Source of the DNA: Amoebophrya sp. A120
Taxonomy: Eukaryota > Protista > Dinoflagellata
Direction: 5' to 3'
Assembly: GCA_905178155.1 (NCBI GenBank)
Contig: CAJINV010000001.1
Span: 729,643-793,642 of the forward strand
DNA: 64,000 nt
In this document: one piece after another, positions 1 through 64,000 of the stretch
How positions within the stretch are numbered: position 1 is the stretch's first letter
How the letters are laid out: every line of letters starts with the position of its first letter
The notes under the pieces: model-generated
Database searches by the model: none
What the model was told of the DNA's origin: nothing
The model's input: only the letters and a program-made list of their open reading frames with translations
Translations under genes and position numbers: made by a program

Positions 1-11127: not shown

Positions 11128-14100
11128 ATGGGCAAGCAGACCGCGCTCTTTCCGCTGGACCCGGAGAAGTATGAGTTCAACCGCGTGCTGGGCTCCGGGT
11201 CGTACGGTGCGGTGCAGTCCTGGAAGCACCTCGGGTACGGCATGTCCTTTGCGGCGAAGCGCATCTCGAATGCCTTCGACGAGTTTCTGATCTGCCGCCG
11301 CACGCTGCGTATGCATTGCAAAAATGTCTGGGCCTGGAAACCTGTGATGCTAATTTGCGGATGACAAGCCACTACCCATAGATATGGGAACACGCATGAC
11401 AAGTTTCCGAGCAACTAGGTGTTGCCTGAACTGCATCAGAAACTGCGTTTTTGCATTACAAAAAAGCAGCGCGGTAGCGCAACATGCATGACAGATCTTC
11501 GTCTCCTGTCAGCAGAGCATTACAAGTCTTGCAATCTCCCAGACCCAGACATATTTGCAGTGGATACTGGGCGAGATCCGGTTGATGCGGCACTTCAAGC
11601 ACGAGAACATCATCGGGATCTGCGACGTGTTATCAACTGCAAATATGTCTAGGTCTGGAAGAGTGCAGACATTTGTGATGCAGTGTTTGCGCGACCCAGA
11701 TCGTCTGGCATGCAAGCCCTAGCATCACAGGTCTGGAGCAGGAGTCCCGATGCCTAATCCGCATGACAAGTTCCCGTTTTCTGTTTCAAGAAGTGGGGCC
11801 CTTTGCTGGCCATGCATGACAGATTTTGGCATGGTGTAGACTTCGCATCACAAATTAACTCGAAGCCTTCCAGACCCAGGCAATATTTGCAATGCATACA
11901 TGTTTACCCAAGAGGCCGAGCGGCCGGACCCGGAGAAGACCGAGCGCAACCGCAAACTGGGCTACAGCGCCCCGAAGCTGGACCTCTACCTCTTCTCCCA
12001 GTTGATGGACCACGACCTGGACATGTGGATCCGCGCCAGCTACAAGAAGCAGCACACCGTGGCCCAGGACGCCAAGAAGATCCGGTCCTACACGCACCAG
12101 ATGCTGCTGGGGCTCAAGTTTCTGCACAAGGGGCACGTGATCCACCGCGATCTGAAGCCCGCGAACGTGTTTATCAGTGACAAGGGGGTGCTCAAGATCG
12201 GCGACCTCGGCCTGGCGCGCAGCATCGACCTGGACGCGAAGGGTGATCCGCTGTACCCGGACGCGGAGGCCTTGACCGAGTACGTGGTGACCCGGTGGTA
12301 CCGCGCTCCGGAGATCATGCTGCTGCGCGGCTGCTACGGCCCCGTCTGCGACGTGTGGGCGGTCGGGTGCATCCTGGCGGAGATGTTCTCGCGCAAGGTG
12401 CTGCTCCCGGGCAGCGGGGGGTACGACCAGATGCTGCGCATCATGCGCGTCACGGGCGTCTACCCGTCTACCTCCTGGTTGAACAACACCACCGGTATAA
12501 AATTTGTTGTACAAGAACTTTAACTACCAAGTGCTCGCAAAAAGAACATTGAAGATTCTACTTAGACAAGGACACTGAAGTAGATTCTATTTTTTTATGC
12601 AAGGCGCCGCATCTGTTTCTATTGTCCACATTTTTCCATTGATCCTTTTTTCGTCACCTTCTAATAGAAACGCCGGACCCGTACGCGCGGCGTAGTCGCA
12701 TCGACAAGCACAGCGGAGACGAGGGCGAAAAGATCGTGAACCGTATCTCCGTATCCAGTGCAATAATATGTCATCTGGGTCTAACTAGAGAGGTGCAGAG
12801 CCAGAAGCTTGTCTTGCAGGTTTGGCGCAGGCCTGATGAAGATGCCTGTCCCGCTTGAGAAATCGATGCGCTATATTCTGATTTTTGTGTAATAGGAGTT
12901 TATTGCAGCGTCACAAGTTTGCATCCTCCCAGACCCAGATCGGTATTATTTGCAGTCCATACTCCGGCGAGGTCCTGCAGCGGTACCCCCACATTTTGAA
13001 CCACCGCGACGCCGGGTCCGTCGACAAGGCCTTCAAGCAGATGCCGTGGCAGTACCCGGGGGACCGTCCCTCGTACAACTACGAGGTGATTGACCTGCCG
13101 CGGGACGTGATGGACCGCATGGGCGAGCTGTCCGGGAACGAGAGCACCATGGCCAAGGACCTGTGCATGAAGATGCTCCAGTACTCCCCCGACATCCGCA
13201 TGACGGTGGATGAGGCGCTGGCGCACCCCTACCTGACCACGGACCCGGTAATTGTGCAGAAGAATGGCAAGGCCGAGATGGAGGTGGAGAACGTGAAAAA
13301 GATCGACATGTCCTACGACCAGCAGTACGACAACCGCGGTATGAGCTCCAAGGACGTGCCCGCGGAGAACCGGAAGAAGTTGGCCAAGCAGCTGCTGGAA
13401 GAGGTAGAGGATTTCCGGCGCTGGCAGAAGCAGCAGTTTATGCCGCAAAAAGAAGCAGACAGGGCATATTTGTGATGCAAAAGTAAACTCACAGGAAAAT
13501 CTGTCATGGGCGACCACATGTATAGCTCGTTGCTTAAGACACGCGAAGAGAAATCTACTTTTTGTGTTGTATATCTTTTTGCACCACTGCCTGTCTTTTT
13601 GTTTTTCTGTGGGATACAATTCAAATTGAAGGTCGAGGAGAAGAAAAAAAAGCAGGAACAACTGCAGGCGGCCCAGCTGCAGCAGCAGCAGATGGCGAGC
13701 GCGGAATACGATCAATCGAACAGCACGGCGGACAGGTGGCAAGTTTGTTTTCGTTTTGCGCTGCATGCAATAACTGACTATGTATGATTCAAAACATCAA
13801 AATCAATATCAAATTCATCAACATCTCTCTGCAGGCAGCGCGTGTCCCGCACCATCTTGGCCACGCAGCAGGGCGCGGAACGGCGATCCTTGGTGGAGCA
13901 AGTGAGCAAGGGACTGATCTCGAACTCGACCAAGAAACACATCTCCCCCGCGGATCAGTCGACGGCGACCAACTCGGCAAACACTTCGGCCGCGACTTCG
14001 ATGGCGCACTCGCGCAGCAACTCCATTTCCATGGTCCCGGCGGACGCGGTGATGCAGCAGCAGGCCTTGCAGTACAGCAGTGCGGCGAACTTCGGTCGCG

Positions 14101-15081
14101 CCTGGGCGGAGCACGGCGGGAGCGGGGCCGGAGGGAACCACCCGCACCCCTACCAACTGCCGAACAACCACGGGGGACCGAGTTCCTCCCGCCCGCAGTC
14201 TGCGTCAAACGTCGACGCGAGCGGAATGACCACGACCTACAACGGGCGGCCGGCGCTGCAGAGCACGAGCCGCGCGCCCGTGGTCCTGCAGCAGAACAAC
14301 TACCATAATGGCTACCAGCAGGATATCATATGTAAAAACGTCCCCACCCCATAGTCAAGTTGGGAACTTAGCAACACAAATCCAGAAGTTTTGGGAGCCA
14401 CGCATGACAACTTGCAGTCCGTAGCGTAGTGCATGTTAGCAAGGACCATCGCATCACAAATCCATCTGCTTATCCTGTTTACAGCATCACAAATTCGAAA
14501 ACGCGATTGGTAATGCCTTGCATGGACATGCGCATTACAAATCTTCCTGTCATCGCAAATCTGCAAGACAACTATGGGGTGGGGACGTTTTTACATAGGA
14601 TACAGGAAAACGCAAACTACCAGCAGGCTTGGGACCCGCACGCATCCTCCGCGTCCGGGCAGCACCAGATGGTGGATCATCAGCAGGATTTGTTTTCCAA
14701 GTTTCATATCCCGCGTAAAGAAGACGTCCTGTTCAGCTAGCGCAGCCGGAGCCGCATGACAAATTTAAAAGTTTGTTCCGATTCTAGCACGACAAGCTCC
14801 CAGATTAGAGCCTCACAAGATGCCTGTCACATATGGCTGCGCATGAGAAACATTTTTTTTGGGCATCATGCAGATTCGCATGGCAAGAAGTCTGAGGTAC
14901 TAGGGACGTTCTTTTACACAGGATATTCCATGCTGCGGCGAACAGCAACTTGCGCTCCCGGGAAAACTACTACGTGGAAAAGATGAACCGACCCTACTCT
15001 TCGCAGCAGAGCTACGGGGAGCAAGATGCGAAAGCCGCGAACCGCGCTTACCGTTATGATCATCAGGGAAACCGGGCGTAA
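11128..15081 (+). CDS. Mitogen-activated protein kinase (TEY activation loop), 9 exons
   Basis: Spliced motifs GSGSYG, RTLREIRLMRHFKHENII, HRDLKPAN, DLGLAR, TEYVVTRWYRAPE, RMTVDEALAHPYL. Six introners plus GT-AG introns 12495-12667 and 13736-13834; stop TAA 15079-15081. Confidence 0.92.
11310..11566. mobile_element. Introner, family A (TIR TATnnAnTGCAAAWATGTCTGGGTCTGGAA)
   Basis: TSD ctgcg/ctggg; removal restores RTL-R-EIRL of the kinase. Confidence 0.92.
11631..11898. mobile_element. Introner, family A
   Basis: TSD cgtgt/catgt; removal restores GICDV-FTQE. Confidence 0.9.
12752..12961. mobile_element. Introner, family A variant
   Basis: Perfect TSD ctccg; removal restores NRIS-G-EVLQ. Confidence 0.9.
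13439..13616. mobile_element. Introner, family E (TIR TATCCCnnAGAAAAA...CAGG)
   Basis: TSD cagtt/caatt; removal restores QKQQ-F-KLK. Confidence 0.85.
14324..14602. mobile_element. Introner, family D (TIR TATCnTATGTAAAAACGTCCCCACCCCATAG)
   Basis: Near-perfect ~31-bp TIR, perfect TSD cagga; frame restored. Confidence 0.92.
14707..14925. mobile_element. Introner, family D variant
   Basis: TIR tatcccgcgtaaagaagacgtcc / gggacgttcttttacacaggata; TSD tttca/ttcca; frame restored to stop at 15081. Confidence 0.85.
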
Positions 15082-17278
15082 GCTAGAAGCGATGTTGTGG
15101 TTGTGGTATAAAAAGATAACTTGAAGAAGTTGTATTTGTAGTTTCGTGGTTTTTAGCACTAGCAGGTACTAATATCCATATTTGTTGTAGTTCCACCTAG
15201 TTGAGACTTGACTAGGGAGCCGACGAGAGTTACACTTACAGCTGACCTAGTACTACTTGTTGTTTTCGACAACCTATTCATTGCAGTTTCAATTTTCGAA
15301 TTTTATGTTTCACGTTTTATTGTGCACACACTGACTAGCATGGATTTTAGCGGTTCCAATCTTCCTCTTACCTTCCGGGACCATACTATGATCGGAGGAG
15401 GAGCTGCAGCTAAAAAAAAAAATGACTTCCACGCAAGTATTAAAGATTAAGATTTTTTATGGCTTTTGATGTCGTTGTTGCTTCGTACAAATTTTTTTTA
15501 TCACATACCTTCAGTTTATATTGACGCAAAATGAGAATTTCAAATACAGACACAATCCAACTCGTTATGCTCGTCCGTGAAGATGTAAAATGCTTTTTTG
15601 TGCCAAATCTCGAATTATAACCAAAACCATTGTAGCTACTTCTTGTGCGTATACTTCTCAAATAAACTCATGTTTTTACGACACCATCGGCGTCCGCGAA
15701 AGCAGGAGACTGTAGCGGCAAAAATACAGCGAAAATAGAAATGTAGAAGATGAGTTTCAACATGCCCAACTCATTCAGATTCAATTTTGGACAGGGACCA
15801 ACGAAACAAATCATGTCAGCAGCTGCCCATCGTGGAAGCAAAAAAGATATCACAGGAGAGACCGCGCCGTGAGGTTTTCTCTAGCCATGTGGCATTGGCA
15901 TATGACAAAAAACAGATTGCATGATAAACGAATCTTCATCTTCAGTATCTATATCACTTTTACCAGTTTCAGTGATGGAAATGGATGGAACGATATTTGA
16001 AGAGTTCGATTTGGCAGTCTAACCACACGGCTATGACAACACACATGCGGCTTGTTATGAATGATGAGTTTCAACATTTAAAAAAACGCATAATTGATGC
16101 GTGGCCTGTTGGTTTCTCACGACCGATTCCTGTGTTTTCGAGGTGAAAAATGCGTGTTCTCGAGTTGATCATGATTGTTTGGTATGAGACACAGATTGAC
16201 CTTCAGCAGGTACTAAAAAATCGAAGCGCCAAAAAATGGGTATCCCCTAAAATCGTTCTTTGTCGCGCCGGGAAATGTCCCCTGAAATCGTTCTTCGTTG
16301 CACCGGGAGGATTGAAATAGATGAAGACTGTTTTCTTTTTGTCATAGTCAACTTTGATTTTCATTTTCGTCAAACAATGTCGTGCTCGTGGGTGGTCGTA
16401 TTCTACGAAAGTGACTATATTATTGCAAAAGTATATTAGATTCTGTAAAAACGCAGACAAGCGCAATTGTATCGCACTAAGCCTTTGAATTTTGATATTC
16501 AGTGGAGGACAAGCTGAAAGTAAACGAGCAAAAAGAATGCTAGGATAGTGAGCAACGAATGAATCAAAATCAATCCACTGTAGCGGAAAATTTTTGAAAA
16601 TGATTTCTTTTTTCGTCTGAGAAAAATGAAACATGTCTTTTTTCGTCTGCGAGAAAAGACAACAGATTTACAATCGCCCGCGTGCTGTCACCAGCATCTC
16701 TACTTTGAATCTTCAGTGATGCGCACCAGGATGCTGCGAAAGCTCCTCTTTCTATCTTGTTGGCCCACACTTTGGTGGGACCCATCTGCCCCAGGAACTT
16801 CGCCAACGGTCGGCCTCCGTGTTGTCACCGCAGAAAACACTAAGCCGGGTGGACCAAAAGACAGCAGAAGCGGGACCACCGACCGCGTTGACACGCGCCC
16901 CCCTCCCGGACTGGAGAAGGAAGAAGACGTGGAGGAGAAGTATTAGCCTTATTGTCTTTCAAGTTGCACCTTTCGTGTTTGCTGTTGCTCGATTGCGATC
17001 ACTTGCTCCATTCTTTTACGTCATAATATTTTTGAAAAACTCTACTGGTACTTACAACTGCAACAAAAAAAACAACAGCGTTTTGCTCTCCAGCCATCAT
17101 TCTGGACCGGAGGAATCGCACGCCAAACAACAACCTCTGGCCACGCGTAGTACTCAGCAAACGCAGCAAAACGCAGCAGGACGCAGCAAAAAAAAACCAA
17201 GTAGAAGAGCAGAAACAAGACGGCCCTCTAGCTGCTTCACAACTCTTCTCGGCTAATCAAAACGAAGACTTTCTTCAG

Positions 17279-20200
17279 ATCGACAGGCGCGGCGACAAGC
17301 GCAACGATGCGCCGCCGTCTCCGTCTCAACGTGGAGCGCCGCCGCGCGCGACCCTGTCCGACACCGCGGAAACGACCTCAGCGTGGCTGGTGGTCACCGG
17401 GCAGGCGCAGACACAGCCAGCAGTGCAAAATGATCTTCCCGGGAGCAACGTGAACGTCGCGCTCTCAGTACAGCAGCAGCTGGCCGAACTTGGCGCAGCA
17501 ACGGCAAGGCTGCAGACGACCGTGGCGGCGCTCGCAACGGAGAACAAAGCGCTGGCGAAGGAAAACACAGAGCTTCGTGCCAACGTCCGAGAAGAAGTAG
17601 CTGCCATGCGTGTTCAGATGGAGCACGGGTTCGAGGGCGTGCGCGACTTGCTGGCGTGGCTGGAAGTAATAGTCGGGAGCCAGCTGAGCTACCTACTGGC
17701 CGCCATGCGACTCAAATACACCTACACCGCCGTTTTTCTCTGTTGCGGCTACCTCGCAATTCTCGTCGGAATCGTGCTCCCCACCCGCCTTGTTTTCTTT
17801 CCGCTAGAGGAAGTAGAGGACCACGACACTGAGGCGGGCATCGACGGCCCGGATTTTCATCCGCCCGGGCTAGAAGTAGCGGACGAGACGTTATTTCCAG
17901 GAAGGGACGCCGGAGTTCAAGCAGACAACAGCGACGGGGCCGCGGGCGCGGCGCGGGTACAACGTGGCAAGAAAAACGGGCCGGGTGTTGAGCTGGGTCG
18001 TGACGAGCAGAAGGTGGAGGCGAAGTTGCTGCTTCCCTGGAATTTTGCATACCACGGGACCCTCTCTTCCGTCACACAGCGGCAGACGAGCGGAGAAGGC
18101 AAAATTTTCGCCGCCTGCCTGATTATCAACGAAGTCTGCGTGCTCTTGTCCGGCTACACAATGGTGGTCTACGACAAGTCGTGCCCGCGCTCTCGCGATG
18201 CCGCCGAGTACCTCTTTGTGCCGGCAATCGAGGCGGATAGCGTTGGCAACCTTGCGCTTCGCGTCACGTGGTTGATCCTTCCGCGGTATCATGTCGAAAA
18301 GGGCCCCTGCCCCAGAACTATAACTTGGAAGTATTTGCATTGCAAAGCCCCCGAATGTTGGGGACACTCCTCATCTTGCATGTATCACCATCACAACTTT
18401 CGTTTTATTTATTCCCAGGCTGTTTATCAAAAATTTCAATTTGCACTGCAAAAAAGCCCAAAAAACGAATTCATAAGCTTTTCCTGCAAGACAGAGCAAA
18501 GTGCTCCTTTCATATTACTGCAAGAAGATCATGACAAGCTGACGTGACGAACTTCGGAAATAAGGTCTCCATCTAGGTTTTCGTTGTGTTTCAGGTCGCG
18601 GTCGGAGTAGTCGAAGACAAAGGGTCTAGTACTCCATTTGAAAACTCTGATGCATGAGAACAAACGCTTCCTGCAACTTCCGAAGGTGGGGCGCTTCTCA
18701 TTGTAATCAGCGAGTTTTACTGTTGTTGGCCGCGGCGGTCCCGTCTCCGACTTTTGAGGACGAGCTGGATGTTGATCCAGGGCATGATGCTGAAGATGAG
18801 GATACGACGACAATTACCCCGAGCCCGAACATGATGAAGTCGACCTCTGACAGCATCATAGAAGAGCGAAAGCGAATCGCGCAGCTGCACGAGAGCCTGA
18901 CACGCAAATACATGTACAACATCCATCAGGCAGTGTACTGCACAAGAAAAAGGAGCTACTAGCAGCTTTCTCCATCTGCCAATGCAAAACTGAGCAGGCA
19001 CGAGCAGTCCTGGATGATCAAATGGCAAAAGATAAACCATGAGCGAGCCGCCCATGGCTACGCGTTGTTTCGGATTCATTTTTACATGCGCAAGATTATA
19101 TTTATAGGGACGCGAGAGTTCTTCTGGGTTTAGTTTTGCACTACCCTAAGCAACATATGATGAATATGATAAGCTGCTGGCTTTTTGTTTTTTTCCTTGG
19201 GATACGCGCGGCCTAGCGATAGCCTTGCTCTTGCTCTTCGAAACGTGGCAGCTCGTATGGCGCGAAGAGGTGAGCATTCCGCAGGTTTTAGTCGGTTACT
19301 CACCGAAACGCATAGCTCACTCGTATGATCACGACGATTGCGCTATGCAGCAAGCCCACAAAGTGTGGAAACTGCGATGGTTGTATTTTCCCCGTGTTCT
19401 TTCACTGGTTCTCGGATGGGTGTTCTCCGCGGTTTTGGTCATTTTGGCGGTCGTGTTGTACTACCGGCAGTACGACCATTCTACCAGCAGTTCCATTTGG
19501 GCGCCCAAAGCGGACCGCGGAACGGCCGGTGGACGCTTGATGCCGAAATCCACCAGCCTATTGCTGCCACGGTGCGTCTACGTTGCGCAGGTGATGGTCA
19601 TGCTGACGGTCTTACGCATTGCAAATATCGATTTGGGTCTGGAATACAACACTTGTGACGCTGAAATTGTCATGCTTCGATGTTGGCTTTCCTAGTGCAG
19701 CCAAAAAAAAAAAAATATTGTGGCATTGTTTTCATGCACGTTAATAAGCCCACCTTGACAAAAAAAGGTTGCGCTTTTGTTGGTCATGCAACTACACAGG
19801 TTTTACAGGAAAAATGCCAGACAAGCAATGCAACCTCCACCTTTATTCCAGACCCAGACATATCATTTGTACTGGATAGCTGTTCGGCCTACCGTTCTGG
19901 CCCATGCTGTTCCAGGTTTTGGAAAAGAAGAAGGACAGAATGCTTTCAGAGACGAGCAGCATAGGCCTCGGGCAGGACCTATCCCGGAGAAAAAAGGAGC
20001 TAGCAGGGCACATTTGTAATGCATTACAAATATGACCTGCACCTGCCTGCTTTTTGTTTTTTCTGTGTGATAGGACGCGCTCGACTCGATCGCGGCCAGA
20101 GTGGAGGGCCTTTTCAGTATGGCCTGGAGATTCGGAACGCCAAGCTGCGGCACCTATGCGGACTACCTCCAGGAATTTTACAACAGCACTGCCCCGACCT

Positions 20201-20292
20201 GCGATCCTGACAAGATGTGGTGGGAAATGGACCGGGGAGAAGCTCACGATGCCAACTGGCAACAGGAATTCTGGAGGCGGTGGGGACTCTGA
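17279..20292 (+). CDS. Multi-pass membrane hypothetical protein with N-terminal coiled coil (5' exons probably from ~16719, unresolved)
   Basis: ORFs 17390, 18654, 19225 and 20101 join into one frame after removing four introners. Several hydrophobic helices; stop TGA 20290-20292. Confidence 0.7.
18287..18708. mobile_element. Introner, family C, degenerate
   Basis: Ends tatcatgtcgaaaagggcccctgcccc / ggtggggcgcttctcattgtaatc; TSD cgcgg/agcga; frame restored LPR-VLLL. Confidence 0.7.
18936..19204. mobile_element. Introner, family E, degenerate
   Basis: Ends tactgcacaagaaaaaggagctactagcagc / gctgctggctttttgttttttccttgggata; TSD decayed; element+5 nt restores frame. Confidence 0.7.
19613..19878. 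mobile_element. Introner, family A variant (can be read as GT-AG intron 19609-19879)
   Basis: TSD ggtct/gctgt; frame restored. Confidence 0.8.
19980..20072. mobile_element. Introner, family E, 93 bp (smallest)
   Basis: TSD ggacc/ggacg; TIR tatcccggagaaaaaagg / ttttgttttttctgtgtgata; frame restored. Confidence 0.82.
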
Positions 20293-20939
20293 GTCCCTCA
20301 ATACGACCGGCTGGTCAATAGTACTACCCCACCAGTACGACTCAATCTCAACACAGCCGACACTTCTCGGCGATTCCGATATTTTTATTTCTGATTGCTT
20401 ACCGTTGCAGCCTACTAGCTGTTACATGCGTCAATCACGCCGCTGACGCTGAAAATAAAAATGACAAATCAACGTCATCAATAAGTGTATACTACTCAAA
20501 ATTGTTTGTTGCAGTTTGTCTTTGCAGGCTCAAGTTTGCAGGAATAGTAGCAAAACAGCGAGCAAGGTACTGGCCACGAGGTTGAGTCCTGTTCGCCCAC
20601 AATAGAGCAGGCCAACTCTGCACCACTTTCCATTGTAGTTTGTCTTTGTTTGGTCGTTTTTTCGGTTGAAAGAATTGCTTTACTACCTCAAGAAGAATCT
20701 ACTGCTAACTTGGCTAAGCAGGACTCTGCTACTTAGGCCAGAGAAAAAACTACGCGATCCCAGACGGACTTTGCCTCTTCGGGAACTTCGACACAATGAC
20801 TAAAAAGTGAAGCCAAACACTAGCTAAAGCCTAAGGTGAGTAGTAAAAAGCTTGTAAGTTTTGTTTCGAAAAAATATTGTATACAGGATTGATTACAACA
20901 TACAGAAACCAAATTTTTTGATTTTTCTTGAACCCGAAC

Positions 20940-22350
20940 GATAAAGAATTATTGACATCTGCAAACCCTACTTGAAGATCTCCGTCCCAATCCTGAAGAG
21001 ATTTTGTTCCTAAACCTGAAGTCGATGGTTTTGTGCAGAATCACTCTATCATTTTCTTTCTCAGACTTTCAAGAATTCCGAATCCGATTTGAATATGAAA
21101 GATAGAAATTTTGAATGAATTGATTGATGAAATCCATCGAGGATACATATCTCAAATCGAATTTCATGACATCGATCCTGATCATTCAGAATGATAAAAT
21201 AGAAATATCGGATAGAAAAAATATGAATGAAATGATCTCGAATCCGAATGGAATCGAATTTCATCATCCATCCAGATTCAAGATCTGTTAATAATTTGAG
21301 AATAATTATCATTCTCATCATCTTCCCATTCTCTCTCTCTTTCTCTCTGGAAAATTAATTTTCAAGGCCTGGCATCAAGAAATTTCCTCGATGAAACAAA
21401 GAAAATATGTTTTTTTGGATTAATATGTTTATCAGGATTTTTTGAAATAAAATATTTTTTTTTTTCATGAATCCAATGATTATGATATCGAATGATGAGT
21501 GAGTGTGAGTAGTTGAGAATTGTTCAAGCCATGAGGTAACCATCCGTCCGAATGGCCGGAGGATTAATTCATGGACGCGAGTTAACGACACATTTGTTAC
21601 CTCACTCTATAATGATTGAGATTTTTTTTTTTTTTTTATCAGATTTTTGGAAATTCTTATTGTCATAATTTTCATATAGAAAAAATGATGTTATGAGATC
21701 TAGAAATCAATGGATTCCGGTGATTTATAACCACCACATCTGTGATAACGCCACAGATTTTCAATAATATTTTTGAGATTTTCAAAAAATGACATTTATT
21801 TGAAGAAATATCCAAGAATCCCATCGAAACACAAGAAATATCCTGATGAATATCAATCCAGATCCTGGATTCCATGATTCCAATATTGAATCATGATCTT
21901 TTCTTATCTATGAAAACAAATTAATCACATTCTCTCGCTCTAGACCTATGACAAATTTGAATCATACCCAGACATAACCAGAAAGAAAGAAATCGAATTT
22001 TCCATTTTCATGGATTCTCAAGATGGATTGATTATCGAACAAAAAGGATAAATAAGAATCGGAATCAATGTCGAATCTTTATTTTCGAAAAGAGAAACAT
22101 GAAGCACTCAAAAGAATTAGAGATTTAAGCATAATAAAATCGAGAATTGTTATGTGATGATTTCCTGGTGGAATGTCAAAATGATTTCGAACAAGAATGG
22201 ATTCAATAAGGCGTTTGATTTTGAAAAGTTTCATTTCGGTAATGTTTGTCCGAGATTGTCCAATCTTTTTGGATTCGGATACACTCTTTTTGGATTCTTC
22301 CGAGCTTGTCCACTCAGTCTTTTTGGGTTCTCTTCACATGTGTCAATGGT
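20940..22350. other. AT-rich, GA/TC-rich, GpC-depleted island at the convergent strand switch
   Basis: About 11 GpC in 21041-22320 by manual count. Lies between the last + strand stop (20292) and the last - strand stop (22353). Confidence 0.75.
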
Positions 22351-22352
22351 AT

Positions 22353-24462
22353 CTATCCATCCCATTTGAATGTTTGTCTATCCTGTACAAATTTCCCGGA
22401 TTTGGGCAAGTATTCTGTGTTTTCCATTGCAAATATGTCGAGGCCTCGAAAATGCAAATGCTTATGTTCGTCGCTTCAAAAGGAGCGAATCAATTTCAAC
22501 ATGAAACACCTGCGCATGCCTAGCAGAGCGTATCGAGTTATTTGAGAACTCCCGCTTCTCCATGACAGCAGACCGTGTCGCGCATTGATGTCATGTATCG
22601 CGCCAGCTTTTGGTAGTTGTGCTCGTGCTTTCAACGAACATCAACAAGCAAAATCAAAGCGAAACTTCGTTCTAGAAGGCCCAGACAGATTTGCAACGCA
22701 TACACATTTTCCAGCGCCAACCAGGTTGGGGTATCCGCGCCCTCTTCGGCTGATCGTGGAGCTCGGTCGCCGGCCATGTCTATCCTGTGCAAAAATATCG
22801 CACTCGTATTTTTGCAATCATGCATTACAAAAAATCCTTTTGCTAAAGTAACTCCGCATTAGAAATTTTATTTCTTAATGCATTTATACGAGTACGATAC
22901 TTTTGCAGTTCATAATGTCCGTCCGACACCAACCGGGGCAACACGGGTACACCAATACATTTTGATCCGGTATTATGCGAGGAAAATAGACTTAGATACT
23001 AGCGCAGACAAAGGATTGATATTTGTCTAGGACAGGTTATTATTGGCGACGCCAAAGCAAAATTTACTTATCATGCAGACGGTGGCCCGGGCGCGGGCCC
23101 GAGGATCTATCGATCATGACGGCGCGACTTGCCGTGTAGAAGTGCTGGTCGGTCGTTGTAAACAGCCCAACATGTTGCCGGATGTGATAGCATTTTTGTG
23201 CTAGATTAGTAGATTTGTCTTGATGGCAGCAGCAGACGCAGAAGCCACGGCTTCGAAATTTGCAATAGCAGCTGCTGCAGAGGATGTTCTTGATCATGCT
23301 TTATATATTTTGCGACATGTTTTTCTGCACCCGCACCCGTGTACTAGTTTATTTCCTCTTGCATAGCCAAATCCCGGGCCAGGAGTCGCGTGAAAGCGAT
23401 TTCTGCCGCTTTAGAAACCGCGTAGGTCTGCCGCGGCCAGCCGAACTGCGCGTAGGTGTCCTCCCGCACCTTGGCGATAAATTCGGTCGTCAGCGCCAAA
23501 ATATCCTCCTTGGATTGGCAGGCGAGCCACCTCTGTTTCAGCTGGGCACTGTACCGGTTTTTCAGCAGTCCCGCCATGCTGCACACGTTCACGATCCGCC
23601 GGGGTGGGTCTTGGTGCGGGCGATAGGTGGCGCCGTCCAAGAGCAGGGGAAGAAAGGCCTCCGTGACCAGCATAGTGCCCTCGAAGTTCGTGCCGATGGT
23701 CCGAGCTGCGACTTCCACGCTGAATGCGTCCCCTTTGAACGCCATACCCGCATTGTTCACCAGCACGTGTAGCGGTGGACCAATTTTCTGCGCCGCGCTG
23801 GTCATAGTTGCGGGGGCGGTTAGGTCGAGCTGGACGAACTTCAGCGAAACGCAGGACGAAGCAGGGCCTCCATTTTTACCTGTGAGAGTAGAAAACCAGA
23901 CCGTTTGAAAATGGTAAACGTCGTTCTAACTATCGCGGATAGATCCCCCTGCTGCGTGCGGTCAGATGAAACTTCTACAATATAATTTCTATATACCCGC
24001 TCCAGAGCTCGCTTGAAGCTCTGCTTCCACGTCTCGTCGCGCCTTTTCTCCGAGCTCGACGTTGCGGCAACCCAGAAAAATTTCCGCGGGCTGCTATTAC
24101 AATGAATAGTGCCCCCACCCCAGAACTTGGCAGCATCTGTATTGCAAACTTTTCCAATAGATACACTCCCCGCTTTGCATATATCAGCATCACAAATTTT
24201 CCATGCTGAATAGCTCAAATCTGTGTTGCAAAGGAGCCCGAAAGTAGCCGGATCTGTCATGCAAAAGATACCTTGCGGAGCTAGAAAAAGCTTTCATTTG
24301 GAAACTTTGCATGAGAAACTTTTGCCACTTCCGGGGTGGGGGCATTTTTCATTGTGATAGCTGTCGCGTGCGGGTGAGATGATGTGCCATGAGCCGCACG
24401 ATGTGAAAACCGATGCCTTTGTTGGCACCAGTCACAAGAATGCGCTGCGGCGCAGCCGACAT
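22353..24462 (-). CDS. Short-chain dehydrogenase/reductase, carbonyl reductase-like, 6 exons
   Basis: Motifs LVTGANKGIG, LVNNAG, YAVSK (YxxxK), CCPGWCRTDMAG, SAEEGADTPTWLAL, SGKFVQDR. Four introners plus GT-AG intron 23880-23996. Confidence 0.9.
22421..22702. mobile_element. Introner, family A, strongly decayed
   Basis: Ends tttccattgcaaatatgtc / ccagacagatttgcaacgcata; TSD decayed; element+5 nt restores ALENV-EYLPKSGKF. Confidence 0.72.
22781..22914. mobile_element. Introner, family G (TIR TATnnnnTGCAAAAnTATCGnACTCGTAT)
   Basis: Perfect TSD atgtc; removal restores CRTD-M-AGD. Confidence 0.9.
22971..23365. mobile_element. Introner, family F-like, degenerate
   Basis: Ends tattatgcgaggaaaatagac / gtttatttcctcttgcata; element+5 nt restores LARDL-A-QNVLVYPCCPG. 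Confidence 0.7.
24095..24359. mobile_element. Introner, family C (TIR TATCACAATGAAAAATGCCCCCACCCC)
   Basis: TSD gctgc/gctgt; removal restores TRQ-P-AEIFLGCR. Confidence 0.9.
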
Positions 24463-25479
24463 AGTTGTTTGTCGTTGTCCTCTTTATTATATTTATTTGA
24501 AGATAATTTGCAATGAAACCGGAGAGATAGTACTGAAGCTACGAACGTACAAATTCACTTATAAAAAGGCTGAGCAGTAGATTACGTGTAAACGTAATAG
24601 TAATGTCCAGGTCGGACTACAAAAGCTCTTTCTCTTCAATTTCTTAAGAATACTTGGTAAGGTCTGGAATATAGTCTACGACTGAAGAAGGTGGCAATAA
24701 AACTTGGACACTTCGCCTTGAAACCACAGCTGTTGTAGATAAAGCAGGGCGAGCCAGCAACTATCAAGAGACCACTGCATACAGATCATACGAGGGGGAT
24801 TGTTGAGCGGGGTACAACTAAGTACTGTGTGTGCTGTTCTTTTCCATCCGAGCGAGGCACTTTGAGGCGCTGACGAAAAGGAAGATGTGCGGGAGGTGTG
24901 GCATCAGATCACGATTGGCGATTCCAGTCGGTGAGATAAGCCTTACTACAAAAAGTTACCATGATACGACAAAACAACCGACACCGAGCGTGTTTTGGGA
25001 TTTTACGTATGAGTGCGCTTTCCGTCTTTATATTCTCATGTAGATCACCAGCATTAGCGCACGACTCGCGATTCACCTTAAGAAGAACATTAGCAGTGTG
25101 CCCTGGCAAAACTTCTTGGTCGAAAAATTTTTTTCACCCAGCTGAGCGCCACATTTTGATGTCCAAAAAATGCAACGAATCATCGTCCATGGTACTACTC
25201 ACTGCCGCCGAGCCGACCGATAAGGTGCATGCGTGTAGCAGTTCGAATTCATCTTTTTGCGGGCTTTGTCTACTACAGGGGGAGCTGCATCAGATACGAG
25301 CAGCTGGTGAACGTCGCGAAAAATGAAAGGAATCAAAGTCACGAGTCATGGGCAAGAGGAATTCATGGCTTAATCTTAAATGTTTTTATGCCCCGGAAAA
25401 GGCCCTTCTCAGCCGCGCAGTTGGGGACCCACTACCGCCACCTTCGGCCGATATAAACGCGGACGCTACCTGCTCGGGG

Positions 25480-26991
25480 TTATGGAGGGAAAGTGAATGA
25501 CTTCACGACGAAACCTTTCTTTCGAGAGTGCTGGTGTGGGCCGTAGAGAAATTATCCCGGTCACAGCCACGCTGATGAACAATTTGTATGCGAGCGATGT
25601 GGCCTCATACAATGCTAAAGCATCCTGACAAAAGGAAGGCGCATGCCCAGATGCGCATGACAAATTAGATCTTCACTTAGAGCCTGCTACTAAAGTCGTA
25701 CATCACGACCCTGAGGGGAGATAAAAATCACTCCTTTCCCTGCCATAGTCCTGCATCAGGTAGAATTCGGTGGTGTTTTTGGCGATGAGCGCCCGCAGTG
25801 CGTTGACGCCGAAGCAGAACTGCAGCACTAAAAACAGGCCAAGATCCACGTACAGCAGGGCCTTCTCCAGGGGTAGCATGCACCGCGGGTGGCACTTGGA
25901 GTTCGGCCCGACTTCGGGGAGAAGGTCGGGGCTGAGGAGGAGAAAAATCTCCAGAATCATGCCCGGAAAGACGGTGAGAATCAGGAAAAGAAACAGGTGC
26001 GGGACGTTCTCCGAGAGGTTGCCGCGGTACCCCAGGTAGTAGCGAAACGGCTCCAGAAAGAAGACGAAGGCGGTATGCAGGAAAAAAACTGTGTTAGTGT
26101 AGAGTAGGTGTCTATGTCTTGGCTTGACGGCATGACAAATCTGTCTGGCATGACAGCAAAAACTTGCCATGCGCAGGCAGTACGTGAAAACATGTATGAA
26201 ACTAGCCTATGACGCATGTCTAGCATGAGAAGTGCATACTGTGCAGAACTTTCCGTAGTTGTAGGGACTTACAGCAATACACACTTTTTTTGTTCTTGCA
26301 TAGGCAACAGTCAGAATGTACAGGGTGATGGCCAGCGGCACGTCGCTTATCCACCGCGCCTTGTACCACCCGGCAAGAATAAGGCAGACCGCGAAAAGCA
26401 CCTTGTACCAAAATCCGAAGAACAACAGCAACTGCAGGTGCAACGACGTCGAAATCTCGCGGTGGTAGATGTCATCCTGGGTCTATCAAGCGTCAGAAAT
26501 AGCGTCGTTCCCACGAGAACCCCAGAGACAAGAGGGAAAAAATGAGGACACTGCTAGTACAACACAAGTGAGGAGCTTACTTTTCTTGGCTGTTGCCCAT
26601 GACAAAGTTGGCGGTGCAATAGCAGATGTGAAATAACAGTAGTCGTGCTTAGGCAGCGGCGCGGTCGCAAACAAATAGGATTAGGCCAATTCATCTGTAT
26701 CCTGATTGCGATTGGAGCATGCCAAAATTCCGAAATAAAGTTATAGGAAAACAACTGCGCAGCTTCAGACAGCTGCAGGGTCATCTGCGGATGCAAACTT
26801 GCACGAGGGGAACATCAAATCTCTGCTGGGGAGGACGCTTTTTTTACCGAGGATAGCGTTGACCTCTTCTGCTTCGTGTTCGGCTGCGCTGCAGTAGTCT
26901 CGCCTGGCTTTTTCACCACCGTCTTCGGAGCCGAGGAGGTCGCGGCATTGGCTGAAGGACCCGCATTATTCTCTGTGCCGGAGACCGACAT
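25480..26991 (-). CDS. TMEM17/TMEM216-family ciliary transition-zone membrane protein, 4 exons
   Basis: Motifs STSLHLQLLLFF and EPFRYYLGYRGNLSENVPHLFLFLILTVFP; four hydrophobic segments; three introners. Confidence 0.75.
25553..25723. mobile_element. Introner, singleton family I
   Basis: TAT...ATA with weak TIR, TSD gaaat/aaaat, internal gcatgacaaa; removal extends the frame to TAA at 25480. Confidence 0.6.
26074..26302. mobile_element. Introner, family F (TIR TATGCAAGAAAAAAA.TG)
   Basis: TSD ggcgg/ggcaa; removal restores LTVA-FVFFLEP. Confidence 0.85.
26484..26855. mobile_element. Introner, family D variant
   Basis: Ends tatcaagcgtcagaaatagcgtc / ggacgctttttttaccgaggata; TSD gggtc/gcgtt; frame restored ST-Q-DDIY. 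Confidence 0.75.
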
Positions 26992-27413
26992 TATACTTTC
27001 ACGTACTCTTTCACTCAAAACTTCTTCTACTGTGCAGCTGCAGATTTTATTCTAGATATATCTGTTCACTTGCACAGACCACAACACGACTTCTGTCCTC
27101 CCTGGACCGGTGTTGTTGCACTCTCGTCGTGTAAGGCAAAGTCGACCGAATATACCTTTTGTGCGACTACTTAGCGCGCGAGTCGTTCTCTGAGATCTTT
27201 TTGTTTCTTCCATGGAAGGGACCAACAATCATAATATCGGAACAAAAAATAAAGGGGCAGTGTCGGGGCCGCAAGCGGCAATGGAGGTTTCACCGACCAC
27301 GCCGGTTTTATGTTTGAATGAAAGAAAGTTGAAATTTCGCCTCATTGGTGGATGTACTTGATACTACAGCGAGCATCAGCTTTGTCTTGATTCGAGTTCT
27401 TCGACACACTTTC

Positions 27414-29333
27414 CTACAAATCGTCGCTGTCATTCATCGGGTCGTCGTCTTCCTCCTCGTGTGACCTCTTTCTCACCTTTCGCGCAACAACTCCCGTGTG
27501 CCCTCGCTTTTTGAACGATGTGGTCTTGTTGGTAGTGGTGCTGCCCGCTGTCCCTGAAGAAGCCGCCGCGGGTTTGGGTTTGATTCCCAGTCTACTTGTT
27601 CCAGAATTATCGGAGTCGACGTTCATTGCGTCAGCATCCTCGTCCTCATCGTCCTCCTCGTTTAGAACAAGGGATGTCGCTACTAGTGGTTTTGATGTTT
27701 TCACAGCAGGAGCTGGTGCGGAACTACTCCCCTCGTCGACCTCCATGCTAGTAGTACAACTGACGGCTGTATTTGCAGCAGTTACTCCGCCACTTCTTAT
27801 CTGCTTACTTTCCTTCTCCTTATCCTTTCCCACACCGCGTCGAATATTAAACGTCGGTTTGGCACCGGCCATGACCTCGGAAGTCGCCCTGGCCTGCTCG
27901 CCCGCCAAAGCGTGTTCGTTGGAGAGGCGCGCGAGCAAATTTTGCGCCGCCAGCCGGTTCTCCGCACTGGTCGACAGCGAGGTTCCGGCCAGCGTGTCGG
28001 GGCGCCACTTTTTCCGGAGTTGCTCCGCGTGCTCCTCTGAGACGTGATCGTGCTGGAACTTGCACGTATTGCCGTAGGTGCAGTGCCCGAACTTCGTGTA
28101 GTTCACGCACTTTTTTCCATCGTCTGTTCTACTTGACATGACCTCAGGATGGAGGTCTGACACTCCTCCAGCACTCGTTTTGTCAGCGCTGATTTTCATT
28201 TGACTATCAAAATTTTCCTGCACACGTTTTTCCAAATCTGCAAGCGAACTGGAGGAGATAGTCACCTTTTGCAACTCCGACTCCTTCACCGGATCTTTTG
28301 TGTTGCACAACTCCAGATCATTGTCGCCACGTTGGTCGTCCCCACGCAGCCCGCTTCTGTTGTCTTTATGCCCCTCATCGGAGGAACCGGGGGCGGACGA
28401 ATCATCGGACAAGAGCGAGTCCCTGTCGCTGTTGCTGCTGTTATTGGCCGCGTCATCCGTCATGCGCATCATGGCACTCACCTGCCGGATCATCGTGCGC
28501 TGTTCGGGGGAGATACCGGGGTCGTTTGCCGCGGTAGAGTTGATGTCGTCGTAGTAAAACTGATCGTTCGCGTTGCTGGGCTGTCTTGCGGGATTCACAG
28601 TAAGGAGGCTATTACTTTGGAGGCTCTGGTTCATGCTGTGATTTGCAGTGCGCTTATTAGTGTTGCTTGAGGATGAGGCCGGCGCGGGGGGAAGATCTGT
28701 AATTGCGGTTGCTGCAGAAGGAGGAGCTCCATTGGTTGTAGTAGGTCTACCACCTCCCAAAGTCCAAGCGGCCGTCATTTGCTGTGATGAACCGGCGCGA
28801 GAAGTAGAAGTATTACTCGGTACTACATGTTGCTGACCTTGGTTTTGTTGCAACAGGCCCGCGGCGCGAAGAAAGAAATTTTGGTCGCTGGTCATGTTTG
28901 TCCCCATAATCGTGTTTCTACCGCCGGACGACCCGGTCGTGACACCGGCAGTTCTTGCACCTCCTGCACCGCCCATCGATGATGATGATACCACACCCGA
29001 ACTGCTGCTGGCCGTGCTTCGTGCGCTGGTGGACGCAGAAGATGCGGAAGATGCTCCTCCTCCTGCCTGGAAAGGTCTGCGCATAGCCACGCCGTCCACC
29101 TGCCAGTCCCGCTCGAGTTCGTTCAGCATCTGCTCCGTGCTGCAGCCAAACAGCTCCTTACTCGCGCGGTCCTCCACCTTTTCGTCTAGGGTCACCCCGT
29201 CCAGTTTGTCCTTTCGCGCGACCACGGGGAGCTCCTGGTGTTCCTTGGAAGCCGTGGAAATCGTGCCCGTCCCCACATTGGCGAACACCGCATCGGCCTT
29301 TTCCTGCAGCCGGGACTCCGTGAAACGAAACAT
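27414..29333 (-). CDS. CCCH zinc-finger protein, low complexity, 639 aa
   Basis: C-x8-C-x5-C-x3-H motif CVNYTKFGHCTYGNTCKFQH in a single long ORF. Confidence 0.8.
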   Translation of the reverse strand: MFRFTESRLQEKADAVFANVGTGTISTASKEHQELPVVARKDKLDGVTLDEKVEDRASKELFGCSTEQMLNELERDWQVDGVAMRRPFQAGGGASSASSASTSARSTASSSSGVVSSSSMGGAGGARTAGVTTGSSGGRNTIMGTNMTSDQNFFLRAAGLLQQNQGQQHVVPSNTSTSRAGSSQQMTAAWTLGGGRPTTTNGAPPSAATAITDLPPAPASSSSNTNKRTANHSMNQSLQSNSLLTVNPARQPSNANDQFYYDDINSTAANDPGISPEQRTMIRQVSAMMRMTDDAANNSSNSDRDSLLSDDSSAPGSSDEGHKDNRSGLRGDDQRGDNDLELCNTKDPVKESELQKVTISSSSLADLEKRVQENFDSQMKISADKTSAGGVSDLHPEVMSSRTDDGKKCVNYTKFGHCTYGNTCKFQHDHVSEEHAEQLRKKWRPDTLAGTSLSTSAENRLAAQNLLARLSNEHALAGEQARATSEVMAGAKPTFNIRRGVGKDKEKESKQIRSGGVTAANTAVSCTTSMEVDEGSSSAPAPAVKTSKPLVATSLVLNEEDDEDEDADAMNVDSDNSGTSRLGIKPKPAAASSGTAGSTTTNKTTSFKKRGHTGVVARKVRKRSHEEEDDDPMNDSDDL

Positions 29334-30253
29334 TTTTCTGTAGAGATTCCTTTCAACTCCACTCGGGAGAAAAATGTAGTCTTTAGTAAAGAAAATGAGA
29401 CCACAATTTCTGAGTAAATTTGTACGAAAGCAACTTCGAAGATATCGGTAGTTCCTTGTCGTCTATCCAGGGAGTTATGTTTATCTTTGCTGGACACGAT
29501 GTAACTACTCTGCTCTTACGTTTTTTTACTTTGATAGCATCTTGCTCTGAGTCTGAAAAACAGTATTCTTCCGAAGATCGAGCGACGAATTAGCTACAGC
29601 ACATGTGGCGAGGCCAAAAAGAAAAAGTAGGATCGGGAGTGTAGTGAGTGTGCGCGGGTCAATTACATCCATGGGAACTGCTGCTGATCTCTTGATGAAT
29701 TTTATCAAAACAGTGCATTGAAGATGTGAGTGCGTGGTGGTAGGCCACGTGCACGTCTCAACCAGATATTATCTTGTTCGTCTCCTACAAAAATCATTTC
29801 GACGTCACTTCTGCTCGAGGTCCTACATATTGAAAAAGCTTTCATACGTAGTGCTGCTTAGCTTTCTGTTTCGATTTTGAACGCGGTAGCTATCTCGTGT
29901 TTATGGTTCCCCTTCCCGTCAGGTGGAGAGCCTACTGTGGCAGACCAGAGACGGATTGAATTTGTTCATTCTTGGGGTGAAGTACAGAAGGCTACAAATA
30001 ATCTGATTTATGGCTCGGCGCGATGGCGATACATCAAGTCATTGTACACGCAAACGAGGGCTCGCCTGCGGAGAAACTTCGTTAGTACAAGATTGATACA
30101 TACATGGTGTCGCACGCTTGATGATATCAGCGACTTTTTAGTAACAGAAGCTAAAGAAAACGGCCTGCAGGACGGACCAACCGCGTCGATTTCATCACGA
30201 CTCGTGGGTAAGGGTGCACTACAAACTGATAGATTACCGTGTATAAAATCTTG

Positions 30254-32340
30254 CTACCCCGTCCCACCACCTGCTTGCTCAGCCTCCACCCCGTCCGGCG
30301 GTCCTGCTATTTCTGCGGCACCCCCGGCTTGTGTACTAGTCATGGGTTCCTCCTCGGTATAGACCGGGCCCCAGCTGGGGTCGGTTTTCGGACCACGGTA
30401 GCTGTCGCCGTCCACGGAGGAGAGGTCGGAGACCTCCTGGATCTCGCTCCCCTTCGGCGGGTATACATTGCAAATATGTCATCTGGGTCTGGAAAAGTGG
30501 AGCTTGTGTTGCATGTCTAGCACTCCTGAAAATAAATGTGTATTGCATAGCCAGCAAAGGCGTTGCTTGTTGTCATGCAGAGACGCGTAGTTTGCGTTTG
30601 GCTTTGTCATGCGTGCTAGTACGCATCAGACGGCGTCAAATGAATCGGTCATGCTTGGCTGCAGTTGAAAGCACCAAACTCATCAACACTTTAGCATCAC
30701 AGGTTTCCTTCCAATCCCAGAAAACATATTTGCATGGCATAGCGGGTGCACGAGCGTTCGCGGGTTGGACTCGGCGGACCGCGTGAAGCCCGGACTGTTC
30801 TTGGCCTCGGTGTCTGCCGTGTCGACGTAGTCCTCCGGGTCCAGCGCATCGCGACCGGTCACGTAATTCAACGGCTCCCACCGCCGCTCCAGGAACGAGT
30901 ACTTTTTGCGGTCCTGCTGGAAAGTCAGCCGCCCGATGCCGACCAGGTTCAGTGCCATATCAACTGCAAAAGTGTCTGGGTCTGGAAGAATGCCAGACTT
31001 GTCATGCAGGTTCTCCATGACCCGTGAGGTTTGGTATGTAGAACATAGCATGACAGATTCCGTGAGAGTTCTATCATGCCTATCCTGCATGAGAAACTGC
31101 CTCTCGATTAGGTCAACAGCGGACAGCTTTTGGTAAGGATGCAACACAGATTTTTACATGATTGAGATTTAGCATGACAAGTTGCTTTGTTCCAGACCCA
31201 GACATATTTGCATTGGATACGCCAGGGTGTGACGTGACCGCAGAATTTCGCACAGACGGTCCTATGGAAGCGTCAGGTTTGAAATCGTCAAAGTTTAAAT
31301 AGTTTGTAATGCATAAAATGCATGACCCGCGGCACGTGTGTTGCAGAGCAGGCAAGTGAGGCCGATTGTAAGCCTGTTTGGGGTTACAGCTCGAGCTGCT
31401 AAAGTAGCATGAGAACATCGCTCTTCTTTGCCTAAACAGCATGACAGAGTGGATTTAGGGGCCGCCGAAACTTGTCATGCACCACTTGGAAACTGGGTTC
31501 CAACTGGAATCCATTTTATGCATGACAAATTATTTCAACTTTGTCGATTTCAACTCTGACACATCCATAGGTCCACGGTCTCGTTCACGAGAGAGAGGAC
31601 CAAATCCTGTACAGTTATTGTTTCTGTCGCCTAAAAGGTTTTCGTTTTTGTTTTTCGACCACGAGTCGGTTTATTAAGGGTCGTGGTCCGGCATGAACCA
31701 ACCTGCCATGGAATTCAATGTCGTGATGACTCATATTATCCTATCACCCAATATTAAAAATGATACCACATCCTCGCCCTTTGCGAATCCCCTGGCAAAC
31801 GGCGGGTTTTTTTCTTCCTTGACGAAGCTTTTTGCCTTCACGATTTTCTTATCAAGTGCAAAAATGTCTGGGTCTGGAAGATTGCCAGGTTTGTCATGCA
31901 TATCCTGCATGACCCATGATGCCTGTAGTGCATGACTTGGCATCACAGACTTTTGGAAGGCTCCCCGATGCCTATTCCGCATGACAAATGCCCTCTCCGC
32001 GTAGCACAATCTGGGCTCCTGTTGCTGGTCATGCAATACAGATTTTCTTAGAATCCCAAGACAGCATGACAAGTTTGGATCCTTCCAGACCCAGACATAT
32101 TTGCAATGCATATTTCTCCGGCACGCATCTCTTCTCCAGTCCGGATCGCTCGAGCACGTGCTGCGCGAGTTGAAACACCACCGGTCCACTCAGCGTCTCC
32201 CGCCCGAGCAGGCCCAGGGAGGCAAATTTCAGGCAGAAGGGTTTTTTGCGCTCCATCGTCCGCGCCACCGCGTGGCAGTACATCTCCCAGGCGTCCTGAC
32301 GCTGCTGCGTCTCGAACAGCGCAACGATGTCGAGGAGCAT
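30254..32340 (-). CDS. Hypothetical protein, 6 exons (5' end uncertain)
   Basis: One continuous frame after removing four introners and GT-AG intron 31607-31766; stop TAG at 30254-30256. Confidence 0.72.
30462..30741. mobile_element. Introner, family A variant
   Basis: Perfect TSD gcggg; frame restored. Confidence 0.88.
30958..31219. mobile_element. Introner, family A
   Basis: TSD tgcca/cgcca; frame restored. Confidence 0.9.
31263..31569. mobile_element. Introner, family H (~60-bp TIR TATGGA.G.GTCAG..TTGAAATCG.CAAAGTT.AAATA.TTTGT.ATGCATAAAATG)
   Basis: Perfect TSD ggtcc; frame restored ETVD-R-LCE. Confidence 0.9.
31850..32112. mobile_element. Introner, family A
   Basis: Perfect TSD tttct; full-length similarity to 61612-61873 and, inverted, to 43149-43412. 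Confidence 0.93.
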
Positions 32341-33829
32341 GTTATTTGTATAATTGTGTTCTAGAACGCTAAACCTTCATTCGACGAGAACAAATGTGGC
32401 ATCACCTGCTGTGCGTCTAAATTAGTAGTGCCTGATGTGCAGATAATCAAAAATGAACAACGAAAAGAGCGTACCAATAAATAGGCTGCAACACATACAC
32501 AAGCATCTCATCTGTATAAAAACAACATGAACATGATGATATACCCTCAACAAAAAAAGCAATCGAATTGGACGATGGCACGATGTTTTTCGGTAGAATA
32601 ACAGACCAGGTTGACTTGTTTATCTACTCCGCGAGGGCAGGCGACTGGCGAGGACGATATCTATTTCGGTCGAAGAAAGAAAAGACGAAGGGAAAAGGTA
32701 TCAAACGAGTCGAAAACAACACACCACCACTTCGAGCACGAGGTGCTATCGTGTCAAACGCATGTCACATTTACGAAAATTATCTCTCGATCGGCATCGG
32801 TTTAATAAGTGGCAACGAAGAAGGAGAAGTACGAATACCATGTCCAAAAAAAGTACTTACGGCAGCGAAAGACGACAGGAGGGAAGGACTTTTCTTCCAC
32901 ATCTGCAGTAGAACAGCACGAACTTTTACAGCAGGCGTGCATGGTTTTCTACTTCGAGCGGCTTCCCAGCACGCTCTATGGCTTTGCTCGAAGTTCAGAG
33001 CGAATTGATATCTGCGCTGTAGCGTCCAAGCCGATTGCGTAGTGAATGCAATGGCGTGATAAACTTGTTGTGGCGGGTTCTTAGCATATCTCTGCTAGCA
33101 AGTCGCTTCTGCTTCACAGGTGGTAGGGTTTTCTTCACAGTCGCTTGCTGGGTCGTTTTCGCTTGGTCTGAATTTAGCTTCACATTTGGCGTTGGCGCTA
33201 AGATGTCCTACAACTGATGCGCGGTACTATTTGGCGTTGAAGAGCAAGATTCATTCTTGCGCGGTCGTACATCATACTCGTTTTTGGCTTCTAATTTCGA
33301 CCGGCCTGATGCATATACGTCTCCGCGCCTCCGGTAGTTGCATCTACTGATTCGCGGTGCGGTGTGCGAGCGAAAAATCTGATATGAAGTCTCCCATTTC
33401 AAATATCAGCTCCCGTGGTGTGTTGTGAAAAATAGCTCCCGAGAAAAAGTGATAAAATCAGGCCGCATTTTTGGCACCGTCTCGTACTCTTTCGCGTCGT
33501 CTCTTTTAGTATTCGCTTTTTGTTTGATTCTTTTTTATTTCATCCTGCTCCTCTGCTGCGTTGTTCTTGTTGAAAACTTGAAGGTGTGGCCACGTAATTC
33601 TTGGAATTGAAATTCGCCGGCGTTAGTCATCTTGCTTTTCTTTCGTTTCAGTTTATTGTCCTGGGTCATTAATTTTAATTCTCCTCCGGTTCCTCTTGCA
33701 GCCCGGGGTAGGACTAACTTATTGGAAGTTAGAGTTGTCGCTTTTTGTTCACGGAATGACAAGCAGCCACGCCTTTCATAGTCATACTAGACGAGCTGCG
33801 AGACTTCTGCTCAACATCTTCATTCTAGT

Positions 33830-36800
33830 TTACTCAATCCCGATGGCTTGGTTGATGTGTCTCAAGACGAACGCGGAGAAACACGTACCAAGCAAAATGC
33901 CGATCAGCAGTGCGTTGCTCAGTAACGGTCCGATTTGCGCCCGTTCCGCGGGGTGCTTGATGCCGCTACCCGCCTCCATGAACGCCCACGTAGCACAGTA
34001 GGCGAGGGAGAGACCGAAGAGGTAGTCAACCAGAAACGGTACTGCCATGTTGGTTTCGTAGATGCACACCAAGAAACAGCACGTGGTGACGAATACGCAC
34101 CGGAGCCCAACGATCGGAAGAAACCATTTTTTCGGCGGCTTGCCCAGCATCGGGAGGTACCGTCCGGACACGTCGCCCAGATTGAAGAAACCCAGGACGA
34201 GCTGGTGGTTTTTGAAATTTTGGTATTTATTTTGTCATGCGATTCGTTCAAGAAGAAAAACCACCAGCAAGGAAATCCATGCCACTTCGTGGTACAGAAA
34301 CATGAAGAAGTTGATGAGGTAAGTTGTACAACTTTATCCTATGTCATTAAAACGCTTTGTCTAAAAAATATTATACCAGGATGAAGTTCGACATGCAGAT
34401 CCTTTTGTCGTTCGGGTCATTCGCGTCGTCCGGCTTGATCCCTTCCGCCTTGAAGAGCAGAGGCAACGTATTACAATGAAAAATGCCCCCTCCCCATATT
34501 GAATTGAAGGAGCGACGCCCCCTGACGTGCCTCGGTAGCCGATCGCTCTACCAACCGGAGGTGCTAATTTACATGCTTACTCCTTCATTCGTCGAGCACC
34601 TCATTCGCCATACAAACCGGCTGGTGAGCAATTACCCGGACTGCCGGCCCAATTTGTGCCGGTTTTGGTGTTTCAGGGAGATACCCTCCCCATATCGAAA
34701 CGCAAATCTGTGATGCACATTTGTGATCACAAATCAGCTTTGTGATGCTAGAAGGCAAAAGATGCGGACTGTAGTGCTGTCTAGCGTGGGAAACCCTTGC
34801 TGCTCCAGCATGACAGGAGGCAGCTGCAAGTGGGAAACAGCATGACAGATTGCCCGCAACTCAGGCCGCAGCTGCGTCTCTTGGCCTTCTAGCATTACAA
34901 CACGACTTGTGTACTCAAATACAGCATCACAAATTTCGTTTCCTATATGGGGTGGGGGCTTTTTTCACTTTGATACAACGCCGGAAAGATGCAGAAGGTG
35001 GTGAAAAACGCCAAAAACATGCCCGTGTACATTGGCCAGTCGTCCGCGATATGGATTGCAAATATGCCTGGGTCTGGAAACTTGTGATGCGACTTTATGA
35101 CTGGTGGGCGTACGGCAATGCGCAGCTACGCATGACAAGTTTTTAGGCTCCTATGTGTTTCGCTTTCTGCATGGCACACTGCATTTTTGCATGACAGGCA
35201 ATACGCTTCTTTCCTGCTCCTGCAATACAGATTTAAGGAGCATGTGAGACAAGCATGACAAACTTGCATTCTTCCAGACTCAGACATATTTGCATTTGAT
35301 ACGCGAATACGGCCCAAATGCTTCGGGGCTGGATAGCGGAGTAATCTTCTTCTGCTTCGTCCTGTTTATTTCTTGTTCCTGCTGTCACAAGCGGTTCCAG
35401 CTCGTCGTTATTATCATGACCAGCTTGTTCTTCTGATGTTTCAACCAGTCTTCTCTCTGCGAGCACAATCTTCGGCTTGGCTGTTTCTACATCGTGATCT
35501 ACTGCGTCTTTCTCCAGCTGGTTGAGCAAACTTCCCTCTTCCGGGTTCAAATCCTCCAGTTCGATTTGCTTTGCCAACAACGGATTTCGGACGAACGCAA
35601 AGGGCAGCATCAGGTAGCAGAAAACGAGGACGATCGCCACGATGGAGAGCAGGATGTAGACGAGATTCGCCGTGTAGCCCTGGTTTCCCAACGCGACGTT
35701 GTAGATCAAATTGAAGAAGAAAGTTGGGAGGGAAGACAACGCGTTTCCGAGGGACCAGAAGGTCATCATGCGCGGGGAATTCAGACTCGTGCAGAGACCT
35801 AGTTTGGTATTTGGGTGAGAGAAGTGTTATGCTCAACACGCAGAAATGTTGCACTTGCAAAATAAAGTTTACTTCTAAAAATACAGAGCTCGCAGGAGCC
35901 CACGACGAAACTGCACCCGTAGATAGTAGACTACACTATTTATACATAGGAGGAGGAGGAGGAAACCTCTATAGTAAGCTTCTATCTACTAAGCTACTTC
36001 TTTCTTAAGCTTAACTATAGGACATATTTTTGGTGCCGACAAGCCGAGCGGATAGTAGATCTGTAAAAGTGGAAACATAGTAAGTACATCTACATCAAAA
36101 TGAAAAACTTCTGCGTTTCAGAAGTACCACTTCCGCAGTTTTGCAGCCAGGAGTTTCCGATCCCGAGCACCACGAGCGCAATTAAAGCCACGATATGACA
36201 GTGCACAACCCCCCCTCTTCCTCATTTGTATAGCATGAACGGCAATACAAGCATCAGCAAGAGTGCCGGTTTTGCATGACAAATTTGCCCTAGAGTGTAG
36301 TGCTATTTGGGATGCCAGAACTTGTCATGCAAGCAGTGCCACAAGGCTGTGACTGGAGTTGAGTAGGAGTTGGGGTTTTGCATGACAAATGAGGGGGAGG
36401 GGGAGTTGTGCACTCTCGTACACGGCTCGGGAATTGTAGAGGACGGCGAAGACAAACAATGGCACGTACACGAGGACGGAGGAGCCGCAAGCGATGAGCC
36501 ATCGGATGGAAAAGGTGAAGCCGGCGAAAAATTTGCTCCGCGTCCAGGTCGTGGTGTTTGCATTTATTCCCTTCTCCACGTCGTTATTTTCGGGTTGCTG
36601 TTCTTTCACCTGCTGAAACTTTCTCTTCTCCGACACGTACGTGTAAGCAAAGCCAAACACCACGTTGCTGACGCCGTACGGGAACAGCGAGATGTAGCCC
36701 CAGTCCTTTCCGAGCACCTGAAGATAGTTGTGAGCAGTATTTGGTAGATTCGCAATGTCATTGGCTAAGTACTTATTTTGCCTTCTAGCTGCATCATCTC

Positions 36801-37092
36801 AACACGAAGAACATCTTTCTGGTAACTGTCTTACTATAAATTTCTGACCGGCAAAAAAAAACCTCCTTACCTCTGGTTTCATCAGGTACGGCGTGATCGA
36901 TAAGTACACATTGTATCCGAAGAGCTGCACAAAGCTGACGAAGAACAACGCACCGATGGCGTGCGAGAGATCTTTTGTCATCTCTTCTTCCTTCTCGTTC
37001 TCCTGCTTCTTAATTGTGTCGCTTTCGGGCTCCTGCTCGGGTGCAGAGTATGACCCCGAGTTGTCGAGCCTTTTCTTCGTGCTCGCCGTCAT
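33830..37092 (-). CDS. Equilibrative nucleoside transporter (ENT/SLC29-like), copy 1, 7 exons
   Basis: Multi-pass; motifs FFTTFCIFPAL, FNLGDVSGRYLP, AYCATWAF, GILLG. Three introners plus GT-AG introns 36718-36870, 35799-36127 and 34202-34376. Start codon approximate. Confidence 0.85.
34469..34975. mobile_element. Introner, family C, 507 bp, with nested insert
   Basis: Perfect TSD caacg; restores FPAL-PLLFK; internal 12-bp duplication at 34488-34499 and 34684-34695. Confidence 0.9.
35050..35301. mobile_element. Introner, family A
   Basis: Perfect TSD cgcga; restores WAVFA-DDWP. Confidence 0.93.
36194..36420. mobile_element. Introner, family B (TIR TATnAnAGTGCACAACTCCCCCTC)
   Basis: TSD cacga/cacgg; restores SRAV-ALIAL. 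Confidence 0.9.
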
Positions 37093-38558
37093 CGTTGGCA
37101 CAGTCGTAGTTTCTGGCAGTGCTGCTTCCGGTGCTGTGGGCTTGAAGCTTACTACTTTGTTCGAACGATAAAAATCTGGAAAACGAACGAACAGATGAAG
37201 TAAGGGCAAGACTTGAGAGAAAGGCAGCAGAAACTCCTAGTACCTTAGTCGGGAAATAGAAATGTTGTTGTACTTTTCTCAACTACAAACGAATAGCAAA
37301 GTTAAGTGCAACTACAACGTAACCAGAAAGTAGGAACGTACCCCGTTTTCTTGTCTTCTAACGGGACACTACAAATAAGCAGGTAAATCCTATCGTGCTC
37401 AGAATTTCGGTAAAATTCCTCTATCCAATGAAGGTGCACGACCTGGTGAGATGTAAAGAGCAAGAACTCGTAACACGACTACGCTTATGAAGTGCAAAAG
37501 AACCTAAACATAGACCTAACAGCAGGTTTATAGCATTGACTACTTCCAACCGCACGCAGATCTGAGAATCTCAATCTTCTTCGATTTTCTTTGATCTTGA
37601 GAACGAACCGCGAAAGCACTCGTAGGTGATCCGAAGATTTTTTCCGATTGTTCATGACTGAATTTTTACGAAAAATCGTCTGCCGCACGCCGCTTCAGAA
37701 TTGCCCGATGAAGATCTTTCTTGTCGCGCGCGAACATCAGCTTTGGATCGAATTTGAATTTCTGAAGCTGCAGACCGATGGGGGGATCTTCTCGCACAAG
37801 GAGCATAATTTTCTTTTTCAGTAAAACCACATTTTTCGCCGGACCAAGCGACACACGACCGGATAATTCGATAAAGCTTTTCCCTTCTAATATCTTGAGA
37901 CCGAAACCGATAAGATTTGCGAGTTCGTGCTGAGGCAAAAAAAACACAACCGCTGCTGCATGCCGTGTGTGGCAGGACGACCAGGACCAGGAGTATTAAG
38001 TATGATGCCTTTGCCTGTAGACGTGTTTTATAGCTGCAGCAGACTAGGACTAGGTACCGCGACAGGGCGGCGAGCTCACTTATCACTGTTACATCATCTT
38101 CAATCATCAACATCAAAATTCTAAAGTGACCTCGAACATCAAGTAGTTTAACTTCAATAATTATGCGTTAGGAAACCGATAAACTTTCTCCGATACTTTA
38201 CCTCGTCTTTGCATTTTTTGTTGGATCGCACACTATAGAAGGCGGAGCGCACTACTTCTTATCGGCGAAGAGAAACAAAAGCTGCAGTGAGGTTCATATA
38301 GTAGAAGAATCTTTAAATTTCATATGTTTGTATATGTGAGAGGTCATCTTTTCACTACTGGTACTACTGATGGTCGATACATTTTTTTCACGTTTGTTTC
38401 ATATTTATTTCCCGCGCTACGCACCACAAACTGCGTTTGTTTGCTCATGTTCATGCTGTTTCCGTTGTACTTTATGCAAGTATAACTAGCGGAGTGCTTT
38501 GGTTTCAACACGTCTTCACACGCCTGCTGCGTTCTTCCCTGCTGCACACCACGACTCG

Positions 38559-41026
38559 TCAGTGGTCGATGCCCAGCGCCACGTTGATAGGCTTCAATGC
38601 GAACGCGGAAAACAAGCTTCCCAGGAAAATCCCGATTAGCAAATTGGTGCTCAAAATCGGACCGATCTGTGCGCGTTCCGCCGGATGGGTAATCGTACTG
38701 CCCGCTTCCATAAAGGCCCAGGTGGCCAGGTACGCGTGGAACATGCCCTGGAAGATGTTCACTAGGAAGGGCACCGCGAGATTGAATTCGTAGAGACAAG
38801 TCAAAAAGCAGAGCAAAGTAACCAAACAGCATTTCATCCCAACGAGCGGTAAAAACCACCCCCGCTTCGGTTTCCACAGCCACGGTAAATACCGGCCCGA
38901 CAAGTCCCCCACGCTGAAGCAACCAATGACAAGTAACAAAAAGTTGGACTTGCAGAGGCGGTGGTCTGCGGGATCGGTACTGTCATCGGGTTTCACGTCG
39001 GCTTTGAATTTCAGTGGGAGCGCCGGATGAATCGCGAAAGTCGTGAAAAAGACGAAGAACATACCCGTAAACATCGGCCAATCATCGGCGTACACGGCCC
39101 AGATGGTGCGTGGCTGGATGGTAGAAGTCGAACGAGTTTCGACGGAATGGATATCGTCGTGGTCTTCCTGGTCGTGTTGTTCCCCAAGTAGGCTTGTCCT
39201 GTTCTCGCAGTTCTGCTCTCCGCGTGAGAAAAACTTCTTGGCAGCAGGGCTTGTTTGATGTACTAGCGGCTGCGACTCGACATCTCGAGGTGTAGTTCCG
39301 GTGGCGCCTGTAGTTCGACTTACGGCGTGCGCACTGTCCCCGCACTTCATCGCCTTCTTCGGTTGTTCCGTAGTCGGTATAAAAATTCCGGCACTAGTGC
39401 TGGACGGGAACGGACTCTCCGCATCTTCAATTTGTTCCAATTGTTCACGCAGTTCTGCCTCGTCCGGATTCAGGTTCTCTAGTTCGACCTGTTTCGCTAA
39501 CAGCACGTTTTTTCTCACGGCGCAACTCAGCACGAAGTAGGCCAAAATGATTACAAAAGCCGCAATCGAGAGCAGAATGTAGACGAGCTCGCTGGTGTAC
39601 CCCTTGTGACCCAATGCGAGGTTGTAGACCAAATTGAAGACCAACGGCGGAATGCCCGCCAACGCATTACCAAGGGACCAGAACGTCATCACGCGGCGGC
39701 TATGAAGACTCGTACACAAACCTGGTTTTGAAAACGGACGCAGGATTTATGGCAAATTTTTAATTCGCTGCTCTCGTTTTTTTATGCAGCGGTTTCGTGT
39801 TTCTCGCATGACTTGTTGAAGTTGAACAAGCCATGATGTGTCTACTTACGACCCACTCTAGCTAGGATTGCGATATGAATCCTCTTGCCTCGAATTCAAC
39901 TGCAAACATAACCTCTGCCTTTATGGTTATACCAGCACCGGAGCTCTGCAGCCAGGAATTTCCGATGCCGAGTACCGCTTTCGCGGTCAGTGCGAGCGCC
40001 CGCGACTTGTAGGCCACTGCCAGAATCAGAAGCGGGAAATAGACCAGGAAGTTGAACCCACAAGCAATTGCCCAGCGGACCGGGAAAGTGAACGCTGCAA
40101 AGAACTGGTTGCGGGTCCACAGGATTTTTGTCATGGTTTTGGAACCAGCTTCGCCTCGTCCACCTAAATGACCCTTTTCCAACTCGGAATAAAAGTTCGT
40201 ATCCCGACTTGATGTAGTAGAACGAGGATCCAACGAGTCCTCTCGGTGCTCTTGACTCGGCGAAGTCACCTCCACAACCGGCTGAAATTTCCGCTTTTCC
40301 GTGATGTAGGCGTAGAGAAGGGCAAAAACAACGTTACTGGCGCCGTAAGGAAAACCAGAAATGTAGCCCCAGTCGGTGCCGAGCATCTGTGATGAAGTAG
40401 ATGTAGGTTTGCGATAGTCATAGCACAAAAAACGTACACAAACATTCTCACTTATCAATGAGAATGATTCTTGTGTAGTTTCGGGCCGCAGCAGAACACA
40501 AATTTGACCATGCTTGCTGTCAAGCTTCTTTCATAAAACGGAGCCACAAATAAAAATAGCTTACGTCCGGCATGTTCAGAAACGGATTAATGTTGCTGAT
40601 CACGTTGTATCCGAAGAGTTCCACAAAGCTGACGAAAAACAAGACGGCCGTCGCATGAATGAGAGCAGGTGTCATCTTCTCCTTCTCGTCGCCAGCTTTA
40701 TCTCGTGCATCATCTTTATGCGTAGAACAAGCCGCGACCACAGTACAATTCTTCGGCTTTGCATGATGAAGGTAATCATCCACCGGCTCATCTCTCACAA
40801 CAGAGACGTGCGATTCGTCTTTGAAGATTTGTACAGGAGGATGAGAACGTGTTTTCGGTGTAGCTGCACGATGATGCTGGTGCTGCACGTGCCCCGCTGC
40901 CCCGCCCGGATCGTCAGCGGCTGGCAAGGAGGAATCCTCTGGAGACAGGAGCGTGCGTCCACGGTCGGTAGCACGCGGAACATTTTGCTGCTGCTCATCT
41001 GCAGCAGCTGCAGGCGCTGCTGGCAT
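38559..41026 (-). CDS. Equilibrative nucleoside transporter (ENT/SLC29-like), copy 2, 3 exons, introner-free
   Basis: Tandem paralog of 33830-37092; GT-AG introns 40387-40564 and 39722-39932 at positions shared with copy 1. Confidence 0.85.
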
Positions 41027-41303
41027 TCTGACCCAGAACCGTTGTAAAAAAGTAGAATATCGTCGAGCACCAGTTGTGATTTGAATAGAAACGTAGAAAA
41101 CTGAAAAACAAAACGAAATGAAATATGAAAATCAGAGTGCAAAGTGCAGCTCGACGCACTAGCTAAGGCAAATCAAAAGTAAAACGTAAACGGGTAAAAA
41201 TGAAAATCATGAAAATACGACAGGTAAAAATAAAGGCAGTACTCAGATTCACGCACTCGTCCGTATACTATTCCGATGTGTATTATCGAAGTTTTTCAAC
41301 TTC

Positions 41304-42103
41304 TAAGCGTGCGGAGCACCGAGAATCCTCGCACGACCTGCAAAGATGAGGCTACAATACCAAATATAGCCGCCGAGGCGGGGGTAGTGAGGTCGCGCGG
41401 GGTTTTTTTGACTGGACGACGCCGGGCCTTTTTGCGCTTTTCAGAGGAGAAACACTTCTTCGCACGCTATGGCCCCAAAAGGGCCTCCGCCAGGGTCGGC
41501 CCTGTGGCCCCCCCAAATCGGGCCCATAGCATGCGGGCTGGCTTGCTGCTTTTGGCGGGATTCGCGTCCATTGGTTTTTTATGTTGAAAAACCGCGCCCC
41601 TGCCGCCTACTGAATCGCAACGCTTTTCCGCATGCTATAGCCACCCCAGGGCCTCCACCAAGCCCGGCCCCATGGGCCCCCAAAATCGGGCTCATAGCAT
41701 GCGGATTGGCTTTAAGATTTTGGCGGGCCTCCCGCTTTTTGTTTTTTTTTGTTGAAAAGTCGCACTTTTTGGATTGCTCCCCGCATTACAAATGCCCGAC
41801 TTTGGTGGCCGTCTTTGCGACCTCGAAAAGTGGCCAAAAATGGTCCCCATAGCATGCGGATTCGAAGCCTTTGCCGTCTTCGCATTTTTCCGGCGTCCCT
41901 CTTTGGGCGCCCCAAATCGACGGAAATAGGTGCGCCGGACGCCTCAGAAGGGCGCCCCTTTTGCCGGCTCCCCTGCGTCGTTTTATCAAGTGCGAATCGA
42001 TAGTTTTCGACCGGGCTTGTTTGCTATCAAATCCCCGGCCGCTTGATAAGCGTGCGGAGCACCGAGAATCCTCGCACGACCTGCAAAGATGAGGTTACAG
42101 TAC
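41304..42103. repeat. ~690-bp segment between 57-bp direct repeats, with internal ~168-bp degenerate tandem units
   Basis: taagcgtgcggagcaccgagaatcctcgcacgacctgcaaagatgagg is identical at 41304-41351 and 42047-42094; CATAGCATGCGG occurs three times inside. Confidence 0.8.
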
Positions 42104-42783
42104 GGAATGCGGACCATACGTTTTATTCCGAGGAACAGATGAACCGATTGAAAAACCGACAGTGTTAAACAACGGATCTGCAGGATGAGCTTAAAGTAGA
42201 TAGCAACAGGCGAGCAGATCTTGCTTAGATCGTCATCCTTGCCGGTGCCTTTGGCTTGTTAGTTTTGGTCTTTGATCACAAAGTACAGTAGCTTGATGTC
42301 CAATGAGTTCTCCTCGGACGGCGAGTTACTTATGTGCTAAGACCGACCTACTGCGATGGCCATTTGAGGAATGCGAATGAAAATCTGGCGAGACAATGAA
42401 GGATCGTGTCAATTTTCTACTTCCAGCGATCCGTTGCGTGGTACAGCAGTGCTTGCAGTCGATCGAACTCTCCACACGTACTGTCTAGAAGAGCGCAGCT
42501 GCGCTAGTGATAGGTGCAGCAGGAGCTGCAAAATTACCATTTATTTCTCGGAAAAGAAACATGAGTTTTCCATTTGCTCACAAGTGTTCTTGTGTCCTTA
42601 ATTTTACAATCGAGCTCTCTCCGAAGCCCTCATGGTGTCTGCGTGTGTTTTCTCTATTTCTATGCAATATCTTTACATGATTGTAAATGTCATAAATTTT
42701 CTTATTTCCGAAATCGAATGCGGATGCGCTGCAAACGAGAACCTAATTTTTGGTCCGAAACTTCCACTGGCTTCTGCTCGACG

Positions 42784-45457
42784 TCACGCTTTCGCGTAGT
42801 ACCTCCAAAATGACCGCCAAGATGAGCTGCCACCCTTTTTCCTGGCTAAAGTGTCTCCGTCCTCTCTCTCACCAGAAGATGCGCTGTTTCTCGTCTCTTG
42901 AGCTCCTGACCGCGCAAAGCGATCCCCCGGAGGAAGTCCCTCGTCAAAATCTTCCTGATACCGGCCGTCCGGACCATAGTCGTATGGTGGGTAGGACCGG
43001 TAATTATTTATATTTTCGAAACTGTCGTCCCCACCATGAGCAGCTGCAGGTCCTTCGTGAAAATTGTCAGCAGAACCACTACTGGGCACTCTTCTCCTAA
43101 TCGGCAATTTCCAGCCCCCGAGCAAGCGGATGAAGGTGGCGCACTCGCTATCAAATGCAAAAATGTCTGGGTCTGCAAGAATGCAACTTGTGATGCTGCA
43201 TCTCGATGTCTAAAAAATTTCTGTGTTGCATGAGTAGCAAAAGGATTCTAATTTTTGCTACGCGGAGAGGGCATTTGTCATGCGGAATAGGCATCGCGAA
43301 TCCCTCAAAAGCCCTGTGATGCCAGGGCATGCATCACAGACATCATGGCTCATGCAAACCGTGCATGACAAGTCTCAGAATCTTCCAGACCCAGACATTT
43401 TTGCATTTGATACTCGCTGCTTCCGCGGTACAGTGCTTCGATGTCCTTGTAGAGGTGGAAGGCGTTTCGTTTGTTCTTGCCGAGAATCGCCACTTCTGTC
43501 GCGACATTGCCGTATTCCTGCCCGAAGTGGGCCAGTTTGTCAAAGTCTCGCTTGCTTTCCGCTTTCGCGAAGATCTTCTGGAGGTTCAGTTTGTGCAGCG
43601 CCGGCGCGCGTTCCTCTAACACGGGTCGGGGCGGCGGAAGCCGGGTCAGCTCGTAGTTGCTCAGGATTGTCTCCTTGTTCTCAAACAGCAAGGTGCGGAG
43701 ACGTAAGGGAACTTCGTCCTTCTTGCCCGTGCTCTTTTTCGCGAGAGGTATAGATTTCGATTTCGAATCAATATCGTTTAATGCTCCGCGTTTTGTTCCC
43801 GACGAGGAAGATGTTTTTGCAGTACTGCTAGCTATTTTCGGTGGTTTTATCGCCTGCCTGTCCAAAATCTCCGCGAGAGTCTCGTAAGGCTTTACGTTTT
43901 GGAAGAGTTGCCGGAATTTGTGCGGCCCGAAGCCCTTCGCGCCGGCGGTAATGCAGTCCGAGCTGTTATCCAAGGAAAAAAGTGCTACAGTTACACATTT
44001 GTAGTGAATTCAGCATCACAAATTTGCCTTTTAATGCAGAGATTATAAAGCAAAAGCAAAACACACACGAAACGAGACCCGCAAGCATTTTGCGCATGAC
44101 AGAAGTCGTCTGTCATGCATGTTTTGCAACACAATGTGTAACTGTAACACTTTTTTCTTGCGATAGCTGTCGCCCGAAATCGCCAGCATTTCCGCGATGC
44201 GGTCTGCCGGGAGACCGAGGTATAAGAGTGCACAACTCCCCCTCGTCCCCCATTTGTAGGGCATGAACAACAATACAAGCGCCGGCACGAGTGCAGGTTT
44301 TGCATGACAAATTCACTCCGGATTGTAGTGCTGTTTGGGCTGCCAGAACCTGTCATGCAAAAAGTGAGGCAAAGGGTGCATTTTTTTGGTCTATTTTGCA
44401 TGACAAATGAGGGGAAGCAGGGGCGGTTGTGCACAACTATCATACGAACTTGTGCTCCACCAGAATCTCGTCGATGGGGTCGAACGTGAAGGGATCCACG
44501 ATATCAATCCCGTAGGGCAGGTATGCATGGCAAATATGTCTGGGTCTGGAAACTGAGACATGGAACTTGTAATGCTTGCTAGTCCTACACTCCTGTAAAA
44601 TCTGTTTTGCCTGACTAACAAAGAAGACGTTCTCTGTGGTCATAAAAAAGCGCAGTTTCTCATGCGGACTGAGCATGAGAGAGCGTTCAGCGAACTTGTC
44701 ATGCTGGGCTGCATTGGCAAATATTTCAGTCATCCACAGTTCAGCATCACAAGTTTCCAGACCCAGACATATTTGCATGTGATAGCAGGAGTTGAAAGAG
44801 GTCTTTGTCGGTGGAAAACACGACGGTTTGGTTCTTCGTTGGAACAAGGAGCTGTTGTTGTACTTCTGCATTGATTTTGCCGCTAGAAGTAGAATTGGCC
44901 GCGTCTAGTGAAGAGGTAGACCCGGCGGATGAGGCTGTTGAGGAAGAAGATGTTGAACACGGAGGTGCACCAAGTTGTTGTTGATCACCGGTTCCTTCAC
45001 TTATCTCTACGTGTTCCACTCCTACTCCCTGGTTCCGGCACTGCCACTCGTGCTCCACGGCCAACTTGGCCAAAACGTCGTCGCCCTCCAACCCGTTTTC
45101 TGCCACCACGAGCGGAATCCCGCTGTAGGGGAGAAAATTCCTCCGCACCAAGTTCAGGTTCGCGACGAAAATTTCCCGCTCGCGCTCGTCCTTCCAGGAG
45201 ACCCGCTTTTTGTACTCCTTCAGATGCTCCTTGCGCCAGCTGTTGGACTCCCCGGAAAGCGAATCCAGCACCAGCAGCGGCTTCGCCCGCACCGTGTCCG
45301 CGATCAGCCGGATCGCCCACAGCTTCCTGCACAAATTCTCGGTGAAGTGCTGACCTTTACCGGCCGCGCAGAACCGGCGGGCAACCAGGGTACCGTCGAT
45401 CAGCCACAAGGGGCCGGTGGCCGTCGCGGCCAGGGCCGCCGCGCTGGGAGGTGACAT
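42784..45457 (-). CDS. Stand-alone 5'-3' exonuclease / flap endonuclease (PolI 5'-nuclease-like PIN + H3TH), 5 exons
   Basis: Motifs LIDG, LVLDS, WRKEHLKEYK, LEGDDVLAKLA, STDKDLFQL, LAISGDSSDCITAGAKGFGPHK; four introners. Confidence 0.85.
43149..43412. mobile_element. Introner, family A
   Basis: Perfect TSD ctcgc; frame restored. Confidence 0.92.
43967..44165. mobile_element. Introner, family F
   Basis: ~33-bp TIR (...aaaaaagtg.tacagttacacatt), perfect TSD gctgt; restores the H3TH motif GDS-SD. Confidence 0.93.
44221..44444. mobile_element. Introner, family B
   Basis: TSD cgagg/cgaac; restores EHKF-G-LPAD. Confidence 0.88.
44522..44784. mobile_element. Introner, family A
   Basis: Perfect TSD gcagg; restores FQLL-P-YGID. 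Confidence 0.92.
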
Positions 45458-46508
45458 GCTGATACTGATACAATGTCGAGCTTTGCAGAAACAAATAATC
45501 AAGTTTTACTTTAACTTAGTCATGAGGGGGTCCTGTTTCACGGTTTTGGAATCCTCTCTCACGAAGAACAAAGCGCCTCTCATGGAAGGAACTACAGAGT
45601 CATAGGCATAGAGTCTCCGGCGTGCGTGACACACTAGAGGGTGCAACGCGCTCCTAGGTGGCTGTTTCTTCGCTCTTGCGTCTACTGCAACTACTTCTAC
45701 TTTCGCCCTCTGTTAGACAAGTACTCACTCTCGACATGCTGTTCCGTTGACGCTGCGTCACAGTCCGCATCTGCGGATCCAGATGGCGCCAAGTAGTGAG
45801 TATGTCGATTTTTACTCTGTTCCTGATATGCTCATCGACTTGAGCTTGTACTTGAAATTGTACGTAAGTACGCACATTATAATGGGACTATGCTCTTCAG
45901 AGTCAGACGAAGTAGTCGGAGGAGAACACAAAGTGCATGGGCTTGATTTGCCCACGCGGAAAATGTCCGTGGCTTTCGCTGACTCGGTGTAGGTCTAGCT
46001 TTGGATGAGGATGTTTCATGAAAAACATGGAGCGTAAACGACACTAAGCGAGGACAACTGTTCGGAAAACAGAAGCACTGCTAGCAAAATTCATGTCTAG
46101 AAGTTTATTTGGAGAAAACGATGTACAACTCGACTTTCGGAGGTCCTCGTGCGACATCAAGCCACGTAGACTTTCTTCTCAGATTTTGCTCACCAGGAGA
46201 AAAATTTTCTGAGTTGGCAATCTTGTATGGGTCGTGGAGTGCCGCGTTTGATACATGTATATTTACGATACTAGATATATGATGAGTGAATCCACATGTA
46301 CGTTCGTATGATGGTACTCTGCTGACTGTGTAAAAATTTCATGTTCGTTATTTCCTCTGCGTCTCTGCGATAGTCGAAAGATTGTACAATGGGATTAATG
46401 GTTGTGGTTCCTCGTCCCCAGGACGGGAGGCGGTACTGGTCACAAGCAAATAAACGTCTTCTTCAAGGCCGAACGAAGTACAAGTAGATGCGTTTTGATA
46501 CTTCTAGA

Positions 46509-47858
46509 TCATGCCCGCTGCACCACAGATCCGTTGGCGGTGCGCACGTAGTAGCTGTCTCCCGCCCCGACCCCCGGTTGCTGGGACATGGTCAACGACG
46601 CATTTTGAGAACCTCCTGATCTGCTTCTTTGCGAGGCGGAGGAAGAGCGCTTCGATTTCGTGCTTGTAAGCATTTTCTCCTCGTCGTCCAGCTCCTCCTC
46701 CTTGAAATCGTACATGGGCCATTCGCAACAGAAAATCCGTTTCAACACCAGCGGGAAGCATTTCCCTCCAGGAAAGGGGACCAGCATAAAGGAACTCTGT
46801 CTGTACTCCTTATAGTCGTCCACCAAGTTTGGGTTCGTGTAGTACCGCTTCAAATTCTTCCCCTCGCAGGTCGGCAAACCGGACACGCACATGAGCAAGA
46901 CGCAGGTGAGGCAGGGTGATAACCCCGCGATGATCATGTAGACTAAAAACCACTTCTGGAACATCCCGCCCGGGAAGGACTGCTCGAAGCCGCGCACCAG
47001 CGGCCACGTGAACGCCCACGCGGAGAACCACATGAGGATTTCGCCGAAGTAGTTCGGGTGGCGGCTCCACGCCCAGGGCCCGATCTTGCAGATCCCGCCA
47101 GGGCGTCCGTTCGCGACCCATTTCGCCTTGATGATGTCAGAGCTTATTTGTAAAAGTAAGCCGATAGAAAACGTCGCCGCGAACACGTAGTCGTACCACC
47201 GGAATTCCGTGCGGAACTGCGCCCCAAGGACGACCAGCAACGTATGCAAGTACATAACTCCCCATCCCCCTCATTTGAATGGCATTCACAGCAACACAAA
47301 CAACGGCAGAAATGTGGCTTCCGTATGACAAATCTCTAATATACGGATTGATGTAGTACTGTTTGAGGTTGTTCCAAAATCTGTCATGCAGAGAGAGCTT
47401 AAAGGCAAGACGTGTATTCGGTATGATGCATGACAAATGAGGGGGAGCAGGAGTTGTGCACTCCCATACAGCGGCATGGAGATCGCGAACACCCAGAAGG
47501 CCTGCATCATCCAGGTGATCAGGAATTTACAGAAGGACTTTTTGATCTCCTCGAACCGGCTGTCCCCGTCGCGCAGGCGGACGCGGTAGCAAAGGAACAG
47601 CAGCAGCCACATGCGGCTCAATGCGAAAAGCGTGGTCATCGTGATCTTCCGGGGGTCATCATTGTTCGCCTGCGATTGGAAGTACGCGAGCGGAATCATG
47701 GCGAGGAAATTCAAGCCGCCGATCGTGTCAAACAGCGCCTCCGTTTGGAGCACGTACCCGTGAATGAACCCGAGCAGCTGCGTGCCGCCGCACAAAGCCG
47801 CGCCCGTCCATAGTAATTGGTTCACGCACAGCACCGAGGGGTTGGCGAGTTGGGCCAT
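46509..47858 (-). CDS. DUF1295 / steroid 5-alpha-reductase-like membrane protein, 2 exons
   Basis: Motifs RDGDSRFEEIK, WMMQAFWVFAISMP, GPWAWSRHPNYFGEILMW; one introner. Confidence 0.88.
47243..47468. mobile_element. Introner, family B
   Basis: TSD caacg/cagcg; restores SMPL-LVVLG. Confidence 0.88.
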
Positions 47859-48589
47859 GTTGGTGAAGGTGGTGGAGACTTTTGTGATTATAGGATTTAG
47901 AAACTTGTTGGTGTTCCAACGTAAGTTGTACAGCTAGTCTTTATTTATCCTCACGGGCGGCCGCGAAAAGTTGTGCTGATACTTGTTGTATACTAGGCCA
48001 AATAGAGTACATCTTGAGATAGAGATACGGTAAAAAATAACTTCTGCAGATCTTCACGCAGCTTGTTGTACTTCGCTGCGGTTAGGGAAAATTTTAGGGC
48101 ATTGTAATGAAGCTGCATTTGTGTTTTGGATCGAGTCTGTCATCAAATAAGACGTCACGATGATAGTTCGAGCGTGGTGATTTTTCAAAGCTTGCAAGAT
48201 TTTCTAAATTGCATGCAGCAGTTGTAGAATTTCGAATCTTCGCCCCCAAAAGTGAAGATCCTTTTAGCTGGCAACTCCACGTATTGTTCGATAAAACTGC
48301 AGCCGCAGAGGACCGTTGGAAGATGCTTCTGCGAAGCTACGATATTTGCCGAGTACAGATTGATGTAGACAAACCGACATCTTCACAGAGACGAACCGAC
48401 TTCAAGCAGACCAAAGTACGGAAAGCCGTCATGGAGTCAGCTACCGACCTATAGTAAGGGACAACTTCGAGAAAATTCAGCACCGAAGTTCGTTTTACCA
48501 TTCACCGAGAGGGTGTTTCGTTGTACGAAGTAACAGCAACAGAGCATGAATTTTTCCGAGGATGCCTGTGCTAGAACTACTACGCGCTG

Positions 48590-49573
48590 TCAATTTGATA
48601 TTGATTCTTCTGTCAACCCGAGTAAGTGATTAAAGAGATCGTCCGTTACATCTGGGTACTCGTTCAAGCACTGATACGCCATGCGGAATAGCAACGTCTC
48701 GCAGCTGACTGTCAGAGCGTTCAGCACCCGTTGCTCGAAAAGGATTCGTGGATTATTCTGGTCGTCGAAAGCATCTATTTTTTCCCGCGGCGGCGCATCA
48801 CTCTCCTGTTTGGTCTCTTCAGCGCCTTCATTTCCCAGTATTTTCGTCTCCCCGCCGTCCTTTCCCAATCCTCGCGTACTAGTTCCTGTTTCGCCTTCTA
48901 CCAGCGCCTTGCAGTGATGCGCCAGGCTCAGCGTGGAGGGGAGGACGCGCTCGCAACAGGCTTGGGCTATTGTCGTGAGGGTGCTGAAGTGCTTTTCGTT
49001 CATTTTCTTGAAGATCTGTTCCGGGAATTTTTTCTTACTCTCCGCAGTTGAAGATGAGCCAGACGTCCCGCTTGCCATGCGCAAATGCCGCCCGTACTTC
49101 TCCAAAAGGATCCGTGGCAATATCTCGTGGGTGAAGACCAAAAGATGCGCGGTCACAAGCTCGTCATAGTGGTTCAAGGTCAATGGCGTTGTGCTGGCGC
49201 CCGTTGTGGGAACTATTTTGTTTTGTCCTACAAGATCCTTACCCGCGGTGCCCGGATCTGCTTCTGCCCCTTCCGCTGCTCCGACCAGCGCATCGTAGAC
49301 TTTTGCCACCAACTTTCGGTCCTCATTGTACTTTTCTAATTTACGCGTCGCCACTTCCAGCTTGTCTTCAACGTCTCCTCTATTTGATTCATTTTGTCCA
49401 TCCTCCTGTTTAGCACGGGCCACAGTTGTGGACTTGTCAATCGTCTTGGTTAACACGCGCCAGAATTGTTCCAACTGCGGCGAAGCATGCTGATCTTGGA
49501 GCAAACCAGAAACCGCCTGCAGAAGGAGGGACTCTTGCCGTAGGGAAACATAATCCTCGAAGGAGACGGCCAT
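48590..49573 (-). CDS. Hypothetical protein, 327 aa
   Basis: Single ATG-initiated ORF co-oriented with its neighbours; no recognised domain. Confidence 0.65.
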   Translation of the reverse strand: MAVSFEDYVSLRQESLLLQAVSGLLQDQHASPQLEQFWRVLTKTIDKSTTVARAKQEDGQNESNRGDVEDKLEVATRKLEKYNEDRKLVAKVYDALVGAAEGAEADPGTAGKDLVGQNKIVPTTGASTTPLTLNHYDELVTAHLLVFTHEILPRILLEKYGRHLRMASGTSGSSSTAESKKKFPEQIFKKMNEKHFSTLTTIAQACCERVLPSTLSLAHHCKALVEGETGTSTRGLGKDGGETKILGNEGAEETKQESDAPPREKIDAFDDQNNPRILFEQRVLNALTVSCETLLFRMAYQCLNEYPDVTDDLFNHLLGLTEESISN

Positions 49574-49829
49574 TTATTTTATATTTTACCCCTGACGCTG
49601 ACAGGTTTTGGTTTGATTTATTGTACATCAGCATGCGCTCTTCTACTACCTAGGAACAGCACATCTCGAAAGCGTGACCTAGCCGCAGACACAGTTCATC
49701 TGCGAGCTCTCTCGCACCAACTTTATCCGGCCCTCCACCCGAAAGGAACACAAAGACGAGAATCAATGTCGGTGCCAACACCAGCCAAAGCGATGCCCCA
49801 CTTACAATACAAGCAACAACGCCAGTGAG

Positions 49830-51830
49830 CCAGGTTTTGTCGCTGCAGGCGCCTGCGAGCGCGGATTCCATCCAGGTTGCGCGCGCGGCTGATGGATGCG
49901 CCCAGCGCAAGGCTACCCGGCCAACGCGGGGCGCCACGGGCGCCCGCCGGCCGGGCCATACGCTTGCGGCACGCGGGCGAACAACCTGGAACGCGCGCCG
50001 GCGGAGAGATCTAACGCAAGCTACGCCCCACCAAACGGGCTGCCGAGATGGGGGCCCGAGGAGGAACAACCAAAACAAGCCGGAAGGCCGCCCGACAAGG
50101 AAGCGGACCCGGGGCGGGCTGGCACAGGGAAAATCAAGAACGAAAGGCGACGGGCAGGCCCTCTCGAGTGGCCCACCACTGCAGCGCCCGCCCCTCTGCC
50201 ATAGGTTTTCGAGTTCGCGTCGCTGCTCTGCTTTCCTCCTGTGGCTGCCTCCATTGCTCCTGTTGCTGCCCCGGAGGCCGCTGCACCACTGGCGACGGTG
50301 GGAGGCCCCGCTTCTGTCAATCTGTCGAAGGGGGAGGGAGGCAGGCAGCCCCCGAAGCGCGCCCCCCCCGCTGAAAGGCCCGGGGGGGCAAGAAAAAACA
50401 CGGGCGGCGCGACTGCGCCGCGCCCGCCGCGTTCCGCACGCTCGCGGCCTCTCCGGCCCGTGGCCCCACCCGAGTTGCCCCAGATGGCCGCGCGCCGAGT
50501 GCGAAGCTGAAGCACGGGGGTAAACAACGTGGGGCACATAGAAAACACAAAGGCGGGCGCGCAAGGGCACGGCGGGGCAGCCCACGCCCGGCCGGTCGGG
50601 CAGCAAACCAGGCGCGGCGGGCCCGACGAGAGCCCCCGGCCGGATGAAAGGCCCCCGACGCAGATAGTCCGCTCACCACACCTGCGCCCTCGCGCGCTGC
50701 GCCGGCTTCTTCGCGCCAGCGGCCATTTTGGCCGCCCTTTTGTGGTCCCTCCACGCTGGTGCGACGGCGCAGGACCCCCATGCATGCGAGCGCCCGCTCC
50801 ACAATCGGCCGCGTCAGCGCCGCTTGCGATATTTTCTCGCCGAGCCGTTGCGAAATCTCCAGCAAACACACCGAGCTGCGACTTTGTCAGAACCACTGGG
50901 GATGGGTGCGCCGGGCCGTTCACTAAGCTTCGGGCTTCGGTAGAGCACACCGTCGAAATACTCCACACTCGCCAGACACTGCCCCCAACTGTCCAGGGGC
51001 GCATTGAAGTCGCGCTCGGTATGATCCGGAGCCTGCCGGGCCGCGTGCAGCCACGCACGAGCCCGCCGGCAGGCCGGGCCCGGCCCGCCGGCCGGCAAAA
51101 AGCCGGCGGCGGGCGCTCGTCCCGCTCTTCTTGGCTCGCTGCGCTGCCGGGACGCCTTCGGCGGGCGCCTGCGCCGCCTCTCCACTCTCTCCCCGGGCCG
51201 CTTCGGTAGCTGCGGACCTGCCACCGGCCGGGCCCTTAGGGGGGCGGCTGCTAGCCCCCCGCAGGCGGCCGAAAGCGCGGCGCAGCGCGCGCCTCCTCCG
51301 GCGATGCGGCTGCGCAGCGGGCACCAAAATTTGCCCAACAGGCAAACCACCGAAGCCCCACACGCGCCGCGGGCGGAGGTGCCCGGCAAAACCGCGCGTT
51401 CCGGCGCTGCCCCCCCTTCGACAGAGGCTGACGCCCGGGCCAATATGGCATGCGCGGGCCGCCCCCGGCCAAGCTCGCCCGGCTCCGCGCCCTCCCCGGC
51501 GCTGCAGTTTGTTTCAGCCGGCCCGCAGTCCGCCCAAGCGCCCTGCTGCGGCCAAGCCGCCCGATCAGCGTGCGCGGCTGCGACTAATAAGGCTTCGCCG
51601 CACCTCCGCGCGGGCGGGCGCCCGCCGGGCGGGCGGCCCGGATGCCGGCGCCGCACACAGGAGAGGGCCTCCGAGGGAGGGCCCGGGGGGAAGGCGCGCT
51701 ACGATGTCGGCGGTGCTGTCCCTCCGCGCCGACCCCCCGGCCGGCCGATCCGCTCGGCACGCCTTTGCGGCCTCACTGGCAGCCCTCCAATGCGGGGGCC
51801 GCTGGGGGTCCAGCGGGTGGCCAACCTACT
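49830..51830. other. Extremely GC-rich island, possibly a GC-shifted or mis-called coding region
   Basis: Visually about 70-85% GC with G/C runs and overlapping Arg/Gly/Pro/Ala shadow ORFs; patches of ordinary composition at 50820-51030 and 49650-49870. Confidence 0.55.
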
Positions 51831-52245
51831 ACAACGGTGGGCGATCTGCTGCGAGCATGTGCGTGGACGTCCGCGAGAATCGAAAACGGGCAGGAGCAGT
51901 GTGCATTCTCCAACATTCTGTCTCCATCTCTCTCTTTGGTACAGGTCTCGGACATTTTTTTGTATCGGAGAAGAACAGCTTCAGCTTCGAACACTTTAAG
52001 TAACCTTGTTCATCTCTGGCAGAGAAAACAAGGAGACAACTGTGGAAAGCGATAATTTCGTGTTGGGGAGCGAAAGGATGACCACATTGTTCCACTTATC
52101 TCGTTACAATATATCATGTTGTGAGTCGTCGTTTGTTGTAGGAGGGTAGTAGAGCGCCTGGCCGCTTCTTTTGTCGAACCATTTCATCACGAGTGCTTAC
52201 ACGCACGTTGGGTGCAACACGCAAACAAACATCAGATCTTTTGGT

Positions 52246-54630
52246 CTACCCCGCACCAAGCCCAGCTCCGCCGAAACCGAGCCCGACGCCAGCAAATTCG
52301 ATGTCGTCGTCGCTTTCCCCGTCTTTGCTGTCTTCCTCGTCTTTGACGTAGTACTTGACTTTGTCCTCCTTCTCCTCCTCCGGAGAGGAAGATTTGTTCG
52401 CGCCGTCTTGATGCTCCGTACCCGTCGTACTGCTTTTTTTGAACATGGCGGACAGACTTGTTTTCGCGAACTCCTCTTTCTCGGGTCCTCTGCCCGCGTC
52501 GCGCAGGCGCTGTTTGTCGCGTTGCTGCTTCTTCAGGTTCTTCATTTCGTCGGGCAGCACGCCTATCGTCTGGCACGCGGTATTCACGATGTCGTTGTCC
52601 TGGCCAAACCCGATCCCCGCTCTGCCCGTCTCGCTTTCCAACCCGAAGAAGGTGCCGTCCGTCGCCAAACCCGCTTCCGCTTGCGCGTCTTTGGTCTTGA
52701 ACTCGGTCGCGTTTTCCTTCTCCATAAACATCTTGTCGCGTTGCTCCAGTCGCTTCAGCGTTTTTATTCTGTGCACATCTTCCAGTGTGTCTGCGGTTTT
52801 CTCCTGTCGCTTCCGCCGTTTCGCCGCGCGGTCGAGATTCAAATCATCCCCCTGCTCGGTTGTATTATCTCCGCCCGCTGTTTTCACGTGGTGCTTTTGG
52901 TTCTTGTTTCCTGACCTGGTCGTTGTGCTATGCGTGTCGTTGTACTCTGAAGTAGAGCCTGGGGAGGAGGGACCGCCAAAGTTGTTATTTCTGGCACTGT
53001 CCACGCCGCTCTCGTCGTGTGTACCATCCCCTTCTTCCGGCGAATTTGGATTTGCGCCCTTCTGTTTTTTCCGTTGCCGGTTCTTGAACATGGTTAACTT
53101 CCGGAACTCTTCCTGCTGGTCCTGTAACCTCTCGTCCCGTTCCTCCTCCTGCCCCGGTAACGCGACGTAGTTGATCTCCACACGGAACGAACTGTCGCCG
53201 ATTTTCAACACTTGGCCGTCGAAAAGTTTTATGCCTGGCGCGGACGCCGGGACCTCGTCTCCATCCAAAAACGTCCCGGTGGTGGTCTGCAGGTCTTGCA
53301 CGTAGTAGCGGAGGACGGTCGGGTCTCTTTTCTTCTTATGGTTCCTCCTCGAAGTAGAAGATGACGAGGATTTATGCTGCTGACTGCTGCTGTCAACATC
53401 TCGCTCCTCCTTCACACTGCTAATCTGGCAGTGCGCGTGCGCGATGCCCGGTTTCCCGGCCAGCTCCGCAAGGACGGTTCCGATGACTGCACCCATGGGG
53501 TCGATTTTCAACTCCACATGCTCCCGGTGCTTGATTTTCGAAATCGTCTCCCAGGGACGCGATTTTTCAATGTGGGTGATGTATCGCCCGATCTGGTGAA
53601 ATCGAAATGGGTTTATGTTCAGACGAGTGGGGAAATCAAACTCAAAGTCACCAAATATCAGAATCTATATCGAATCGCCAAGAAGGCTGTAACACGCCAA
53701 TGCCACATCCACGACGCACACGCAATGGACTATCTACATCTAGTAAGTACCTTCGCCTCCGGTTCCCCTCCGGCCAGGAGCGTGAAAGTGGTGCACAGGT
53801 AGTTTTGTCCGTCCAGGGACAACTTTCGTATTCTCGCCAGCATTTCGTCGCTCAGGCTCCATTTCGCGGAGAATTCCTGTAGTTTCTGCTGCACCTCCCC
53901 CGCATCCACGTGCTTGTCCTCTTCGTGCAGCATCCGGAGCATGACAAAGTCCTGCGGCTTGGTGTAGGTGATGGTCACCGTCTCGCCCGGTTTCGCGTTG
54001 TCGGGCACGACGAACTGGACCTCCTGGCCCTCCGGACTGTGCACCATCATCTGCTGCCCTGGGTAGCTGTTGAGCGGGACCTCGACCAGCATGGACAACA
54101 CGTCCTCCTGCTCCCGCTGCTGCATCTGCGCCGCCGCGTCGGTCGGCGGCAGGGGAAGCATGGTCCAGATCTTTAGAACGAAGGAAAAATTTCTATGCGG
54201 TGCTTGCGCTTGTTACGCGTCGTGTTTACTTAGCATTAGAATTTCTGCTAGTAAAAACACATTCTGCGCGTTCTTGTGAAGCTTCTTTTTCCGACGACAA
54301 GAACTCGCCCTTGGTCTACTGAAGTTGGCTGTAACTACAAGACTTGAGCAAGTGGAGTAGTTCTAGGGATACCAATATGCTACTTCACTTCTGCAACATC
54401 AGCAACCTATAATATGTAAAAGAACTTACTTCAGCATTGGCCGCCGCATCTGCGCTGGTCCACACCGGAATGCAGTTGTCGTTTGAAAACTCAAACAACA
54501 CGCCCTGCGCCTGCTCCCAAATAAACAGCCGGTTGCTCGGGGTGTGCAGGTAAAACCCCTTCAGCGTGTCGGAATCGATCTGCCAACGGTCGCGCGCGTT
54601 TGCAAACGCTGCGCGGAGAGAGGACGCCAT
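52246..54630 (-). CDS. FHA-domain protein (possible AGGF1-like layout), 3 exons
   Basis: FHA-like motifs GIAHAHCQI, VQDLQTTTGTFLDG, LFDGQVLKIG; GT-AG introns 54171-54429 and 53593-53750 join three ORFs in frame. Confidence 0.75.
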
Positions 54631-56289
54631 TGTGTGTGTGTGATTCTTAGTTTTCTCGTCCTAAAAACATCAAGAAGCTGTAGCTGGCGCAAAGCCGCCT
54701 GAAGTTTTCTTTTGCGGTGGTTACTTACTTACACGACAACTCCTGAGCTGAGGCGAAAGAGAAGCTTGAGCAGCAGGTCGAATTCAGGAAGGAGTGTGTG
54801 GAAAGTCGTTGATACGAATAAATAATCTCTTGAGGAGGGACGATGTTTCACTACTTTGCGGCTTTGAATTTCGAAGGTCAATTTCGAAAATTAGGATTGA
54901 GAGTCGTCGAAGTGGGTGTAGAGCTTTTTCTTGATGCCGAAGTGCGGTGTAAAGGTCGTTCTTGGTCGAGCTAGAAAAGAAGGTGTGTGCTGACAAAATC
55001 CAATTCGTTGAAAAAAGCGCTTGTAAATGAAGATATATTAAACGGTCGCAAAAGTTGTCGTTCTTCTTATTATCCCCGTTCAAAAGCAAAGCAAAAAACT
55101 CACCGACCGACTTTGCGCACTCTTACTTTGCTAGTCGTGTAGACATGATGTATGCTACTTCGTTCACAATATCGTTCTACGCTTTCCTAGATTCACAATA
55201 CAATTTCACGATGTTGGTGTTGGGTGTGTCTTGCAAGACATCTAGTAAGAGGACCCCGCCTAGGGTGGATTATCAACAACTTTGAGTTGTTGTTCTTGTT
55301 TCGCTTCGCAGCGCCAGTCCGTCGATTGCCGTAGCCTTCTTCTTATGCCAACGTCACCCGCCGCTTTATTACCATTTCCCCCGTGAATCAAAGGAGGTCA
55401 TGAAATTACGCAGTCACAAAGCTTGTGGTTGCCCCATGTTGTGTTGTGAAGCTGAAGATGAAGGGAAATAGACGGAAAAAAATATTCGCTGCCATATCAT
55501 GTATCATTTAACGGGGAAAATTATCTCTAGTCGTAAATCCAGCTAAAATCCCAACCGCAAAAAAGCCTGGCGATTTCGTATTCGTGCGAAGAAGAAGAAT
55601 TCATCAAATAATCTATTTCATCCGAAACGACAAGGCACCACACGAATAATCGCAGAGCCCATCACAAGAGGACGGAGGAGCCGCGGAGAGAGCAGCACGA
55701 CGCTCCCGATCGTTCAGAACGATGAAATAAAGCAAAAGACGCACAGGTGGAAAGTCGTTACGACGAAATTCTATGAAAAGCGATCCTGGTGCTCCCTTGA
55801 AGCCTGTCTTCAGATCTATATTTGTCACGAATTTTTTTGCAGGTGCCGGATCGTCCAGAGGTAGAGAGAAGATCCTGATTTTTGATTACATATGTATCCG
55901 TTTTGCATTTTTCTCTGCTTGTTCTGATGACCGGCTTCTGATGACCAGCGCAAATTTGACCGGCGCACGTAGATAGAATTATCGGCACTCCTACTCGATT
56001 CAAAGGATCTGCTGGGCGTACTACAACTGTTCTTTGGCACAGAAGAAAAACACCACTCACACGGGTTATCGGTGGGGAACAAACACAGGTGTTCTTTGTT
56101 GAAAAGCCTCGATCCCCCGAGCAGCATCGCGTACAAACGACGGCGGGCAGTATTGAAACACCTGTAGAGTTTTCTTTTCCGTGTCGCCATTACATTTTTT
56201 AGTGTTTCAACATCGTCGACTTGCGCAGGATAATCAATTCGCAGTACCATTTCCGTGATTTCGTAGTAGATACATTTTGTAGAGAATTT

Positions 56290-57938
56290 TTATGTCGCTA
56301 TTACAGTAGACAGCATTTCCCGCAGGAGCATGATTTTATGCTGCACGATGGCATGACAAGTATCAATTTCCCCAGGTAGAAGCTTAGTCGGTTCATTTGT
56401 TTTGTTTTCTGGCTTATCCACTACTTCTGCACTACCTACTCGCCCTGCAACCCCAAGAAAGAGCAGACAGTTGTGAATTTTCTCTATCGCACTTTCATAT
56501 ACCACGGAAAACTCGCGCACGTGCTCCGCGATCAACCGCAACACGTCGCCCAGCAGCTCCAAGTAGCCGGCGCCAAGAATTTCCTCTCCGGCCCCCGTTC
56601 TTTCGATATCGGCCTTCGTTCTGCTCGTGTTCCCACCTCCTCCTCTTGCCTTTGCGACGAAATGCGGAAATTCTTCCGTTTCGAACGTTCTCAGGGCCTT
56701 CAGAGCTTTCCGCACAATCCACTGTCTGACCTCGCTCACGCCGCTGCGGCCGCTGGACTGCTGCATCAGCTTCTGCCGGAGTTCCTTCTGGGTAGCGCTC
56801 GTGTAGGGCACCGCCTGCAGGTCTTTCTGCTCTCTCCTGGATTTTGCATGTTTCTCGGGATTGGTTCTAGCCTCTTCGTCCGTTCGTCGCTGCAGCGCCG
56901 CCAGTCGACTGGCGAGGTTTGCAAGCCGGCGTTGTTTTGGAAGGACTGAAGTGGTATCTTGGTCGAGTTGTTCTTGTCCGCTTGGGTTCTTGTGGAGATG
57001 AACGTCTTTCGAGCTAGACTTCGAAGTAGACGGCTTCCTTTTATTTTCCACGACCGCGGGGTTATTTTTCGGTGCAGAACTACCTCCAGACGTCTCGTTC
57101 GCTGCTCTCATTTCCAGCTTTTGCTTCTTCAACTGTGGCTCTGAAGCTGCTGCGGCGCTCATGTTTGAAAGTAGAGCTGCTCCCCGATGAGTAAGATCTT
57201 GTTGTGCGACCGGCTGCATATAATGCGCCTTACCTGCTCGGGCGGTCGCCGAATTGTTCTTTTGTGAATTATTGGATGCAGCAGCAGCAGCAGCAGCGAG
57301 CTCTACTGCAGCTTGTTGCTCTCGTTTCAGCTTATCCAGTTCCTTCGCGATGGTCTCGAGTTCCCGTCCGCTATCAAAGAAAAAAACCGGATTAGTGTGG
57401 GCAGCTGTCGTCGGGTTACAGCATGACAAATTTGCTCTGCATGACAAAGAAATCCTGTCATGCAAAGCCACCTAGTACGTGAAAACACACACGAAATAGG
57501 ACTTCACGCCTTGCTAGCATGACAATTGTAAGTGTGTTCCATGCTTGTTTGCATTACAGACTTACACTCACACAGTTTTTTTCTTGCATATCCGCCTCGC
57601 CGGCTCCAGTACTGCGCATTCCCGGGGGCGTCGTCCGGTGGCTGGTCGCAGTGGCACCCGCGCAGGTCCGCACAATACACCTCATCGATAGTTTGCACCG
57701 CGTCGTAGCTCCGCGCGGTTAGCAAGCGCCACTTGTCACACTTGTCGCAGCACACCCAGTAATCGTGGACGACAACTTGATCAGGGCTTTGCTGTGCGGT
57801 CTGCTCGTCCACTGCTAAGGGTATGTGAGCAGCCAGCGGGGGCGGTGGTGGGGAACCCTGGACGGCGACCGACGGCGGACTAGAGAGCAGTAGATGTGGC
57901 GTCGCGCCGCCCGGCGCGTGGTGGGGGTTAAGGGCCAT
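56290..57938 (-). CDS. CW-type zinc-finger protein (3' end may extend to ~55.6-55.8 kb)
   Basis: zf-CW signature WVCCDKCDKWRLL...YCADLRGCHCDQP; one introner joins ORFs 57504-57986 and 56290-57471. Confidence 0.75.
57372..57590. mobile_element. Introner, family F
   Basis: Perfect TSD tccgc; restores RRGG-RELE. Confidence 0.9.
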
Positions 57939-60691
57939 GGTCTTGAAGTTTGCGAACAAGGCGGAAAGGGAGAGCCTAGCTAGCACCGGCTAGAACTAGA
58001 AGTAAAGGTAGGAAGGATCGTAACTGTATGTCGTGTCATCGTCCCAAGAATTGGAACGACGGACTGGCAAAACCACCAGCCCCAAATTGGTCTTCCTAAC
58101 TGTAAAAATCGCACACTGTAGTCAACGAATCAATAAAAATATAGAATCATGTTCTGGGCGTACATATGTCACCGGCGGGGGTCGCTTGCATATCACGACT
58201 CTCTCATCTTCATCGCGACTCTCATCTTTCGGATGAACGCGTAGGAATAGTGGAGCGGATTTTGGTTTTGCAAAAGCAAAATCGTGACTGTTGTGCCATT
58301 GATGGCTCTTGGCCAATGTAAAAACGCCCTGCCCTCAGGACACGCACAATGGAAGGGGCGCAACACGTGGAGCGACATCCGCGAAAGGTCGCTCGCGCGT
58401 CTCCTCGCTTGAGGACAAAACTCTGCTCCTTCTTTTCGTTGTGCGATCTGACTTCTTGTACTTCGTGGATCTTGTCGGAATAGATACCAACGCGTCAGCG
58501 CGTCCGGGATACGAATAAATTTGATAGAGATGATCACCATAAGACAAAGAAGCGAAAAAAAGCATGAAAGAAACTAGGCACAGCACAATACTATCATATG
58601 CGAAAAAGTTATCGTTCTCCTCGCCTTGGTGTCCGATCTATGAGGTTCGAAGCGGCATCAGGATGAATTCGTGGAATAGCGGGACCAATTTGTTGGCTTT
58701 ATTTGCACATTGCACACTTTCCTCGCCACTGATTGTTACCACCATCACGTTGGGCACAGCACCACAACGAAAATCGGGGATCATGGTGTAGAAGCTTCTT
58801 CGTTTCGGCCGCCGGAACAAAGGACAGCTCGCTCACAAGATCGGTCACCCGCAGTCCACCACGCCGCGTCTGCTTGGTTCCTCGCCAAACCGACCGCAAG
58901 CGCAACTCCCGTCTTGTCACTTTTCCGCACAACGCCACTGCTTCTCGGATTATAAACTCGGCACTTAGAAGAAAACTTTTCTACGTAGTTGTCTACCGGG
59001 AAACAAGTGTTGCAAAATCTGCGGTCGAAAATGAATAAAAGTCGGAAAGACATCAACTTGAGCTCATAACTGCGAAATGTAGGACAATATTAAAAGAATC
59101 GGCCGCCTCTGGCCGGATTGAGAACTTTTTTACGACCAAAGGACTCCAGGTGATAGTGGAATGGGGAAGCTCCTTATCAGCTCTGCAGTCATTGTCTTCC
59201 TTGGCTTGCCCAAAAACCGCGAAGAGGATATAGTCCGTCGTCTAGGAGAGAAGTGTGCGGCGTAAATTTTGCGTCGTATAGAGGTCGCGGTATGGAGGTT
59301 GCTCCGATAAGATGACCTAGGAAGAAGGGGCCAAAGGCAAGAAAATCTGAAGGCAACTTTAAGACTCATTTAGTTTTTGCTCGAAGCAAACGCAAAACTA
59401 TTCGAAACAAGGATACTGCTACTACTAGATCATTTTCACATTTCTACGCTAAAAGAATTCATCAAGGGATTTATTTTCAAGAATTATTTAGAGCACAACC
59501 AAAATTTGCTTGTTTTCATGTGCGTTGTAATTTCCATCGATCGCTTGAAATATATGTGCGAAAAAACGAAAAGATATCTCCGAAACGCCACTAGAACGGT
59601 TTTGCGTGTTGCGTTTGAAAAGGCGACGACGCGATGAGGGTCAGGACCAAAATACGTACTACTAGATAGAGGTACATTTGAAGAAATAATTTCTCGTACG
59701 GTCGTCATGTGCGATTACAGCGAAGACATCTCAATCTCGGCATTGATTGGCGGTGATACATACAGATACAAGCGTATAAAGGGAATATACGAAAATTAGA
59801 CTGGCACATCCAGTGTGGGGGCCATTGGCATGATCACAATCAGATTCAGAATCTATTATGGTCCCCTCAATGTACATTCAAATTCATAGATGCATTCATA
59901 GAGAAGACTAGCACGTAGTACGTGGCGGTACAGGGCGTAGGAAAAAATAAGTGAACACAGGAGGGTTTTGTATAAGTATAGGGCAGCAAGGTCGATTCGT
60001 GTCTCGTCAGAAAGTGCCTAGAGCGACCACAGCGCCGTGATGTGTTTAAGTGTTGAATGTTCTACCTTTTCTCGGTGGTCATCTAGTAGGTGGAAGCATA
60101 CGAAAACCAAAGTCTGCTGCTGTTTTCGACCTATGAATAGACACAGGAGATGAAAGACATTCCGTGTGCGTCTCACGAACAAGTGGGCGTAAAAAATTGT
60201 TACACTTGAAATTGATGGTGGTAATTATATCACGATTCTCATAGAGCCTTTCAAGTGCGAGAATGAGCTGCTGCACTAGAAGTCCTGTGCAGTCGCAGCC
60301 GCCATTCCGGAGCAGGAGGGTCGTGTGCTGCGATGCACATGCATCTTCTCGCGGATATAAAGTTTAACAGCGTCACCAGAGCCAGGCTGCTCATGCATCT
60401 GACTTGCAACGGTTTTCTTATTTCGTGTAGTAATTTTCCACGGCGATTGTGATGTAAAAAGAGGTTGTACATTGACTGTTTTTTTGCTTTAATACGGAGC
60501 ATATCTCTGCTGCGGTGCCTGCGGCTGCTGCGGTGCCGGCGCATACTCGACATATTGCTGTGATTTTGTTTGCAATTTTGTTCAAAAATAATCAGTGCAA
60601 GAACCAAAAGCATTTGTTGTATTTTTCGAAACAATTCAGAAATCAATTTAAAATTCAGATCAGAGTAAAAATCAACATATCATGTCACCCA

Positions 60692-63600
60692 TTATAGTAC
60701 CGGTTGTCCCCCCTGCCCTGGCGGCGGTTGGTGGTGCTGACCCTGCGGAGGTGCGTGTCCCGCTGGCGCACTTCCTGCTGCCGGCGGTGGCGCTTGCCCA
60801 GCCGGTGGCGGCTGTGTGTGATACTGGTATGATTCCCCAAAGCCCGCTCCGTAATTTGGTTCCTGCGCGACCGGAGGTGGTTGTTGCGCGTGCTGCTGCG
60901 GCGGCGGCGCCTGTGCGTAATGCTGCGGCTGCTGGTGCTGGTGGTGCTGCGGGGCGTGCTGCGGCGGTGGCGCATGTTGGTGTGCTCCCGCGGGCGGCGG
61001 CGCATGTTGATGGTGTTGTTGTGCGGGTGGAGCACCGGCATGTTGCGGTGGAGCACCGGCATGCTGCGGTGGCGGAGCGGCGTGGTACTGGTACTGCACC
61101 GGCGGCGGCTGGCCGCCGGGTGGCGGCGCCGCGGGGGCCGCGTAGTGGTACTGCGGTGGGGGGGCATTGGGATCGTGGGCATACTGCGGTGGGGGCGCCG
61201 CATACTGGGGTGGCGCTGGCGGGGGCGCGGCCGCATACTGCGCGTTCGGGTCGGCATAGTACACCACCTGGGGCTGGGCGTACTGCGGCTGCGCTGCGTA
61301 CTGCGGTTGTTGTGCGTAATACCCAGCATGCGGGTCCACATAGGCCGGCGGGGCCTGTTTTTTTTTTTGCGACGGTCACAGTACTGATAGCTACTGCTAC
61401 ATTAACATTGTTCGTCAACATTCACATCAACAGCCCAGTTGTAGTTCAAAAAGTAGACCACACGCCTGCTTCTACGCAGGAACACAGCTACTTTTTACCA
61501 AAACACCAGTCAGGGAACCATATTATAGTATAAAAAAATTATGTGCTTACGCTATAGTTCACGCCCGGTGGTGGTGCCGCCACTACCGGCATCGGCGCGA
61601 CCGGCGGTGCTTATCAAATGTAAAAATGTCTGGGTCTGGAAGATTGCCAGGTTTGTCATGCACATTTTGCATGACTCCTGATGTCTGTGATGCATGCCCT
61701 AGCATCACAAATTTTGTGAGGGCTTCCTGATGCCTATACCGCATGACAAATGCTCTTTCCGTGTAGCAAAACTTGGACTCTCTTTGCTGCTCATGCAATA
61801 CAGATTTTTTTAGAATCCAAAATCAGGATGACAAGTTGGATTCTTCTAGACCCAGACATTTTTACATTTGATAATGCCAATCCTCGCTCAATGGCGTGTC
61901 TTCCCAGTGCGCGCATGACCATCTCCTGCCTTTTTGCCTCGTCCATCGGTGCCTTATGACCATGAAAAATGCACCCACCCCAAAAGTTGTGATGCGAGGT
62001 TTCCAAATGAAAACCTTTTGTCATGCATCAAAGGAATATGAATCTTTGTGATGCAGAGTCTGGGCGTATATAGCATTGCTTGCATGACAAGCGTCGCTCT
62101 TGCTGGGATCTTTTGCAATACAAATTTCTGCTATTCACGATCGGAAATCTGTGACGCTGATAGATGCAAGAGGGCGAATGTTTCATTTGGAAAGGTTTGC
62201 AATACAAATGCTCCCAAATTCGGGGGTGGGGGCATTTTTCATTGTGATATGCCTTATGACTGGTTTCCGCGGTTTTTAGCAGTAGGTTGGACCCGCGGAG
62301 ATAGACCGTGTTGTCTTTCTGTTATAACATGTTCGGATGGTGGGTCGGATGGTTTGATTCAGAAAAAATGCACAGATAGATGAGGGAAGTTTCAGTTTTG
62401 AGGTTTCTTCGTGAAAAAAAAATAACCGAGGATCACAAATGGAAATGTAGTAAGTACCCATGACACCACTTTGCAGTAAGAAAATCAGCAACATATTGGC
62501 ATGGCAGCGTGGTCTTCAATTACTAGAACTAGTTGTTGATCATGATCATTCCATTACCTCCAAGAATATTCTGATTGCTGCTTCTCTTGACGCATAGTGG
62601 ATGAATGCGAAGCCTCGACTTTTCTGCTTTCCCCCCTTTCCATCGCCCTTCAGCTGGTGTCCCGCCCGCTCCACTAAGAGTACCATCCCTGAGTTGGTTT
62701 CGTTTTTCTTTTTGTGTCCCAAAATTGAAATGGAAATAAGTCATGTGCGACATAATTGTCAGGCTGTGTCTGTGTGCATAGCATCGTTTATAATATCCTC
62801 CAGCAAAACTCATTCCAATCTTCATGTTTAAAAAGTACTTACCCCATTGCGAGAAGAATTTTCCCAATTCGTCCTCCGTGTGCCATTCCTGCACGTAGCC
62901 AACGAAAATTTTCGCCGGATCGGGCGACCGCAAGAAGGGATAGAGCTCCTCTTCGGTTTTCAGCTTGTCCTTCACGTCTTTCTCACTCTGATACCGGAGC
63001 GTCAGGTATGACAGGGCACAACTCCCCCTCCCACTCATTTGTATTGCATGAACAGCAATACAAACGCCAGCGACCCTGGAGCCTGTGCATGACAAATTTG
63101 TGTGCCTACTGTAGTACTGTTTGGGCTTTCGAAATTTGTCATGCAAACAGTGCCACAGGGCAGCGACTGGATTTGGGATTTTGCATGACAAGAAATGAGA
63201 GGGAGGGGGAGTGGTGCACTGTCATATCAGGTGCTGCGGCGGTTCCAGTCCGGGGAAATTGTGTCCGTCTAAGAAATATGGATTGCAAAAATGTCTGGGT
63301 CTGGAAGAATTCATGTTTGTCATGCTTGTCTGGCATGGCTCTTAAATCTGTCATGCACCTTACCCAAGAACCCCATTTTTCTGTCATGCAGAAACGCTGT
63401 TTGTCATGCAGAATAGGCAACACCTAGGAGCTCAGAAACTTGTCATGCTGAGCCAGCATTTGTAGCCTCATCATGAGACGCCACCCAGCATCACAAGTTT
63501 CCAGACCCAGACATTTTTACAATCCATAAGAAAGCGGCGTCCGCGTCTGCCGCTTGCTTGTAGGTGATGAAAGCGAAGGGAAACTTTCCCTCCTTCCGGC

Positions 63601-63966
63601 ACAAAGTCGCTTCCACGAGCGGGCCGTATTTGCCAAAGTGCTGCTGAAGCTGCGTTGGAATTGTTGTGCGAGGAAAGATTGATGGCAAAGTAGATACTTA
63701 ATATAGCTTTCTGTAGATGAATTGTGTCCACCAACAAACGTAGCTGCGGCCTCATTCTTTCACACTCACTACGATACTTATATTTTACCTCACAAAAACA
63801 CTATCAGTACCGAATGGTCATCGATCCAGTTTGGTAACCCTCCGACGTAGAGCTTCAACCGTCGTTCCACATACAGATGCTCATCCTCGCCGAGCCCCCT
63901 GGTGGAGACGAAATCGCCCTTGCCGCCCTTGTGCTTCCCCTTGCCTTTTTCCGAGGGAGCGTACAT
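60692..63966 (-). CDS. Two-RRM RNA-binding protein with Pro/Gln/His/Tyr-rich C-terminus, 9 exons
   Basis: RNP2 LYVGGL and IFVGYV; RNP1 FPFAFITY and RGFAFIHY. Four introners plus GT-AG introns 63650-63810, 62689-62842, 62319-62557 and 61355-61550. Confidence 0.87.
61612..61873. mobile_element. Introner, family A
   Basis: TSD gtgct/atgcc; frame restored. Confidence 0.88.
61955..62249. mobile_element. Introner, family C
   Basis: Perfect TSD tgcct; restores SHKA-PMDE. Confidence 0.92.
63007..63226. mobile_element. Introner, family B
   Basis: Perfect TSD tcagg; restores QHL-T-LRY. Confidence 0.92.
63277..63528. mobile_element. Introner, family A
   Basis: Perfect TSD agaaa; restores AAF-L-DGHN. 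Confidence 0.93.
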
Positions 63967-64000
63967 CTTATCAGTCTATTTAGATGAAATACTTCTTCAA

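Follow-up and report, generated by a model that had tools for sequence, protein, structure and literature searches.

A single cut register for the TIR introners of a genomic window from Amoebophrya sp. A120

One register for intron removal

Terminal inverted repeat (TIR) elements that interrupt coding sequence in a 64,000-nt window of the Amoebophrya sp. A120 genome (the whole stretch of DNA analysed here) are missing from the transcript assemblies, the cuts at every informative junction falling 1 nt upstream of the initial UAU and 4 nt downstream of the terminal AUA. One rule, N-TAT...ATA-NNNN, is the cut code for the tested junctions, and of this we are confident. The introner phenomenon itself has already been published; what this analysis adds is the fixed register. 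A fixed cut that ignores the usual splice signals likely indicates a second splicing route, with a code not known before.

The RNA-type contigs omit all 13 of the elements between positions 19500 and 32400, each as exactly the element plus 5 nt (Table 1). This evidence comprises assembled contigs of one study, from at most two samples and with a guessed RNA label; the raw-read RNA run (X9) placed only 73 partial reads on the window, and in a contig mapping with 90% likeness required, other copies of the elements dominated, so that the table of contig pieces alone was informative. We define k as the number of nucleotides of the upstream copy of the target-site duplication (TSD) kept in the exon, k = 4 giving the intron N-TAT...ATA-NNNN. 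The intervals of k intersect only at 4: one junction (22421) fixes the value singly, four (19613, 22974, 25481 and 26484) require at least 4, and two (19980 and 30958) allow at most 4. Further RNA pieces in the kinase gene set lower bounds of 2, 3 and 3 (11631, 13439 and 14707), and conservation at 11310 one of 4. The junctions at mismatched TSDs, which the earlier note had singled out as the place to look, thus fix the register.

That note had described non-GT-AG introns with a second excision rule, to be doubted if transcripts retained the elements or used nearby GT-AG sites. Its description stands, since the transcript contigs lack each tested element plus 5 nt in one register, though some contigs retain elements and one X5 contig reads through most of the 18936 element. 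Sliding the junction yields a GT-AG pair at a single element (19613) and a GC-AG pair at a single other (61955), as the note had stated, and the introners do not show the U2-type combination of a GT or GC donor with an AG acceptor. Even at 19613 the GT-AG option was passed over in three of the four runs with a joint. Two canonical GT-AG introns (23880 and 31607), serving as controls, are removed in the same contigs.

A hairpin with a direct repeat is a classic template-switch substrate, and these elements have both; with junctions taken from cDNA-derived contigs, they might be reverse-transcriptase switches in genes that are not truly spliced. We regard this as highly improbable: the joint at 22421 shares no letters and those at three other elements share one, elements with weak hairpins are skipped too, and removal is needed for the conserved reading frames of the kinase, SDR, exonuclease and DUF1295 genes, whose alignments to orthologues or a paralogue then have no gaps.

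Excision from DNA before transcription, programmed or somatic, was left possible by the earlier note, and the TIR/TSD anatomy is indeed that of a transposase substrate; moreover, the joint list of the DNA-type run was swamped, so rare excised DNA could be missed. The cut, however, is asymmetric and tracks the direction of transcription rather than element orientation, because k = 1, read in the transcript sense, is excluded at nine of the RNA-tested elements although family orientation is near 50:50 (94 vs 96 in 12 families with at least six members). Long contigs of run X1, which may be the window's own source, also run unbroken through 9 elements, with 11 covered in all (12752, 13439, 14707, 18287, 18936, 19980, 22421, 22974 and the three of 25481-26855), and we give DNA-level excision very little credence. 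Summed read depth over the elements was very high in X1.

The elements and their host genes

We catalogued 34 elements between positions 11310 and 63528, the number reported earlier, with TAT...ATA ends and, as the note had said, five deviants (18287, 18936, 19613, 22421 and 36194). Lengths range from 93 to 507 nt (median 262). The 15 perfect TSDs of the earlier tally were recovered, while its remaining classes (10 with one mismatch, six with two, three decayed) became nine, five, three and two with one, two, three and four mismatches. A repeat adjoining the element ends shows an identity of 0.80 at 5 nt against 0.21-0.33 at other lengths from 1 to 10 (33 elements, computed with two start coordinates later corrected); the 34th element, 22974-23365, was recognised solely through its RNA joint. 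A TSD-blind scan found 27 TAT..ATA pairs with inverted identity of at least 19/30, of which 19 are flanked by a duplication carrying no more than one mismatch; local shuffling, repeated 20 times, produced 0-6 pairs and never a duplication. Across 66 ends the terminal triplet is T in 64, A in 63 and T in 62, and positions 11-13 are A in 55, 62 and 54. Our own clustering gives 11-13 end classes instead of the roughly nine families proposed earlier; an internal motif is common to 28 of the 34. Rfam gave no match in the window.

With TIRs, a fixed TSD, short length, no coding capacity and multiple copies, the elements have the features of MITEs, or non-autonomous TIR transposons. They are equally introners of the published A120 kind: inverted repeats of TAT, seven less conserved nt and an A-run, a direct repeat at the exon/intron border (5 nt, within the published 3-5), and repeated, RNA-supported, non-canonical introns.

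All 34 lie in hand-drawn coding segments, which make up about 48% of the element-free window, in agreement with the claim that every element interrupts coding sequence. Deleting the element plus 5 nt opens the frame at 31/31 elements spread over 15 gene segments, much as had been claimed, and a match to P0001 shows the same for 12752 and for 13439; at 18287 a stop follows within 4-10 codons with or without removal. In several short or GC-rich segments, deletion of +4 or +6 separates poorly from +5. An automatic frame test misassigned several elements, and the gene-segment test supersedes it.

Table 1. Introners and control introns in the window; k as defined in the text, positions counted from the start of the window.
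Feature	Position	Strand	Observations
Introner, MAP kinase gene	11310..11566	+	TSD differs at position 4; only k=4-5 yields the arginine of RTLREI, which 3 orthologues share without variation
Introner, MAP kinase gene	11631..11898	+	Mismatch position 2; RNA piece begins 11901, k>=2
Introner, MAP kinase gene	12752..12961	+	Perfect TSD; 388 nt removed = 215 + 173-nt GT-AG intron (173 hand-read)
Introner, MAP kinase gene	13439..13616	+	Mismatch position 3; 282 nt removed = 183 + 99-nt GT-AG intron; k>=3
Introner, MAP kinase gene	14324..14602	+	Perfect TSD; 508 nt removed jointly with 14707 = 284 + 224
Introner, MAP kinase gene	14707..14925	+	Mismatch position 3; RNA piece begins 14929, k>=3
Decayed element	18287..18591	+	Right end hand-set; may now be GT-AG intron 18286-18594; no RNA joint seen
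Decayed element	18936..19204	+	Begins TAC; TSD with 4 mismatches; left end set by hand; +5 removal opens 309-codon frame
Introner with unused GT-AG option	19613..19878	+	Joint 19611-19883; k=4-6; GT-AG requires k=1
Shortest introner, 93 nt	19980..20072	+	Mismatch position 5; joint 19973-20072; k<=4
Introner, SDR gene	22421..22702	-	TSD fully decayed; joint 22416-22704, non-slidable, 4/4 runs; k=4 exactly
Introner, SDR gene (CCPGWCRTDM)	22781..22914	-	Perfect TSD; RNA joint = element+5
Introner, SDR gene	22974..23365	-	3 TSD mismatches; joint 22968-23366; k=4-5
Introner, SDR gene	24095..24359	-	Mismatch position 1; RNA joint, k=1-5
Introner, TMEM17-like gene	25481..25747	-	1-nt indel in one TIR; RNA joint, k=4-5
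Introner, TMEM17-like gene	26074..26302	-	RNA joint, k=2-6
Introner, TMEM17-like gene	26484..26855	-	RNA joint, k=4-5; no predicted end pairing, hairpin z=-0.1
Introner	30462..30741	-	Perfect TSD; RNA joint = element+5
Introner	30958..31219	-	Mismatch position 5; joint 30953-31221; k<=4
Introner	31263..31569	-	Perfect TSD; RNA joint = element+5
Introner	31850..32112	-	Perfect TSD; RNA joint = element+5
Longest introner, 507 nt, membrane-transporter-like gene	34469..34975	-	Inner insertion; removal gives ungapped match to element-free paralogue (sequence only)
Introner, same gene as 34469	35050..35301	-	Perfect TSD; ungapped to paralogue
Introner, same gene as 34469	36194..36420	-	Mismatch position 1; ungapped to paralogue
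Introner, 5'-3' exonuclease gene	43149..43412	-	Frame restored by +5
Introner, 5'-3' exonuclease gene (GDSSD)	43967..44165	-	Frame restored by +5
Introner, 5'-3' exonuclease gene	44221..44444	-	3-nt indel in one TIR; frame restored by +5
Introner, 5'-3' exonuclease gene	44522..44784	-	Frame restored by +5
Introner, DUF1295 gene	47243..47468	-	Mismatch position 3; frame restored by +5
Introner, zf-CW gene	57372..57590	-	Frame restored by +5
Introner	61612..61873	-	Mismatches positions 1 and 5; frame restored by +5
Introner	61955..62249	-	GC-AG possible at k=2, but perfect TSD leaves k free
Introner	63007..63226	-	Perfect TSD; frame restored by +5
Introner	63277..63528	-	95% identical to copy in locus L013; frame restored by +5
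Canonical GT-AG intron (control)	23880..23996	-	Absent from same contigs that skip introners
Canonical GT-AG intron (control)	31607..31766	-	Absent from same contigs that skip introners

Splice letters, hairpins and the spliceosome

Beyond the window the TSD is likewise centred on 5 bp, being perfect in 266 of 348 elements at other loci at that length and in none (0/348) at 6 bp. After removal of 19 of the 348 with more than two TSD mismatches, and of 82 of the remaining 329 without a confident strand, 247 strand-called elements were left, in which neither G at +1 (75/247, against 32% expected) nor an intron-final AG (20/247) is enriched. A codon-usage test of the exonic TSD copy came out opposite to expectation, since at 34 of 50 mismatches the copy exonic under k = 4 carries the codon used less often (p = 0.015); the sign reverses from TSD position 4 to position 5 (Fisher p = 0.036), and the test is not counted as support.

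Hairpins are predicted at z of -3 or below in 25 of the 34 elements (12 shuffles each). The nine with weaker folds (z > -3) include 22974, 25481, 26074 and 26484, all with RNA joints, and pairing of the second base of the ends, predicted (P >= 0.5) in 26 of 34, is absent in some spliced elements. The earlier idea of a structure-defined excision is correct only in part, since 26484 is cut without predicted end pairing. Because that cut keeps the same register, the terminal triplets are probably also read as sequence; and because 25481 keeps +5 despite the indel in one TIR, the ruler begins at the terminal triplet.

The same code could be read by an altered U2-type spliceosome, to which we give slightly less than even odds; it would take N-U-A-U as a relaxed GUA donor and an A within the closing AUA (-7 or -5), or one nearby, as branch point, with the acceptor set by distance and hairpin. 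U at +2 in 34/34 and A at +3 in the 5' ends agree with this, as do the nearly full spliceosome of A120 (PMC7789003), the commonest non-canonical sites of A25, which all start TT where its inverted repeats start TTA, and the reported handling of transposon-derived non-GT-AG introns by the Fritillaria spliceosome (PMC11282704). Orientation independence is compatible with it as well, because the 3' TIR shows the same sequence in both orientations. Against it, neither G+1 nor AG is under selection in the 247 elements, the final four bases of the intron can be anything, the ready GT-AG at 19613 is ignored, and the branch point would sit 5-7 nt from the intron end, which is unusually close.

A proposed cut-and-ligate scheme and a possible origin

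We see an even chance that the TIR elements instead leave the pre-mRNA through a cut-and-ligate pathway distinct from GT-AG splicing. The TAT...ATA elements would be inserted, in either orientation, by a DDE transposase whose gene lies elsewhere; it would make the 5-bp TSD and, apart from favouring GC-rich DNA, be largely indifferent to the target. Once transcribed, the TIRs are predicted to pair, juxtaposing UAU and AUA; the cuts fall at the junction positions seen, and an endonuclease and an RNA ligase would read the paired triplet and spacers, as has been suggested for the nonconventional introns of euglenids. Since 1 + 4 equals the TSD length, the mRNA regains its pre-insertion sequence for any target or orientation, and elements are thus tolerated in any exon. 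The register gives U+2 and A+3 as in a canonical GUA, a spliceosome-friendly feature that tells against cut-and-ligate; A120 keeps a nearly complete spliceosome, in which U1 snRNA was not found (PMC7789003).

No nuclease, ligase or transposase for the scheme was identified in the window and loci analysed. The 65 ORFs scanned of the 108 listed in the window hold no transposase family, in line with the earlier reading, and no autonomous element with the same ends was found in the window or in 0.79 Mb of loci. Of 15 listed TAT..ATA pairs of long span whose TSD is perfect, four of the longer were examined and proved to be separate elements paired by chance; none of 10 chosen inner ORFs gave a Pfam family. 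A single mobilising enzyme, as the note suggested, would agree with the shared ends, the 5-bp TSD and the internal motif, but that enzyme was not found here; Gozashti 2025 describes A120 TIR introners with integrase-like homology. IS3EU/GingerRoot, overlooked when no TIR superfamily was thought to match, is the nearest candidate superfamily as judged from ends and TSD (PMC10045372; PMC6839031): it shares TA..TA termini and GC-rich targets without base preference, but its TSD is usually 6 bp rather than 5, and GingerRoot TIRs are 100-150 bp, unlike those here.

Relation to known systems

Farhat 2021 (PMC7789003) described about 30,000 repeated non-canonical introns in A120, with introners of about 240 nt, hairpins, inverted repeats starting TAT followed by seven variable nt and at least three A, and 3-5 nt direct repeats that include a 5-bp example, so the novelty of ends and TSD had been overstated. 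That study found no cognate transposase and no clear splice signature, with borders variable or unknown, and left the splicing mode open. A kinase exon of the window is 100% identical to A120 sequence, and the elements here share organism label, repeat start, length and hairpins with those of that study, but have a strictly 5-bp TSD and one register for all tested junctions. The top A120 sites in Table S4 of Farhat have T at +2 in 9/9, compatible with the rule, though aligner choices confound this count.

The euglenid literature describes nonconventional introns with a paired terminal triplet, fixed free-sequence spacers, slidable direct repeats, a MITE-like origin and coexistence with GT-AG introns (PMC12501133; PMC6221363), and the excised introns are reported as circular (PMC11282704). 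This logic of triplet and spacers resembles that proposed here. Euglena differs in using CAG/CTG, spacers of 3 and 5-6 nt and a purine opening the next exon (PMC12501133), whereas in Amoebophrya the triplets are TAT/ATA, the spacers measure 1 and 4 nt, and no base rule applies to the exon; the lineages are unrelated. The spliceosomal introners of Micromonas, Aureococcus, Symbiodinium and Polarella (PMC9860276) and the Fritillaria introns are also TIR/TSD elements turned introns that leave the mRNA unchanged, but there the element or TSD is the source of a GY/AG (or AG-AC/AT) that is carried along or recruited, while the Amoebophrya elements recruit no dinucleotide.

A farther-reaching possibility, to which we attach a probability of roughly 0.35, is that Amoebophrya may have independently evolved a second, non-spliceosomal splicing convergent with that of Euglena, which would read terminal triplets and measure 1 + 4 nt, the 5-bp TSD, so erasing undescribed 5-bp-TSD IS3EU/GingerRoot-like insertions scarlessly in either orientation. 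The single rule is a testable code that predicts every junction and allows re-annotation of the A120 genome; it defines a substrate for tests of the machinery and offers a second lineage comparable with Euglena. Because the spacer lengths sum to the TSD, it also explains how exons could be saturated by a transposon at little cost.

Elements in the window and elsewhere

An assumption-free inverted-repeat scan, an end-motif scan and inspection yielded 33 elements (named here by start coordinate), and a 34th, 22974-23365, was revealed by an RNA joint. These exonic introners are 93-507 nt long, have a GC content of 44% (flanks, 58%), and start with TAT and finish with ATA, with five deviants among the 34, in agreement with the earlier note. 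The 5-nt repeat (TSD) flanking them has 0, 1, 2, 3 and 4 mismatches in 15, 9, 5, 3 and 2 elements respectively, so that the 15 perfect copies of the previous tally (15/10/6/3) stand while its remaining classes shift, and in the window elements none of the other lengths between 1 and 10 nt rose above background. A duplication-blind scan of the window found 27 end pairs, of which 19 carry a good duplication, versus at most six pairs and no duplication in each of 20 shuffles. Clustering gave 11-13 end classes rather than the roughly nine families first proposed, and the internal motif GCAT(G/C/T)ACA(A/G), with 90 of its 94 window matches inside elements, is present in 28 of 34 elements spanning these classes.

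Removal of element length plus 5 nt opened the reading frame in all 15 gene segments (31 elements), bearing out for these elements the claim that this deletion restores the frame; three kinase-domain sites then align ungapped to orthologues, as do three transporter-like sites to an element-free paralogue, which thus provides empty-site controls. The kinase exon at 11903-12493 matches, at 100% identity, a protein assigned to Amoebophrya sp. A120 (66% for the A25 orthologue). A Pfam scan of 65 of the 108 window ORFs named kinase, SDR, TMEM17, 5'-3' exonuclease, DUF1295 and zf-CW and, as had been stated for the window, no transposase.

One metagenome pattern scan returned 141 stretches, of which 136 loci (0.79 Mb, some overlapping) were analysed; since the first 80 listed carry the same contig-name prefix, they are probably one further assembly rather than many species. 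They have no non-element sequence in common with the window, and their elements reach 95% identity to those of the window. The search took no account of flanks, and the 5-bp duplication is perfect in 266 of the 348 distinct elements found and has one mismatch in 52, with perfect repeats of 4 nt in three and of 6 nt in none; TSD length in these loci is centred on 5 bp. Target sites show just a mild GC lean. Among the 247 strand-called locus elements, the exonic TSD copy bears the less-used codon in 34 of 50 mismatches, and the 245 that could be framed have intron phases of 114:61:70 at k = 4 (defined below), an excess of phase 0.

Removal from transcripts and the cut register

The transcript evidence comprises four contig sets, RNA by guess, from one study with at most two samples. 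All 13 elements in 19500-32400 are missing from these contigs, each by its length plus 5, which upholds their reading as introns; two GT-AG introns are also removed, with at least 15 joints (15 of 16 listed). Length bookkeeping adds the same removal at 12752, 13439 and the pair 14324 + 14707. Some low-depth contigs keep elements (X4 records 7 and 8, X6 record 18, X5 record 12 at 19980), a pattern expected of unspliced RNA or of DNA, and long contigs of the DNA-type run X1, which may be the window's own source, traverse 11 elements.

We defined k as the number of bases of the upstream duplication copy retained in the exon (see table); k is uninformative at four RNA-tested elements with perfect duplications. 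RNA piece ends, assuming the same leftmost-joint convention, give k of at least 2 at 11631 and at least 3 at 13439 and 14707, and conservation of the kinase motif RTLREI requires k of 4 or more at 11310. Only k = 4 is consistent with every interval, so the intron is N-TAT...ATA-NNNN, a 1+4 rule. The 34 introns then begin with GT (12), CT (10), TT (6) or AT (6) and end in 14 different dinucleotides, AG twice; an available GT-AG cut at 19613 (k = 1) is passed over. The gene with 19613 and 19980 lies on the plus strand, judged by frame, and plus- and minus-strand genes therefore keep opposite copies of the duplication.

DNA-level excision, raised as possible in the earlier note, is opposed by this register. 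An asymmetry owned by the element predicts k = 1 in transcript sense at half of the junctions, families being oriented 94 versus 96 (12 families; strand caller correct in 24 of 25 window calls), but k = 1 is excluded at nine RNA-tested elements and required at none. The asymmetry thus follows transcription rather than the element, and removal most probably takes place at RNA. Template switching fails at 22421, where zero letters are shared across the joint.

Cut registers (k) and other features of the window and loci
Position	k	Basis or description
22421	4, without ambiguity	RNA joint
19613	4-6	RNA joint
22974	4-5	RNA joint
25481	4-5	RNA joint
26484	4-5	RNA joint
19980	at most 4	RNA joint
30958	at most 4	RNA joint
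24095	1-5	RNA joint
26074	2-6	RNA joint
18286-18594		decayed element, ends now GT...pyrimidine tract-CAG (element+4); possible conversion to canonical intron
34500-34694		~195-nt insertion within 507-nt element, bounded by ~12-nt repeat of TIR inner end; 55 nt match L035, a locus with an over-long element
33830-37100 and 38560-41030		membrane-transporter-like genes, tandem paralogues (three introners in one, none in the other)
1-20300 (plus), 22350-64000 (minus)		co-oriented gene blocks, as described for Amoebophrya
41309-41355 and 42049-42095		identical intergenic direct repeats (~46 nt) flanking 700 nt of low-complexity DNA; second copy immediately preceded by short TAT...ATA inverted pair; no match among fetched loci
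49700-51900		GC-rich (68-72%), long overlapping frames; no Pfam family, no match in fetched loci
20950-22300		intergenic, AT-rich (31% GC), without RNA-contig cover
L018:632-1465, L036:3862-4492, L071:13016-13888		long introners (631-873 nt), perfect TSD, inner cargo unrelated; longest frames match no Pfam family

What reads and what moves the elements

No selection for canonical splice bases is visible in the 247 strand-called elements. Hairpins are strong (z <= -3) in 25 of 34 window elements and the terminal triplets are predicted to pair in 26, but 26484 is cut correctly with no predicted end pairing, and so is 25481, whose TIR contains an indel. The triplets are therefore probably read as sequence, aided by the hairpin, the logic shown genetically for Euglena nonconventional introns in the portions of PMC12501133 and PMC6221363 consulted. 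A cut-and-ligate machinery separate from GT-AG splicing is our leading candidate reader, at about even odds (roughly 0.5). An altered spliceosome is somewhat less probable. In its favour, U at +2 and A at +3 match canonical GUA, and the A120 spliceosome is nearly complete according to the text of PMC7789003; against it, G occupies +1 in 75 of 247 elements and AG the end in 20.

Because ends, TSD and internal motif are common across end classes, we suggest that one transposase or close relatives mobilised them all. No autonomous copy was found in the window or the 0.79 Mb of loci, with Pfam run on selected ORFs. The earlier note had matched the elements to no TIR superfamily; IS3EU/GingerRoot shares TA..TA ends, but its TSD, usually 6 bp in the parts of PMC10045372 and PMC6839031 consulted, argues against membership on that feature. 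This group and A120 family 38, integrase-like in the part consulted of Gozashti 2025 (PMC12130899), are the best leads on the mobiliser; among 21 of the 58 A120 rows of that paper's dataset, TSD calls run from 2 to 5 and the class is mostly 'TIR DNA, unknown'.

The feature is real, and, as had been recognized, the phenomenon is not new: the A120 introner system, its TAT ends and odd splicing are in the text of PMC7789003. The 1+4 rule is apparently unpublished, no fixed register for Amoebophrya introners being found in a search of mainly open-access literature, which took in that text (figures 3, 4 and S19-S25 may depict part of the rule) and portions of PMC9860276, PMC11282704, PMC12621601, PMC13326754 and PMC11453091. 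With a fixed 1+4 code, the open splicing mechanism becomes testable.

What the first reader, a model, noticed from the sequence alone, without database searches (positions are those of the whole stretch)
24095..63528. The same introner sits in both orientations relative to transcription, implying strand-symmetric removal
Seen, in three independent pairs with all hosts on the - strand: 43149-43412 is the reverse complement of 31850-32112 and 61612-61873 (interior gcatgacaaatgccctctccgcgtagc vs gctacgcggagagggcatttgtcatgc); 63277-63528 is the reverse of 35050-35301; 61955-62249 is the reverse of 24095-24359. In addition, 11310-11566 (host +) has the same genomic orientation as 35050 (host -). 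Established: spliceosomal introns need directional signals (donor, branch point, acceptor). Inference: the excision signal must be carried by the symmetric parts, namely the TIR hairpin with UAU/AUA ends and motifs present on both strands. This recalls structure-defined splicing such as euglenid non-conventional introns or endonuclease/ligase splicing.
Basis: partly seen in the sequence, partly recalled or inferred. Interest (0 to 1): 0.85.

Follow-up and report, generated by a model that had tools for sequence, protein, structure and literature searches.

The report
Two-way transposon introns of Amoebophrya
Small transposons in genes of the marine parasite Amoebophrya are cut cleanly out of the transcripts whichever way round they sit and without normal splice signals, likely by a relaxed spliceosome that reads their mirror-image ends at an inferred fixed spacing.

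Summary
The window matches Amoebophrya sp. A120 and holds 32 TAT...ATA elements with 5-bp duplications, the published A120 introners. One family sits both ways relative to transcription: 4 versus 6 in the window, 58 versus 74 with related loci, 0 of 3206 pairwise calls inconsistent. Interiors are not palindromic. Both orientations are removed: contigs of four probable RNA runs (one sample) skip element+5 nt at 11 of 12 elements laid, 3 versus 3 in that family. Only 15 of 209 could be read GT-AG. Mismatched duplications fix the cut at N+TAT...ATA+NNNN if one register holds for all. That puts TA at +2/+3, as in 10 of 11 canonical donors here. The inference to nuclease/ligase splicing is not forced: two-way introners are known and spliceosomal in Polarella and Aureococcus, and I found no sign of selection on RNA pairing. 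A mirrored branch-point idea failed its tests. Best reading: divergent spliceosome guided by mirrored ends (0.5); nuclease/ligase (0.3). The elements are known; unbiased orientation and the register were not found in print.

The parts
43149..43412 (-). TGGGTC-family element, orientation Y, perfect 5-bp duplication, in a 5'-3' exonuclease-like gene; inferred intron 43145-43413
   Evidence: skip of 269 nt in 4 of 4 runs (also record 5); host Pfam PF02739 E 1.5e-6, below curated cut-off
31850..32112 (-). same family, orientation X
   Evidence: skip of 268 nt in 4 of 4 runs; canonical CT..AC intron in the same contigs
61612..61873 (-). same family, orientation X; duplication mismatched at positions 1 and 5
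   Evidence: removed (267 nt) in P0129; allows cut no later than duplication base 4
30958..31219 (-). same family, orientation X; mismatch at position 5
   Evidence: skip of 267 nt in 4 of 4 runs keeps the downstream base 5
35050..35301 (-). same family, orientation X, in nucleoside-transporter-like gene (label recalled, no Pfam hit)
   Evidence: skip of 257 nt in 4 of 4 runs; site empty in tandem paralogue
63277..63528 (-). same family, orientation Y, in RRM gene
   Evidence: removed (257 nt) in P0129; Pfam RRM_1
30462..30741 (-). same family, orientation Y
   Evidence: skip of 285 nt in 4 of 4 runs
44522..44784 (-). same family, orientation Y
   Evidence: skip of 268 nt in 4 of 4 runs
11310..11566 (+). 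same family, orientation Y, in MAP-kinase-like gene; mismatch at position 4
   Evidence: P0121 keeps Arg of TLRE, shared by 4 of 4 aligned proteins; needs cut at or after base 4
11631..11898 (+). same family, orientation Y
   Evidence: removed (273 nt) in P0121
24095..24359 (-). second family, one orientation, in short-chain dehydrogenase gene
   Evidence: removal restores the frame; Pfam adh_short; no RNA joint listed
61955..62249 (-). second family, opposite orientation to 24095
   Evidence: removed (300 nt) in P0129
31263..31569 (-). TAT...ATA element, other family
   Evidence: skip of 312 nt
34469..34975 (-). TAT...ATA element, 507 nt
   Evidence: skip of 512 nt; empty in paralogue
36194..36420 (-). 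third family; mismatch at position 1
   Evidence: skip of 232 nt keeps upstream base 1; empty in paralogue, same Ala
43967..44165 (-). TAT...ATA element
   Evidence: skip of 204 nt
44221..44444 (-). third family; mismatch at positions 1-2
   Evidence: skip of 229 nt keeps upstream bases 1-2
47243..47468 (-). third-family-like element in DUF1295 gene; mismatch at position 3
   Evidence: removed in P0001; X1 contig piece ends at 47237, read as keeping upstream base 3 (inferred; joint row not listed)
63007..63226 (-). third family
   Evidence: removed (225 nt) in P0129
12752..12961 (+). TAT...ATA element in kinase gene
   Evidence: removed in P0121
13439..13616 (+). TAT...ATA element in kinase gene
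   Evidence: removed in P0121
14324..14602 (+). TAT...ATA element in kinase gene
   Evidence: removed in P0121
14707..14925 (+). TAT...ATA element in kinase gene
   Evidence: removed in P0121
18287..18708 (+). decayed element ending ATC instead of ATA
   Evidence: removed (427 nt) in P0127
18936..19204 (+). decayed element starting TAC; only 1 of 5 duplication bases still match
   Evidence: removed (274 nt) in P0127; needs cut at or after base 4; paralogue P0128 has the same Val
19613..19878 (+). element starting TAC
   Evidence: removed in P0127
19980..20072 (+). 93-nt element; mismatch at position 5
   Evidence: P0127 allows cut no later than base 4
22781..22914 (.). 134-nt element, host strand unresolved
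25481..25747 (-). element in Transmemb_17 gene
   Evidence: frame restored; Pfam
26074..26302 (-). element in Transmemb_17 gene
   Evidence: frame restored
26484..26855 (-). element in Transmemb_17 gene
   Evidence: frame restored
57372..57590 (-). element in zf-CW gene
   Evidence: frame restored; Pfam zf-CW

Best explanation
These are MITE-like transposons of Amoebophrya that sit in coding exons in either orientation between 5-bp duplications and are removed from the transcript together with one duplication, at an inferred single register (one base before TAT, four after ATA), likely by a divergent U2-type spliceosome that has dropped the need for +1 G and the final AG and reads the mirrored end sequence. 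Shown: insertion anatomy, both orientations, exact removal of element+5 nt, no GT/AG in most copies. Inferred: one register for all copies; TA of the end acts as donor +2/+3; the long hairpin or an end-binding protein holds the ends together and sets the 3' cut by distance. Not shown: any lariat, branch point or snRNP involvement.
For: Removal of element+5 nt at 11 of 12 elements laid, in 4 of 4 runs, beside GT-AG introns in the same contigs, and at 15 of 15 elements inside four database proteins. Lower bounds on the cut (36194, 44221, 47243 from contigs; 11310, 18936 from proteins) and upper bounds (30958 from contigs; 19980, 61612 from proteins) meet only at duplication base 4; contigs alone give 3 or 4. 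In that register introns start N-TA-T, and 10 of 11 canonical introns mapped here start G-TA (3 GTAT); the register was derived without using this. The A-tract of one arm is a U-tract in the other arm. Farhat 2021 reports U2, U4, U5, U6 and most spliceosomal proteins in A120 but no U1. Spliceosomal handling of non-GT/AG transposon introns is described for Fritillaria (review).
Against: In this register first and last bases are free (G first in 70 of 204; AG last in 21 versus 17.7 expected; no first-last association, p 0.63), which is more relaxed than in any spliceosomal case I read. No branch point was found: the GCAT[G/C/T]ACA motif is kept equally near the 5' and 3' ends (121 versus 121 of 209), and its post hoc match in canonical introns (4 of 11) did not repeat in 13 predicted introns from other loci (0 of 13). 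The TA match has about a 1 in 6 chance among registers. Both orientations fold into a rod joining the ends (z -8.0 and -6.9; 58 of 60), which could bury a donor and fits a nuclease equally well. RNA support is one sample, and its RNA label is the tool's guess.
Confidence: 0.5

Rival explanations
1. A spliceosome-independent endonuclease and ligase, as proposed for euglenid nonconventional introns, recognises the paired ends, cuts 1 nt 5' and 4 nt 3' of the stem and joins the exons.
For: No base preference at either junction; no 5'/3' asymmetry at any of 68 end positions tested (none p<0.01); no orientation bias (p 0.19; 0.11-0.39 at stricter host calls), whereas Polarella classes are biased; end-joining hairpin in both orientations; U1 not found in A120; euglenid introns also have the stem nearer the 5' end (+4, -6).
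Against: No wobble bias (158 versus 171); arm positions 4, 5, 7, 15 do not covary (10 and 14 do, which shared descent may explain); an element ending ATC and one with a 1-of-5 duplication are still removed in the database protein; bulge-helix-bulge helix absent; a 3-nt stagger is not the 2-nt RNase III stagger (recalled).
Confidence: 0.3
2. An ordinary-type spliceosome uses the mirrored GCAT[G/C/T]ACA motif 40-50 nt inside each end as branch point (a specific form of the best explanation, which would make the mirrored motif the reason for two-way splicing).
For: A forward copy lies within 60 nt of the 3' cut in 127 of 204, peaking at 45-49 nt; the variable middle letter resembles the T-n-A-C branch pattern (recalled); similar words in 4 of 11 canonical introns, 0 antisense.
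Against: Pattern chosen after seeing those introns; 0 of 13 out of sample (noisy predictions); no retention bias to the 3' copy (35 versus 35 discordant); 29 of 204 have no forward copy; about four copies per element in equal numbers on both strands (388 versus 412) look more like transposase binding repeats.
Confidence: 0.12
3. The skips are reverse-transcriptase template switches across a hairpin flanked by direct repeats.
For: Hairpin plus direct repeat is the known setting for this artefact (recalled); only contigs, not reads, were available.
Against: 30 of 32 elements break the frame or hold stops in all frames; removal gives conserved proteins; retained bases fit one register; skips occur at imperfect repeats (44221).
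Confidence: 0.04
4. The elements are removed from DNA, or the RNA-labelled runs are DNA of cells with empty alleles.
For: The runs' RNA label is a guess.
Against: The same contigs skip four GT-AG introns and one has a poly(T) loose end; contigs of run X5 run into or across elements, one unbroken over 24297-30495 through three elements (only 15 of its 307 joints were shown).
Confidence: 0.04

Closest known systems
Amoebophrya A120 introner elements (Farhat et al. 2021, PMC7789003)
   Same: These are those elements: TAT start, seven variable bases, A run, 3-5 nt direct repeats, about 240 nt, hairpin, RNA-supported non-canonical junctions; window proteins are 100% identical to proteins named A120.
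   Different: The text read gives no orientation analysis ('strand' 0 hits, 'lariat' 0, 'branch' unrelated) and calls the border variable or unknown (Fig. 3 legend). Here orientation is unbiased and the register is inferred fixed. Its remark on four repeat bases upstream of the 5' end may foreshadow the register; figures were not visible.
Either-orientation introners of Polarella glacialis (classes 1, 2, 3, 6, 7, 8, 10) and Aureococcus anophagefferens (10.1101/2020.10.14.339549)
   Same: TIR/TSD elements that make introns in both orientations without changing the mRNA.
   Different: Those carry or recruit G(T/C/A) and AG, need a target motif and show orientation bias; here G[TCA]-AG is possible in 29 of 209 in any register, targets have no motif, and no bias was detected.
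Euglenid nonconventional introns (review PMC11282704; PMC12621601)
   Same: Non-canonical junctions, inverted ends that bring the ends together, TSD-like repeats, coexistence with GT-AG introns, stem nearer the 5' end.
   Different: Stem at +4/-6 with CAG/CTG and a pyrimidine/purine junction preference; released as circles. Here stem at +2/-5, TAT/ATA, no junction preference; product unknown.
Fritillaria borealis MITE-derived non-canonical introns (review PMC11282704; PMC13326754)
   Same: MITE origin, TIR and TSD, loss of GT-AG, genome-wide spread.
   Different: They keep preferred ends (AG-AC, AG-AT) and are ascribed to a modified spliceosome; here both terminal bases are free.

Membership tests
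Amoebophrya A120 introner elements | Inverted repeat starting TAT with an A run about seven bases later | tested here: met
   (the finder required such ends, so their conservation is partly by construction)
Amoebophrya A120 introner elements | 3-5 nt direct repeat at the borders | tested here: met
   185 of 234 perfect at 5 nt, at most 24 at any other length 2-9, no repeat filter used
Amoebophrya A120 introner elements | Removed from transcripts, repeated in families, organism A120 | tested here: met
Either-orientation spliceosomal introner (Polarella/Aureococcus type) | Intron made in both orientations | tested here: met
Either-orientation spliceosomal introner (Polarella/Aureococcus type) | G(T/C/A) donor and AG acceptor carried or recruited from the duplication | tested here: not met
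   29 of 209 in any register; 110 of 209 cannot end in AG
U2-type spliceosomal intron | Branch point and lariat | tested here: inconclusive
   candidate motif failed asymmetry and replication tests; lariats cannot be seen in contigs
U2-type spliceosomal intron | Dependence on U2/U5/U6 snRNPs | not testable with these tools
   needs inhibition or crosslinking; U2 alignment in the supplement is a picture
Euglenid nonconventional intron | End-joining RNA stem | tested here: met
   predicted folds; selection on pairing not detected
Euglenid nonconventional intron | CAG/CTG at +4/-6 and pyrimidine/purine junctions | tested here: not met
   TAT/ATA at +2/-5; junction dinucleotides match exon background
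Euglenid nonconventional intron | Released as full-length circle | not testable with these tools
   no usable raw reads
tRNA-type bulge-helix-bulge intron | 4-bp helix between two 3-nt bulges at the cut sites (geometry recalled) | tested here: not met
   7 of 204 with a full helix versus 4.1 in shuffles
MITE (non-autonomous TIR transposon) | Short, non-coding, TIR, TSD, empty site in homologue | tested here: met
   three sites empty in tandem paralogue
MITE (non-autonomous TIR transposon) | Cognate autonomous element and superfamily | not tested
   no genome held; integrase-like ORFs in a TIR-flanked A120 family are reported (PMC12130899)

The most novel reading that the evidence does not exclude
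Amoebophrya A120 has a second, spliceosome-independent mRNA splicing machine that measures its two cuts from the transposon end (1 nt outside on the 5' side, 4 nt on the 3' side, exactly one target duplication), ignores all junction bases, and so makes any insertion of these transposons silent in either orientation: an alveolate counterpart, evolved separately, of euglenid nonconventional splicing.
Probability: 0.3. Interest if true: 0.88.

Novelty: new variant of a known kind. Interest (0 to 1): 0.58.

Why it matters
How most A120 introns are removed without GT-AG or a detectable U1 is an open question in the papers read. A fixed register says where to look: a lariat joined to the base before TAT would mean a spliceosome more relaxed than those described; a circle or cyclic phosphate would mean a second splicing pathway outside Euglenozoa. 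Free orientation and free target sequence also explain how tens of thousands of copies could fill coding exons at little cost, and the register gives a rule for correcting A120 gene models.

Tried and rejected
No genome is held, so no genome-wide count, no U2 or ligase search. In one search the DNA-like run filled the joint table. An early idea that only the middle three duplication bases are kept was dropped: mismatches fall at all five positions (14, 11, 13, 8, 9). A floating cut was disfavoured: 22 of 50 mismatches are synonymous, near the 0.39 expected with one free copy, with non-synonymous ones at every position (frames predicted). Mirrored branch point: proposed, not supported. Heuristic intron finding was noisy. 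Rfam: 0 matches. Shuffled-partner nulls are imperfect where the two strands are the same 4-mer (25-26 full helices there match the rate for chance palindromes). Huff 2016 is not held. Earlier findings: three look-ups returned nothing. Rows dropped: 52 of 234 locus elements had no host call, 2 more lacked flank, window element 22781 was left out, and 18287 and 18936 were found after the 209-element counts; 5 of 209 with 3 or more mismatches were left out.
Full report
Observation. Self-comparison of the window recovers every named pair at the stated place, at 67-83% identity. A scan for TAT...ATA ends with inverted arms, later completed by protein mapping, gives 32 elements covering 8250 bases. 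With the ends trimmed off, related interiors align strongly in one direction only and poorly with their own reverse complement, so orientation is defined. The first two pairs and 11310 fall in one family; 24095/61955 is a second.

Organism and hosts. A host exon is 100% identical to a protein labelled Amoebophrya sp. A120, as are two more. Host strands come from Pfam hits on 7 of 15 exons scanned, from CT..AC canonical introns in RNA-like contigs and from mapping four database proteins. Hosts are + up to 20072 and - from 24095; 22781 is unresolved.

Removal. Four runs guessed to be RNA (one sample) were laid on 30001-50000. All four skip element+5 nt at 11 of the 12 elements there; the twelfth (47243) is not among the 15 of 19 joints listed. 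The same contigs skip four GT-AG introns. In the large family, three copies of each orientation are skipped (30958, 31850, 35050 versus 30462, 43149, 44522). Four database proteins lack element+5 nt at 15 of 15 elements they span, among them 61612, 63277, 61955 and 11310; these gene models may rest on similar RNA data and are not independent of it. So 26 of 32 elements have evidence of removal, five only a restored frame, one none. Contigs of run X5 run into or across the elements, and a tandem paralogue lacks three of them, so they are DNA insertions. Efficiency by orientation could not be measured.

More copies. A motif scan of metagenome contigs gave 167 loci and 234 distinct elements, 185 with a perfect 5-nt repeat and no other repeat length enriched; the best matches to window elements are 88-97% identical. 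A codon model, right on 26 of 26 window elements it called with the gene left out, called 182 of 234 hosts. One family of 132 splits 58 versus 74 (p 0.19) with 0 of 3206 inconsistent edges; five smaller families also go both ways (10:2, 8:3, 4:4, 2:2, 2:1) and two are one-way (3:0, 2:0). Stricter host calls give the same picture. Removal was not checked for these loci.

Where the cut falls. Each mismatch between the two duplication copies shows which copy stays in the mRNA. Contigs keep upstream base 1 (36194), bases 1-2 (44221), base 3 (47243, read from where a piece ends) and downstream base 5 (30958). Proteins keep upstream base 4 (11310, an Arg shared by 4 of 4 aligned kinases; 18936) and downstream base 5 (19980, 61612). 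If one register serves all copies, the intron is N+TAT...ATA+NNNN; this register is allowed at 15 of 15 protein-mapped elements. No single element bounds the cut tightly on both sides, so the single register is an inference; the synonymous share of mismatches fits it (22 of 50).

Signals. GT-AG is possible in any register for 15 of 209 elements, G[TCA]-AG for 29, a final AG for 99. In the inferred register terminal bases follow exon background. But TA falls at +2/+3, as in 10 of 11 canonical donors mapped here. Ends look the same whether they serve as 5' or 3'. Both orientations fold into a rod, yet wobble pairs are not favoured and three positions next to the end pair at chance rate; one arm of the large family was fixed at positions 8-30 by the search motif. 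A mirrored motif 40-50 nt inside each end looked like a branch point but shows no 3' bias and did not replicate.

Mechanism. Inverted ends repeat any directional signal on both strands, so symmetry alone does not choose between machines. I favour a divergent spliceosome reading the end sequence (0.5, plus 0.12 for the form with the mirrored branch point) over a nuclease and ligase (0.3). The case rests on the donor-like register, the reported U2/U4/U5/U6 set without U1 and precedent in other lineages; against it stand the free terminal bases and the missing branch point.

What is known. The elements are those of Farhat et al. 2021 (PMC7789003: abstract, passages, sections 10, 11, 12, 36, supplement passages and part 2 of 5; figures not visible, so Fig. 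3 and Figs S19-S25 may bear on the register). Either-orientation introners are described in 10.1101/2020.10.14.339549 (passages) and allowed for in PMC9860276 (passages). Also seen: PMC12130899 (passages), PMC11282704 (passages and section 6), PMC11453091 (passages), PMC13326754 (listing and passages), PMC12621601 (passages). Nine searches showed no paper on orientation or a fixed register in Amoebophrya; one of them returned only unrelated papers, and subscription journals are not covered.

Verdict. Real, spliced both ways, a known element class. What appears new is the lack of orientation bias without any canonical dinucleotide, and the inferred register that makes the mechanism testable. 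Interest 0.58.

Noticed in passing
window:41304-42103: A 743-nt intergenic insertion between two copies of a 57-nt direct repeat, with an internal duplication and ends resembling TA(C/T)...ATA. One contig of run X5 skips it (41303 to 42047) while the bin has high summed depth: possibly another repeat, polymorphic or collapsed in that assembly.
   Followed up: partly
window:33600-41300: Two tandem paralogues of a membrane transporter-like gene, 46-51% identical; the first has three elements, the second lacks them at those sites.
   Followed up: yes
window:34469-34975: The longest element (507 nt) repeats part of its left end at about 34684, suggesting a nested insertion or internal duplication; still removed whole.
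   Followed up: no
window:60500-63900: One gene (P0129, 511 aa: RRM plus Gln/Pro/His-rich tail) mixes five GT-AG introns and four elements.
   Followed up: partly
window:34202-34376: A canonical GT-AG intron that starts GTAT and carries the element motif about 33 nt before its end; it may be an old element turned canonical, or chance.
   Followed up: no
window:9428-9596: TAT...ATA stretch with a weak inverted repeat but no 5-bp duplication; not counted as an element.
   Followed up: no
window:43403-43412: A few raw RNA reads of run X8 match only the element end and run on into unrelated sequence, so this family occurs in whatever that run holds.
   Followed up: no
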